Shown here: piece by piece, positions 1-63,747 of the stretch
How the letters are laid out: every line of letters begins with the position of its first letter
Numbering within the stretch: the stretch's first letter is position 1
Assembly (NCBI GenBank): GCA_001724265.1
Contig: MEDY01000142.1
Coordinates: 1-63,747 of the forward strand
Reading direction: 5' to 3'
DNA: 63,747 nt
Source: Rhizaria sp. SCN 62-66
Taxonomy: Eukaryota
Translations under genes and position numbers: made by a program
Notes under the pieces: generated by a model
Told to the model about the DNA's origin: nothing
Databases searched by the model: none
What the model saw: only the letters and a program-made list of their open reading frames with translations

Positions 1-1
1 G

Positions 2-1396
2 GCCGCCGCGGCCGCCGCGGCCAACGGCACAGGGTCCGCCGCGGCCGAGGCGGGGGCCGTGCACCGCGCCGCCGTGCAGGCGTGCTTCATGGAGGTGCTG
101 GCGCTGGCCGAGGCTGAGCACGGCTGGGTGCGCGCGCCGCCGCCGCTGGCGCCCGTGGCGCCCGCCGGCGCGCCGCTGCTCTTCCCCGGCGCGGGCTACC
201 CACTGGCCGCGCTGGCGCACGCCGCAGCCATCGGCGGCAGCGTCGCGGGCGCTCTCGCGGGCACCTGCTTCCCCGCGGGCTTCCCCGCGCTCAGCGGCTT
301 CGGTGGCGGCGGCGCGGCGGCCGCCGCCTCGGCAGTCTCCGCGGTCGCGGGCGGCGCCATCGGTCCCCTGGCTCCCGGCGCCGCCGTGGCCGCGGCAGCG
401 ACTGCCGGCCGAGACGTTGAGGTCGTCTACCAGCGCATGTGTGGCGCCCGCCTCGCCGCCGCGGCCGCCGCCGCCTCTGCCGCGGCCGCCGCCGCGCAGC
501 AGCAGCAGCAGGGCTTGGGCCTCGGCGGCAGCGGCTACCTGGGCAGCGACCCCGAGGACCTCTCTTTCGGCGGCGTCGGCGTCGGGAGCCTCGGCGCAGG
601 CCTCGCGGGCGCTGGCGCCAATGGCGGCGTCAACGGCGGGGCCAACGGCGGCGCTGCTGCCGCCGCGGCCGCTGCTGCGGCCGCCGCGGCCGCCGCCGCC
701 GCGGGCGCGCCCGGCGACGGGCTGGTGGTGCGCGTGACGGCGCTGCTGGACTGCACGGTGGCCGAGGCGGCTGCTGTGCTCACGCGCGTGGCGCGGCAGC
801 CCCTCTGGGACCTCAAGACGCAGTCGGCGGCCGTGGCGGCGCGACTCGACGACGCGACTGACGTCGTGCACGTCGTCTTCCGCGGCTTCTCGGCGCCGTA
901 CCGGCTCTGCGACGCGGCGCTGCTGCGGTCCATTTCGCGGCTCGACGACGGCGGCGTCCTGCTCGCGCTACGCTCGGCCGCGCACCCCGCGTGTCCCGAG
1001 ACGCGCGACGTGGCGCGCGTCGCGCTCCTGCCCTCGGGCCACATCCTCACGCCCGTGCCCGCCGCGGACGGCGCCGGCGACGGGGCCGCGGGCAACGGGG
1101 GCGGTGCTGCGCGGTGCCTGTACACGTGGATCCTGCAGACGGGTGCCGACGCGACGCAGCTGGTGGCGCCGGACCTGCTGGGCGAGAGCGTCGACCTGGT
1201 CGCCACCGTCGTCTCGCTCAGGGCCGAGATCGCGCTCCAGCGCGCCGCCGCCGTGCAGCAGGCTATTGCCGCGCAGCAGCAGCAGCTTCACTTGCAGCAG
1301 CAGCAGCAACAGCAACAACAGCAGCAACAGATGCAGCAGCAGCAGCAGCAGCAGCAGCAGTTTTCTCAGCACAATGTGCAGCACAGTGTGCGGTGA
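2..1396 (+). CDS. START (StAR-related lipid transfer) domain protein, 5'-truncated by the window edge, with a polyQ tail
   Basis: Frame is open from base 2 to TGA 1394-1396. START-like segment: VRVTALLDCTV..QPLWD..LDDATDVVHVVF..APYRLCDAALLRS..LALRSAAHPACP..RVALLPSGHILTP..CLYTWILQ. Confidence 0.7.
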   Translation, partial: AAAAAAANGTGSAAAEAGAVHRAAVQACFMEVLALAEAEHGWVRAPPPLAPVAPAGAPLLFPGAGYPLAALAHAAAIGGSVAGALAGTCFPAGFPALSGFGGGGAAAAASAVSAVAGGAIGPLAPGAAVAAAATAGRDVEVVYQRMCGARLAAAAAAASAAAAAAQQQQQGLGLGGSGYLGSDPEDLSFGGVGVGSLGAGLAGAGANGGVNGGANGGAAAAAAAAAAAAAAAAAGAPGDGLVVRVTALLDCTVAEAAAVLTRVARQPLWDLKTQSAAVAARLDDATDVVHVVFRGFSAPYRLCDAALLRSISRLDDGGVLLALRSAAHPACPETRDVARVALLPSGHILTPVPAADGAGDGAAGNGGGAARCLYTWILQTGADATQLVAPDLLGESVDLVATVVSLRAEIALQRAAAVQQAIAAQQQQLHLQQQQQQQQQQQQMQQQQQQQQQFSQHNVQHSVR

Positions 1397-2369
1397 GAGC
1401 AACACCAGGCCCCAGTAAGTCTGTTTCTGTGCCGCTTCTATATGGACGGTGCTTTATTCGTTCCAAATTGAGAGTTATGACAACACACGCGAGACACGCG
1501 AGATGGCGAACGCACAGTGATGTCCGGTCGGGCCTGAGTTGCGTCTGTTGAATCAAACGATACATATTATCATTTTTTGATTGCACACTTGCTTTTTTAT
1601 TTATCGTCGTCAATATTTAACCTTGCAGCGGCTCAATTGAGGCAACGATATCGAATCAAAAGCGCAGAAAATAAGACATCCCTGCTCTTTTTTCGGTCCA
1701 GTGGCTAGTTGGCGTGTGCCGACGACCGACTGCGAGCGAGGCTGCCAGCCACAAGTTGAGGGCCAGCTCGTTTGCCCAGTATTTGCGACCAATTCACGGT
1801 TTCTCTATTCGCGCAATTGCAACGTTTTATTTGTGTCAATGTGATGCAGTGTTTGGAGTGCCTATTGTAATTTGTGATTTACTCTAAAGTTGTGTTTATG
1901 AGGTGAAATCAAAGATAAAAGACAGATGTGGACAGCAGTATTGCTCTTTCATGTGGCCCGTCTCCATATGCCAGTTTCGCCGCGTTCTGCTTCACATTTT
2001 CTAATTTATGCACTATTATCGCACCAAACAGCGTTGTGAATACCAGGAAAAAACGGCAATGCAATCACCAAGCTGCGTGAAGGTCTTCAAGTCCTTACAT
2101 TTGTTCGCTCTCAAGACCAGGTCCTCACCAACCTCTTCGTCTGTTTGTCCTTTGCTCTCACCTGCACGCCCCTACGTCCCCACAGACCCCTCCGGCTCCG
2201 ACTCCCGTTTCCCCAGTGGTGTCCGTTTCTTCTGTTTCTTCCCCTTTAAGAACACAGAACACAACAGAGCCCCCTCACCCGCTCCCTTCGCGCCCGCACC
2301 TCGCGACGTCGCACACGGCAACAACAGCAGTAGCAACAGCAACAGTTGCTCATTGACAACGCAAGCACA

Positions 2370-5300
2370 ATGGAGGGCCACCGCGCACAGGACAAGAGCA
2401 TCCGCGGGCACTTCCCGTGGATGGCGAGCATTGGCGAGATGGCCAACTACGACTACAAGGGCCCCGCCAACGTCGAGAGCGCGTGCAAGGCCATCGACTA
2501 CGACATGAAGACGGCCGTCGTGACGGACTTTTCCGACTGCGTGGCCTTCAAGTCTGTGCCCGAGATCGAGGACGCGAAGCACCTGCAGGAGCTCACCGAG
2601 CTCATTGAGCTGGGCAACACGTACATCTCGCTCTTCTACACCTACCGCTCCGTGTCCAAGGCCGTGCCGCAGAACGCAGAGGACCCCAACGACCTGATGC
2701 GCATCCACGAGACCTCCTTCGCCGTGCTGCACTCGGAGATTGAGAAGCTGGCGCAGCTCATGCGCTTCTACAAGAACGCGCTGGCCGTGGTGAACAAGCA
2801 CTTCCGCGCCGTGATCCTGGTCGAGGCCAAGAAGGGCATCCACTGGCAGGCCTACCTGGATCTAATCGTCGACGCCATCAACATGCTCGCGCTCATGGAC
2901 GCGCTCAAGGACAACAAGTCCTGCCTCATCAACGACTTTGCCTGCTACAAGCGCGCCTTCGGCCGCTGCCGGCAGAACCTTGCGGACGCGGATGCGCATG
3001 ACGCAACGATCCGCTCGCTGCAGATGTTCATCGGCAACCCGTCGTACCCTCGCGACCTCATCATGCACGAGCTGAAGCTCGCGCTGCAGCTCAACGAGGA
3101 CTACGACCTGGGTATCCTGGCGCTGCTGGAGCACACGCGCGAGGCCATCTCGACGCGCCGCTTCCTGCTGCCGTCGCACGAGTTCGGCTACCTGCGCGTG
3201 ACGCCATTCCTGCTCTTCCTTCTTGACGGCCGCGTCAAGCTTGACGACTACGGCGAGCTCATGCCCGACCCCATTCGCCCCGGCGCCAAGGACATCAACG
3301 CCTTCCGCCATAAGACGCTCGATCTGGCCTTCTTCAAGAAGCTGTACCGCGCGACGCCCTTCGTGCCGCTCTACGGCGACATGCACATCGACGTGCTCTT
3401 CGTGCTGCGCCGCTGCGGCCACTGGGACGAGGACTCGATGCGCTCCGAGTGGGCCCCCGTGGGCGCGGCCGCGGTCGAGCGCGTCTCGCAGGGCTACCTG
3501 CTGCTCTTCCACCACGCCGCCATCCGCGCCGAGTACGCCGAGTTCACCACCGAGTTCGCGGCGCTGCTGATCGAGATCCGCGCCGTCAACGCCGCCAACG
3601 CGCCCGTGACGCCTGAGCTGCTGGACCGCATGATCGCCACGGTGCTCAAGGGGCTGCGCTACACGGCGCAGTGGACCGCGCGCGTGCACCTGCAGTGCGC
3701 GTGGAAGTACGCCAACCCGTGCCCGCGCGAGGCCTACCTCGTCGCCAAGGGCCTCGTCCCACCCGTCGGCTCGCTCGTTGCGCCTGACCCCACCAAGGAC
3801 GGCGCGGCCGCCGCCTCAGGCTCCGCGGCGTCGAAACGCACGCTCGACGCGGCGGGCGTGGCCAAGCTGGCCGCGGCAGTCCCGCGCACGCCCGGCGAGG
3901 AGTACGAGCAGGCGCTGCGGTTCAACCACTCGGCCGAAGAGCTGCACGTGCTGGTGGACGTGATCGGCATGATCAAGGGCACGGGCTCGCTTATGCTCGA
4001 CAACGAGATCGCCGTGATGCCCTTCATCAACCGCGCCGTGCACGACATGGTACAGATCTTCGTCCAGACCGAGGTCGCGCGCCCGCTGCGCAAGGCCTAC
4101 AAGAACTCGCGCGCGGACGTGTCGACGCTCTTCTTCGCCATGCGCGAGGTCGCGGGCGACTGGCACGACTACTTGTCGCAGCGCAACGACTTCCAGCTTG
4201 TCAAGAAGGACCTGGTGCAGGTCTCGCGCGAGTTCCCGCACCGCCCCACGGCGCCGACCATGTCGCAGCTCATGCTGCTGCGCCGCATGGTCCACACCGT
4301 CTTTTCGCCGCGCGCGCCTGGCATGAAGGGCGGCTTCTTCTCGGACAAGAATATCAAGGACGAGTGGCTGCCCGTGTGGACCAAGTTCCACCACGACTCG
4401 TACTTCTTCCCCTCGCTGCTCGACTACGGCAACTCGATCAAGGCCGTCACGGACATGTCTTTCCTCTGGTTCCGCGAGTTTTACCTCGAGATGACTGGCT
4501 GCGTGCAGTTCCCCATCGCCATGTCGCTGCCCTGGGTGCTGGCCGACTACGTCATCAGTAACCCGGCCCAGAAGGACAACCTCTTCTACCCCTTCGACAT
4601 CTACAACGACGCCGCCGCCTCGGCGCTCTACACGCTCAAGCAGCGCTTTCTGTACGACGAAGTCGAGGCCGAGCTCAACCTGGCCTTCGACCAGCTCGTG
4701 TACCACCTGTCCAACGACATCTACGACTACCACCGCACGCTCGCCGCGGGCGTGCTCGTCAACAAGCGCTTCAAGGCCGCCTTTGAGGCCGCGCGCGCGA
4801 GCGGCGCCGCGGGCGCCGCGGGCGCGGGCACGGGCGCGCTGTCGGTGAGGCACGCGCGCTACGAGGCGCTGATGCACCAGACGCACGTGACGCTGCTGGG
4901 CCGCTCGGTGGACGTGACGCACCTTCTCACGCTGCAGTGCACGGCGCTGCTGCGCTCGGGCATCGACCTGGCCATCGCGCGCTTCGAGGCGCAGGAGCTG
5001 TCGAGCGTGGTCGAGTTCGCGGCGCTGCTGCGGCAGCTGCGTCTCACGCACGCGCTGCTCGCGCACCGGCTCCCGCAGCTGCAGCCCTTCGAGGCGCTGT
5101 ACCGCGACGTCAATGGCACGGCCGCGCTGGCCGACTTCCGCGGGCGCGTGCTGCTGCACGCCTACTCGGAGCTGCGCGGCGACATCTTCCCGCTGGGCAC
5201 GTACAACGCCATCACGCAGCGCTGGGTCAAGCTCGCGCCCGGGCCCGCAACGGCGTTCCTGGACGCCGTGGTTGAGCCCATGGCGCGCGACGCAGGCCCG

Positions 5301-7676
5301 CAGCTCGAGGCCGACAAGCGCGCGCTCTACGGCGGCAAGGGCCACCGCGACGCGCTCGAGCGCCACATGCAGCTCTACGCGGGCTTCTTCGGCGCCGAGC
5401 ACGTGGCCGCGCTGGCCGAGGTGCTGTCGCCCGGTGAGACGGCGCAGCTGGCGCAGGCCGTGACGGACCACGTGCGCGAGTGCGTGCTGGCCTCGCTGCT
5501 GCGCCCACTTGTCACCATGGCCGCGCGCATGCGCCAGGTGCCGATCAAGCCCGTGAGCTCGAGCCTGGGCGTGGTGGCCGCCGTCGAGTCGTTGACGCTG
5601 CAGCTCGCGCCCTACGCTGCCTGGCCCGCGCTGCGCTCGCACATCTTCCACCGCCTGCGCGAGCTGGGCAACGCGTTGAGCTTCCTCACGCTGCTCGACG
5701 ACGCCGTCGCCGTGCGCGCCGCCGAGCTGGGCTTCCAGACGGCGGCCTGGGCAGTCGCCGCCGTGCCGCGCTCGGATCTGGGCCAGCCGCCGCGCGCGGG
5801 CGCCGCGGTGCCCCCCGAGGCGACGCAGCCGCGCCAGCGCGAGTACCTGCTCGCCGCCACCGACGCGGCGCGACCCGGCTGGGGGCTTGCTTTCCAGGCC
5901 GCCGCCAACGACGTGCTCAAGTCGCTCAGCTCCGACGCGCCCTTCACGGCCGCCGACGGGACCTTCACGGCGGCGCCCGTGCTGAGCGGCGCGACGGCCG
6001 CGGCGCTGGGCGCGGGCGTGACGACGGCCGCCGAGTCGATCGCGCTGCAGCAGCTGCGCTACACCTACGGCGTACCCATGACCGAGGCGCAGCAGGCTGT
6101 CGCGGCTGGCAAGACGCACGCCGTGCCCGCGGCGCGACAGAGCTACCTGGCGCACGCGCTTGCCATCGTGGCCAAGGCGCTAATCGACACCGAGGGCTCG
6201 GCCGCGGCGGGCAGCCCTGAGGCCGCGGAGACGCTCGCGGCGACCTTCTCTGCCACGGCGCACGAGCGCGCGCGCCTCCGCGCCGCCCGCGAGCGCGCCG
6301 CCGAGGACGCCGCCAGCCATGGCGCCGGCGGCGACGGCAAGGCGCCCGCACCCGTGCTGCCGCTGGCCGTGAACCTGCAGCTGGGCCAGTCGCTGGTGCG
6401 CGTGCTGGCCTCGGTGCTGTTCCTCTACAACGCGGCGCCCGCGCGCGGCAACATGGCCGAGCGCACAGCCTTCGGCGATGGCGTGCTCACGGCCGCCGCG
6501 GCGCTCGTCCACGTGCACGGCGGCCCGCTCACGCCCTCGCCCGCGGCCCAGGCCGCCGTGGGCGCAACGGGCTTCCTGATGCCGCGCGCCGTCGCCGCGG
6601 GCCGCCGCCACGGCTTCGAGCTGGCGGACCTGTCGACACAGGTCGTGCGCGTGGACATGGTGGCGCCGCTGTCGCGCGACCTGCTCGACGCGCGCGCTGC
6701 CGCGCAGCCCGCCAACGCGCCTGTGCACGCGGCGCAGCAGCGCGCGTCCTACTTCCTGGCCAACGCGGCGTCGTCGCGCGTGCTGCTGGCGGCCGCCTTC
6801 GACACGCTCGAGACGCACTGCGCGGACGAGTACGACGCCGGCGGCGACTTTGACGGGCTCGCTGCCGCGACCTACACGCACTTCGACGCCGCGGCGCCGC
6901 TCGAGACGGACTGGAACGCCTTCCGCGAGGCCTACCGCTACGACGAGGACTTCGCCGCGGGCGTCTGCGCGGCCGACGTGTGTGCCGCCACGGCCGCCGC
7001 GTCGGGCGTCGTCTACCGCGGTGTCACGCTCAAGTCGCCCATCAACGCCTCCTCTGCCGCATCTGAGGCCTCTGCGTCTGCGTCGTACGGCGCGCCGCAG
7101 TCGTCCTCAGCCTTCGCCACGCAGGCCTTCTCGACGCAGACCCCCGCCGCGCCCCAGGCCCCGCACGCTCCCATGGCCCCGCCCGCGCCTCTGGCCCCCA
7201 TGGCGCCCCCCGCGCCCCCGGCCCCCGCCGCGCCGCAGGCCCCGCAGGCCCCCACTGCGCCGCAGCACGGCTACGACGGCGGCTACGGCGGCGGCGACGC
7301 CTACTGCGAGCAGCCTCAGCAGGCTCAGCAGCAGCCGGAGTACTATGACCAGCAGCAGCAGCAGCAGTATGAGCAGCATTACGAGCAGCAGCCTGAGCAG
7401 CAGCAGCAGCAGCAGTACGACGACTACAACGGCGGATACGCCGCTGCCCCCGTCGCGCCGTCCGCGCCGCCCGCGCCCATGGCCCCTATGGCCCCGCCGA
7501 TGGCGCCCCTCGCGCCGTCCGCGCCGCCGGCCCCGCAGGCCCCCATGGCGCCGCCCGCGCCGCCGCAGTTCGGGACGCTGCCGCCGCCGCCGCCGACGCA
7601 GCAGCCGCGCCGGCCGTCGCTCGTGGCGCAGCCGGAGCACATGCCCACGGCGCCGCCGCCGCCGCCGCGCCACTAA
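2370..7676 (+). CDS. CYFIP: CYFIP/Sra1/PIR121 (WAVE regulatory complex subunit) with a long Pro/Gln-rich C-terminal tail
   Basis: Family motifs LFYTYRSVSKAVP, VPLYGDMHI, SFLWFREFYLEMTGCVQFPIAMSLPWVL, YPFDIYNDAA, FLYDEVEAELNLAFDQLVY. ATG at 2370, TAA stop, intronless. Confidence 0.93.
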   Translation: MEGHRAQDKSIRGHFPWMASIGEMANYDYKGPANVESACKAIDYDMKTAVVTDFSDCVAFKSVPEIEDAKHLQELTELIELGNTYISLFYTYRSVSKAVPQNAEDPNDLMRIHETSFAVLHSEIEKLAQLMRFYKNALAVVNKHFRAVILVEAKKGIHWQAYLDLIVDAINMLALMDALKDNKSCLINDFACYKRAFGRCRQNLADADAHDATIRSLQMFIGNPSYPRDLIMHELKLALQLNEDYDLGILALLEHTREAISTRRFLLPSHEFGYLRVTPFLLFLLDGRVKLDDYGELMPDPIRPGAKDINAFRHKTLDLAFFKKLYRATPFVPLYGDMHIDVLFVLRRCGHWDEDSMRSEWAPVGAAAVERVSQGYLLLFHHAAIRAEYAEFTTEFAALLIEIRAVNAANAPVTPELLDRMIATVLKGLRYTAQWTARVHLQCAWKYANPCPREAYLVAKGLVPPVGSLVAPDPTKDGAAAASGSAASKRTLDAAGVAKLAAAVPRTPGEEYEQALRFNHSAEELHVLVDVIGMIKGTGSLMLDNEIAVMPFINRAVHDMVQIFVQTEVARPLRKAYKNSRADVSTLFFAMREVAGDWHDYLSQRNDFQLVKKDLVQVSREFPHRPTAPTMSQLMLLRRMVHTVFSPRAPGMKGGFFSDKNIKDEWLPVWTKFHHDSYFFPSLLDYGNSIKAVTDMSFLWFREFYLEMTGCVQFPIAMSLPWVLADYVISNPAQKDNLFYPFDIYNDAAASALYTLKQRFLYDEVEAELNLAFDQLVYHLSNDIYDYHRTLAAGVLVNKRFKAAFEAARASGAAGAAGAGTGALSVRHARYEALMHQTHVTLLGRSVDVTHLLTLQCTALLRSGIDLAIARFEAQELSSVVEFAALLRQLRLTHALLAHRLPQLQPFEALYRDVNGTAALADFRGRVLLHAYSELRGDIFPLGTYNAITQRWVKLAPGPATAFLDAVVEPMARDAGPQLEADKRALYGGKGHRDALERHMQLYAGFFGAEHVAALAEVLSPGETAQLAQAVTDHVRECVLASLLRPLVTMAARMRQVPIKPVSSSLGVVAAVESLTLQLAPYAAWPALRSHIFHRLRELGNALSFLTLLDDAVAVRAAELGFQTAAWAVAAVPRSDLGQPPRAGAAVPPEATQPRQREYLLAATDAARPGWGLAFQAAANDVLKSLSSDAPFTAADGTFTAAPVLSGATAAALGAGVTTAAESIALQQLRYTYGVPMTEAQQAVAAGKTHAVPAARQSYLAHALAIVAKALIDTEGSAAAGSPEAAETLAATFSATAHERARLRAARERAAEDAASHGAGGDGKAPAPVLPLAVNLQLGQSLVRVLASVLFLYNAAPARGNMAERTAFGDGVLTAAAALVHVHGGPLTPSPAAQAAVGATGFLMPRAVAAGRRHGFELADLSTQVVRVDMVAPLSRDLLDARAAAQPANAPVHAAQQRASYFLANAASSRVLLAAAFDTLETHCADEYDAGGDFDGLAAATYTHFDAAAPLETDWNAFREAYRYDEDFAAGVCAADVCAATAAASGVVYRGVTLKSPINASSAASEASASASYGAPQSSSAFATQAFSTQTPAAPQAPHAPMAPPAPLAPMAPPAPPAPAAPQAPQAPTAPQHGYDGGYGGGDAYCEQPQQAQQQPEYYDQQQQQQYEQHYEQQPEQQQQQQYDDYNGGYAAAPVAPSAPPAPMAPMAPPMAPLAPSAPPAPQAPMAPPAPPQFGTLPPPPPTQQPRRPSLVAQPEHMPTAPPPPPRH

Positions 7677-8423
7677 GCGCAGCGCAGTGCAGTGTGATGT
7701 GCGGCTGTACAGCATGAGCATACAGGATACGTTTGACATGTAAGCTTATGACTTGAGGAGACGAGATTAGATTTGAAGATGTATTCAACAAGCGAAGCCA
7801 AAAGACAAATGAAACATGTTTTGATTAGAGATAATCATATTCAACAACATTGATATTCATAATACAGCACCTTATAGTGTAACAATGCAAAACGCACACG
7901 TCCATAGTTCAATATGCGTCATTTTTGTTCAAGTATGACTGATTTGTTCGATTATTCGAAGGAAACAAGTAATTCGTTGTGTATTGACGTTAACATGACG
8001 TGCAAGAGTGCATTGCATAGTAAGCTTAAGTTTATAAGAGAAGCTGGAACACAATGATCATAGAAGAGAAAGTGGTGACAAGAGGTAGGACTTCGGCCGC
8101 AGCACTGCACGGACGCACGCGGGCGCTAAGCGCATGAGATAAGTGAAACATGTCAAAATGTTCTGCTCACCGCAAGCGCGCTTATCAGTAGGTAAGCGAT
8201 GAGTGTCATACTTATTGTTGTGACAAACAAACGGTTTTACAATGGAGAGAAAATACATGTACAATAATATGAAGAAAACAAGAGAACTGAAGAACAGTTT
8301 GAAAAAAGCAACAAGATATCACCTTGTTGTTCGGCTAAACAAAGAAGAGGCGTGGTTGTGAGTCACATGCAGCAGCAACAGATTAGACAAGACAAGATTA
8401 GACTAGCAATCAAGCCTGCTTGC

Positions 8424-9653
8424 TTAGGCGTTGATGACCTTGTTCTTCTTGCTGGCGCCGACGTCGCCGATGGCGAGCGTGCGGAGCGAATGCATGCCGG
8501 TGATCCAGTGGTCGCCGACGAGCGTAAGCTTCTCGCCCGCGCGCGCGGCGCCGACGGGCAGCGCGATGGGCATGAAGTGGTCGGGCCGCGGGTGCGCCAG
8601 CGCCGCGTAGGGCAGCTTGCGCCAGTTGACGATCGTCTGCCCGCGCTTGGACGCGAGCAACTCCTCGGCCGTGGACGCCGCCGCGGGGTCCGCGTCGGGG
8701 TCGGCCGTGAGCCCGGCTGTGAGCGCGTCGACGAACTTCTGCGTGTTGGGCACAACCGACGGAGGGTTGTCGAAGGCGCCGTGCGACGCCTGGCCCGAGC
8801 CGACGAGCAGCACGCCCTCGCGGCGCAGCGCCTGCAGCGCGTGACCCAGCCGCAGGTGCACCGCGGGGTCGAAGCTGCCCAGCATCGAGATCTCCAGCAC
8901 CGGGATGTCGGCCTCGGGGTACATGAGCAGCAGGGGGATGAAGGCGGCGTGGTCCAGGTCGCGCCGCAGCTCGTGCTCGGCCGGCACGCCCGCGTCGTTG
9001 AGCAGGTCCACGATGCGCGTCGCCAGCTTCGTGCTGCCGGGCGCGGGGTACGTCACGTCGTAGGTGAACTTGGGGAAGCCGTAGTAGTCGTACAGCAGGC
9101 TCTTGTGGCGGTCCTGGGACGTCACGCGGATCTTGTTCGACGTCTCCCAGTGCGCGCTGAGCATCACGATCGCCTTGGGCCGGCGCGCGCCCTCGACCAG
9201 GTCCAGCTGCGCGGGCAGCGCGCGGTACCAATCGGCCACAACCGACTTGAAGTGGCAGTTGTTGGGGCGGCCGAAGATGTTGGACTCGTCCATGAGCAGG
9301 ATGGGCGCACAGTGCGAGAGGAACAGAAGCGGCATCTCGCGCTCGGCCTCGGCCGCGGCGGTGGCGGGTGCGGCGTCGGCAGCGACGACGACGTTGGCGT
9401 TATCGATGTTATCAGAAGACATGAGTGGCTTGGTGTTAGCGCAGTCTGCAGTCGGAGCGGCAGCAGACGTCGAGAAGGCGGCGAGAGGGGGCGCGGGGCA
9501 AGCACCAGCAGTAGCACCAGAGGCAGAACCGAGGGTCGAAGACGTCGAGGCGAAGGCGACGGGGGTGGACGAGAGGAGGGTTAGGGAAAAAAGAGGAAGA
9601 GCAACAGCAGAAAAAAGTTTAAGCGGACGAGCAAACTTGCGGCGCGAAAGCAT
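8424..9653 (-). CDS. LigB-family (4,5-DOPA extradiol dioxygenase-like) ring-cleavage dioxygenase; alternative start ATG at 9422
   Basis: Motifs LFLSH, SAHW, YDYYGFP, RDLDHAAF, YPEADIPV, LRREGVLLVGSG..H, AHPRPDHFMP. TAA stop. The Arg-rich N-terminus from 9653 could be a transit peptide. Confidence 0.88.
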   Translation of the reverse strand: MLSRRKFARPLKLFSAVALPLFSLTLLSSTPVAFASTSSTLGSASGATAGACPAPPLAAFSTSAAAPTADCANTKPLMSSDNIDNANVVVAADAAPATAAAEAEREMPLLFLSHCAPILLMDESNIFGRPNNCHFKSVVADWYRALPAQLDLVEGARRPKAIVMLSAHWETSNKIRVTSQDRHKSLLYDYYGFPKFTYDVTYPAPGSTKLATRIVDLLNDAGVPAEHELRRDLDHAAFIPLLLMYPEADIPVLEISMLGSFDPAVHLRLGHALQALRREGVLLVGSGQASHGAFDNPPSVVPNTQKFVDALTAGLTADPDADPAAASTAEELLASKRGQTIVNWRKLPYAALAHPRPDHFMPIALPVGAARAGEKLTLVGDHWITGMHSLRTLAIGDVGASKKNKVINA

Positions 9654-11418
9654 ATGCTGACTCAGGAGAAGTAAGGAGTGACCTCAACTGCAGGAGAAGA
9701 AAGCAAAAGCAGTGTGCTCACAACAACATGCAAGCAGCAAGTGGTGAGCTTTTTGGAAGAAGTCAGTTCCCCGTTCTCTCAAGTCAGCACGTTATGACAT
9801 GTACATGACATGCGTTCATCAATCAACAATGTAACAACGACCTGAGTGACATAGATCACAGCATGACACACCAAAGGTGGGGCATGCCAGTATGCAGGAA
9901 TATCTCTCACCGAAAAGATTGTTTCAGAAAATATTAAATTAGAAACATGTTTAAAATTGGTGTTTTTACATTAAACAGTAAACAGTTTCGACATCAGCGG
10001 TAAAATGGAGCCGGTTAAAGGAAAGATACATTCGTGCAAAAACGGAGGCCCGTTCGGCCTTGCTCGACCCTGCCCCCCGGTCCTCGCCCGTCGCCCTGCC
10101 ACGGGCATTTATCGATACCATGGGTAGTAGTAAAAAAGGTTTCGTGGTTGAGCCCACAGCTCTGAGCGCGCTGGCGATGTCGTTGAGCTCATCGCAGCCC
10201 CTGGGCCCAGCCAGTCAGTGCTCTCAGTCTAATAGAGTGGCAAGGGACGGGAGAGGCAGTGTGGCCGCAAGACAGAGGCAGTGGGCGCGCGAGGATATCC
10301 TCGCGACACTCATCCATGCCGTCCTGCGGTGGTGGCGGCGTTTCTGCGCGCCGGCGGGCCTGGATCGTTAGGGTGGACGGCGTCAAAGTCTCGGTTTCGG
10401 TCGTTGTTGTAGGATGTTTCATGATGCATATATGTACTGAAATGATTTCAGTTCGAGAAATAAGCAGATTTTCCGATGTGAATTAAGGTATTATACAACA
10501 TATCCTGCAATAAGCATGATAAATAAAGATCTTGTGAAGATATCCTTCGTAACATGACCTCGCACTGAGGTGTCCTGGTGGCAGCCAAATGGCAGACTGT
10601 CTGAAGTAGACGAGTAGAACTTGCAAATACGAGTATAAAGCGTACATGCAAGTAAGCTGCATAGAGTTGACATTGCCAATGTGTGTATATTTTTCTATAT
10701 CTGCTTCTTAAGACCGGTTATCAGCTCGAAATGCACTTAGAGAAAGCCGACGACGTGCCATGGATCCATAGCCACACAAATTCAAGGATAACTTTGCGCA
10801 ATCAAGCTCCGGCGAGATATAATTCCAATACCCAAGAGTTGATATCCATTTACATGCCGTAAATGAGTGAACTCTCTACTGACGGTTGTTTTGCAAAGAT
10901 ACACTGGCTAACACGACGGACTTCTCGACTCGGTCTTTGGACCCTTTTGCGAATATGCATGCATTTCATACACATAGAGCAAGTGTTTGAAAGTATATTG
11001 TTGTGTTTATATACTAATCAAACGTTTTTATATAAAAGTGTTAGTAAAATCCCTGGGTGAAAATATTTTGGAGAGCAAACATCGAAATTGCCATAAAATG
11101 CAATTTCGAGTCAGAGTGATCGCCCGTTGCGCCGAGTTTGTTGAAGTATTCTTCGCACTGATATAGAAAATAGACGAAGATATACACGTCTGTAATTGTT
11201 TATTCTACCACGTGTACAAATTGAAATCAGTCCGCCTGGCCATCTTGCCATGCATATCATCGCAAGCGTGGTTTCCACCACGAATTACTTTTCGCACTGT
11301 CGGCGTCCCCGGGCTTGTTTCGCTCCCGAGAGGAGCTTGTTATCCGAGATCACTCCTCAAAGAAGAGCGACATCACGCTCTTGCACACACAGCAACTGCA
11401 GCGCCTGACGGCGCCCGC

Positions 11419-11808
11419 TCACTGGCCCTGGCCGAGGTGCTGGCGCGAGCCGTGCTGGCTGCCGCTGCCGCCTAGCGAGGCCGCCGAGTTGGAGGCCGAG
11501 AGGCTCGCCGGCGGGCCCTGTCGCGGCACCGGCTGGCCCTGGCCCTGCTGCTGGCCGTCGTAGCCGCGGTGCGAGGGTGGGGGCGAGGTGGGCTCAGAGA
11601 GCTCGCCCTGCGCGCGCAGCGGCACCAGCAGCGACGACGCGCCGGCCCCGCGCAGCGTCCCGCTCCCGCCGGAGACGCCGCCGCTGTTGCGGCTGTGGGA
11701 GCGGCTGCTGCCGCCACCGCTGGTGTTGCCGTAGCGCTGAGGCGACCCCTGCTGCTGCTGGTGGTATTGCAATTGCTGCTGCTGCTGCTGCTGCTGCTGT
11801 TGCTGTTG

Positions 11809-11839
<31 letters not shown>

Positions 11840-12393
11840 TTGCGGCGGCGCTGCTTCTCGACCGAGAGGCTGTCGTCGACGGGCTCGAAGCGCGACAGCG
11901 AGGCGAGCAGGCGGTCGTGTTCGCGCGAGTGCGAGGACCACTCCTGCGTGCGCAGCCGGGGCCGCTGCTCGATGATGCGCTTCGCGAACTGCACGTTGCT
12001 CGCCAAAATGCGGTCGCGCTCGTCGCGCCGCCGCTGGTAGTTGAGCGTGGTGTGGTGCGCGGGCGCTTGGTGCTGCGAGGCTGCGTAGGCGGGCGCGCAG
12101 CCCGTGAGCGGGGACTCGGCGGCTGGCCGCAGCACCGTGCGCGCCATCTTGCCCACCAGGATCTCGTTGTCGCGGCGGATCTTGTCCTGCCGCGCAGCCT
12201 CCACGCGGTTCACCGAGCGGTTGCGGCGGTGCAGCTCGTGCACCGAGGCGTAGGTGTCGTTCCACGAGTCGAGCTTGGGCTGCGCCGAGACGACCGACTC
12301 GTGGTGCCGCGACATGCGCTGGCGGTCATCTTCGCGCCGCAGGATCGGGTTCGCCGTCACCGTGCTGTAGCCGCCGGCGGTGCGCTTGTACAT
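11419..12393 (-). CDS. CFAP97/Hemingway (KIAA1430)-domain cilia-associated protein with polyQ
   Basis: Paired motifs RQDKIRRDNEILVGKMA and TLNYQRRRDERDRILASNVQFAKRIIEQRP are typical of the domain. ATG at 12393, TGA stop. Confidence 0.75.
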
Positions 12394-13521
12394 CGCGGCG
12401 GGCGGAGAAAACAACGCGGCGAGGGCCGGACAAGCAGAGAGTGGGGCGGGTCTTGTGGAGACGAAGAGAGAGCGAGAGAGCGCCGTGTTTGGGCGAGGCT
12501 GGGGCTCTGGCAGGAAATGGAAGAAATGGAAGCAAGGGAGAGAGTGAAAGAGCGGTTCGTAAGGTTAGTAACGTCGGAATGCTGACACGAAAGAAGTTAA
12601 TGATACAATAGCACATTATATCAAAAGAAGCTACAAGAACAGCCAACAAAGTCAGAGATTTGCGATAGAATCGAGAGAGATGTGGATGCATCGAGAAGCT
12701 TCAAAAGACAAGGCAAGGGGGATGTTCTCTGGAAGCATAGAGCTACAAGAAGCACAGTTTTCCAAAAGTTAAAGAGGCCAGCAGATATATGATTATACCG
12801 AAGCTCTAAAATAATCATCACACACATAGATGTGTTCATGGCCGTGCAGAAAACAGCGATGTTGTGGGTGTCATCACCTTCACCATCCGTTACCAGAGCG
12901 GTTGTACTTTGCCAGAATTGTCGTACATAAAGCGCACTTCAAAGAATGTCAAAGAAAGAGTGTTACAAAAACAACAGGAAGTTTTCCGAAAACACAAATG
13001 CAGAGCCATTGACGGTCACGCACTGGCTGTACAACATCCTTTCTGAGCGTTTGCCCTAATCATACTCACCCGGTTCGCGAAAACTGCACTTTGGCTTTCA
13101 CAATGATGAGCACGCTGTTCCCAGGTGATGTTTTTATGTTACACAAGTAATGTCTTGCTGTATTTCAATATGTGAGCGCTATAAATAGTATTATATTGCA
13201 TGTCACATATGTTATTTCTACGTATAACAGTGGATACCATCTTGGCGAGACACAGAAGCACCACTTTGAGTGAGATGCAGAGATCCTGAGCCACGAGGTG
13301 GTATTTCATCTATTGTCTCATGTACATCGAGCTCCTCGACAACAAAATTTCATCATCGTTTAATTTCATTAATGCACTATGTTGTGTTGCACCACAGGTC
13401 TTCGACTAAGCTAACAGTTCCTCTGTGTCGAACTTGAACCTCCACTGCGTACGTTAACCACCAACTTTCCCTCGACCCCGCGCGCGCCCGCCGCCCCGCC
13501 CGCCCCCGCACAGCCCCTCAT

Positions 13522-16500
13522 ATGTCTGCGCCCGGGCCGCAGCCGCGGCCGACGGCGCTGTCGGTCAAGGCGCACGCGGACGCCCGCGCGCGTCTGCGGC
13601 ACCTGACGGAGCCGTGGCCGGGCAGCAAGCTCGCGGGCGACCTGGACTAGGCGCTGCTGGCCCACGCCGCCGCCTCGGCGGATCTGCTGCCCGACGCCAC
13701 GCGCGCCAAACTCCTGCTCACGCTGCCTTACCTTGCGCGCGCGCTGCGCAACCTGCTGCGCGGCCCTATCGAGACGCTGCTGCGCCGCTGCGCCGCCGTC
13801 GACACTGCGGCGGCGACAACGCCAGCGGCGGCAGCGACGCCTGCGGCCGCCGCCACACACACAGATGCGGCGGCGACGGGCGCTGCCTCTGCTTCTGCGA
13901 CTGCTGCGGACGGGCTGTCGTTTACAACGCTGTTCGCGTCCGCGCTGGCTTCGTTTCCGGAGACCGGTGCGCTCGCAGCCCCCGCCTCCGCTCCTGCCTC
14001 TGCCCCTGCGTCTGCGTCTGCGGCTGCTGACGCAGACGGCGACACGACTGCGAGCGCGAGTGCTGCCGCTGCTGCTGCTGCGGCGGCGGCGCTGACGGAC
14101 GACCTGTTTGCCTCGCTGCTTGCCGCCGCGACCGGCGATGCCCCCCTTAGCGCAGACGCGGCCGCAGACGCCGCAGACGCCGCCGAGGCCTCGACCTCTG
14201 GCTCTGCCTCTGGCTCTGGTTTCAAGCGATCGCTGCTGCTGCTGCCGTCGGTGGCGGGCCCGCAGCAGCGGCTCGCGCTCTCGACCGCCCAGCGCAGCGC
14301 GCTTTATATCAACAACAACAGTAGTAGCAGCAACAGCAGCGCCACTGCAAGCAGCAGTGCACGTGTTGCGAGCAAGCAGGAGCTCGGCGTCGCCGCCGCG
14401 CCAGTGTCTGCCGCCACCGCTGCTGCTGGATCTAGTGCCACGCCCTCCGCGCCCCCCGCGCCCGCGGCAGCGCCCGCGCCGCCCCGCCAGGCGTTCCTTG
14501 TGTCGTCGGCGCCGCGGCTGGCCCCGCTGCCACCCGGCGCGGCCGCCGCGGCTGCCGCGCCCGCGCCGTCGCTGGCGGCGGCCTTCCAGCCCGCGCGGCA
14601 GACCGCGCTGCTGTCGGCGCACGAGAGCGCGGCGGCTGGGCTCGCGTCGGCCGCGCAGCTCCGCGCCGCCGCGGCCGCGCAGCGCCGGCGCGCGCGCGAG
14701 ACGGAGCGGCTCATCGCGCGGCAGCAGAAGGAGCAGCAGCGCGCCGCGCGCAAGGCCGTCAAGCGGGCCGCCGAGGAGGACAGGGCGCGTAAGCGGGCCG
14801 CCGCTGCCGGCGACGATGATGACGCCGGCGACAGCGACGACCAGTGGGGCACCGACGACGACGACAGCGACGACGACGACACCGACAGCAGCGGCAGCAG
14901 CAGCAGTAGTGGTAGCAGCAGCAGCAGCAGCAGCGACAGCGACAGCGACGACGACAGCGGCAAGAGCAGCTCCAGCTCGAGCTCCAGCAGCGGCGGCAAG
15001 CGCGGCGGTGCTGCTCGCAAGCCGCGGCGGACGAAGGAGCAGCGCGCCGCCGCCGCCGCCGCTAAGGCTGCCGCCAAGGCTGCGGCGCGGGAGGCCAAGG
15101 CGGCCGCGCGCGCCGCCGCCGCCGCGACCAAGGCGGCCGCGCGCGAGGCTGCGGCGGCGGCGCGCGCCGCGGCCAGGGTCGGGCGCGTGACTGTGGCCGC
15201 GGACAAGGCCGCCGCGAAGGAGGCCGCGGCGGCGGCGCGCGCGGAGGCCGCCGCGGCCAAGGCCACCAAGGCCCGGGAGCGGGACGCGGCGCGCGCGGCC
15301 AAGGCGCTGGCCAGGGAGAACGCTGCGCGCGCGAAGCAGGGACTGCCCCCGCTGGCCGCGCTGCCCCCCGTCGTGGTCGACGCCGACGCCGCCGCCGACA
15401 CCGCCGCTGCTGCCGCGACCGCTGCGTCTGCGACCACTGGGCAGGTGAAGCGTCCCGCCGAGGCTGGCGATGCCCCTGCCGCTGCCACTGTCGCTGCGAC
15501 CGCGGAGGACGGTCAGGAGGAGGGCCAGCAAGCGAAGCGCCCCCGCCCCGCCGCCGCCGCCGCCAGAGTCAAGCAGGAACCCGGCACCGCCGCTGCTGAC
15601 GCGGCCGCTGGCACTGCTGGCGACGTGAAGGAGCAGGACGTGCAGCTGCCCGCGCTCGCGCCCTTCGCCGCGGCCGCACCGCTGCCTTCTGGCGCTGCTG
15701 GCGCTGGCGCTGACGCGGGCTCGACCGCAGCGCCGGCGGCCGCGGGCGGGCCGTCGTCGGCCGTGCTCGCCGCGCTGGCGGCCAAGCGCGCCGCCGTCGC
15801 CGCGGCCCGCGAGCGCAAGCAGGCCGAGGCAGACGCCGCGGCCGCCGCTGCTGCCGGCAGCCTTGATGTCGGCGCCATTGCAGTCAAGGTCGAGGCGCAG
15901 CTCGAGGCCCTGCCCGCGGCCACCGTGGGCGCGGCCGCGGCGCCCGTTGCGATGACGGATGACAGCAGCAGCAACGGGGATGCTGGCGCGAAGGCTGGTT
16001 CGACTGACACATATGCGTACACTTACCAGCCTGCTTATAACAGCAACAGCAGTAGCAGCAGCAGCGGCTATGGCGGCTACGGCGGCGCGTACGCGCCCGT
16101 GCGCGCTATCTGCGACAGCGACAGCGACAGCGACGGCGACGACGCCGCCGCTGGCGCCACCCGGGCCGCTGCCGCGCCGCCGCAGGCGAGCGTCCGGGAC
16201 CGCCCCACGCCTGCCGTCGCCGCCGCAGTGCCGGCGGCTGTTGCTGCGGCCCCGGCGGCTGTCGCTGCGACACCGGCGGGTCTGAGCCCCCCCGCAGACT
16301 CCGCTGCCTCTGTCACCTCGACAGGCACAGACACGGACGGCGCTGGTGCTGCTGCTGCTAGCGCGGACGCTGCGGGGACTGGCGAGCTGGCGGCGCTGCT
16401 GCCGCCGCCGCTGCTGGCGTCGCCGTCGTTCGCGCAGGGCCAGGCGGCGCTGGCGCAGGTGGCTGCCGCGACGGGCCGCAACGCGCTGACGCCAGAGAGC

Positions 16501-16800
16501 GAGGCGCTCGCCGCGGCCGCGCTGGCCGGCACGCTCGACGTCGCCGTCGCCGCCGGGCTCGCGCGCGCGGGGCGCCTGCCCGCGGGCGTCAGCGCCGTGG
16601 CCGGCAGTGACAGCGCCTTCGAGGTGGTGCTCAACCAGGCCTTCGTGGTCCGCGCGGAGGACGGGGCCGTGTTCGTCGAGAGCAAGTGCGTCGTCGTCGA
16701 CCTGGGGTCCGGCCAGTGGAAGACTGTGGCCCGCCGCAAGCGGACCAAGGACCCCGCCACTGTGGCAGCCGCGCTCGCGCAGCAGGGCGCGCCGCAGTGA
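13522..16800 (+). CDS. NELFA: Negative elongation factor A (NELF-A/WHSC2)-like protein; one in-frame TAG at 13648-13650
   Basis: One frame from ATG 13522 to TGA 16798-16800, interrupted only by TAG. N-terminus EPWPGSKLAGDLD*ALL..RAKLLLTLPYL..ASALASFPETGAL resembles NELF-A (KLKLLLGTLHL..ILKSFPDTGSL). C-terminus NALTPESEALAAAALAG..VVVDLGSGQWKTVARRK resembles NELF-A NKVTRPEKALILGFMAG..FEMNYATGQWTRFKK. Confidence 0.75.
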
Positions 16801-17191
16801 GCAAGTGCAATGGACACGTGCAGTGACCAAGTACATTGAGCAACCTCAGTGAGCAAGTGCGCTGTGTGCGATGTGTTATTCTGAATGTCTTATGAATACC
16901 GATCTAATCACCAGTGCAATACCATATATTTAAGAGGAAATACACATAGAATTTTAAGTATACTTTATTTTTGTCTCAGTGGACAGTTATATTCTTCGTA
17001 TTACGGTTATTGGAAACGTGCATTTACAAAACACACGACGTAATTGGAAAGGATATAACGCCCCAACTAACAAATCATTTTCAAAAACAACGATACAAAT
17101 AGAGATTTCATGTAACATACACAACAAACAAGCGTTCAAAAAAACCAATCAAAGACAGAAGAATAGCACTCTGTGGGGCTCACTGTGGAGC

Positions 17192-17596
17192 TCACTCGGC
17201 TGCGCCGGCGGAGGGGATGAGCTCTCCGTTATCGAGCTGCGTGAGCGTGCGGTCGGCGCGGATCATGTGCTTGATGACGAGGTGCACGCGCGTGTTCATG
17301 TCGCTCACCTCGGCGGGGCTCAGCTCGTCCACGGCGGCCAACTGCTCCGCGATCGCGGCCTTGACCGTCTCGGCCGTAGCCGTCACGCCATTGTTGCACC
17401 CGATGCGCACGTGCGCCAGAATGAGCCCCGAGAGGCGGAAGTAGACGTCGTGTGTGATGTGCATCGTCTTCTTGGCCTTGTTCTTGCCCCTGCGCGCGGA
17501 CTCGCCGCTGTCGAGCGTCGCGTCGCGGACACGCTCGCCCAGCGCCGCGTCGAGCCCGGCCGCCGCAGCGGCCTCGGCCGGGGTCGGGCCCGTCGA

Positions 17597-17638
<42 letters not shown>

Positions 17639-20026
17639 GGGCGCGGACGACGCCGTGCGCGCGCGCTTGCCGGGGCCGCGGCGCGAGCCGGCATCCTCCA
17701 CTTCCTCGTTGTCGTCGTCGTCGTCGTCGCCGTCGGCCACGGTGGCGCGGCCGCTCGCGCTCTTGGACTCATCGTCGTCGGGCCGTGCGCGGCGGCCGCG
17801 GGACGACCTCGCGGGTGCAGCAGCAGCGGCAGCAGCGGACGTGGAGGGCGTCTTGTCGTCGTCGTTGTCATCGTCGTCGTCGTCGTTGCCGCCAGCACCG
17901 CCCGCGCCGCCGTCGTCGTCGCCGCCGTCGTCGCCGCCGTGGTTCTCGCCGTCCTCATCGAGGTACATGTCGTCGTGCGTCACGCGCACGAAGGAGCCCT
18001 CCATGAGCGCGGCGGCGTCGGCGACGTCCTGCGCCGTGACATCCTCGCGCAGGTTCGCGCGCGCCAGCGCCTCCGAGAGCCGGATCATCGACTCGAGCTG
18101 GCGCGCCGTGACGCGGTAGTTGGACTTAGCGGCGGCGTGCGCGTCCTCGGCGCGGATGCCCTCGTACTTGTCCACGAGCGCGTCGATGGCGGGCTGCGAC
18201 AGCACGGGATGCAGCGTGTGCGCGAAGCGGATGAAGGTGCGCAGCATCGCGGGCGACAGCTCCGGCTGCGCGCGCTGGTTGTGCAGCGCCTCGGGCCCCG
18301 CCGCGGGGTTGCGCGCCAGCAGTGCGTTGTCGCGGCGCAGCGACACGATGTGGTCGGCGATGTTGCGATCCGCGGCCGCGTTGCACTCGTCGAGCACGAC
18401 GAAGAAGAGGTCGAAACGGGACATAATGGGCGGGGAGATGTCGACGTTCTGCCGCAACATCTTGCTGCGGTCGTAGCGCCCGCCGATGGGGTTAGCCGCA
18501 GCCAGCACCGAGGTGCGTGCGTTGAGCGTGGCCTGGATGCCCGCCTTGGCGATCGAGATGGTCTGCTGCTCCATGGCCTCGTGGATCGCGCTCTGGTCGA
18601 TGGGGTCCATTTTGTCGAACTCGTCGATACAGCACACACCGTTGTCTGCCAGCATCAGCGCGCCCGCCTCGATGGTGAATTCCTTCGTGTCGGGGTCGCG
18701 CGCCACCGACGCCGTGAGACCGGCGGCCGAGGCGGACTTGCCCGAGGTGTAGACAGAGCGCGGCATGAAGGACACGACGAACTTGAGGAACTGCGACTTA
18801 GACGTTGACGGGTCGCCCACGATGCACACGTTGATGTCGCCACGCAGGTTCTGCTTGTCCGCCGTGTGCTTGTGCACGCCGCCCAGCAGCATGAGCAGGA
18901 TGCCGCGCTTGATGAGCTCGTGGCCGAAGATGTTGGGCGCGATCGCCGCCGTCAGCTTGTCCACGCGCAGCGGGTCGTCGCGCAGCCGCATCAGCAGCTG
19001 CCGGTCTTCGAGCGTGAACTCCTCCGTCGCCGTGTCGATGCCCGCGGCCGCCTCAAAGCTCGTCGCGCTCGCGTTCTTCTTCAGCGCCTGCACGTTCGAC
19101 GCTAGGAACGCCAGTTTGTACACGAGCTCGCGGGAACCGAACTCGCGGAGACCCGTGACGCCGGCGCCGTCCTCCGCGCGCCCGCCGCTGCGCGCGCTCG
19201 CCTCGCGGATGTTGGCCACGAGCGGCGACGCCGAGGTGGGAATGGCAATGAGCGTGCCGACAACGACGCACGAGTCGCCGGGCTTGACGCGCTCGACCAG
19301 CTCCTGGCGCAGGATGACGGGGATCGAGCGCGGCATCGAGCCGGCGGGGATGTCGCTCGTGTGCTCCTGCAGCGTCAGCTGCTGCCAGTCGATGAACTCC
19401 GAGGCCGCCACGTCCAGGTCGAAAAACTTGCGGTTGTTGCACTGCGGCGACGCGCAGAGCACGGGGTCCGTGTACTTAAACTGCTGGGCGACGTTGCGCA
19501 CCACGGTCCCGCAGTCGCGGCACTTGAACGAGCCCAAGATGAGCTCGGGGCGCGTCGGCGTCGTGCGCGTGATCGTGCCCGTAAGCGCGACGAGCCGGCC
19601 CAGCGCAGTGGAGCTGAGCGCGCGGATGGTGACGGAGGAGCGCGCGTTGTAGAGCGAAACGGAGTAAGAGCGCGCGCGGCCTTCGATGAAGGCGTGGTCC
19701 ACGTGCAGCTCCTGCATCAGCTGCTGCACGGCGCGCGCCACAAAGGGCTCCAGGCGGTAGTAGCTGCTCGAGATGTAGTCCGCGAGCGACTGGTCGAAAG
19801 CGGCGACGTGGAGGAAGTCGACGTACATGGTCGCGATGTCGCGGTTGGCCATGCGCGCGGCCTGCTCGACGTAGAGCGGGCGCTGCGCGGACGACGCAGA
19901 GCCCGCGCCGTCGCTCATCGCGTGGCCAGGCGCAACGGCAAAGTTTTGCAGGAACGAGAGAAAGAACTCCTGGACGGTCTCGCCAAGCTCATCCTTGAGC
20001 ACGATCGAGCCTTCCACGTTAGCCAT
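17192..20026 (-). CDS. MCM6: DNA replication licensing factor MCM6
   Basis: Zn finger CRDC..CASPQC, IPAGSMPRS, GVTGLREFGSRELVYKLAFLA, Walker A GDPSTSKSQFLK, CCIDEFDKMD, arginine finger IMSRFDLFFV, VTARQLESMIRLSEA. TGA stop. Confidence 0.95.
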
Positions 20027-20838
20027 TGTGGGACGAGAAAGTTGCGACTGACGCGACAGAGGCTAGGGCGACGAAGGGTGTGCTGCGGAAGGAAGGAGCT
20101 CCAACAAGGTACGAGCGGGCTGCGCAAAGGAGAGGCAGGCAAGCTGTGATGGCCGGGCGAGCTGATGAACGACAGGCGGCGGAGCAGATGTGCCGAGCGT
20201 CGAGCAAGCGGTGTGAGGGTGAAACTGAGGACAGCTCTTATCGAGATATCAAAGGGGAAGAAACGACCTTAAAGGGCAGGCACTAATATACACAGTTAAA
20301 AACAGTGCGGTAGTGCTTGGAAGGAGTGTTCGACACCCAAAAGGATCTATGGCGGAGAAGGCAGGCAGAAAAACAGCAATGGCGTTTCATGAACGGAAGA
20401 GGGCGGCGGCGAGATAAAGTGAGCTTCGTTCGAAATCAGATGTTCGTGTACAGGCAAAAAAACAAAATGTCAAGAAAATCCACATAGAGTTCTAAAGGCC
20501 ACCATTTTAACATTTAAATAGAAAGCCGTTTAATCCACGAGTTTCGCGATACCGCCGAGCCGACCAGGGAGCGCGGCTGTGGCGGTCGTCGGCACAGCGA
20601 TTTTTTAGGAACCTAGCTTGTGGCAGGACTTCGGCAGTGCGACCGACCGAAGAAACATCTGCGGGCAGGGCTCGCACGGACAAGCACGATTAGAGCTTCT
20701 GTGACCTTTCATTTGTGGTATATTTTCAGTTTTCAGAATTAATGCGAAGTTTTCTTGTAGTTTGTTTATTACGCAGCTCACTGTTTAATGTTATCCTTCG
20801 CTTTGCTTTATTCTTTCCGGCCCAGGTCACCACTCACC

Positions 20839-21771
20839 ATGGAGGGCGACCACTGGGGCATTGGCTCTGGTCACGACCACGAAGAGAGCCCCCTGGCTTT
20901 CGTTCGTGCTCTGTCGGCGTCCTCGGACCCGTACCTGAAGCAGGCCGCCGTGGCGTACTCGGGCATCACCGACTTCCTCGGGCTGCAGCAGGCGACGGGC
21001 CCCGCGGCGCCGACCTCGTACTTCGCTGCGATCCTCTCCTCGCTGGCGCAGAAGGGCCGCCACACGCCCGACTCGCTCGGCGGGCTTTCGTACCTGCTCG
21101 CGCGCATTGTCCCGCTGGTGCCGCCCGCGGTGCTGAACCTCAAGAGCGAGGAGTTCGCGGAGCTGTCGCTGGCGTTGCTGCGGCAGCACGCCGACATCAC
21201 GTTCCTTACCAAGCAGGTCCTCGTTGCCATCGCGCACGTGCTGCGCGTGCTCCCGGCCTCGACGCTCGTCGCCAAGACGCGCCTCCGCATGCTGCAGGGC
21301 CTGCTCGTGTTCGTCATCGACCCGCGCCCCAAGGTGCGTCGCCTGTCGCAGCGCCTCACGGCCGCCGTCTTCCGCCAGCTCTCTGAGCACGGCCCCGGGC
21401 CTGTGCGCTCGCTCGCCGCGCTCGCCGAGACCGACTCGGACGCCGCGCGCGAGGAGCACGCGCTTGCCACGGCGCTTGCCGCGCTGGGCCAGCCCGCCGT
21501 CTCGCGCGCGGGCGTGCCCAAGCCCGTGCTGGAGACTCTGGTCCGCTTCGCGCAGGCCGAGCTGGCCGCGTGCTCGCGCAAAGACTGCCAGCCCGCGCTC
21601 TACCTCTGCGGCGCGCTGCAGCTGCTGGTGCCCTACCTGCCGCTGCCCGTGTGCGCGCAGCTGCTGGCCGAGCTGCTGCGGCTGGCCGCCGAGGGCAACG
21701 TCTTCCTCACGCTCCAGACCTTCCGCGTCATGGCGCGCACGCTCTCGCACGGACTCCGCACGCAGCGCGCG

Positions 21772-21803
<32 letters not shown>

Positions 21804-23677
21804 GGGCTCCGTCGCGCCGGGCCCCGTCGCCGCGGCGCTGGGCCTTACGCGCGCCGACGCGCTGACGCGGCTGACCCGCGCGGGCGACTTCGTGACGCAG
21901 CTGCTCTCTTCGGCCGCGGACATCGTGCCCCCCGCCACCGACGCCGCGGGCTGCGGCGCCTACCTGGCCTTCGTCAAGGCCGCCTTCGCGTCGCTCTCGC
22001 AGCTCGACGCGCCGCGTGCGGTCGCGCTTGCGCCGCAGTACGTGGCCTCGCTGTCCGAGCTCATGGGCGCCGTGGCGGCCGACAAGACGCTCGCCGAGGC
22101 CGCCGCGGCCGCCGCGCGCGTCGTCGTCAAGGCGGGCGCGCACCCCGCCGCCGCCGTCGCGCCCGCCGTTGCGCAGCTCGCGCGCGCCTCGGCGCTCCAG
22201 GCGCAGGCGCAGCAACAGGGCCCCGGCAAGCGGAGCAAGGAGGCGCTCGCCGCCGCGGCCGCCGCGACGCAGGCTGCGCTCGAGATGCCCTTCGCGAGGC
22301 TCATCGTGCAGGTGCAGTCGCTGCTCGGGCTCGAGACGCAGCGCGCGTGGCCCCACGTGCTCTCGGTCATCGAGACGCTCATCGCCGCCGCCGCCGCGCG
22401 CGGGGACACCGTGGGCACCGCCGCCATCGCCGCCGCAGTCGCCGAGGCCACCGGCGCGCCCGCGCCCGCGAGCGCCGAGGTGCCGCTGACGCCCGCCGCG
22501 GCGCCCTTCTTCGAGTCGCTGCTTCAGACGGTTGACGGCATCGTGCGCGCGGCCCACGCGGCCTCGGGTTCGGGCTCGGCCGCCTCGCGCGCGCTGGCCG
22601 CCGCGGCGGAGCGCTGCGTGGGCACGGCCGTCAAGGCGCTGGGCCCCGAGTTCGTGCTGCAGACGCTGCCGCTGGACCTGCCGGTGACGGCGGCCGAGGA
22701 CGCACGGCCCATGTCGCAGCGCCTCGAGGCCGCGCGCGCGTGGCTGCTGCCGCTGCTCGCCGCCAACGTCCGCGGCGCCGCGCTGGCGACCTTCCTCGCA
22801 CAGCTGCTGCCGCTTGCCGACGATATGCTCTCGCTGGCGGCGCAGGCGCTGTCGGCGACGCCGCCGCGCGCCGTCGAGGCCAAGGCGCTCTTCTCGATCG
22901 CTGAGCAGTTGTGGGAGACGCTCCCGGCCTTCGCGCACCTGCCCGTGGACCTGGCGGCCTCGGTCAAGGCGCTGTCACGCCGCGCCGCTGCCGCGCTGAC
23001 CTCGCAAGAGCTGTCGTTCACGCACGCCGTGGTGTGCCGCGCGCTCCGCACGCTCATCGTTGACAACATGGCCGTTTCGCGCGCCGACGCCATCCGCGCG
23101 CGCGCCGCCGCCGCCGGGAAGGTGGTCCGCGCGCCCGGCGACGAGGAGGCCGCGTTCGACTCGGACAACGAGGGCGACGACGGCGACGATGCCGCCGACA
23201 CCGACTCCCAGAGCGCCGCCGCGGCCGCGCGCCGCGCCAAGAGCAAGGCCGCCAGGCGCGCGCGCGCTGACCGCGGCGAAGACCACGACGATGACGACGA
23301 CGACGACGACGATGACGACGACGAGAACGTGATGGGCGACGCCACGGCCTCGTTCATCGCGTCCGCCGGCTCCACGGCGGCGGCGCTGGCGGCGTTCCAG
23401 CCCGTCTCGCAGGCCGCGGCCGAGGCCAACCTGGCGCTGCTGGGCGGGCTGGCCAAGAACTTCCTTCCGCTGCTCTTCAACGTGGCCTCTGCGGCCGACG
23501 ACGCGGAGCGCGTGGTGGTGCTCAACGCCGTGGCCGCCTTCGCTGTGGCCGCGCCCGAGGAGCTCCGCGCGGGGCTCTTCGTGCAGGTCATGGGCAAGTA
23601 CGTTGAGGCCACGTCGGCGTCCACCGAGGCACACGCCGAGGCGCTCGAGGACGAGGAGGGCAGCGGCGACGACGGCG

Positions 23678-23717
<40 letters not shown>

Positions 23718-25962
23718 TGACGATGAGGACCACCGCGAGGACGGCAAGTCCCGTCGCAGCGGCGGCGGCGGCGGGGTCGGCAAGGGCACGAAGCGCATGC
23801 CGCACTGGAAGCGCGACAGCGAGGCGCGCAAGGCCAAGCGCGCGGCGCGGGCGCGGCGGCACTCGGCTGAGCAGCTCACCACGCTTTCGGCCATGGCGCG
23901 CGCGCTCGCCGACATTATCACGGCGCTTATCCCCTCACTCGACTCTGACTGCCTGCTGCTGCTGCTGCGCGCCGTCGCGCCGCATCTCTCCTCGGCCGAC
24001 GCCAAGCTGCAGCGCAAGTCGTACCAGATCGTCGCGCACGTCATCGCCGCCGTGCAGCAGGCGCCCCTCGCGGCCGCGCAGCTCTCGGCCGACGCGGCCG
24101 CGCAAGGTGACAAATCCTTCGCGGCATTCTCGGCGCAGCGCAAGGCGGGCGCCGCGGCCCCCGCGCAGCTGAGCCCGCGCGAGGCGCGCACGCGCTTTGT
24201 GGCGCTGGCGTGGCAGCAGTGCATCAACGGCGTCATGACGGCCGCGGCCAACGTGCAGCCGCCCGCGGTGCGCGCGCGCCTCATCTCGGCGCGGCGCGTC
24301 TTCACCGCGATCCCGGATCTGCTGTCGCACCCGCAGGTGGGCGAGACGCTGCCCGTGCTGCTGGGCGAGGCCATCATCGCCTCGCGCGAGAGCAACACCA
24401 AGACGCGCGAGGCCGCCTTCGAGTTCGTCATGGGCGTCGCGCGTGTCATCATCGCCACCGAGGACTCGGCCGCCGCCGCCGCCGCCGCCGCGCCCGTTGA
24501 CATGGACGACGAGAGCAGCGCCGCCGCCGCCGCGCCGCAGCGCTCGCTGCTGACCGAGTTCATGTACATGATCCTCGCCGGCCTGGCGGCGTCGACGCCG
24601 CTGATGAAGTCGGCGACGGTGACGATGCTCGCGCGCCTGCTGTTCGAGTTCCGCGCCGTCTCGCACGAGCAGCACAACCGCGCTCAGACGGCGGGCGTGC
24701 CGCTGTCCCACACCTCGGGCTTCGCGTCGCCGGCCGTGCAGGCGCAGCTGCAGCCGCTCATCTCGGAGATCATGTCGACCGTGCTGGTGCTGCTCGCGTC
24801 GCGCTCCCGCGAGATCCTTAAGGCCGTGCTCGCCTTCGTGCGCGTGGCCGCCATGACGCTGGGCGCCGAGCACATGCAGCCGCAGCTGGCGGAGCTGCTG
24901 ACGCGCATCGCGCAGTGGGCGCCCGACGTCAAGTCGCGCTACAAGGGCAAGGTCCGCGTTATCTACTCGACGCTCATCAAGAAGTTGGGCATCGACGCCG
25001 TGCGCACGGCGACGCCCACCTCGGAGGCGCGCCTCATCGAGTACCTGCGCAAGGAGATGGACCGGCAGGCGCGCCGCAAGCTCGAAGCGGCGAAGCAGCG
25101 CCGCGCTGACAGCAAGGCGAGCAAGCGCGGCGCGGGCGCGGGCGACGACGACGAGGCCGACGACGACACGGGCAAGCTCGGCGCGGGCATGTCCTTCGAG
25201 GACTTCCTCGCCGGCGACGGCGGTGACGGCGACAGCGACGACGAGGACGGCGCGGGCTCATCCCGCGGGCTCTCTGCCGCGGCCGCGCTGGAGCGCAAGA
25301 TCGGCGCGGGCGGCAAGAAGGGCCCCGCGCGCAAGGGCACGCGCGCTGCCGACGACGCCGAGGACGGCATCTGGATCAGCGACGGCGCCGACCTGCTCGG
25401 CTCCGACGTCTACAAGCACGTCTCAAGCAAGCAGGCTGCGCGCCAGGGCGCCGCCGGTGCCGGCGCCGCGGGCGCTGCCGGCGCCGCGTCGGCCGAGGGC
25501 GCCGCAGGCTTCGCGGCCTTCAACAAGGAGGGCAAGTTCGACTACGCGGCCTACAAGAGCGAGCAGGACCGCGCTGCCAAGGCGCGCGCCGACGCCGCGC
25601 TGGCGGCGAAGCTGGCGGCGATGCCCAAGGCCGTCAAGCGCAACCACAAGGAGCTGGTCGAGGCGCGCAAGGTGCGCGACGAGGCCGCCTTCAAGGCCGC
25701 CAAGCCCACGGGCATCGGCAAGGAGTTCGCCTCGGCCAAGTCCGGTGGCGACGGCCGCAAGCGCGGGCAGAAGTACGACCCGTTCGCGTACGTGGCGCTG
25801 GACCCGCGCATGATGAACAAGCGCGCGAGCCAGCAGACGCAGGCCGCGCTCTTCAAGGACAGCTTCGACAAGTCGACCAAGAAGGCCGGCCAGAGCCTGC
25901 CCCGCGGCCAGCGCCTCAAGCGCAAGCGCGTCATGCTCGAGGGCGCCGCGCTCCGCAAGTAA
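20839..25962 (+). CDS. RRP12: RRP12 ribosome biogenesis HEAT-repeat protein (NUC173)
   Basis: PTSYFAAILSSL, DPRPKVRR, ALGPEFVLQTLPL, RAWLLPLL, QLWETLPAF, AKNFLPLLFNV, LQRKSYQI, GKEFASAKSGGDGRKRGQKYDPFAY. ATG at 20839, TAA stop. Confidence 0.92.
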
Positions 25963-26588
25963 GCGCGCGCGGGCTGTGCAGCGCGCTGTGCAACGGCGGT
26001 GAGCAGTTGCGTCATATGATGTCGGCAGCGGCAGTCGCGGCATGACGTGATTAGCTGAGCATGGTGGGTGTGTTTTTGTTGTTGTTGAGACCCACAAGAG
26101 AACTTGTTAGTATTAAGACAAGATAACACTCGGTATTAGAAGTATATATGAACGAGTGTTGTTTACATATATTATCTGCAAAATCGATCCACTATAGGCA
26201 TAGTAAAAGAAACAAAACACCATTGTGGTATTAATTGAAAGAGATTGAGGGATGACGATGATATCAGTATTACAATGCTAAAACAATAAACAAACAATTC
26301 ATCACACATAAGTCAGGTTTGATTTTGTATATAAAATTGAAAGTCATTTGTTCGTGATGTATTAATAAGCTTTAGGATAATATCGGTCGGTGCAGCGTGT
26401 GACCACCGTGGCCTTCACAGTCTCGCCCCCGGTGCCCACGGTCGAATTGTCACTTTCGCGCGCATCTCATAGGCTTACGTGCAGTAGCATCACAAAAGCA
26501 GGTGCAAATCACAACAGCAGCGGCCGCACGCGACAACACATGTCAAAGAGTGATCAGAGCAGCAACAAGGAAAGAATTCAACCAGTGC

Positions 26589-28734
26589 TCACTCGCCCTT
26601 GCTCTTCGTCACACTCCTGCCCTGCGACTGCTGCACCTGCTGGCCCTTGCGCTGCCGTAGCTCGCCCTGTTGCCCCGCGCCGGCGCCCGCAGCCTCAGCC
26701 TAAGCCGCAGCCACACTGACACTTGCCTTGCTCAGGGCCTTGTCTGCAGCCACGGCAGGAGATGCGCTCGCATTCGCGTCTGCGGCCGCGGCCGGCTTCG
26801 GCTTGGCGGCGCCCGGCAGCATAAAAACTGCCGCGCCGACAAAGACGCAGCAGGCGCCGGCCCAGTGCGCCGCCGTGAAGGGGCTGTCAAACACCAGCAC
26901 CGAGATGACCACCGACACAAACTTGCGCACCGTGATGGCCATCGTCGTCGCCGTCGCTGAGGACGCCGCGGTGAGCTGGTACACGCCCGACACGCAGAGA
27001 AACTGCGAGGACACGTTGAGGAGCAGCGCCAGCAGCGGCGACGCGCTCACGGTCACTGCCGCAGCGCCGCCGCCGCCGCCGCCCGCGGCCGCTACGGCAG
27101 GCGCGACGGTGACGGCGAGGGGCATGACCGCCTGAACCGTCGCTGCGGCGGCGGCGACAGGCGAGGCCCACAGCGTAGTGAGCCACGGGAGCGACGCCGA
27201 CGCAGCGGCGGCCGCGCCCGCAAGGGCGGCCAGGGGGCCGGCGGCGGCGGCGGACGCGGCCAGCGCAGCGGCGCAGGAGCCCTCCATGACGGTGGCCAGC
27301 GCACCGGTGTTGGCGCTCGCGGCGGCCGCAGCGGTCGCCACAGTCGCAGGGACTGCGGTAGCATAGCCGAGAGTGGAGAGCAGCGCGCCGCACGCGGTGG
27401 CGGCCCCCGCGGCCGTGGCTGTCGGCACAGCGACCGTGAGCGCCAGCGGGGCCAGCGGCGCCACGGCACCGGCCACCGCGCTGCCCACAGTCTCTGCAGC
27501 CGCACTGGCCACGCCCACGGTCGCGGTGCCCTCGGCTGCGGCCACGGCAGCGGCGGCAAAGTGCGCGTGCGCGTCGAGCCAGAGCGCGGCGTGGCGCGCG
27601 ATGGGCGCGGCAAAGAGCAGGAAGGCGGGCAGGTAGACGAGGTGCGAGTAGAGCAGCGATTCCGCGGAGGGCGGGCGGTGGCGGCGGGTGAAGTGCTGCT
27701 GCAGGTGGCCCAGGAAGGCCGACAGCAGCAGCGACACCACCAGCAGCGCGATGCCGACCGTGTACGCGTGACTGTTGCTGCTGGCGGCGGCGGCGTCGCT
27801 GGCACTGACGGCCGCTGTGGCGGTGGCACTGACTGTGGCATTGACGGCGCTGGCAACAGCGTCGGCGACCGCAGCCGCCGTGGGGGCGCCGACGCAGCCG
27901 GGGCACGATGGCAGCGGCACGCCCCCCGCCGCGGCCACAGCGGCAGCGGCGGCGGCGGCGCCCACACTGGCGGCGCGGGAGGCTGCGGTGTGCGCTGCGT
28001 CTGCGAGAGTGACAACGACGACGCCGACGGCGACGGCGACGCAGGCGAGCGACTGCGCCAGACTGTAGCGCTCGGTGAAGAAAAGGTAGCCCAGCAGCAG
28101 CGAGGCGGGGAGCGAGGATGAGCGGAACACAGTCTGCAGCGGCACCGAGATGCGGTAGTCAAAGACGACGTTGTTGATGATGGACTGGACGCCGAAGACG
28201 AGCGACAGCAGCGCATAGACGCCTAGCGGCATGCGGCGCGCGGGCAGCGACGGCAAGCCCAGGCGCGACCACAGCGACGGGGGCTGGAGCGGCGATGCAG
28301 TGACAGCAACGGCAGATGATGACTGCTGAGACCGTGCTTGCGACTGCGACTGCTGCGACTGAGATTGAGGCCAGATGAGCTGACCGAGGGCGGAGACAAT
28401 GATTACGGCAACAAACTGGAGCGCAGTCAACATGTGGCCGCAGCCAGGATCACGGCTGCACGCGGTAGAAGTGAGATAGAGAACGACATAGCGGGACATA
28501 GGAGAGTGAGCGATGATGATGATGATGGCAGAGGGGAGCGATATGCAAGACTCTGGATAGGGAGATACATACAGGCGTCACAGGAGATTAAACGTACCTG
28601 GTAATCATTTCAAGTGTCAAGACGTTAAGGCAGCATCCAACCATAATCTTGGTCACTGCAATGACGGCAGCAACGGTGTTTGTTGTGGTCGCCGGAGCTG
28701 CTGATGCAGCAGCCTTGGGTGCGGCGGACGACAT
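26589..28734 (-). CDS. SLC35B4/YEA4-like UDP-GlcNAc/UDP-xylose transporter; exons 28734-28598 and 28455-26589; in-frame TAG at 26700-26702
   Basis: Spliced join gives GCCLNVLTLEMITS|RDPGCGHMLTALQF. Further motifs NNVVFDYRISVPLQTVFRSSS, LLYSH, QFLCVSGVYQL, ITVRKFVSVVISV. Reading through the TAG ends at TGA 26589-26591 with ..TKSKGE, a KxKxx ER-retrieval motif. Confidence 0.85.
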
Positions 28735-29069
28735 TGTCTTAAAACAGCGCAAAAACGACTAAGATGCTTTTCTATGCAAATATAATTTAGTGAAAATAGT
28801 TAGTTTAGGATAGTGTGTTTGGTGAGTAAACAATATGCGTATCAACGGACGATACACCTCTAGACAGCAACATTTCGAAGCTCGTCGCCTTAAGATAGCT
28901 CGCGAATCCATCTCCACCACACTTTCACCCCACATGCATTACTTAATCATTCACTCGCTATACGACTCTCTGGCAACACATACGCATTGTTTGGCACTAC
29001 CGGACACTGTTCTATGACTCACGTGGTCCAATCTACACTTCTCTGTGCTTCGCTTCGTGCTGAACCAGC

Positions 29070-29778
29070 ATGGCCACAACCGCCCCCGTGTCGTCCTCGC
29101 TCAAGTTCCTCCGCTTCGAGGTTTTCGGCAAGGTCCAGCGTACGTATACACAATTTATCAGCTAGATTACACAGTTTTTATTGGCACAGTTGCGTTTCAT
29201 CTACATATACATGAGTTTTGAACGGGTTGACTTCACTCCGAGCTTCCGTCTGTTTCCGTGATTGCCTCCACTCTCCACACTACCATTGGACATCTCAACT
29301 TTTGCGACGCAGGCGTTTTCTTCCGCAAGCACACGAAGGAGGCGGCGGACGCGCTGGGGCTTGTGGGTTGGTGCCAGAACACTGCAAAGGGCACCGTCAT
29401 CGGCGAGGCTCAGGGCAGCGACGCCAACATCGCCAACTTGTACGTAACACCGCATGCACCGTAGTATAAGAAGTGTTAATCAAATTGAGCCTGCATTTTC
29501 ACAAAGTTTAGTTGTTTTTATATTAAGCTACATGTGAAAATCAACTTGAAGCACCTGTATTGCTGATGATAAATATCATTACATATCTCACCCCCCTTAC
29601 ATTTGTCCCTCCATTTCACTACCCTGGCACTGTTCGCGCGCGCAGCAAGGTGTGGCTGGCAACCAAGGGCAGCCCGCAGAGCAAGATCGACCGGCTTGAG
29701 GTGCGCGCTGAGGGCGACCTGGCCGCGCTGACTTTCGAGGCGTTCGACGTCGACCGCACGAAGGCGGACAGGTTCTAA
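29070..29778 (+). CDS. ACYP: Acylphosphatase; exons 29070-29139, 29313-29439, 29646-29778
   Basis: Spliced product FEVFGKVQRVFFRKHT..LGLVGWCQNTAKGTVIGEAQG..FKVWLATKGSPQSKIDR. Both introns are GTACGT..CAG. TAA stop. Confidence 0.9.
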
Positions 29779-30143
29779 GCGCGATATCCATGGTCGCTCT
29801 TTCATCAAAGGAGACGTTCAATGATTAAACGGGAGTTTTATGAATCAAACCAAATTACTACATAGAAAGCAACGATTTTTTACGAACATTTTCTATGTGT
29901 ATCACATTGTTTCATTGCGTTATACCAGTCTGCAATTGCATTCTGAGAGTTTACTTCAAGTTGCTTGAGTTTTGTGACCAGCAACAAATCCTCTAGAACT
30001 GCGATGTCGTCATCGGGCGGTTTTAAAATGATTCCATTTTGTCAATTTCTGTTGTAAAACAACCGATCTTTGCATAGCGACGCAACTTTTCTCCTTGACT
30101 TTAGGAGACGATTGTCGTATTGTCGACTGTCAATTCAGTCAAG

Positions 30144-33100
30144 ATGAACGAGCTCCTTCTTGACATTGCTCCGCCTCCTCCGGCATTGATAACAGCTGCT
30201 GCTGCAACGATCCCTGCTCATCAACGCACGCTAACAACATCGCCCGCCTTAACGCCTACCCCGCGCCCTGCCTTTACTTCAGCATCGGCGTCTGCGTCAG
30301 CGTCAGCGTCTGCGTCCCGCGGCAGCCTGTCGCTGACAGTGCTGGTGGGCTCCGAGCCCTTCCCGCTGGCGCTGCCGCCAGGCGCCACGGTCGGCGCCGC
30401 TGCGCGCGCCGTGTGCGAGGAGTGGGAGCGCCGTTATCCCGAGTCCGCCATCGCGCTCAGCGCGCTTCACGTCCTTTCTGGGGCCGCGAGAGCAGCTGAC
30501 ACTGGCACTGGCGCTGGCACTGGCGCTGGCGCTATGGCTGTTGTGGGAGCTCATGGCACTGGAGCACTGGGGGCAAGGCATGGGCCAGGGCAGGGGCCAG
30601 GGGGATACCACGGGAGAGATAGGACGAAGGCCAGTCGTGCTACACCAGCAGTCACAACAACTGAGTTGCACCCAGACGATGTGCTCTATCACGTACGTTC
30701 GCCAATCTTACACGAGACTTGGTGTGATAGGCTCAACTTGAAGGAAACATATTTTTTCATGGATTTAATACTTTATTCTGCTCTTGCGTTGTTCAGTCGT
30801 TCATGTATTCTTTTTTTGTGTGAATTCCATGCACTCACGAACATCACGCGTAGGTCATCGCTGACGGCGCAGTGCTCAGAGCGACCTTGCACTCTCCATT
30901 CCACGCTCAGCAACAATAGCAGCAACAACAACAATATCAGCAACATCACCAAAGTCAGCACAGACCGCAGCTCCACGCCCCGTTGCCGGCGCAGCCGCCC
31001 GCCGCAGCGCCGTCGCAGTCTCCCGCCTTGTCGCAGCCGCCCGCACTGTCGCAGCCGCCGTGGCTGCGGCCGGGGGACGTGCTCCGCGGGCACCTGCTAC
31101 TCTCGTTGCTTGGCCGCGGCGCCTCGGGGGACGTCTTTGCCGCGCGCGACCTCACCTTGCACCGAGAGGTAGCGCTCAAAGTCCTCCGCCCGCCGCGCTG
31201 GCGCAAAGGCGTTGCTGTCGGTCATGCTGGAGCTGCTGCTGCTGGTGGTGGTGCGCAGGCTGCTGGTGCGCAGGCTGCTGGTGCGCAGGCTGCTGGTGCG
31301 CAGGCTGCTGGTGCGCAGGGTGCCCAGGCGCAAGCCGACTCGGGGGAGGATGAGGCGCGGCTCGTGCGGCGCTTCCTGCGCGAGGCGCGCGTAACCGCGC
31401 AGCTGTCGCCGTGCCCCTACATCGTCACCGTCCACGGCTTCGGCCGCGCGCGCTCCGGCGAGCTCTTCATGGCGCTCGAGCGCCTCCGCGGCCGCGCGCT
31501 CGACGAGTTGCTCGCAGAGCGCATTGACGCGGCGCGCCCCTTCGCGCCGCTGGAGCTGGTGTACCTCGCGCTGCCCGTGCTGAAAGGACTCGTACGTAGT
31601 TGCACTGCTCGATATTGTGATGTCAGGATATTGTGGTGTCTGGTTTTTGTGTTGAAAACTTTATCGTGTCTCATGTACTCATGCCATTGTTTTTCTTTTC
31701 TGCCGCGATTGATCCCGACCTCTCGCGTGCGCAGATGTGGGCGCACGGGTGCTCGCCGCCAGTCGTGCACCGCGACCTGAAGCCAGAGAACGTGTGGGTC
31801 AACGCCGTGGCAGACGACCGCGAGGGCCGCCTCATGCTGACCAAGATCATGGACTTCGGGATCGCGCTCACGCTGAGCCCGCCGCCGCAGGACCAGGACG
31901 AGCTGTTATTGCAGGGGCAGGCACAGGCGCCACAGCAACAGTCCCAGCAGCCACAGCAGCAGGTCAGCGATGGCTCTGGCTCTGGCTCTGGTTCTCGCAG
32001 TGGTAGTGGTAACAGCGGTCGTAATGGCAATGGCAGCGGCAGCGGCGGCGGCAGCGGTGGTGGCAGCGGCAGCGGCCCACGGTACCGACACCTGGTAGGT
32101 ACACGGGGTTACTGCGCGCCTGAGCAGGCATGGGCTCCGTATCTGCACGCAATGCAACAACAACAGCTATTGCAACAGCAACAACAACAGCAAGAACAGG
32201 CTGGGCGGTCTGTGTCTGTATCTGTGCCTGCGTCGGCGTCAGCCTCGGCACCCGTGGCCACCGTGGACGCACGCGCGGACCTGTGGAGCGTGGGCGCAGT
32301 GTTATTCCAGCTCGCAGCGCTGGCGGAGACGCTGCCGTTTGACTCGCTCGCGCTCGCCAGACAGCTCCACGAGTACAACAACTCGCAACGGAGCGCTGCG
32401 CCGGCCGGGTCTGGCATCGCGGGCTCCGGCGGCTCTGGGGTCGGCGCTGCCCGCCCTATCGGAACCGGGGGCGCGGCTGGCAGTGCGGGCGCTGGCGGCA
32501 CTGGGGGCGCGGCGAGGGGGGGTGGACTGCGGAGGCCGCAGGCGCCGTCCGTCGTGGACCACATGGCGGGACCGGTACGCACTTTGATATCTGAAGATAT
32601 GCGCAATTCTTATTTACTATAAGTTGAACTAAACATTTTTGGGGCATTTTTTTGACCAGAATGTTTGTTTTAGTTGTTGTGTTTTGTAATAGTGTAAGAA
32701 ACCTCTCCTCACTGTAACACCCTTTGCCTTGCCATTTCACAACCCATAGCTGCCCGCATCTCTGTGCAGTCTCATCGACTGCGCGCTTAGCGTTGACCGC
32801 GCGGGCCGCTTTCCCACCGCAGCCGCAATGGCGCACGCACTTGAGCGCATTGAAGCAGGTCCGTTTTGTCACACATGAGTAGTCACACAAACAGATGACG
32901 ATGATATGAAAAGTTTTAGTGAGATATGACTGAGCTGTATTGTAAGCTCTCAAACTTTAACAAGCAACGAGAAAACATAAAAAATATACGCGACACTCAC
33001 ATATGCGCTTGCTTATCATGTTTTGTGTTTCAACGCGTTTAGAGTTGCTATCAGATCCGGCGACTGCGGCCACGCGTCTTGACTTCGCTGCTATGGCACG

Positions 33101-33146
33101 GCCGCTACCGGAAGCAGATACGTTTTCGACTGAGGATAACAGCTGA
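30144..33146 (+). CDS. Ser/Thr protein kinase of bacterial PknB/Pkn2 type with an N-terminal ubiquitin-like domain; exons 30144-30692, 30854-31591, 31735-32574, 32750-32858, 33043-33146; in-frame TAG at 30917-30919
   Basis: LLGRGASGDVFAARDLTLHREVALKVL, RFLREARVTAQL, HRDLKPEN, KIMDFGIA, GTRGYCAPEQA, DARADLWSVG, RFPTAAAMAHAL. All four joins are GT-AG and frame-preserving. TGA stop. The last exon is the least certain. Confidence 0.85.
31250..31318 (+). repeat. 15-bp coding tandem repeat (GGTGCGCAGGCTGCT)x4.6 encoding GAQAA
   Basis: Directly visible perfect repeats between kinase subdomains II and III. Confidence 0.9.
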
Positions 33147-33830
33147 GATAATGATAGATAGCTTCACCATTGCGCTTTTTTTGCCTTCTAGGTTCTTTCT
33201 GAAGTCGCCACCGTTGCTGTCACCATTACTGGACCTTGTGTAACACAGAGCGACTGAAACAAATATAGGAGTTTAAGTTAATGAACAAAGTGTTCGCAGA
33301 TTGAACACAACTTTCAATACATAAAATACACTATTTAGCGTTATGGTGCAGTTTTAGACACAAATATAACGCTTTTAAGTCAGGAGATTCAAATATGTGA
33401 TTTTATGCTCGTGACTACGTCGCCCAGCTCGACGTGACGAGCTTACTCTGGGATCCATTTTTTTCATGACCTATTCACCTTCGCCTGATTCGTCATTCAC
33501 ATTATTGAAGATATAACGAATTAATTTGCACATGTTCAATGTTTTAATCAATTTAGCACCCCAGAGTAATGTCAAGACTGCAGTATATTTGCATTTTCCG
33601 TGTGCTCACCACATCTCGTTCCATCTCTCCTTGCGCGACTTTTCCGCGGACATTGCAGCCTCGAGGCAGCATTTGCTTCGTTAAAATAGCTTACCTTTCT
33701 TAAATATCAGGAACAATTCCACTTTACGGGCGAGTGAGACTTTGATTCGCTGTATCCCCACTCCGCTGTGAGGCTTGTCCCTCTTCTGTCCCCCTCCTTG
33801 CTCGCAGTTCGTACTGCCATCCCCAACAAC

Positions 33831-36777
33831 ATGCTGTCCTCTGAAATGTTTTACGACAGGTTCATTGACAACCTCACGATCTCGAACGCGACGTGTTTCT
33901 TTGCGAAGTTTGTGTCGATCCTGCTGGGTGGCATGACGTATGCGTGGCTCAACTGGCACGAGTCGCGAGTGATGCGCGCTCAGCCCAAGGGCGAGGCCCG
34001 CGCACTCATCCTCCCGCTCTTCCGCCCGCTCATGCTCTTCATCATCATCTTCATGATTCTCGAGAACACGGCTTTCTTCGTGCTGGTGACGTTCGAGATG
34101 AGCAACTGGTTCAACGTGCTGCAGTGGTCGATGTTCCAGATCCCGCGCGAGGGCGTGTGCATGATCTTCATCCAGCGCTCCCTCTCGCGCAACGCGCTGC
34201 GCCGCGCCTTTTATTGCGCGCTTCTCTGGTCACTCTACGGCTGCGTTATGGGCGTCGTGCTCAACGTCGTCCCACCTACGGACTTCAACTGGAACATCGT
34301 CGCCGCCGTGTACCACTTCATTCCCTCGCTCTTCCACGCCTACATGCTCCTCAGCAGCTACAACCGGAGTCTTCCTTTCTCCCCGCGCGAGTCCCTCATC
34401 CCCTTCAACGCGCTCATGCTGCCCGGTCACCTCATCTGGTGCGTCATCTATATCATCCTCGCGTGCGGCGTACTGGACACGTCCATCCCCTGGCTCTTCA
34501 TCTGCGCCGGCGTGCTCGAGCTGCCCATGATGCCCGTCTGGCTGCTGCTATTTCGCGCCGACACGCACTACTGGCAGTACGGCGGTATCTGGTCCTGGCT
34601 GCGCTCGCCCGAGTACTTCGCACTCGACGAGGACGACGGCGCTGACGACGAGCTCGACTCCGCCGCCGCCGTCGAGGGCGCGCTGCTCCAGTACGGCGGC
34701 GCCGACTCGGACGGCAGCGCCGCCGGCGCCAGCACCGGCGGCGCAGGGGCTAAGGGCGCGTTTGCGACCAACCGCAGTGGCGGCCGCGGCGGCGGCGGCG
34801 CGAGTCAAGCCCCGTTGATGCTCGACATCGACACCATGCATCCCTTCTGCCCGCGCGCGCGCGCCGCCGCGGCCGCGGCCGCCGCGGCCGCAGCGACCGC
34901 GGCGGCGGGCGCGCAGCATGGCAACGGCTATTATCTGCTGGACGAGGACCTGCCCTCACTGGCTGACGGGCCCGGCGGCGACATCGGCGTCTACGGCCAC
35001 GGCAGCGGCGGCGGGGGCGGCGGTGGCAGTAATGCCGGCAGCGTCGCCGGGTCCGCGCTGGGCGGGCGCGCGTCGCCGGTGCCCGGGACGGCGTCGGGCG
35101 CGGGCAAGAAGAAGCGCGACGTGCGCCGGCAGCTCTCTATCGGGCTGCTCGCCGACGCCAACGAGAGTATCATCCAGACTGGCATCCAGGTACGCTGCGC
35201 TTGCAGACACTTACTAATTGGCGCGTTTGAATTTATGTGTATATTTTTGATTAATGCGGAATAATTTTGTTGCCATATTTTCTAATTTTATATCTTGATT
35301 TTGTGCTTTTGCTCTGTTACTGTTCTTGTAGGACATGATCGAGGCGAACCGCAACCACATCATCCACTTTGGGCAGCTGGACATCGATGCTAACGCGCCC
35401 CTGGGCGTGGGCTCCTTCTCAAAGGTCTTCAAGGGCTACCTGGACAAGAAGCCTGTCGCGGCCAAGTTTTTCACGCGCTTCATGGACATCTACCCCGAGA
35501 TGATCGAGGCGTTCGCGAACGAGACGTCGCTGCACGTGGCGCTGCGCCACCGCAACATCGTGCGCTGCTACGGGCTCTGCGTGTGCCCGCCGGCGATCGC
35601 ACTCGTCAGCGAGTTTTGTGACCGCGGCTCGCTCATGGGGCTCATCGCCGAGCAGCGCGCGCGCGTCGACGCGCTCATCACTGTCGCGCTGCGCGCGCGC
35701 GCGCACATCGAGGCGCGCGCCCGTGGCAAGCCCGCGCTCAGGCTCTGCGCCAACGCGCCGGGCGGCGCGGGGGGCCTTGTGCACGCGCACAACAACACCA
35801 CCAATAGCAGTCTCAGCAGCGTCGGCGATGACGCGAGCAAGGGTTCTGCGTCGGCGACTGCGAGCTCGACTGTGATCGCTCTTGATACGAGTGTCGCGAA
35901 CAGCAGCAGCGGCAGTGCTAGCGGTAACGTGTGGACGCTGGTCGACGACGACATGACGTCGCCCAGACTGTCCCCCGGCTCCCCGTCGGTCTCAGTGGCC
36001 CTCGTCGCCGCGGACGGCGGCGGCACCGGCAACAGCAGCAGTCTCAACAGCAACACCGGCGCCCACGGCCTCAGCCACAGCTCCAGCTCCAGCGGCGGCA
36101 GCGGCAGCGGCAGCAAGTCTCACAGCAGCCGCGGCGGCAGCAGCAAGGGCGGCAAGGCGCGCCGCAGCAAGGACGGCCACGACGCCGACTCCGTGTCTCT
36201 CAACGCGCTCTCCGGCAGCGCTGCCGCTGATGCCCACGCTGACGCCGAGCGCGAGCAGCAGCAGCAGCAGGGCGGCGACAGTGGCGGCGACGGCGAGGGT
36301 GAGGGTGGCTGGTCCCTGACGCGCTCGCTGAGCAACCTCATCTCGAGCGGGATCGCCTCGCTGAGCGGCGGCAAGGACCGGGACGCCGACGCCGCGCCGG
36401 CCGAGGACGAGGAGACGGCTGCCGAGACCGCGGGCGCCGTGCCCGCCGCCGCGCTTGCGCTCTCGCTGACCGAGGAAGACCGCCGGCGCGCGACGCGCAG
36501 CGGCAAGGGCGGGCTCTCGGTTCAGGCGCAGGCGCAGGCGCAGGCGCTGGCCGCGCACACGCACGCGCTCAGCGCGGGTCTGGGGCCCGAGGCGGCGGCG
36601 GCCGCGGCAGCGGAGGCCACGGCCGCGGCGGCGTCGGCGGCGGCCGCGGCGGCCGCGGGCACGCGCGTTATGGGCAAGGTGGACCTGACCGCACCCAAGC
36701 GGCCGCTGCAGCAGCAGGAGGCCGTCATCATGAGCAGGCCCGGCGTGCGCAAGAACAAGCACAGTGCCACCCTCTCG

Positions 36778-36828
<51 letters not shown>

Positions 36829-39800
36829 ACGAATGGCAGTGCGGCTGGCCCCAGCGATGATGACGAGAAGGGCAACAACAGCAACAGCAACAGCAACGAC
36901 ACTGCTGCTGCCGCTGCCGCTGCTGCTGTGACCCGCCCCGCCAGTGTTAGCACCAGCAGCTCTGCCAGTGCCGCCGGCTCCACCACGAGCGCGAGCGCGA
37001 GTCCCAGCCACAGCAGCGGGAGCGCGGAGTCGCTGCGCGCGCGCCTGCCGCCGGTGACAGGCGTGAGCGACGTGCTGGAGCTGCTGGCAGCAGTGCTGTA
37101 CGCGCCCGCGGCCGGCGCGCAGGGCCACGCGTCGGCCGCGTACGCCGAGCGCGTCGTGCAGGCCTACTGCGCGCACGTGGGGCTGCCGCCACTGCCGCTG
37201 CCGCAGGGCTTCCTCTGGTCGCTGACCACACGTCTCCAGCTGTGCCTTGACGCGGCGCTGTCGATCGCGTTCCTGCACGCCAACAACGTCATCCACCGCG
37301 ACATCAAGTCGCCCAACTTCCTCGTCGCGCGCGACGCCGTCGGGCTGCGCACTGGCGCGGCCGCCGCGGCGCGCCTCGGGACGCCGCTGCCCAGCGCCGC
37401 CGCCGCCAAGCGCAGCTCGCGCGCGGCCGAGCCTCCCCTTTCGGCGGCGGCGGCGGCGGCGGCGGCGGCGGGCGTGTCGGCGGGGTCTCACGTGCACGAC
37501 CTGCTGCTGGGCGCCGCGACCACGCAGGTCGGCCACCGCATCAACGCGCTCGTGCCCTGTCTCTCCGAGCTCGATGCCAAGCAGCAGCACAGCAGCGTTG
37601 GGCACAGCGGCAGCCTGCTGTCGCCGTCGCCGTCGATGCTGCCGCCTTCCAGCTCTACCGCGAGCTCGCATGACAGCCACGGCAGCGACGTGTCCACGCC
37701 CTCGACTGCGCCCCACGGCTCCGACAGCGACCCCAGCAGCCCACGCTCGCTCTCAGGCTCCGGCTCAGGCTCCGGCTCCGGCTCCGGCTCATCCGGCTCT
37801 GGATCTGGCTCCAGCTCCAGCCTGTGCGCGGTGAAGCGCTGGCAGTGGACGCCACTGCCGCTGGTGGCGCCGCTGTCCGGCCTGCCGTACGCGCTGCCCG
37901 TGCCGGCCGTGCCCGCACTCTCGGTCGCGCCGTCGCCGTTCGTGTCCATCACGCGCGTCGCCACGGACCTACCCACGCTGCTGGCTGCCTCCGCCTCCGC
38001 CGCCGCCGCGGCCGCCGCGTCCGCCCTCACGGCGCCCGCGTCAGGGCCGTCGTCGCTCCCGCACTCGCAGTCGCTGCCGCAGGCGCAGTCGGTCTGTGAC
38101 GGCAGCAGCGGCTCGCTCGAGATCTCGCCCAGCGCCGCTGCGGCCGCAGTATCGACGACGATGGCGGCGCTTTCGCCATCCCCGTCGGGCGCTGTGCTCT
38201 ACTCGTCGCCCTCGGGGCTGCCCGGCTCGCTCTCGCGCTCGTCGCAGTCGGGCGCCTCGTCGCTCTCACAATCGCAGACGCTGCTGTCGTCGGCGTCGCT
38301 GGCCTCGCTCTCGGCGCTCGACTGCGCGCCCGCCGACCGCGCTGGCGCCGCCGCCCCCGGGCTGGCGATGCTCGTCCCGCCGCACGACAACGACGGCGCG
38401 CTCACGGTCAAGCTCGCCGACTTCGGGCTCGCGCGCGTCGTGCCCGGCGCCGCGCGCCCGCGCCCCGGCTCGGTCTCCAACCCCGCCGAAAGCCCCAGTG
38501 CCGGCCGCAAGCCAGCGATGCGCGGCTCGCGCTCCGTGACGAGTCTGCAGGCGCTCGCGGCGCCGCTGGCCGGCGACGACAGCGACACCGGCAGCGGAGG
38601 CTCAGCGGCGTCGTCCCCCTTCGCCTCGGTTTCCTCGGCTTTCGCGCCCACGCGCCCGCTCACGCCGCGCCTCGCGCGCGCCAACGCGCAGCAAAAGCCA
38701 CAGAAGCCGCAGTGCCGGCTGATGTCCTCCGCGCTGCTGGCGCCGACCGCGGCCGAAGTGGCCACGGTCTCGGCGGGCCTCCAGGACAAGGCCCTGCTGG
38801 CCGTGGCCAAGAAGCTCGAGGGCGCGCTTTCCGCCGGCGACACCGCCAGCGCTGTCAGCGCCGTTGCCGCGTACAACGGTGACGACGCTGCGGCGATCAA
38901 GGGCGGCGCCGGCCTTTTCGGCAGTAACCGCAGCGACCTTAGCGGCTTGAGCGCCGACAGTGCCGCGCACGCTGGTGCGGGAGCGTACCATGCGCCGTCG
39001 CTGGCCGGGCTGGGCCGCGCGGGCTCGGCCGATAGCGGCGACAGCGGACTCAGCGGGCTGAGCGCGCGCCGGACGACGGAGCCGGACCAGGACGGCGACT
39101 GCGAGCTGGGCCACAACAACGCCGTTGTCGCTGCGAAGAACGGCGCGACGCGCCGGCGCGACACGGCGACCTCGAGCGACTTCTCCGTCTCCGACACCGA
39201 CAACAGCCGCGGCGACCTGTACGAGGGCGACGAGGGCCGCCACCTGGCGGAGGCCAGCGCGGACCTGCAGCGCTCGCGCTCGCGGTCCACCGACCTCACC
39301 GGGCTCGGCCAGACCGGCGCCGCCGCCTCTGCTGCTGCGACGATAGTGGGCCGCAGTCAGATGTACCTGTCCAACGTGCGGCTGGACCGCGGCCGCAGCA
39401 ACACGACGCCTGGGACGAGCCGGAACTCGGGTGCGGGCGCCGCCACTGCCGGCGGCCCCGGCTCCCTGAGCGCTGCTGTCGTCATCCCCGGCTCCGCCCC
39501 GACCGCCGCGGCCGCCGACGTGCACTGGCGCTCTCTGACGCGCTCGCACCGCCCCACCTCGCTCTCGCTCTCCTCCGCCGCCGACGCGCAGTCGCAGAGC
39601 AGCGCCGACGCCGACGCGCAGGCGCCCGCGAGCGCCGCCGCGGCCGCGGCAGTGACTGCCGCGATCACCGCCGCGGCGACGATGAGCTCGACGGCCAACT
39701 TCCGCCAGACGCTGATGCGGCACCACACTGCGACGGCGCGCACGCAGCGCTCGCTGGCCGCCAGCATCAGCACCACGGGCTCCGCCACGGGCTCCGCCGC

Positions 39801-40221
39801 CGCGCGCCGCGCCGCTGCGGCCGCCGCCGCTGCGACGCTGGCGGCCACGGGCGGCATGACCACCGACGTGGGCACCTTCCTCTGGATGGCTCCCGAGGTA
39901 CGCTCCGGCGTCTACTCCTTCAGTGCGGACGTCTACTCGCTGGGCATCGTGCTGTGGGAGATCCTCGCCATGTCGGGCCCCACCGTGGCGGCCGCGGCGC
40001 CGCCGGGCGGGCGCGTGACGGCCGTGGACGACACCGAGCCCGTCTGGGCCGAGTCCTTCTGCGGACTCGTCCTGCCCTCCGAGTGCCCACAGGAGCTCCA
40101 GGACCTGGTGTGGGCCTGCGCCGAGAGAGACCCCGCGCTGCGCCCCACGGCCGCGCAGCTCGTCGTCGCGCTCCGGAAGACCATCGCGCAGGTCGCGGCG
40201 CAGGGCCTCGACGTCTTCTAA
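33831..40221 (+). CDS. Multi-pass (about 7 TM) membrane domain fused to a TKL-family protein kinase; exons 33831-35189 and 35332-40221
   Basis: About 7 hydrophobic segments in exon 1. Kinase motifs LGVGSFSKVFKG, VAAK, EFCDRGSL, HRDIKSPNFLV, VKLADFGLAR, GTFLWMAPE, ADVYSLGIVLWE, DPALRPTA. Phase-0 GTACGC..TAG intron. TAA stop. Start codon uncertain. Confidence 0.85.
36778..36825 (+). repeat. (AAC)16 coding microsatellite, poly-Asn
   Basis: Perfect AAC run inside a kinase insertion. Confidence 0.95.
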
Positions 40222-40806
40222 GCTCGTGCTTCTTCTATCACTGCTGCGTCTTTTAACAGGGAGCAAGTGTTGCAGTGTATACGCGCTGTGCGTGTTGTTT
40301 GCTGCAAGAAAGTAACATGAGTGTCGACTGTTTTATTCGTGGATAAGCTAGCATAGTAGAATAACATGCTACGATTGTTGTCTGTTTTTGTTTTGTGCTT
40401 AAGGTTGTCGAGTCTCACTTTTCGATACGTACGTACACCTGTCCAACGTTGTTTCTGTTTTTGTTCGTTTGCTTGTGTTTTGTGTATGTTTTGTTTACCC
40501 CTTTAATTTACAGATCTGTGATCCTTATCAAGATTCGTCTTGTTTGTGTGGCGTTGTGTCGTGTGATGCACGCGTGATAACTCGACTCAATAGATTTCAT
40601 TTTGCGTCATAAGATGTAGATGTTGTTTTGAACGTTTCTTGTTTTATTAGATTGTTGTTAATAATATTCGATTACAACTGATTGAAACACATAAGAAAAT
40701 GCTGAATTAAACTAAAATAACATACTTTCACAACTAACACTTCACTATAAAGACATCGGAGCTTGGGTTCCGCACGCAGGCAGAGGCAGTGATTGCGCTG
40801 GGCTGC

Positions 40807-42354
40807 TTACTTGCGGGACTTCTTGCTCGAGGCGGAGACGGCCTCCTCGTCGGACGCGGCGGCCTCCTCGGCGGCGCGCTTCTCGCGCTTGTCCTTCTTA
40901 TCCTTCTTGTCCTTCTTGTCGGCCTTCGCGGGAGCCTCCTCCTCCTCCTCGGCCTCCTCGGCCTTGTCCTTCTTATCCTTCTTGTCCTTCTTATCCTTCT
41001 TGTCCTTCTTGGCGCTGGCGGCGTCCTCGTCGTCGTCGGCCATCGCGCTCGCGGGAGTCTTGCTGCTGGCGGGCAGGTACGTCTCCTCGGTCGCGCTCTC
41101 GACCATCTCCTGGCCGCTGAAGTCCTTGTAGTCCTTAACCCACTGAGCGGGCGTCGCCGCCGTGGGGCGGCCGTGCTTGTCGAGCTTGCCCGCGGCGACC
41201 AGCTGCTTCTTCTCCACCGCCTTGGGCCCGAGCCCCCACTTGCGCGGGTACGTGTCGCGCTCCATGATGACGCGCTTGGTCTTGGCCACGATGCCGTGCT
41301 CGCAGGTCGCCATCTGCGCAGTGGTCATCTGCGCGAAGCCGATGGCGATGGCCTCGCCCTTGGTCGTGACCAGCACCACCTGCGTGCCCACCTCGATGTC
41401 GTCCGAGAAGCGCAGCACGCCCGGCAGCATGAGGTACGCGCCGTAGCACAGCGCGTTGACGGTCGAGTCCTTGACGATGATGCGCTTGAGCGGCGTGAGC
41501 AACACCTCGAGAGGCATCACGATGCGGCGCAGGTAGCTGTCGTCCTTGAGCGTGTCGTACATCCACTGCGCGTCCATCACGTCGTGCATCGTCACCATGT
41601 TGTCGTCGCTGCCCAGGTTACCCGAGCGCACGCGGCGCAGCTCCTGCATGTGGCCGCCGACGCCGAGCAGCTGGCCCAAGTGCACGCACATGGTGCGGAT
41701 GTAGGTGCCGGCCTCGCACGACACCCAGAAGACGCCCAGGTTGCGCTCCTCGTCGTACTCAATCAGCTTTGACTGGTAGATGGTGCGCACGCGGAGCTGG
41801 CGCTTGACGTTGGAAACCAGCGGCGGGCGCTGGTAGCAGGCCGCCGTGAGCTTGAGCAGCGCCTTAGCGACGCGCTTGGTCGTCGTGGCGCCGTGGAAGC
41901 GGACGACGGCGACGTACTCCTTACCGGCCGACTGCTGCGACTTGACAAGGCGCGTGGCGCGATCGATGCAGACAAGGAGGTTGCCCGTGACCTTAGGGTC
42001 GAGCGTGCCCGAGTGGCCCGTCTTCTCGACGCGCAGGATGCGCTTGATCCATGACACCACTTCGTGCGACGACGGGTTCGACGGCTTGTCAAGGTTGATG
42101 ATGCCGTAGCGGATGTACTCGTGCAGCGGACGCTTGAGCGGGGAGAAGCCGGCGGGCAGCGGCGTGTAGTGGCCCGTGCGCGCGTGGAGCGCGTTGTAGT
42201 TCTTGAGCAGCAGCGGCCAGTGGGCCGTGTCGATCGTCGTCGTCACCTTCTCGGGCTGGATCACGTGCTGACCCACCTTGAAGGGGTTCGCGGTGTCCAG
42301 CTCCGTCACCTCCTTGGAGGCCTTCTTGTCCTTCTTGTCCTTCTTGTCGCTCAT
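40807..42354 (-). CDS. CBF5: H/ACA snoRNP pseudouridine synthase CBF5/dyskerin
   Basis: [57 protein letters not shown] domain, [21 protein letters not shown]-repeat tail. ATG at 42354, TAA stop. Confidence 0.97.
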
Positions 42355-42737
42355 CGCAGGGGAGGAAGCGGCAAACGGCGGGCGCAGGCGGGGGGCTGCT
42401 GTGTGTGTGTGAGGGAGGGCGAGAGCGGAAACGCGGCGGACTGCCGGAGGGTGAAACCTACATGGCGCGGGATATAATTGAACAAAGTTATACAAGTGAG
42501 TCTAAAGTTACTATAAATTAACGCAGCAACAGATTATTACCACATTCAAAGCGCTTTTTGACGTGTGCGGAGTCGCTTCTCTCACGGCCTAACTTGGTCA
42601 GTCGGCTCAGTCGACCAGCCAGCCGACCGAGAAATGCTTTCCCTTTTTTCGACCGCCCTCCACCGAAGATAGTGATCAGGGTCGAAGTCATCGAGGCTTC
42701 GAAATTTGTAGTCTGGATTGCGCTGAGACATCCGTTA
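42355..42737. promoter_or_regulatory. Probable bidirectional promoter region between divergent CBF5 and DSP-like genes
   Basis: 383-bp head-to-head spacer with an AT-rich core including CTATAAATTA near 42511. Inferred from geometry only. Confidence 0.4.
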
Positions 42738-44223
42738 ATGATGGCCACGAGTTTATTTTCGTGCGAGCCGACACAGTTGAGTATTGGTGCTAATTCCACC
42801 AAACTCTGGCGGTTCCATTTTGCGCGCAAATTCGCCAGCGACCCCCTGGGCGGCGCCCTCTTCGTGGGCTCCCACGAGGCCGCGACCCTGGACGCGTACT
42901 TCGCTACCTCACTCAACCTCACGCGCGCCGCCGACAGCGCGCCCGCGTCGCTCGACGGCCGCGTCGCGCTCATTGCGTACATCGTTGCGTTCATGCTCCA
43001 CGCGCCCGCGGGCGCCCCCGCTGCGCAGCGGCCGCTGCTGCTGAGCTGCGCCGACGGCTGCTCGGTCGCGCCGGCCGTGGCGGCCGCGTACCTCTGCGCG
43101 CGCGACCCCGCGCTGGCGGCCGACGACGCCGCGGAGGCCCTGCGCCACCTCTGCGCCGACCTCCGCACCCCGCTCTACCTCGCCACTCAAAGCAACAGCA
43201 CCGGCGACGGCAGCAGCAGTCGCAGTGTAGCAGCTGCTGCTGAGGATAACAGGGCTGTGAACAAGCAGTTGGTGGGATTCAGCGACTATAGGCTTTGTTT
43301 AGTACACACAAACCCGCAGCACGCGCAGTGGCTCGAGGTACGTTCCGCTTTTTTACATTTCTTCTTTCCAGACGTACATGTTGTAGTCTTCTGCTTGTAT
43401 CTTGCTGTAACAACTCTCTTTGAAATATTTTTTAGGTTTTATCGTTATTGTATTCTCTTGAAACACCGTCACTAATATAGATGTGTATATCCCGATTTAC
43501 TCCCCTTTCTAGGCCCTCCGCGTGTGGGTCGACCGCCACCGCTCCGCCCGCTCCGCTAGCGTCAACGAAGCCAGCAGTGGCAGCGGCGCGAACGGTGCCA
43601 GCGCCTTACATGGCCCCGCCCCGCCCTCCCCCGCCGCGCACGCCCCCGGCGCCGCCCAGTCCGTCGCGTCGGCGTCGGCGTCGGCGTCGGTGTCGTCGCA
43701 CTGCGTGTACACCGCGGACGGCGCCTTCCTGGAGGAGGTCGAGTACGATCCCTCGGCGCCCAGCGCCGCGGCCGCCGCCGCGGCCGCCGCGGCCGCCGTC
43801 GCCGCCGCCGCGGGCCGCAGCGGCGCGCTGGCCTGGGCCATCAGCACCGCCGCTGCCAGTAGCGGCGCCGGCGCGATGGGCGCGATGGGTTGGGGCGACT
43901 CGACAGCCTCCGCGGCAGCCGCTGCAGCCTCGGCCGCCGCCGCCGCTGCCGCCGCCGCCGCGGCGAGCGACCGGCTGGCTGCCGCCGCCGACGACGACTT
44001 CGAGTGGGACGACGGCGACGACGACGACGACGACGCCGACGTGGGTGCCGCGGCGGCCGGCGACGGTGGTGACGACGACGACCAAGACGGCTTTGATGAC
44101 GACGGCTTCGATGACGACGGCGGCGACGGCGAGGGGCCTTACGACGGCGACGACGACGAGGAGTACGATGACGACGACGACGGCGGCGCGGGCGCCGGCC
44201 AGGGCACAGCGATGGCCGATTGA
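42738..44223 (+). CDS. Dual-specificity-phosphatase-fold protein (probable pseudophosphatase) with an acidic tail; exons 42738-43337 and 43513-44223
   Basis: ALFVGSHEAA and LLLSCADGCSVAPAVAAAYL resemble DSP LYLGS and VLVHCxxGxSRSxxxxxAYL. Phase-0 GTACGT..TAG intron. TGA stop. Confidence 0.6.
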
Positions 44224-44599
44224 CCGGTGATGTATTTTGCTGCCGCGATGTACACTAAGCTTACAACAGCTAATGTCGTCTACTATTGCTGTACATTGCG
44301 AGAACAAAGACGTTCTAAAAGATATATAGCACCACTTTTTACATAGATTTGACTTAATATCAATACATCCATTGATTATCTTCTCCTACACAGCATGATA
44401 TTTGTCTTCTGACAATGTTCATGTTCATTCACAATGCAGATTGAATCTATGTATTTCCAGATAGGTGCTGATATTTTCGCAGAACAAAAGCTAGGTATCA
44501 CAGGAGTTAGAAAATGCCCCACACATTCTCCTGATCGAATTTTAAACGAAAGCGACACACGCAGGTGTTGTCTGACTTTAAGTCAGCACTAGCCCTCTT

Positions 44600-45913
44600 T
44601 CACTGCTGCGCCGCCGCTGCCCCTTTCCCCGCCGCGGCGCCGCCCCCGCGTTCGGCGGCCAGCGCCGTCTCCAGCTCGCGCACACGCGCCCGCAGCATCG
44701 CCGTCTCTGCCGCTGCCTCTGCCGCCGCCGCGGCCGCCGCGGCCGCAGCCGCCCTGCCCACCCGCGCGGCCTCCGCGGCGTCGCGGCGGGCGGCGTCGCG
44801 CTCCGCCTCGGCCGCGGCGGCCGCGCGGAGCAGCGCGTCCCGGTGCGCGACGAGCTGCCGCAGCCGCCGGTACAGGACGACGACGGCGGCGTCCGCGCGC
44901 GGGGCGCTGGCGCGGGACAGCGAGGCCAGGTCTTGCAGCAAAGCGCCGGCCTCAGCGGCGGCAGCGTCGGCCTCCATAGCCGCGGCCGCCTCTGCTTGCG
45001 CCTGCTCGTGTAGTGACGCTGCAAGCGCATCAGTCGACGACGATGCTGATGATAAGGCTGAAGCTGTAGCTTCGGCGGAGTCCGACGCAGAGGCGAGCGT
45101 CGGCATGCGCGGCGCCAAGAGCGGCGTGGCGGGGGCGGGCTGCGGCAGGAACAGGGGCGACTCGACTGCAGCGTGCTCGCGGGAAGTCAGGCCGCCGCAG
45201 GGCAGTTCACGGCCGTCGCCGGTCGTCCGCGCCGCGGCACTCACGGCCACCGTCATCGACAGCAATGCCGTGTTGGCGGCGGCCTTCGACGTGGAGGCTT
45301 TCCCGTTGGCATGGAGATTATTGAGCCCGCTGTTGTTGTGGTGGTCGCTGAGACTGTTGCCATTGGTATACACGGGGGACGTGTCATCTTTGTCGTCGCC
45401 AAAGCTATAGCGATGGCTGTTGCCAGTGCTGGCGTTGTGGCTCTTGTGACCGTCATCCTCAGGCCACGGCGTGTTCAGCAGGGCCTCGGCTGCTGCGAAC
45501 GCCGCCGCCGTCTGCGTCTGCGACAGCAACAGTGTCTGCGAGCCTGTCCGTGAGTGCGTCGCCGCCGAGTTTACGTGGCCGTGAGCCGCGTGACTGTATC
45601 CAGGTGCATGTGCATGCGCGTCGCTGTTGCTGTTGTTGTTGCTGTTGCTGTTGTTGCTGTTGTGCGTGCTCGCGCTGCTGGTGTTGCTGTCGTTGCGGCT
45701 GTGGCCAGCGGTGTTTCTTGCGCGACCGCTCGCGTTGGCGCTGTTGGCCACGGAGCTGATGCCGTGGCCGTGACTGCCACTGCTACCGTTGCCAATGCCG
45801 GCGATGTTGCTGCTGAGGCGGCGCGTGTGGGTGATAGTGCTCTCGCCGGGGAGAGACGAAGGGAGGTCCTCGATGCGGTCCACCTCAACCTCGGAGGAGA
45901 ACGCCGACGACAT
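44600..45913 (-). CDS. Hypothetical protein: low-complexity N-terminus, C-terminal coiled coil
   Basis: ATG to TGA ORF of 437 aa filling a GC-rich block between AT-rich spacers. No recognisable domain. Confidence 0.65.
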   Translation of the reverse strand: MSSAFSSEVEVDRIEDLPSSLPGESTITHTRRLSSNIAGIGNGSSGSHGHGISSVANSANASGRARNTAGHSRNDSNTSSASTHNSNNSNSNNNSNSDAHAHAPGYSHAAHGHVNSAATHSRTGSQTLLLSQTQTAAAFAAAEALLNTPWPEDDGHKSHNASTGNSHRYSFGDDKDDTSPVYTNGNSLSDHHNNSGLNNLHANGKASTSKAAANTALLSMTVAVSAAARTTGDGRELPCGGLTSREHAAVESPLFLPQPAPATPLLAPRMPTLASASDSAEATASALSSASSSTDALAASLHEQAQAEAAAAMEADAAAAEAGALLQDLASLSRASAPRADAAVVVLYRRLRQLVAHRDALLRAAAAAEAERDAARRDAAEAARVGRAAAAAAAAAAAEAAAETAMLRARVRELETALAAERGGGAAAGKGAAAAQQ

Positions 45914-46725
45914 GACGCGGCCTGAGACGCAGAGAATAGCAGCGTACGAGCGTTGTGTTGCAAGAGTGTTGATTTAGCTTGTGAGACCAATCTACTACGG
46001 TGCTTAAGTCGGAGAGGACAGGAGATAAAAACGTGTTAGAGACAATTAAGAAGAGGCTTTCAATAAAACCACGCACACCATCGTAAACCAGAACGATATC
46101 CACACATGAAAACGTTTGATTGAGATATTCACGCTTTTGTTCTGAAACGCACAGCTACACTGCAAGAGGTAGAAGGCAGGTTTCTGATAATTGGTGCGCA
46201 GTAGAATGATCGTCAGAGTCTTTGCAAACTAATGATGATATGCATTCATACCCGGGACATAAACTGGTCTAATTATATCTCCCCCAAATACATGTCTATA
46301 TCTGGGGCGCGTCTCGTAGAAAGTAGGATGGTCAGCGCGAAGCTTCACAAACCCTCACCATTTCATTCTCTGGCTCCAGCTCACCAGAGGAGCTTTTGGA
46401 TACATTCGATTTACAATAAATACGCACATCATGCAGATTTAACAAATGCAGTTACGCTCTTCACGTATGAAAGGGTTCCTTGTTGCAGTCAAGCGCATCA
46501 GCCGAGTAGCCAAGGACGCGTCGCATCTCGTTACCAGCATCGCGTCCTCTACGTTGTTATGCTATATCTCATTAAAACATTTATCCCACAATGCTGCAAC
46601 ACACGGAACTACGTATAACGATGATTTGCTTATTATATCCTCGTATTTATACTAGGAAAGATACTTATAGTGCATATATGCATCGTTTCTTCACGACACA
46701 AGGTGCTTGTCGTGTGCGCCGCCTC

Positions 46726-48789
46726 ATGTCCGCAGTCACTCTCCACGAGCCCCCTGGCGCACTTCGCCCAAGTATCGACAGCAGCGGCAGCGACATAAGC
46801 GACGATGATGCCCTTGCGCGCGAGTCTGCGCGCGAGTCTCGCCGTCTGAACGCGCCGCTGACCGAGGCCGGGTTCGAGCTGTTCGCAGGGCTGCTGCAAG
46901 CATTGGTGGACAAGGACGAGGACGCGCTCAAGTCGCTACTGGAGAGCGCATTTCCGGACTCCGAGGACACTGACGACGATGTTGATAACGACAAGGAAAG
47001 CGACCGTGGCTGTAACGTCGATAGTGACTTCGCCAGTCGCAGCAATGTTGTCAGCAACAATCCTATCCAGAGGAACACAAGCTCTGCCATTCTCTCTCGC
47101 ACGGCAGAAACGGCTGCGGTGCTTTCTGCCTCTACCAAGCCGCTGGGCCGCTGCGCCACGCGCGTGTTGACCGCTTGCCTCGTGGTCGCGGCGCGGCTGC
47201 GGCTGACCGGCGCCGCAAGCCAGCTGGTCAAGTACGGCGCCTCGCTCTCCGCCTCTGTCACGGGGCTGTTCACACACGTTCACCGCTGCGCCAGCCAACG
47301 CTGCGCCAGCCACCGCTGCGCCAGCGCGGTTTGCTGCCGGGAGCGCTCACAACCGCACCAGCATCAGCCTAGCACAGGGCCCGGCGACTGTCGGCCGCTG
47401 TGGCGGTGCGGGCGGCGGGGGCCGGGACTGACTGCGCTGCACGCGGCGTTGCTGGCACACGACGTGGCGCTGGCGACAATGCTCGTGCAGCACGGCTCGG
47501 ACGCGCGCACGCCTATCGTGCATAACGCCGCGGTGAAGCGCGACGCAGAACACACAGACAATGATACTTGTGGTGGCGAGCGCTGTTGCGGCGACTGTAT
47601 GGGTGCGTGCGAGCGCCAGTGCCAGTGCGAATGCGGGTGTGAGTTGTGTGCTGTTTTGAATTGGAATGATTCTTTCAATAATAACCACATCATTACGAAT
47701 AATGATGACGACGTGAGCAGTAGCATTAGTTTCAGTGACAAAACGCGCATGTTGACAGCCAGCACTTATTGCAGCACGATTACAGGCAGCACAGTCCCGA
47801 CACTAGTGCTTGCAGCTTTGGTGCGTGCGCGCGTTGAGTACAGCTGGGACTGTGAACATACTTCCGGATTAAACCAGGGTGCTGGTGGCTTGTCGTTAGA
47901 TAGTGAAAGCGATGTTCTATTTCCATTTTATGCTCCGCTCTCAGGTACTTCCACAATCGCTCATCGCTACGGAGAGAACCCCTTCAGCACTTATAGTTAT
48001 ACCTCCAAGGCCACCATTATCTCCCCAGCAACTATTATCAGCAACAATAACAAAAACATCAAGACAAACGAGACTGCAACCTGTGACGAGGATGGAAGCG
48101 GTGATGATCACAACGGCTCCAATCAGGTCGACGAAGACGGGAGTGATGACGAAGACTATTACCTTGACGAGGGCAGTAACGCTGGCAGCAATGGGGGCCA
48201 TAGTGACGACAGCGAAAGCAGCGATGCCGACGCAGACACCGAGTCCGACCCGGTTTCCCCGCCACTGCTGTCCCCGCTGCTGCTCGCTATCGCGCACCGC
48301 GCGTAGCACCGCGCCTCGGCCGCGCACCTGCTGCATTGGGCCGCGCGCGAGGACGACGCCGAGCTCATCGCGGAGCTGCTGGCCGGCGCGCGCGGCCGCT
48401 GGCGCAGGCACGGCGAGAGCGTGCGCAGACGCAGGCGGCTGCTGCGGATCAAGCTCAAGCGACATGCTACACGGCAGCAAAAACAATCACTGACCCATAA
48501 TCGCGAGGTTGATGATGACGCGTCTCTGGCAAGCGACTCTAGAGACGGCTTAGGTCTTCGTCACGCGGCTCGACCGGGGTACTCGCTCAACGAGGACGGC
48601 GGCACCGCACTGCACGCGGCGGCCGCGGCGGGCGCAGTGGCCGCGATCACCGCGCTGTGCATGGGCATGGGCGGCCGGCGGGGCCAGGGCAAGCGGGTGT
48701 CGTTTGCGGCGGCGGACTACTGGCGCGAGAGTGCCAAGAGGAAGGCTAATGTGACGGCAAAGGCCGTTAACAACGCGAACCCGGAGTGA
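46726..48789 (+). CDS. Ankyrin-repeat protein with Cys-rich and acidic inserts; in-frame TAG at 48304-48306
   Basis: ANK motifs GLTALHAALLAHDVALATMLVQHGSD before the TAG, and LLHWAAREDDAELIAELL and GGTALHAAAAAGAVAAITAL after it in the same frame. TGA at 48787-48789. Confidence 0.65.
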
Positions 48790-49401
48790 CGGCTGCATGC
48801 CAACGACGACAGAAAATTCACGTACTTGCAGTCGTTCACACAAGAAATCATCAATATCAACAACAAACTCTGGGCTTATCATGTGCGTATTATCAAATGC
48901 AATAAATTTGTGTTTGGAGATGCTGTCATTGATTTCGGTAAGAGCCGATCGACTAAGGTACCAACAGTGGTACTCACCAGGAGTAATCCTTTTCGTTGCA
49001 GCTTCCTATGGGTGAGCGATATCACGCGTATTCTATTGTTGAGAAGTGTACATGTCAACAGTATACATCTAAAACACGTGGTTTATATAAATATAATATT
49101 GTGTCTTCAAACGCACACTATCAGTGCGATTAAAGGTCGTACGAAAGGCACAGCTGTTCGCGTAGGCGACTACTACAACTCTCAGACACACATCGCAAAA
49201 TGACCTGCCTGATTCTTCAGACCATATTAAAGTACAAAACGTTCATTCTTTGTATTTTGCTGATCGGTCGGTTGTGATGAGCCACGTGTTTTACAATCAT
49301 TGTATTCCGTCCAAATTTTCTCTCTTTGACCCTCCAAGATTTCACTCAAAGAGTCACATACTGTCGTATCGCAGCGTACAACGCACTCTTTAACAATACC
49401 G

Positions 49402-51073
49402 ATGTCGGCCCCGTTTACGTACACCTTGTTTCACGAGGCGCTTACCGACTTAATGGCGCCGACAACACCATTCACTGGAATTCAAAAGCTGTTGGATATA
49501 ATCCAGTCTTCCACGTATCACAATACCAAGAAGTACTTGAGGACGTTCACTGCAGCATGTCTCGAACTCGGTGTGATTGACTTGCTTGTGCGCTCACTCG
49601 AGTATTCGCCAGATGAAATCAGGTCCATTCGCAAGAAGGAGACATTCAGCGTCTTCATTCTGCTGACTGACACGTCCGAGGGTCGCACCGCTCTGCTCAC
49701 GAATCCCAGCGTAATTGCGACTTTATGCTCTGCAATTCGTCCAGGCCAGCCCATCAAAGTTGTCAGGAGTGCCCTTTGGCTACTGGGTCGACTGGCCATC
49801 AAGGGCCGCGCAACCGTCGACCTGCTGGTTGAGCACGGCGTGTTCGCCCGCCTATGCTGGTACACTGCGGAAGTCTTTGGGGGTGTTGTCCAGGTTCACG
49901 TAGAGGTTCTCGAAGCCCTCATGTCAACAGTGAACAAGTTCGCTGGCGTGTATCCACTGTTGCCATACGACGTCTTGGCGCCAATGGTCCCACCACTCGA
50001 CCTTGCGCTACGTAACATCCCGAGGACCCAAGGCTACGACAATGTGCTTCAAAATACGCTGCTGTCACTGTCGCATATTTTTTCTAACAATTACGACTAC
50101 GTACGGTTTGACGACCTTGTTTATGGAGGCGAAAATAGCATCTTTCACAACGCGATCAAGCGTATGTTTGTGGACGATACGAACTCCTCGCCCGTGGTGG
50201 GCCTTATCCAATCGGTTGGTGCGCTGAGTGAAGGCATTCCCGAGCTCGCGTTCACGCCTTTCGTTCTCGGACATATGCACCGATTTGCGCTGTCCGTGGA
50301 CTTTGATGAGTGCCCTCATGATTTTCAGACGATTGTGTCAACGATGTCAAACCTGATGAACAAGAGTCCCGAAATGCTGTTCCGCGTAATTGCATCTAAC
50401 GTACTTCATGCTCTAATTTCCCGCGCGCCCGTGCGTATGTATCATGGGGTGGTAAGCATGCTAGAGGTTGCTACTATAAATGTCGACAATGACTAGACAC
50501 GACTGACCGTTGCTTCAGCTTTTCTTGAGTCCGACGCCTTGCGTTGCTGCGTGCAGACTCTCCACGGTGGTCTAGAGTTAGACCGGCCTAAGACGTGCAA
50601 AGTGCTTTGGTTTGCGATAGAAGCCGGTGGTACAGATGCCGACTTTGCAGCGCTTGCGTGGGGTGAGCCGAGCAATGTGTTTCTGGCAGCCTTTTTTGCA
50701 ACAGGCGGTTGGTACGCTCTTGTGAATAATATGCACAGCAAACCGAGGTGCGTTGATGCATTAGCGCTGCGCAAAGCTCATTATAGATATCGTTGGTTGC
50801 ATTGCCGATGATTACGGACCGTTGCCGAGGCACAGGTACGAGGACGAATTCGGGGACGAGGACGAAGACTGGGATGATGATGACGAGAGCGGTGCCGATG
50901 ACGAAGACATCGCCTTCGATGATGAATACGAAGGCGACGACTCCAACTTCGAGGGCACTTATGGAGCCGACGAAGATGAAGTTGAGGATGATGACTCAAA
51001 AAGCGAGGAATACCTCGAAATCGAGGAGTATATCGATTATGATGAGGAAGATGACGAAGATGGAGCATTTTGA
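49402..51073 (+). CDS. Divergent importin-alpha-like ARM-repeat protein lacking an IBB domain, with an acidic tail; in-frame TAG at 50494-50496, apparent +1 frameshift near 50740 and a second TAG at 50762-50764 (may be a pseudogene or an assembly error)
   Basis: VVRSALWLLGRLAIKGRATVDLLVEHGV and PLLPYDVLAPMVPPL..VLQNTLLSLSHI follow the importin-alpha ARM pattern. The frame continues past the TAG to NVFLAAFFATGGWYALVNNMHS. The next frame gives MH*RCAKLIIDIV plus a D/E-rich tail to TGA 51071-51073. Confidence 0.6.
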
Positions 51074-51831
51074 ATAAGACGCAGATTGAAAAATTTGTGA
51101 AGCGAAATGAGATGATAAGAAAATTAATGAGTCTGTTAAGAGGTAGCTGTAGCTTAAGCTTGTAGCAATAGTACGCGCCTATGACATGCATGTAAATAAG
51201 AACGTCCTGCGGCAACCGTGAGGACACCCTTGCAATGATATTCAATAATACAGTGTATAGATATAGTTGATCATGACAACGACAGTGCGAGTGCTGCAAG
51301 TGATGACGATTCGAAGGATGATGAGCTGGAAGTCAAGTTTTTTCAAGTTTTTCAGGTTTAAAATCAAGAGATTTGCGAATCAGACACGACCACGTTATAA
51401 AAGACTGAATACGTACAATACCACATATATATGTACGTACGTAATAAAACTTGGTGATTGGCTTCGATTATGGCATACATGTACATGTATTAAAACTAAT
51501 GTAAACGTTTGATAGGAAAATAGCGCAACAGCTCTAGAGATGGCTCAAAGCAAACAAGCATGCTCAAGCTTAACATAAATTAAAATATCAATTTGAAAAT
51601 ATATAAACAAAGCTACATCTATCTGTAACAAACAGAAGTAGTCAGCCGCGTCATCTTGTCACAGAGGGTACATAAGCACATTGCTCAAAGCAGATTAGCA
51701 CCAACGCACAGACGGAGCAAGAAGCATCACGTCAGAAAGATCAAGACAAAAGAAGAGACACAAGATTGGTAATTAACGTTGCAGGGTCTCGAGATAAAGC
51801 TCAAAAAGCAAAGCAACACAGGATTCCATGG

Positions 51832-52540
51832 TTACTCCGGCCAAGTCCTGATGAACACCGCGTTGTTCTCGACCAGCTCCATGTCGATGGGGTGCGCGGC
51901 AGCCCTGCGCCGCTTGGCCTCTGGCGCGCACACGGTGCCCGCGGCCGCCTCCGCCGCGGCCTCCTCGGCCGTGGGGTCAGCCAGGTCCCAGGGCAGCGCG
52001 GACTCGACCGCGCCGGACTCGGCGTCCACCGACACGCCGTAGACGGCTGCCAGCGGCGCGAAGGGCGAGACGATGGAGCGCGGCCAGACGCGCGGCGCGC
52101 TGCCGGCCGCGAGCGCGGGCACGCGCAGACTCGCGGCCGTCGCGGCAGCCGCGGCGCGGGCGGCAGAGAGCGACTCGCTGTACACGGCGGCCACAACGGA
52201 CGCGGTGTTCGCGCTGGCGTTCGCGGTCAGCACGGAGGAGCTGTGCTTCAGACTGTTCTTCGCGGCGTCCTTGTCCTTGTCAGTGTCCTTGTCCGTGTCG
52301 CTAGCGCGCGTGTTCGCGTACGCGTTGTTGGCGTCGACGACGGTGACGGGCATCGCGGCGGCGCTAGTGTGGTCGAGACTGAAGCTCGAGTTGCCGTGGA
52401 CGTTGCCGTTGCCGTTGGTGTTGGCAGGCGCCGTCTTGAGCGCCATCAACTCGACGCTGGCGCCGGTCTCACCTGCATTCGCGCGCACGCTGGCCTTGCT
52501 CTTGGTCTTGGCGGCGCGCGCCGCGGCGGCAGCAGCAGCA

Positions 52541-52571
<31 letters not shown>

Positions 52572-55500
52572 GCGACTGCACGGTGAGCACGTGGTGCCGC
52601 GTGCTAGCATTGACATCGCGCGCGTCGTGGCGGCGCTGCCGCTGCGCGCCGCGGCCGCGGGCCGAGGGCGGGAAGCAGAGCGTGCGCAGCCAGTTGCGGC
52701 AGCAGCCGCGCGAGTGTGGCGCGCCCAGGGGGAAGGCCTATTTGAGGTACTCCGCCGTGGTGACACCTTGGAGAGTGAGAGCGGGAGAGAGAGAGAGAAA
52801 ACAATGAGATATGGGGGTAATTATAAAACTCGATGGTAACTATAAAACTCGCTGCACAAATATCAACGTTTTTACATCAAAACATCGATAACACCGAGTT
52901 AAAGCATGCTATAGCAAGTTCGCTTTGCGTACCCTTGATAGAGAGGTTGACGTGGAAGCCTGTGAGCCAGCCCACGAGCACGGCTGCGCAGAGCGCGAAG
53001 ATGGCGATGAGCAGCGACAGCGGATTGCGCGCGAGCGCGGAGCCCACGCCGCGCGCCAGCGAGGTGCCGTCGCGGTCGGCGAAGTGCTGGCCGACCTGGA
53101 CCAGCGAGTAGAGGCTGGTGCCGACGACGAAGAGCACAAGCAGCGAGAGGATGTAGAGGAACAAGGTGAAGGAGCGGTAGTTGCGGCGGCCGATGCACGT
53201 GCCCACCCACGGGCAGTCTATGACGTCGCAACATCGTAAAGGCAAGACAAGCGAGGCTAAGGAAAGAAAGAGTGAGTTTGCGTAATAAAACAAGAAATAC
53301 AGATGCCATGGTCAGATAAGAAAGCACATTGTTTCATTGTAAAAAATCATTTGAGTTGTTTGGAACGTACGGTGGTCGAAGCCTTCGACGCAGTTGTTGC
53401 AGATGTTGCAGTGCATGGAGCGCGGCGGGCGGTAGATTTTGCACGTGTCGCAGAACTTGAGCCGCGTGACCATGCCGCCCGTCACAACGTCCTGCCAGCG
53501 CTGCGGGTGCGCGGCGTAGATGAGCGGCCGCGCGGGGTCTTCGCTGGCGGCGCGCAGGCCTTCCTCCTCCGCAGCCAGTCGCAGCGCTGGCGGCAGATCC
53601 CAGTACTTGACCACCGACACGGTCTTGACGCCGCTCACGGCCACCGCGCCTGCCTTGGCCGCAGCCTTCGCGTTCGCCGCTGCCGCCGCATTGGCATTCG
53701 CGGTGGTGGCGGCGGTGGCGGCTGCGGTGGCGGCGGCGACGGAGACGGAGATGGCGCGGGCAACAAGCGCGTTGTTTCTGGGGTGGCTGTGAGCCGGGTA
53801 GTAGCGCTGGCCCGCCGCCCCAGCCGCCACGCCGTCAACGTGGACGCCGGCGTTGACGTTGTTGTACTGCGCGTCGAGGTGTGCGTGCGCGGGCGGGGGA
53901 CCCGTGGGCACGCGTTCCAAGTCGAGCCCCATGCCGAGCCCCTCGTGCGCCAGCAGTACGCTGGCGTCGGTGCACACGTCCAGCGCTCCGCCCGCGCCCC
54001 CGTAGCCCGCCAGCGCCAGAGCGGCGTCGGCGGCCGCGTCCGCGTCGGTCTCGAGCGTCACGGACACGACGGGCACGCCGTGCTTGCGCACGTCCGCGGC
54101 CGCGACGGCCATCATGAGCAGCGGCTGTTGCACCATGAGCACGGGGTGGCGCGGCACCACGCCCGGGTCCGAAAAGGCCGTCGCCGTCAACGTCCACAGC
54201 GCGCCGACCAGCAGCACGGCCGCCACAACCCAGGCCCAGGCGCCCGCGCCGGAGCCGCCATCGGTGAAGGCGTTGACGTCGCGGGCCGGGAAGGCCATGA
54301 AGAGCGCCCAAGGCACGAGGATCAACGCGTACGTCTGCGCGACCTTGCCGGGCTGCGAGCCGCCGAAGAGGCGCCCGTCACAGTAGAAGTTGTTGCGGCC
54401 TGGGAAGTGCTGCCACTGGCGCGAAAGCACCGGCAGCGACGCGCCCGAGGCGAGCGCGTCGTCGGCGTCGCCGTTGCCGTGGGCCCCCGCCGCGCCATCG
54501 CCGCTGCAGTCGCAGTTACCGTAGTCGTCGTGGTCGTGTCCGTGTCCGTGCCTGTGTCTGTTGTTGTGGCCGTGGCCGTGGTGCCCGGTGCCCAACAGCA
54601 GACTGCTGCGGCGCGAGCGGTCGACAGACTCGATGTTTGAGACTGTGGGCGGCAGGTCCTCCGGCTCGGTTAAGTCGCCGCCGTCGTCGAAGCCGTGGTC
54701 GTGACCGTGGCCGTAGCTACGGCTGTGGGGGTCGAGACCGGCGAGGTCGTCGTCGTCCTCGTTGTCATCCTCGTTGTTGTCCCTGTTGTTGTCACCGCGA
54801 TCATCGTCATCGTCATCGTGTTTGTGGGCGTGGTTGCTGCTCTTGGGATGATGGAAGTTGATCGCTGTGCGGGCGTTGTGAGCCTCACTGTCGTCTTCAT
54901 TGTCGTTGGTGGCAGACTCGGTATTGTGATTGTTGAAGCTGCTTTGGTTGCTGCTCATGTTGGTGCTGCCCGTATAGTTGTTCGGGTACCGGGTCGGCGG
55001 ACTGCAGTCGCCGTCGCCATCGGAGCTTAAGCCGCCCCCCACAGAAGGTAAGCCGCCGCCGCTGCGGGGCGACGCAACAGTCGCCGTCGCCGCCAACGCA
55101 AGCGCAATGTCGCGCGCGCTGACCGCATCGTCAGCGTTCGCGTCGCTGCTTGGCGGTTGCTGCTGCTGCTGCGGTTGCTGCGGTTGCTTTGTGCGCACCC
55201 GCACAGGCCGGACGCGCACCACGGTCGCCACGCCCGCATCAGCGGCTTTGTTGCTGTTGTTGTTACTGTCTGCGAGGTCGGTGGGGTCGAAGCCCCCGAA
55301 GCTGTCACTGCGACTCTGACTGTGGTTGTGACTGTGATCTTGCTGCTCACAGTCACTCTCTTGCTGCTGCTGCTGCTGCTGCTCGCGGTCGCTCGGCTGG
55401 CGCTCTGGCTCGAAGTCGCCACTGCCCAGCTTGCTACCGTGCAGCCCCCGGTCACTCTTGTGCTCGCGATCGCTCTTGGTCTCGCGGTCGCGACTGTGGC

Positions 55501-56857
55501 TGTGCGACTTTTCGTACTTATTGATGTTGTTAGCACTCTTAGCGTGATTACTGCCTTCATCCTCAGAGGACGAAAACTCAAACAGCTTCGCACCCGTGAC
55601 CGCGCGCGACGAAAACCGCGCCTTGGTGGCCGGGCTGGTCACACCGGCAGCGGCGGCCGCAGCGGCAGCGCTATTTGCACCGGCGTTGGCGCTGGCGTTG
55701 GCGCTGAGGCTGCCGCGGGCGCTTGACGACGACGGTACTGCGTTGTTGCTGTTGCTGTTGCGGGCGCTGCTGCTCGCAACGACATTCGTGTTGCTGTTGT
55801 TGTTGTTGTTGCTATCACTATCGGGAGGCAAAGCAGGGCCAGCGACGGTCACAGCGCCAGCGGCGTCGTTAGCGCCAGAGTTGGCGTTTGACGCGCTATT
55901 ACTTGCTGAAGCGGCGGCGGCGGCGGCGGCTGCAAGCGCCAGCGTCAGTCCCGAGGGGCCTTCGTTGACGCCGGCACTGGCGTAGCGCGAGCTGGCTTCG
56001 GCGTCGATGCTGGTGAGATCAGTGCTGCTGCTGCTGCTGTTGTCGTGCGCGTTGCAGTCCGCTGCCGCTCTCTCAGCGTGGCCGTAGCCGTGCGCGTGCG
56101 CGTGCGGATGTGCGTTGCCGGGGCAGGGGAACGGGGCGCCGCTCGGCAGCAGCAACAGCGTCGCAGTCGCGTTCCCGTGGCCCAGACCGTGGCCGTGACC
56201 GTGGGCAACAGTGGCAGCGGCCGCAGTCGCGGGGAGGCCAGCACCAGCGCCGGACTGTTCGTGCTCATGCTCGCGGTCGTGTTCTGCGGCGGTGGCGGCG
56301 GCCAGTGCGGAGGCCGCGGGCGCGGGCGAAAATGTCGGTGGCGACGCAGACACAGTCGCTAGGAGCGGCGCGGGCTGGATGTCGACCACCAGCGAGCTGC
56401 TCTCATTCCGCAGCGTGTTCGTGTTGTTGTTGCTACTGATGTTGTTGTTTGCATTGGGGTTAGCGCTGTAGGCGAGGATGTGCGTGTGCAGCGCGTGGGC
56501 GTTACTGTGTGCGTGCGCGTGTGTGTGCGCGTTCGTATGCGCGATCGGCGAGAGCGGGCACGGCGGCACGCCATCGCGCGACTCAATCGTCGTCGCTGTT
56601 GTCGGTGCCGCAGTCGCAGTCGCCGCGGCAGCGTCTCTCGCGCCCAGTCTGGTCGCGGTCGCAGCCACTGCAGACGCCGCATCGGACTCTGATGCCACGG
56701 TGGCGTCCGCAGCGTCCGCGGCGGCGGCGGCGGCGGCCGACTCGGCGGACTCGGCGAGCAGGAGCTCTGCGGCGGCGCTGGGCGGTAGCGCGGCGAGGCG
56801 TGCGCGGATGGACGCCGACATCGCGGCCAGGTCAACCGCGGGCGGCTGCTCGCTCAT
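51832..56857 (-). CDS. DHHC palmitoyltransferase (ERF2/ZDHHC9-like); exons 56857-53371, 53217-52933, 52766-51832; in-frame TAG at 52738-52740
   Basis: WQHFPGRNNFYCDGRL, SDPGVVPR, KFCDTCKIYRPPRSMHCNICNNCVEGFDH|HCPWVGTCIGRRNYR (an intron splits DHHC), GVTTAEYLK*AFPLGAPHSRGCCRNWLRTLC. TAA stop. Confidence 0.92.
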
Positions 56858-57968
56858 AAGGATACAAAGCGACGCAAGCCAGAGCGGGAGCGCAGTCGCG
56901 GGGGCTGGGGCAGGCGCGGGGGCGCGGGGCGGGCGGGGTTAGGCCGAGCCAGAGAGGCTTCGCGAGAGAGGGATTGCGAGGAGAGGGCTTGCTGCGGACT
57001 CGGGGAGAAGCAGATTGGGCCAGCACACGCTATAAAGCGGGGGCCGGTAAAGAAAAAAGCGAGTGAACGCCACAAAGAGGGCGCGGGCGCGCTGGGGAGC
57101 GAAATGAGGATGCCGGAGCAGGGCGGAACAGCGCTAACGGTGAGCGGAGGGACGGTGCTGACGGGCTTAGAGAGGGAGCGATTTGTGAAGCATAACGAGC
57201 AGCTCAAGGGACTTATTTAAGTTATTAGATTTTAATCAACGAGGAAATTACAATATACAAGCACAGGAGATGCTGTCGTTCGTTTTGTGCCGCTCGTAGC
57301 CTCGTTCACTGGCCCGACCCCCCGCCCCACCGCCACCGCCACTGCCACCAGTCGACCGACGCTGGTCAGATCGCACCGAGAAGACTGAGGGAGAACATAC
57401 ACTTTAGGACACGATATGTAAGCAAAGAAGATAGATTGTGAAGATAATAACAACAGTCTAAGTTATGCCACATTGTATAGAGCGTTATTTTGTTTGTACT
57501 TGGAGTATTGTAGATTTATACCGCAACGATTCGTTGAGCTAAGAGATTGTGACTCTACTTGTGCAAAGATTCTTGTATTCTTGTGTTTTTGTGGTCGTTT
57601 TTTGCCTGTTTGTTTGCTCGTCACTGGCAGTTACTATACTTCCACGACACAAACAGGTGTAAATGAATGACTATAGACATCAGGCGTGATGACAACAACA
57701 ATGTACGCGCCAGCAGCAACAAAGATTTGTTGTTCCGGCGGTTACGGTATTGTTGCAACCACTCTGTGTCAAAACTGTGTAACATTGCGTAACACAAGCA
57801 CAGAAACGCACCCAACTCATTGTGTGCGGTTGCTATGTCATGCTACATCTTATATCCCCCTTTCTAACCTCCTGTGAGTCCTCCGAGCCGCTATAAACTG
57901 TGCCCAGAACTCCTTAACTACTCTTACTCTTTGCCTCACATGTGGCTTCGCGCATTGATTGCGTTTCC

Positions 57969-58775
57969 TTAGAGCTTGCGGCTGTCGGAGTTGACGAGCT
58001 TGCAGCACACGAACGAGAACACGGAGCCGACCATGCAGGACAAGATCGTGAGCAGCACGAAGATGTAGGTCGAGAGTGTGATGGTGTTGCTGCTGCTGGT
58101 CGAGGCCGCGTCCTTGGTATCAGTGGTCTTAGCAGAAGTGGAGCGGGAGCCCAGGCTCGAGTCGATGCTGTTGATGATCTTCTGGGTCGAGCTGGGCTGC
58201 GCGGACGCAGAGGCAGCGGCGGGAGCAGCGGCAGCAGGGGCAGCGGCGGGAGCAGCAGCGGGGGCGGCGGGGGCGGGGGCGGGGGCGGCGGCGGCAGGCT
58301 TGGCAGCGGCAGGCTTGGCAGCGGCAGCTGCGGGAGCCGCAGTGGTGGCGGCGGCGGGCTTAGCGGCGGTGGCGGAGGCGGGGACACGGGTAGCAGCCGT
58401 GGTGGTGGTCGCAGGCTTGGCAGCGGTGGCAGGAGTGGTCGCAGCGGCGGGCTTGGCGGCAGTCTTGGTGGTCGCAGCGGCGGCAGGCTTGGCGGCAGTG
58501 GTGGTGGCGGCGGCCGGGACAGCGGCACGGGTGGCAACAGCGGGGTCTGTAGACGAGTAAAACAGAACAGATAAAGGGCAATCCAGAAAGATAAAGATAG
58601 TTAGTTACATGGGCAGCAACAAGAGGCGAGAAAAGCGCGCTGAACGACTCAGGGAGCAGATGAGAGAGCGAAGAGAAGGAACTGGGGGCAGGGTGGGGGG
58701 TAACGTACCAGCCGCAGAGAGGCCAGAGAGGGCCAGGAGGGCGACGAGCGCCGCGAAGATCCACGTAGCCTTCAT
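57969..58775 (-). CDS. Type I membrane, mucin-like Ala/Thr/Pro/Lys-rich surface protein; exons 58775-58709 and 58546-57969
   Basis: Signal peptide MKATWIFAALVALLALSGLSAA, a GTACGT..CAG intron, AAKPAAA repeats, TM segment YIFVLLTILSCMVGSVFSFVCC and a short tail ending in TAA. Missed by the ORF track. Confidence 0.8.
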
Positions 58776-59319
58776 GGGACAACGACACTGAGGGGCGACA
58801 GACGGGTAGGACGGCGATGGGAGGAGGCACAGGGGCGAGAGAGGGAGAGCGGGAGTGAGCATGGAGTGAGGGGGAAGACCTCAACTGGACAGAGCGAATA
58901 GAAAAGCTTATGACGACTTTCGCGGGATATCACAAAGACTCAATCTACCCAAAAACATATGATCCAATGTGAAAATATCAATGTCTCTTTTGACGATAAA
59001 ATAAACACAGTAAATCCTGCGAAAGATGAGCCAAGGAGGAAAGCAATTTTCGACCAGTATTTTTTCAGAACTAGGCGAGCCGTTCAACTCACTCTTCACC
59101 GTTATTTTTGTTACTTTCACGTGTTTTTCATCATCAAAGCAATCACAAAGCGACAAAGAGCACCACCACAACATATTTCGAAGATAATTAAATACATATT
59201 TTTATTCGTTCAACTCTATGGCCTCCGTATATCTCTTTCAAAGCCAGCAAATCCGCGTGTAACACCTAAGTCATGGCAGCGCAGCTGTTGTTTTCATTAT
59301 CATCAAACGAAGCAGCTGC

Positions 59320-61713
59320 TCATTGCGCTGCCGGCTCAGCCTCGGCCTCGGTCGCCGCCTCAGCCTCAGCCTCGGCCTCAGCTTTGCGCGCTGCCCTCGC
59401 TCGGCCGACGCTCTGCCACAGCCGCGTTTGTAGGCGTCTACAATTAGCATAGGTCACAGTAAGTCAAGTACACAAAACAGTCATATTCGCGTCGGTGAGC
59501 ATTGGTAATCGGAGCAAGTGCAAAGCGCAAACTGTAGCGCGACGACGGTTCAGTGAAATGAGGGATACAATAGAGGATATATAGCGTTATTTGAAGACGT
59601 ACGTGCAGATAGCTGCGATCTTCTCCTCAATGCGCAGCTCCTCGAGCGGCGCGATCTCCCTGTCGAGCCACTTGGCAAACTCGGCCATCTGCGCGGGCTT
59701 CTTGCCCAGCTGCCGCAGCCAGCCGGCGCGCACCATGTCCCGCTGCGCGCGCGAGAGGCTGCCGCGCGCCTCGGGGCACAGCATCAACACGCGCTCCAGT
59801 GTCGCGGCGAGGCGCGCGCTCGCGCCCAGGGGACTGTACAGCCCCAGCCACGGCTGCTGCACGCGGCCGGCAACGCTCGCGACAGAGCCTGGAGCAGCTG
59901 TCGCATTATCAGTCACAGTGATAGCGTGCGCGGCGGCGTTGCCGGCGAGCGCGCGCGTGGCGGCCGCGGCGACTGCGCCGTGCGCTGGCACGTACACAAG
60001 CCTGCTCGCGGCGGCGAGGTAGGGCAGTGGCGGCGTCGGCAAGTCGGCGACGACGAGCGCAACCAGAGGCGGGAAGCCCATGAGCGACGAGAACGACGGG
60101 TCGGAGGCCGCGAGGGCGGCGATGGACACAGCACTGTCGACTGTTGCAGCAGAAGCAGCAGCCGAAAACGTGTCAGTAGCATCGTGAGTGGGGTCAAGGG
60201 CAGCGTTGCTGTCGCCGATACCATTGCTCTCACTGTTTGAGTTTGAGTTAGAGTTCGTGTTTGTGCTGTTGATGGCTGCCGTGAGGGCGGCGGCGACGGG
60301 GGCGAAGTCGAACACGTTCTCACACGGGGCCGCTACAGCGAGCAGGGAGCTACTGCTGCTGTCAGAGCTTGCATTTGCAGGAACACAGTTATTAGCGCTG
60401 TTGCCTGTCGCAGGAGCGGGGCCGACAGGAACAGTGTTGACGCTGTTGCTCATGCTTGCGCCTTCAAGAGCAATGCTGGAGTCTAGCCCCGCGGTGGCCG
60501 CGGCCCAGTCAAGAGCAAAGAACGACGCCGACGACTGCGACTCGGGCTGGGATTGCGTGTTTGCGGAGGCTGATGCAGAGGCAGATGCAGAGTTTGAGGA
60601 TGAGACAGCGGCCGGGGCGGAGACCGCAGAGACGAAGGGCTGCGGCGCGGCGGCAGCGGCGGCGCGCGCCCTGACCCACTCGGCCACCGCGGCCACAAGC
60701 CGCGCACGGGGGCACTCGCTGTCAGCACTTACACTTGCAGGCGCATCAACAGTCGTAGTTACCGGCGCCTTCGCTGGCGCAGGCGCAGCAGTGGAGCCGT
60801 CGCACTTGCTGTTGTAACTGGCCAGAGCGGTGGCGAGGGCAACGGAGTGCGGGACAATCGAGCTGATGCTGCCCACGCCACCAATCTCAGTGCACGCACC
60901 CACACCACACTCGCCCCCGTCACTGTTCGCGCTCTCGCCCGCGCTAGTGCTCGAGCTGTGGCTTTGACTGGGTGTGAGAGTTGGAGGCCGGTGGTTGTGA
61001 GAGCCGAAGAACAGAGGGTCGAGCGGTAGCGGCACCAGCCAGCGGCCTGGGAGCTCCTCACCAGCACTCGCGCCGCCAGCGCTCCCAGCGGCCGCGCTCG
61101 CGCTCACACTAGAGTCACTCACGGTGTCCACAGCGGCGCCGGCATCCTGGCCGTCGCGGGGCACACTCTTGCTCTTGCTGGTGTTGAACTTTGCAATGGC
61201 GCTGTCGATCGAGGGCCCCGGCGGCAGGTACACGCACTGCGGGCCTGCGCCGAGAGCCCAGACCTCGGCCCCAAGCTCCTTGGCAGCGGCGACGCACTCG
61301 AGAACCGTGTCGAAGTGCCGCACAGTGACCCAGTTGCGGCTGCCTTTGACGACCTTGTGCGACACGCGCTTGTTCGCGCGCTCGACCCGCGGCGCGACGG
61401 CAAAGACGTACTGGATGCCGAGGCTCTCGGCCGTGCGGATCATCGCCTGCTGGTGCAGGGAGCCCATGAGGCCGTCGAGAATGAGGATCAGGCGGCCGGA
61501 GCGGTTGCGCAGCACCGTCTCAGCGCGGCGCAGGCGGCGCGGGGCGTCGGTCGGGGCGAACCCGGGCGCATAGCCGTCCGCGGGGGCAAGCTGCGCGTCG
61601 GCTGTGTCGGAGGGGGAAGGGTATGCGCTGTCGCGGGGCTTTTTAGATGCAGCGCAGGCCGGCGCAGCAGGGGAAGCCGGAGCTGCGGGCTGAGTCTGAG
61701 CGGTGGGCTGCAT
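59320..61713 (-). CDS. SpoU/TrmH-family RNA methyltransferase-like protein with a large insertion; exons 61713-59603 and 59437-59320
   Basis: RRLRRAETVLRNRSGRLILILDG..AMIRTAESLGIQYVFAV..KGSRNWVTVRHF; distal half VALVVA..AASRLVYVPAHG..LCPEARGSLS. Intron GTACGT..GCTAATTGTAG. TGA stop. Confidence 0.75.
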
Positions 61714-62166
61714 AGTCGGCCACACCTGATAGTCACAATATTCCAGAGTGCGAATAAAGGGAAAGAAAGTGACAAAGTAAGAGATGTGCCAATGTGCTGT
61801 TAAATTTCGTGCTGACGATCAGAATATCGCTAGGTTGAGGTGCCGCGATAGGTGCTCATGGCTTCAACCGCAACTCGCCGACGCTGGCTCACGTTAGTAG
61901 GTCGTTGGGTGCCGTTTCTCTGTGGATTTCCTGTGAGAGAGTCCCTTTATGTAAAATCTCGCGCGTAACATGATACTATCCTCTCCTCTCCAACCTCAAT
62001 GATAAGGCGAAAATTGATATTTTGCGCGCTCTCTTGGAGCCTCACATCACCAATCCCACAACCCCGCCAGCCCCGCCCGTCTTCCTGATTCACTGTTCCC
62101 TTGCGATATCATTTTTCACCGCCTTGTTAACCTCTGTTCCTCAGCGTCACGTGTACCGTGTGACCA

Positions 62167-63747
62167 ATGAGCGGCAGGAACTTGCACAGTTCGCTCCCAG
62201 CGAAGCTGGCGAGCCGAGTGCGGGGGCCTCATCAACAGCGTGACAAGAATGCTTCATCTGCTGATGACGTCAACAACTCTACTAGTGGCAACAACGGCCG
62301 CAGCAGCCATACACCGCGTATCAGGAGGTTTTTGCCACAGGACGACGACGACTCCACAAAATAGCGCAACAACATTGTCAGCCAGTCCCGCTACCCCAAG
62401 CCGAACACCAACATTAAGCCGTATGCTGTTGGCGCCGGCGACGCTTGTCATGGTCGCAAAAGGCTGGGTCCTCATCATAAGGCGTTGCATGACTCTGACC
62501 CTGACTCGGATGAATCAGACTCAGACTCTGGTGCTGGCGCTGCCGACTCACAGCCTCGCTCTCGCTCTGGCGTTGGCTCGGAAATCACCGCCACTGTAAA
62601 GCGTCCCCGCCCTGCCCCAATCACTACCGCTCGGCCCGAGTCGCAAATCGTGGTGTTGGCCAGGGCAAACGTCGACCTTGCAGAGAAGACTCTCCTCGCG
62701 AGCCAGACTGCGATTACAAACGCGTCGACTACGTCGGAGATCGAACGGCTACGAAGTCTGGCCCAGGTTGCTTCAGCCTAGTATGCGAGGTAGAGGGCTG
62801 AGCTCCATAAGGTGGTGGCCCAGGACAAGCTCAATCTGGCTAAGGAAGCTGTTGAGCGTGTGATGACGCTTATGACTGCTGCAAGTGCTGCTGCGGCCAA
62901 CGAAGCAATGGCTAAACTTGTTGCTGACCAAGCTGTAGCTGAAGCTCAAGTTAAGAAGGCTGAAGACAATCTTAGGAGGGCTTACTCTGAAGTCACGGTT
63001 GCGCAGGCTCGCGTGTCTGTAGCTAAAGCTCAAGATTCCTTTAGCAGGGCTTATGACCGTGTGAACGAGCTGGAATCTAGCCTCGTGCTAAATAATGCCG
63101 AGTCAGTGAAGAAGTTGAATGTGGCTCAGGATCTGCTCTAGGCTGCCAGGGCTAATGTGAGGACGGCCAATAATGATCTTGAGGTAACTCTTGAGCGAGC
63201 TCAGGCGGCGGAGGGTAAAACTGCTCAGGCGGCGGAGGATAAAGCTGCGAAGGCGGCGCAGGATAAAGCTGCGATGGCGGCGGAGGATAAAGCTGCTAAG
63301 ACAGTTAAGGCTACCAATGCGGCAGTCAATGACAAAGATGCAGTTTTCGAAGCTCAAGCGAGGCTTTGGAAGTATCTCAAAAGTGATCACGTCGCTCAGC
63401 ACGTGCTTACTAAAGAGCTTTCGCATGTGCGGATGACCACTATCCCCAATGACGCGCGCTGGTTTTTCACCGGTAAAAGCTCTTCGTGGCACACTCTCGT
63501 GACTCGGAAAAAGTACGATGACGTATACAGGCTGGTAATGCGCAAGTTCTCGCTCAACATTGCCGCTAAGGCGTCTCGCACAGCTCCGGCTTCTTTATGT
63601 AACGCGATCGTTTTGATTGGGCCTGCTGGCACTGGCAAAACGTCGTCGCTGAACAAACTGGTGTTGCTCGCTGCGGAGATGGGTAACGTGAACGTGGTCT
63701 GCCAACACGGTCGTCAGCCGGAGGCACTTGTGCTCGGCTGTCGTGGC
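62167..63747 (+). CDS. Coiled-coil plus P-loop NTPase protein (Crinkler/RHS-type NTPase-like), 3'-truncated; four in-frame TAGs at 62362, 62779, 62791 and 63139
   Basis: A single frame of 527 codons with no TAA or TGA. After the last TAG: LVTRKKYDDVYRLV..NAIVLIGPAGTGKTSSL (Walker A). Confidence 0.75.
63199..63294 (+). repeat. 24-bp imperfect coding tandem repeat x4 (AQAAEGKT/AQAAEDKA/AKAAQDKA/AMAAEDKA)
   Basis: Directly visible; the unit is approximately GCTCAGGCGGCGGAGGATAAAGCT. Confidence 0.85.

Follow-up and report, generated by a model that had tools for sequence, protein, structure and literature searches.

An uncultured, GC-rich eukaryote of wastewater metagenomes very probably translates UAG: we estimate at about 0.78 the probability that this codon specifies an amino acid in its cytosolic translation and that UAA and UGA are its only stops, a code of the NCBI table 15 type. 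The conversion of UAG alone from stop to sense is a rare class of genetic-code change of which other members are already known. Our evidence base consists of the window, i.e. the whole stretch of 63,747 nucleotides that was analysed, which is a single 64-kb eukaryotic metagenome contig with a GC content of 51–74%, together with 1 kb of a relative, L001, from another metagenome. In several unrelated genes and in this diverged relative, coding sequence stays open past in-frame TAG and keeps its coding composition, and homologous motifs follow downstream of TAG in the same frame in the DHHC, ankyrin and STAND genes and in L001. The sequence-only reading, according to which TAG acts as a translated codon and TAA and TGA as terminators, is supported in this part; from its proposal of a table-15-like code the sense codon and the two stops were retained on the strength of the DHHC, ankyrin and STAND/L001 evidence and the first-stop test described below, and glutamine stays a candidate for the residue. 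The source, described there as a GC-rich protist, is GC-rich and a eukaryote, putatively a protist; a CBF5 comparison did not place its lineage.

In-frame TAG codons and gene ends

Inspection of the gene models confirmed all ten TAGs that had been firmly listed, each in frame within a long ORF free of TAA and TGA, at 13648(+), 26700–26702(−), 30917(+), 48304(+), 50494(+), 52738–52740(−), 62362, 62779, 62791 and 63139(+), whereas a further site that had been considered probable, 50762, is, from its sequence context, out of frame of ORF 49330–50811. The ten codons fall in seven genes that differ in family according to Pfam: an Ala-rich low-complexity gene, a UAA-family sugar transporter, a spliced protein kinase, an ankyrin-repeat gene, an ARM-like gene, a DHHC palmitoyltransferase and a gene combining a coiled coil with a STAND P-loop NTPase. 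As had been stated earlier, no gene model needs an internal TAA or TGA, and this was the same for every model built here. The visible 3' ends of 18 genes comprised nine TAA, nine TGA and no TAG; the previous count had been eight TAA and 11 TGA in 19 genes, likewise with no TAG ends.

The argument from terminal codons has an element of circularity, since any gene truly ending in TAG is scored as one that contains TAG internally. Therefore, a non-circular first-stop test was run, in which the first in-frame stop was taken in each of 19 gene models and the subsequent open length and the GC content of the next 120 nt were recorded. Past the first TAA or TGA (12 genes) the frame was shut again within 3–44 codons and GC was 0.36–0.62, compared with 36–1049 open codons and a GC of 0.55–0.82 past the first TAG (7 genes; Mann–Whitney p = 0.00056 for open length and p = 0.00075 for GC). 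The test supports TAG as a non-terminator, with the reservations that the terminator sample is small and that TAG 26700 of the transporter gene could still be a terminator.

Under the standard code, the transporter, ankyrin and ARM-like genes would simply end at TAG, the kinase TAG would be a 3' splice acceptor, and the TAGs of the STAND, ARM-like, DHHC and low-complexity genes would be nonsense mutations in genes that are dispensable or dying. TAG would then be the terminator of three of 18 genes, an ordinary proportion, and, as CAG, GAG, AAG and TCG codons are abundant in the genome, also the stop most often produced by nonsense mutation. Nevertheless, we regard this explanation as improbable, as at least four of 19 neighbours on a gene-dense, compact contig would have to carry nonsense mutations, while their TAGs are followed by 138–1049 open codons of coding composition.

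Individual genes and the relative L001

The ankyrin-repeat gene (46726..48789, +) carries TAG at 48304–48306, followed by 160 codons up to TGA 48787 and by a GC of 0.80 in the next 120 nt. When these 160 residues were searched alone, they matched Ank and Ank_3 (E 7e-4, residues 8–28) as well as Ank_2 (residues 94–118), all under the Pfam cut-offs. The best repeats of the gene thus lie past TAG and in the same frame, in a segment that lacks Met until near its end and has no usable start; with standard decoding they would fall in a 3'UTR and still be in frame with the ORF.

The DHHC palmitoyltransferase gene (51832..56938, −) consists of exon 1 (to 53372), exon 2 (53217–52933) and exon 3 (52766–51835) and stops at TAA. 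Its TAG at 52738–52740 is codon 9 of exon 3, flanked by a TTxE-like motif on one side and a Cys-Cys-x-Asn...Leu-Cys motif on the other. Exon 2 could be aligned to ZDHHC9 residues 169–247 (E 6e-7) and ZDHHC5 residues 134–184, and exon 3 to ZDHHC5 residues 217–258, where TAG stands opposite Gly (E 0.18 for the exon alone, the only match in PDB). Exons 2 and 3 are hence colinear with human ZDHHC5 and ZDHHC9, with TAG between aligned motifs, and termination at TAG would leave the conserved C-terminal motif untranslated. Use of this TAG as a splice acceptor was rejected, as the frame would shift and both motifs would be lost.

The coiled-coil and STAND P-loop NTPase gene (62167..63747, +), which runs off the window, contains four TAGs (62362, 62779, 62791 and 63139) and neither TAA nor TGA in 528 in-frame codons at about 55% GC, compared with 25 TAG, 36 TAA and 65 TGA in the five other frames. 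L001 is 73% identical to it over 282 aligned codons and has five TAGs, again with neither TAA nor TGA, in 361 in-frame codons, one of them within its Pfam nSTAND5 match; protein fragments P0010–P0012 also match the STAND gene. Counted together with the glutamine codons, the STAND gene uses four TAG against 14 CAG and seven CAA, and L001 five TAG against eight CAG and nine CAA. The family is close to neutral in its evolution, with an overall dN/dS of 0.89 (1.09 for the coiled coil, 0.52 for the NTPase part), and a ratio near 1 would suit a dying gene under the standard code. In a neutral simulation at the STAND/L001 divergence, TAG was the commonest new stop (1.5, compared with 1.12 for TAA and 0.52 for TGA), and no new TAA or TGA arose with P = 0.19, so that this pair alone is not decisive. 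On the other hand, nine in-frame TAGs in two copies free of TAA and TGA, with two TAG positions common to both and four private ones, and with five of five indels in frame, point to a maintained ORF.

The low-complexity Ala/Ser/Asp-rich gene (13522..16800, +) starts at ATG 13522, the only ATG before ORF codon 839, which precedes the TAG at 13648–13650 (codon 43 from ATG). The frame continues past TAG for 1049 codons to TGA 16798, the next ATG being 768 codons on, and its coding score is 0.2 before and 0.5 after TAG, compared with −0.6 to −0.8 in other frames. An in-phase upstream exon with ATG was not found, and searches of Pfam and PDB returned no family.

Three sites are softer, since an ordinary alternative may apply to each: a terminator at 26700, a splice acceptor at 30917 and a decaying gene at 50494. 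In the last exon of the UAA-family nucleotide-sugar transporter (26589..28577, −), TAG 26700–26702 lies 39 codons past the end of the Pfam match and is followed by 36 codons to TGA 26589–26591. The sequence past TAG is GC-rich and codon-like (GC of 0.70 in the next 120 nt), and the switch to T-rich composition occurs only past TGA and not at TAG, which disagrees with termination at the latter. The spliced protein-kinase gene (30144..32622, +) has an intron at 30693–30853 (GTACGT...TAG) and a TAG at 30917–30919 within a run of CAG and CAA (QQQ-TAG-QQQQQ). The intron could alternatively end at this TAG with phase 0 kept, and, in favour of the standard code, confirmed introns often end in TAG (30851–30853 and, by our own reading, 43510–43512). 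The ARM-like gene (49402..50811, +) continues for 104 codons from TAG 50494–50496 to TGA. Comparison with strain X4 revealed 15 changes, five synonymous and ten non-synonymous, and two frameshifting 1-nt deletions in X4 (49897 and 50773); judged by these differences the gene looks decayed and under relaxed constraint, as the standard-code explanation would have it.

Authenticity, usage and meaning of UAG

Assembly or sequencing error, mRNA editing (e.g. U to C) or removal of the TAGs by splicing could each mimic a sense codon, and we consider it very unlikely that any of them accounts for the data. Nothing speaks directly for them; the RNA contigs placed on the window cover none of the TAG sites, and for this reason some room is left for editing. 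TAGs 50494 and 52738 are contained in contigs of another study's run (X3 pieces 50152–52019 and 52581–53439, without differences to the window), and 50494 is unchanged in a strain diverged by about 1% (X4 piece 49419–50918), none of whose 15 listed differences falls at 50494–50496. In addition, TAGs 62779 and 63139 are the positions common to the STAND gene and L001, which stems from an independent metagenome. The caveat raised earlier, that C-to-T errors might have produced TAG, is thus answered for these sites specifically. With regard to splicing, confirmed introns are AT-rich, about 150–175 nt long and begin with GTACGT or GTACGC, and no 5' splice site of this type was found near 48304, 50494 or the STAND TAGs.

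Across the gene models TAG is rare, with about ten occurrences in roughly 15,000–16,000 codons (a rough sum). It is confined to lower-GC3, faster-evolving or low-complexity genes and avoided in the most conserved and most GC3-biased ones, the seven most conserved genes having no TAG in 7,295 codons, in which CAG occurs 294 and CAA 14 times. Such a distribution is also the expected look of tolerated nonsense lesions and in this respect favours the standard code. For a translated UAG, its rarity and avoidance in conserved genes suggest recent capture or inefficient decoding.

The latter leads to an ambiguous or leaky UAG, still partly recognised by eRF1 and read through by a low-abundance suppressor or a near-cognate tRNA (e.g. 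tRNA-Gln) at a level tolerable in weakly expressed genes, i.e. a transitional stage short of a clean reassignment. The strongly non-uniform usage, from zero in the conserved high-GC3 genes to four in STAND and five in L001, fits this proposal, and avoidance in conserved genes is compatible with partial termination; site 30917 moreover offers a Q-TAG-Q context, and a 2026 yeast preprint (PMC13192750) reports that Q-stop-Q contexts favour the insertion of Gln at premature stops. Against it, nine of the ten TAGs are not surrounded by Gln-rich sequence and the base at +4 is variable (four G, three C, two A and one T), four to five leaky stops per gene would leave almost no full-length product unless decoding were efficient, and TAG ends none of the 18 genes, a small sample, whereas some such ends would be expected if the code were ambiguous as in Condylostoma or Blastocrithidia. 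We judge leaky decoding to be unlikely. Readthrough dependent on a Gln-rich context (the QXQ motif, PMC13192750) was rejected as a general explanation, since only 30917 is flanked by Gln codons.

As to the residue inserted at a reassigned UAG, the assignment to glutamine made earlier found no backing in the alignments: the six informative columns opposite TAG, every one in a variable region, hold H, D, K, S, T and G in relatives and never Q. Scoring of the TAG columns favoured polar residues and disfavoured Leu, Trp and Tyr, with Leu at or close to the bottom of the ranking (−12 to −16) and Gln not singled out. The residue is thus probably polar, and by analogy with precedent Gln would be the likeliest single candidate, at roughly even odds. 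Only the poly-Q site 30917 hints at Gln, and its TAG is just as compatible with a 3' splice acceptor. A CAG run broken by TAG is also present at 2331, within the leader of the CYFIP gene, which is untranslated.

Extrapolating from known cases, a tRNA with anticodon CUA would read UAG and not UAA, and an eRF1 with weakened UAG recognition would let this tRNA compete. The window contains no tRNA genes and does not encode eRF1, and an Rfam search of it gave no match.

Tentatively, and with less than even confidence, we propose that UAG was captured independently and at an evolutionarily young stage in a GC-rich, non-ciliate eukaryotic lineage seen only in wastewater metagenomes: UAG would have gone as a terminator and come back only in weakly constrained genes, while still being kept out of conserved, highly biased ones. 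As the genome is GC-rich, AT mutation pressure cannot account for the loss of UAG terminators. If this proposal is true, the case bears on the codon-capture and ambiguous-intermediate models, and the residue at UAG could prove to be other than Gln.

Comparison with known codes

Amoeboaphelidium protococcarum (cited in PMC5304391, PMC6299283 and PMC11687900) is likewise a non-ciliate microbial eukaryote with UAG reported as a sense codon, but there UAA is sense too and both encode Gln. In our window TAA ends nine of 18 genes and is never in frame; hence, the code is not of the UAR type. The UAR = Gln code (NCBI table 6; ciliates, Hexamita, Amoeboaphelidium) was rejected accordingly, as no model contains an in-frame TAA and after TAA the frame shuts and GC drops.

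Capture of UAG alone has occurred repeatedly and independently in phyllopharyngean ciliates, Protocruzia and Scotinosphaera, where UAG encodes Leu, Gln or Ser (McGowan et al. 2024, PMC11687900), and was there also found in metagenome-assembled genomes; a tRNA(CUA) was proposed as the reason why UAA stays unaffected. In the ciliates of that report UAG occurs in 78–91% of genes and genomes have 27–54% GC, compared with seven of 19 genes and 51–74% GC here, and the genes described here are unlike those of ciliates in their length, scarcity of introns and low-complexity tracts.

The rhizarian exLh (Sainouroidea) resembles our case in its UAG-only reassignment, its UAA and UGA terminators and its discovery in mixed-organism sequence data. 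It reads UAG as Leu, and its 384 in-frame UAGs, spread over 71 genes, coincide with conserved Leu positions (PMC5304391), whereas here the residues opposite TAG are polar, Leu is disfavoured and UAG usage is far lower. Iotanema spirale (Fornicata), in whose nuclear code UAG specifies Gln and UAA and UGA remain stops (Panek et al. 2017, PMC5304391), is also a non-ciliate eukaryote in which UAG alone is sense, as concluded from in-frame UAG and terminator usage. In many genes of I. spirale UAG stands at alignment columns with conserved Gln, and its eRF1 has a T32G change (PMC5304391), whereas in the GC-rich organism described here UAG is rare and does not occur in the most conserved genes.

A eukaryotic contig from bioreactor and wastewater communities

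The window has a GC content of 51-74%, and both of its strands bear eukaryotic genes. Pfam searches identified a START-domain gene, CYFIP, a LigB dioxygenase, a CFAP97-like gene, MCM, RRP12, a UAA-family transporter, two protein kinases, CBF5/dyskerin, an ankyrin gene, a DHHC palmitoyltransferase, a SpoU-like gene and a gene combining a coiled coil with a STAND NTPase; an ARM-like gene (49402-50811) is also present. The genes are of great length and contain few introns, which were placed at 30693-30853, 52767-52932, 53218-53371 and, in a model read from ORFs, 43338-43512. Confirmed introns are rich in A and T, measure about 150-175 nt and have GTACGT or GTACGC at their 5' end, and TAG serves as the 3' acceptor in some introns of the window.

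The sequence turns up in metagenome runs that several studies made of bioreactors and wastewater, from which we take its source to be an uncultured eukaryote, and a small share of it is also contained in a poly-A metatranscriptome. A search with CBF5 returned a metagenome protein as top match (83% identity), while the named matches (62-77%) came from the unrelated groups of fungi, plants, green algae and a cryptophyte; CBF5 homologues, including an Atlas look-up, gave no placement of the organism. The CYFIP search retrieved, besides the window's own protein, just three relatives with 36-47% identity. Two islands of lower GC content (46000-52000 and 57000-63747; about 50-60% compared with 65-74% elsewhere in the window) house the ankyrin, ARM-like and STAND genes, which evolve fast. 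Scans of a viral contig collection with the STAND and ARM-like proteins revealed no relative and lent no support to a viral origin of these lower-GC genes.

Reading frames beyond TAG, TAA and TGA

The sequence-only reading had proposed that UAG is a sense codon in this organism, with UAA and UGA retained as stops. All ten TAGs that it firmly listed lie in frame with long ORFs free of TAA and TGA, namely in a low-complexity gene (13648), the transporter (26700), a kinase (30917), the ankyrin (48304), ARM-like (50494) and DHHC (52738) genes and the STAND gene (62362, 62779, 62791 and 63139), while a further TAG regarded as probable at 50762 turned out to be out of frame. Its supporting argument from terminal codons proved partly circular, because the transporter, ankyrin and ARM-like genes simply end at TAG under the standard code, a reading in which TAG would terminate an unremarkable share of the genes (3 of 18). 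We therefore applied a test that treats all three stops alike, examining the sequence after the first in-frame stop of 19 gene models, and this symmetric comparison did separate TAG from TAA and TGA. In the 12 genes in which TAA or TGA comes first, the frame closes after 3-44 codons and the next 120 nt have a GC fraction of 0.36-0.62, whereas in the seven genes with TAG as first stop the frame closes after 36-1049 codons and the corresponding GC fraction is 0.55-0.82 (Mann-Whitney p = 0.00056 for open length and p = 0.00075 for downstream GC, 19 gene models). When frames were scored for codon usage, with seven conserved genes as the training set, the TAG frame still ranked highest downstream at nine of ten sites, the exception being the poly-Q site 30917; after terminal TAA or TGA, the frame was usually no longer top-scoring. 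A symmetric six-frame tally of the ORFs that pair up across each type of stop was uninformative, as chance ORFs are abundant in GC-rich DNA.

Overall, we place the probability that TAG is translated in this organism at roughly 78%. Under a standard code, the TAGs would instead be ordinary terminators or tolerated nonsense lesions, and their distribution is the one expected of such lesions: TAG is restricted to lower-GC3, faster-evolving genes and is missing from the seven most conserved ones, whose 7,295 codons include 294 CAG and 14 CAA. However, a standard code requires that at least four of 19 adjacent genes are nonsense mutants whose downstream frames are nevertheless still open, coding-like and homologous, and whose lesions are always TAG and never TAA or TGA, for which reason we consider it of low probability.

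Of the terminal TAA or TGA codons of 18 genes (for example those at 7674, 17194, 25960 and 40809), GC follows 10 and G occupies the +4 position of 11, which suggests a favoured termination context. The +4 base of the in-frame TAGs is varied, unlike that of the terminal stops.

Among the contig pieces listed, a check of the TAG bases covered 50494 and 52738. Over 50152-52019 and 52581-53439 the window is matched without a difference by contigs from X3, a run of another study, and TAG 50494 is retained in X4, a strain diverged by about 1%. RNA editing, by which the TAGs would be altered in the transcript, is an unlikely explanation; the RNA contigs all lie outside the TAGs.

Evidence at individual TAG sites

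In the DHHC gene (TAG 52738), the eponymous motif is interrupted by an intron, with another intron further on. Exon 2 aligns with residues 169-247 of ZDHHC9 (E 6e-7), its alignment to ZDHHC5 starts at residue 134, and exon 3 alone, searched against the whole PDB, gave residues 217-258 of ZDHHC5 as its sole match (E 0.18). In that alignment the TAG faces a Gly of ZDHHC5, between a TTxE-like motif and a Cys-Cys...Asn...Leu-Cys motif. Use of this TAG as a splice acceptor was rejected, given that the frame would shift and both motifs would be lost.

The best ankyrin matches of the ankyrin gene come from the 160 residues past TAG 48304 (E 7e-4, under the Pfam cut-offs), a stretch without Met until near its end. 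An AlphaFold2 model of the segment spanning the TAG, computed from the single sequence, was poor (pLDDT 62.6, pTM 0.32, long helices) and thus uninformative. Beyond the TGA of this gene (48787), the frame stays open for 137 further codons (48790-49200, plus strand), AT-rich at about 42% GC and without Met, and a 231-codon ORF with three TAGs and no TAA or TGA runs on the minus strand (48550-49242). Neither has a Pfam match; a small antisense gene, chance or another cause could account for them.

In the low-complexity gene, the sole ATG of the first 838 ORF codons stands 42 codons before TAG 13648, both flanks of the TAG are GC-rich and codon-like, and no in-phase upstream exon was found. Removal of the TAG by an intron starting at GTACGT (13449) fails for lack of an in-phase upstream ATG and because of the GC-rich, codon-like nature of the stretch. 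A tentative assignment of the gene to NELF-A was dropped, being unsupported by Pfam and two PDB searches, and an Atlas look-up of the C-terminus returned just bacterial hypothetical clusters. The antisense frame (13369-16845, minus strand) contains no TAG, TAA or TGA between 13522 and 16797; as it translates into an Arg/Gly-rich sequence, it was taken as a shadow of GC-rich repeats.

Across 528 codons with a GC content of about 55%, the STAND gene holds four TAGs and no TAA or TGA, compared with 25 TAG, 36 TAA and 65 TGA in the other five frames of the locus. Searching its protein against 1.84 billion representatives yielded three fragments, P0010, P0011 and P0012. P0011 (92% identical, phmmer) stops exactly before the position of TAG 63139, and P0010 (78%) continues across it with Thr. 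A metagenome scan with the STAND protein gave no relative, and one with P0012 gave only L001, a 1083-nt contig of an independent metagenome, in which a single frame is open for all 361 codons with five TAGs and no TAA or TGA. Across 282 aligned codons, L001 and the window are 73% identical and share TAGs 62779 and 63139, while window TAG 62791 lies opposite CAC and the private TAGs of L001 lie opposite GAC, AAG and TCG; the L001 TAG at residue 198 falls inside a Pfam nSTAND5 match (residues 191-268). All five indels between the two are in frame. With a dN/dS of 0.89 overall (1.09 for the coiled coil and 0.52 for the NTPase part), the family evolves nearly neutrally, a point in favour of tolerated lesions under a standard code. 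Since a neutral simulation at this divergence, with 1.6 new TAA or TGA expected, produced none in 19% of runs, the pair is supportive of a UAG sense codon but not decisive alone. In the STAND gene (62167-63747) and L001, the coiled coil shows large in-frame indels and the NTPase part is better conserved, a pattern that recalls fast-evolving NLR-like genes.

Other sites allow a second reading. TAG 26700, which could be a terminator, lies 39 codons beyond the end of the transporter Pfam match; the composition switches only past a TGA 36 codons later. TAG 30917, embedded in a CAG/CAA run, could be the acceptor of the kinase intron with phase unchanged. The CYFIP leader likewise has a CAG/CAA run interrupted by TAG (2331), 5' of the first ATG, so such repeats exist outside coding sequence as well. 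The ARM-like gene (TAG 50494) differs from X4 by 15 substitutions, ten of them non-synonymous, and by 1-nt deletions at 49897 and 50773, and thus looks decayed or under relaxed constraint. The 50773 deletion also occurs in a poly-A RNA contig and would lengthen the ORF beyond the window's TGA.

Decoded residue and relation to known codes

The first-stop test and the DHHC, ankyrin, low-complexity and STAND sites support the proposed sense reading of UAG, whereas the proposed Gln identity is not singled out by the residues that face TAG in six columns, namely H, D, K, S, T and G; each of these columns lies in a variable region. BLOSUM62 sums over five columns (Ser 4, Lys 2, Glu 2, Gln 0) would fit a polar residue, with Leu (-12), Tyr (-7) and Trp (-14) fitting poorly; from precedent and the poly-Q context, we infer that Gln is the likeliest candidate. 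By analogy with known UAG-only codes, as described in excerpts of PMC5304391 and PMC11687900, a tRNA with anticodon CUA would decode UAG and leave UAA alone, and eRF1 would be weakened for UAG. Scans of the 63,747-nt window returned no tRNA gene, and nothing from Rfam.

If UAG is indeed reassigned, standard gene callers would truncate or split the genes of this organism, with which the shortness of P0010-P0012, found in public protein sets, is consistent. Such a GC-rich genome would challenge explanations based on AT pressure and add an independent data point on the capture of UAG alone, and its low, skewed UAG usage could reveal an intermediate stage of reassignment.

The literature searches made for UAG-reading eukaryotes in activated sludge, and for similar protists, listed no matching case. 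According to the same excerpts (PMC5304391, PMC11687900), nuclear codes that give UAG and UAA different meanings are rare, with UAG-only cases in Iotanema (Gln), rhizarian exLh (Leu), Scotinosphaera (Ser), Protocruzia and some phyllopharyngean ciliates. The class in which both UAR codons encode Gln, including Amoeboaphelidium, does not match, because TAA terminates nine genes of the window. The organism shares the UAG-only pattern of the cases described there and is probably a further member of their class, yet it differs from all of them in its GC content and its very low, skewed UAG usage.

Follow-up and report, generated by a model that had tools for sequence, protein, structure and literature searches.

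A very probable UAG sense codon, with glutamine as the leading candidate residue, in a eukaryotic contig that uses UAA and UGA as terminators

A protein kinase gene that carries TAG in the middle of a run of glutamine codons poses a simple question: is the gene broken, is the codon spliced out, or is UAG read as an amino acid and, if so, as which one? The gene in question lies in a 63.7-kb stretch of eukaryotic DNA that was analyzed as a whole and is referred to below as the window. A previous sequence-only reading had noted the TAG among CAA and CAG codons, and had taken it as the most direct clue that UAG means glutamine.

The window comprises GC-rich coding regions with AT-richer spacers between them (GC 0.48-0.77 per 2-kb interval across the stretch), and most of its genes have a GC3 of 0.8-0.95. 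Introns are few; the six that were measured are 143-206 nt long with a GC of 0.35-0.45, and introns start with GTACGT or GTACGC and end with YAG. A Pfam search, for which the input was 150 of the 152 standard ORFs of at least 150 aa, found START, CYFIP, LigB, CFAP97, MCM, RRP12, and UAA-family transporter genes, together with two protein kinases and dyskerin, ankyrin, DHHC, and SpoU-like genes. Scans of the window returned no tRNA gene and no Rfam match. The idea that protein P0003 is NELF-A-like gained no support, as phmmer against PDB gave only four low-complexity rows (E at least 0.65); its first 120 residues gave two weak matches to representatives. The same DNA is present in contigs from bioreactor and wastewater metagenome runs.

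The kinase gene is on the plus strand. Exon 1 (30144..30692) begins with the ATG at 30144, encodes a low-complexity N-terminus and a possible β-grasp/ubiquitin-like domain, and ends in ELHPDDVLYH at 30692, with GTACGT directly after. Intron 1 (30693..30853), which we infer from sequence only, runs from GTACGT to TAG, with G as the next base after 30853; it would be 161 nt long, with a GC of 0.39. Exon 2 (30854..31591) would then supply the end of the N-terminal domain, the Q-rich linker that contains the TAG, and the kinase N-lobe, with its Gly loop (LGRGASGDV), VALK, and an insert of five 15-nt repeats. A second predicted intron (31592..31734; GTACGT...CAG) leads to exon 3 (31735..32574), where HRDLKPEN, DFG, and APE-type motifs follow in frame amid large low-complexity inserts; as in the earlier reading, the kinase motifs lie downstream of the TAG. 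Putative exons 4 and 5 (32750-32858 and 33043-33143), placed by GT..AG boundaries, reading frame, and composition, would bring the gene model to a TGA terminator at 33144-33146. The exon 3 piece matched Pkinase (PF00069) at 38.7 bits, above the gathering score of 31.7, and the exon 2 piece reached 24.7 bits (E 1.8e-5), which for that piece is below the gathering score. Taken with the Gly loop, VAxK, HRDxKxxN, and DFG, the profile match identifies the predicted product as a eukaryotic protein kinase. The domain at its N-terminus is less clear. A ubiquitin-like motif had been proposed across the first splice; atlas scores of 0.76-0.83 to β-grasp families (Par3 N-term, PB1, CIDE-N, TDP-43_N, and Ubiquitin_GT-1), which are weak leads only, lean that way, but a Pfam search with E values of up to 1 allowed returned no family for exon 1 and the start of exon 2.

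Read directly, positions 30902-30943 are CAC GCT CAG CAA CAA TAG CAG CAA CAA CAA CAA TAT CAG CAA. The in-frame TAG at 30917-30919, within a CAA/CAG run of exon 2, is therefore as described, although the interval proposed for the run, 30902..30945, ends in the middle of a codon. The TAG is codon 22 of exon 2 (30917 minus 30854 is 63, hence in frame), and translation from 30854 gives VIADGAVLRATLHSPFHAQQQ, the TAG, and QQQQQYQQ, with LGRGASGDVF and VALKVL further along without a change of frame. No ATG occurs in frame from the TAG to the catalytic Lys of VALK, and the first Met comes only past that residue, which agrees with the earlier observation that no ATG precedes the Gly-rich loop. The TAG also falls within an 18-nt tandem unit (TRF; 30911..30960, plus strand, 2.8 copies), the copies of which read CAA CAA TAG CAG CAA CAA, CAA CAA TAT CAG CAA CAT, and CAC CAA AGT CAG CAC AGA. 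The codon-usage scores of its two flanks are negative (-16.6 and -20.8), because both flanks are CAA-rich and of low complexity. By itself, this site cannot tell a sense TAG from chance. We regard it as more than chance because of the structure of the gene around it and because of four further in-frame TAGs in the window.

Could the kinase TAG be absent from the mRNA? An intron that extended from 30693 to 30919, with TAG/CAG as its acceptor, would remove an additional 66 nt, or 22 codons, and keep the reading frame. TAG is a common acceptor in the window (at 30853, 35331, and 43512, and at 53218 on the minus strand), and such an intron is compatible with the contigs from runs X3-X6, which show no spliced form. 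However, the 66 nt have a GC of 0.58, as opposed to 0.35-0.45 in the six measured introns, the stretch that precedes them is A-rich rather than pyrimidine-rich, and the resulting intron, at 227 nt, would exceed the 143-206 nt of the others. It would also cost the protein VIADGAVLRATL, which is plausibly the last strand of the N-terminal domain, and it gives no account of the other four TAGs. We therefore consider the longer intron very unlikely, and in what follows take the kinase mRNA to be joined at 30692/30854.

The second in-frame TAG (13648..13650, plus strand) is codon 43 of a 1092-codon gene that runs from the ATG at 13522 to a TGA after 16797. It is preceded by 42 codons and followed by 1049 codons with a strong coding signal, and the next Met occurs ~790 codons past the TAG. 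The third (26702-26700, minus strand) is near the end of the gene for the UAA-family nucleotide-sugar transporter and looks at first like its stop codon, the only such TAG, but 36 in-frame codons with a GC3 of ~0.86 follow it before a TGA, at which the GC drops as it does past other terminators. The fourth (48304..48306, plus strand) is codon 577 of an ankyrin-repeat protein (ORF 46576-48786), where it links a 576-codon ORF to a 160-codon ORF, with weak Ank Pfam matches on either side. The notion that this TAG occupies the Gly of an ankyrin "GH" motif was rejected, since the next repeat is at the wrong distance. The fifth (52740-52738, minus strand) is in a conserved block of the DHHC palmitoyltransferase gene, between TTAEYLK and AFPLGAPHSRGCCRNWLRTLC, with 300 further codons to a TAA. 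After two clear introns the frame reads GVTTAEYLK, TAG, AFPLGAPHSRGCCRNWLRTLCFPPS, and both flanks, without a change of frame, can be aligned to ZDHHC5 (E 0.23, the query being 42 residues long) and to three homologues from the database; a search with exon B for close orthologues gave only three matches, 41%-53% identical. Splicing could not remove this TAG, because conserved sequence would go with it. All but one of the five TAGs are in poorly conserved sequence. Altogether, the 25 annotated CDS segments comprise 15,283 codons, and five of these are in-frame TAGs (0.33 per 1000), of which four fall in the 7,810 codons with GC3 <0.9 and one in the 7,473 above, a difference that is not significant as a sign of weak codon bias.

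We also scanned the window with TAG, TAA, and TGA treated alike and with 30-codon flanks. Eight sites passed, including the TAGs at 13648 and 48304, while the TAG at 30917 failed. The remaining six were rejected on inspection: the TAG at 29462 is inside an intron, that at 43510 is an acceptor or in a leader, the TGA at 48787 is the real terminator of the ankyrin gene, the TGA at 50996 (minus strand) is antisense to an acidic tail, and two weak minus-strand TAGs are opposite plus-strand genes. No credible in-frame TAA or TGA emerged from the scan. The absence of TAA and TGA within the annotated codons is true by construction, given that the segments are delimited by those codons.

The use of terminators points in the same direction. 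Nineteen gene ends, several of which were set by the end of the ORF and the drop in GC only, without homology, comprise nine TAA, ten TGA, and no TAG; if TAG made up 20%-30% of stops, the probability of finding none among 19 would be 0.001-0.014. TAA ends the genes for CYFIP, RRP12, dyskerin, the second kinase, LigB, and others, and past it the GC drops and more stops follow. UAA and UGA are thus retained as terminators. Because TAA clearly terminates, the change would concern UAG only and is not a UAR code.

The same counts bear on the idea that UAG is leaky, being read in certain contexts by near-cognate tRNAs (those for Gln, Tyr, or Lys) and still terminating elsewhere. TAG is indeed very rare in the coding sequence of the window, and readthrough by near-cognate tRNA-Gln is described in the abstract of PMC13192750. 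Three of the five in-frame TAGs precede GC, as do 10 of the 19 real terminators; however, GCN makes up 20% of codons, so that three of five is not significant (p ~0.06). Were UAG still a terminator, it would have been expected at some of the 19 gene ends, and if the DHHC enzyme and the kinase relied on readthrough at a low level, most of each product would be cut short. Leaky termination is accordingly improbable in our estimation, and a genuine sense UAG remains the preferred reading.

It is more improbable still that the kinase gene is decaying and its TAG a nonsense mutation, or that the TAG is an error of assembly or sequencing. The kinase gene does differ from its neighbors in having a GC3 of 0.59-0.75, where theirs is at least 0.9, and in its higher use of CAA, and one transition is enough to turn CAG into TAG. 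Against this, the kinase motifs, the frames, and the four introns are all intact, and decay or error would have to have broken five of the ~20 genes, each by TAG alone and without a frameshift. The contigs of other runs add to the case. One from run X3, which belongs to another study, is identical over 13300-14654, including the TAG at 13648, and another X3 contig is identical over 25296-27807, including the TAG at 26700-26702. At the kinase, an X4 contig from a slightly different strain is colinear with the window over 30505-31278, with no gaps and six differences, and none of the five differences that are listed falls at 30917-30919.

This X4 contig must derive from DNA or from unspliced RNA, because it is colinear across intron 1. 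A contig from the X6 poly(A) RNA library (31320-31841) likewise spans intron 2 unspliced, and X6 coverage ends at 26706, just before the transporter TAG. Among the contigs of runs X3-X6 there were no spliced forms, and no joint matched any intron. The kinase splice, and with it the presence of the TAG in the mRNA, is a prediction from the genomic sequence.

Based on these observations, we think it highly probable that UAG is a sense codon in the nuclear genes of this organism. UAG would be decoded as an amino acid, and UAA and UGA would still terminate. The kinase gene would then be intact, with an mRNA joined at 30692/30854 and read through the TAG in a Q-rich linker that would connect a small N-terminal domain to the kinase domain. 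Such decoding would presumably involve a cognate tRNA with the anticodon CUA and a release factor that no longer recognizes UAG efficiently. The residue inserted at the TAG would most likely be glutamine.

Which amino acid is inserted is a separate matter, for which the poly-Q context of the kinase TAG makes glutamine plausible. Among the proteins of the window, at least five of the six neighbors are Gln for 53 of 582 Gln residues (9.1%), and for only 2 of 1359 Leu, 1 of 578 Glu, 1 of 1378 Ser, 1 of 266 Tyr, and 1 of 1105 Gly. Such a context, which is also that of one in-frame TAG among the five, is thus about 20-100 times as characteristic of Gln as of these other residues; this likelihood ratio is naive, as it takes no account of the fact that a single transition turns CAG into TAG irrespective of how TAG is decoded. 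Poly-Q linkers, moreover, tolerate change. Glutamine is also the commonest published meaning of a reassigned UAG in the overviews given in PMC5304391 and PMC11687900.

Other evidence weighs against reading the poly-Q run as direct proof. In the 18-nt repeat, the first copy has TAG where the second has TAT (Tyr) and the third AGT (Ser). A count of TAG versus TAA within CAR runs had been proposed as a genome-wide check; within the window, the 52 positions with at least three CAR codons on each side include three TAGs and no TAA. Two of those three TAGs are untranslated or out of frame, that at 2331 being in the 5′ leader of CYFIP, where no ATG precedes it, and that at 16053 being out of frame in a Ser run. 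The DHHC TAG, the only one in an alignable conserved block, is matched by Gly in four of four homologues. None of the TAGs is at a conserved Gln position, the other four sites having no alignable homologues. The repeat, the TAGs in CAR runs that are not translated in that frame, and the Gly-aligned site all count against the poly-Q run being the most direct clue to glutamine. What survives of the view that TAG behaves as a synonym of CAG and CAA is that TAG is sense, which its usage across the window supports; glutamine is a plausible candidate for its meaning.

The repeat and the DHHC alignment also favor the possibility that UAG is sense and specifies another residue, be it Leu, Ser, Glu, Tyr, or one not yet described for this codon. 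A single Gly-aligned site is a weak test and proves little, and the poly-Q context speaks for Gln. Serine has a precedent in Scotinosphaera, for which UAG=Ser is reported in PMC11687900. Leucine has one in Rhizaria sp. exLh (Sainouroidea; PMC5304391), the sole published reassignment of UAG that we found in Rhizaria, and two single-gene analyses point to the cercozoan Mataza as the nearest named relative of the present organism. In exLh, however, UAG is frequent (384 in 71 genes), as opposed to five in 15,283 codons here. A code of the sainouroid type is further disfavored by base composition, as the one sequenced sainouroid genome, that of Rosculus, has 37.7% GC in Table 1 of PMC10770858, versus 0.48-0.77 in the window. 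On balance, a residue other than glutamine is a possibility that we entertain without favoring it. If UAG is sense, glutamine is moderately favored; whether UAG is both sense and glutamine is a point on which we are evenly divided.

The lineage of the source was approached through two conserved proteins. The nearest database relatives of the window's MCM6 are only ~50% identical, and BLASTP of MCM6 against P0004 gave no meaningful alignment, despite 758 HMMER bits. In an MCM6 tree of 44 rows, a split with an SH-aLRT of 98 separates eight rows (the window, six environmental proteins, and one long-branched locus) from 36, which include fungi, Nk52, Pygsuia, a ciliate, and a brown alga. One of the six environmental proteins, P0007, falls into the same 90% cluster as Mataza sp. 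D1. For dyskerin, a relative that is 85% identical (P0252, encoded on a 22-kb JGI contig) is placed on a 22-row side of the tree (SH-aLRT 98) on which Mataza is found again, with plants, green algae, fungi, and a cryptophyte on the opposite side. These placements suggest that the source is a cercozoan. A metagenome scan with RRP12 gave 596 pattern matches and no relatives, and one with MCM6 gave 80 loci, the best being 62% identical over a part, none of them from this organism. An aphelid origin was considered and dropped, because neither MCM6 nor dyskerin falls with fungi or Nk52, and also because Amoeboaphelidium is cited as reading UAR as Gln in PMC5304391 and PMC11687900.

How does this putative code compare with those already described? 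Codes in which UAR is Gln (NCBI table 6 type) resemble it in that a stop codon has been turned into what may be Gln, but differ in that TAA terminates here, at nine of the 19 gene ends. A closer likeness is found in the fornicate Iotanema spirale, for which the account in PMC5304391 gives UAG as Gln, and UAA and UGA as stops: only UAG is reassigned, UAA is a frequent terminator, and glutamine is the leading candidate here. Iotanema is, however, an unrelated metamonad, and the meaning of its UAG was derived from many hyperconserved positions, as opposed to five sites here, none of them at a conserved Gln. In exLh, again as presented in PMC5304391, UAG is Leu and the terminators are UAA (56) and UGA (15). 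The two cases would share a UAG-only reassignment with both other terminators kept, and the organisms possibly belong to the same supergroup, given that two gene trees have Mataza as the named organism nearest to the window; but UAG in exLh occurs at conserved Leu positions, whereas here it is rare and one instance is in poly-Q. Reassignment of UAG only is also tabulated in PMC11687900 for ciliates (to Gln or Leu in phyllopharyngeans, and to Gln in Protocruzia), which, like Scotinosphaera, have UAG uncoupled from UAA. The window is unlike a ciliate in its GC3 of ~0.9, its spliceosomal introns of 143-206 nt, and the grouping of its MCM6 and dyskerin elsewhere.

In the main texts of the literature covered, we found no such code reported in Cercozoa except that of exLh. 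We tentatively raise the possibility, which we would not rate as the expected outcome, that the window comes from an uncultured, GC-rich, probably cercozoan protist of wastewater reactors with a UAG-only reassignment, independent of that in exLh, in which UAG specifies Gln or a residue new for this codon and is very rare (0.3 per 1000 codons). If so, codon capture could have been caught here at an early stage.

For annotation, gene calling with the standard code would truncate or split five of the ~20 genes on this contig, and metagenomic bins of the organism would therefore be mis-annotated. Cases in which UAG and UAA have different meanings are few in the survey provided by PMC11687900, namely Iotanema, exLh, Scotinosphaera, and some ciliates, and each new instance of such a split informs how stop codons get captured. 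A rare UAG, with UAA and UGA both in use as terminators, would be an informative intermediate state.

In the poly-Q kinase gene, the reading frame of exon 1 continues without a stop codon across the AT-rich inferred intron and then through a further 316 nt of exon 2 (30105-31169). A standard ORF finder therefore reports this interval as an ORF of 355 aa, which masks the inferred splice. Further downstream, the N-lobe of the kinase carries an insert encoded by five copies of a 15-nt unit with 98% matches (31249-31323). The product of the repeat is a series of (A/G)AQAAG units, flanked by the catalytic Lys on one side and helix C on the other.

A second kinase gene also appears to be interrupted. 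The ORF at 33738-35261 and the large kinase ORF at 35332-40218 look like a single intron-joined gene (33738-40218), with a putative intron running from GTACGC near 35190 to an acceptor TAG at 35331; the N-lobe of this kinase begins exactly at the acceptor. Another TAG, at 2331, lies within a CAA/CAG run (2319-2345) of the CYFIP 5′ leader. It shares the frame of the CYFIP ATG at 2370, and it has no ATG upstream.

The dinucleotide GC immediately follows 10 of the 19 terminators in the window (TAAGC or TGAGC; for example, at 7674 and 25960, and on the reverse strand at 40807 and 17192), and the genes concerned are mostly those of highest GC3, so that a preferred termination context is possible. 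GC likewise comes directly after three of the five in-frame TAGs, against a background in which GCN makes up 20% of codons.

Among the metagenomic loci matching the window's MCM6, L011 (GC 0.38, two HSPs) has all three stop codons in frame, with TGA six times, TAA five times, and TAG five times over the two aligned pieces. It may use a code lacking a dedicated stop, or else the alignment may be poor. Several further MCM6 loci (L004, L008, L027, L051, and others) show the ciliate-like combination of in-frame TAA and TAG. The homologue at L009:3-1337, which is 52% identical and lies in a locus with a GC of 0.59, contains three in-frame TAGs and no in-frame TAA or TGA. The residues of the window's MCM6 opposite these TAGs are Q, Q, and E. 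Since L009 does not fall near the window in the MCM6 tree, it may derive from another organism in which UAG is a sense codon.
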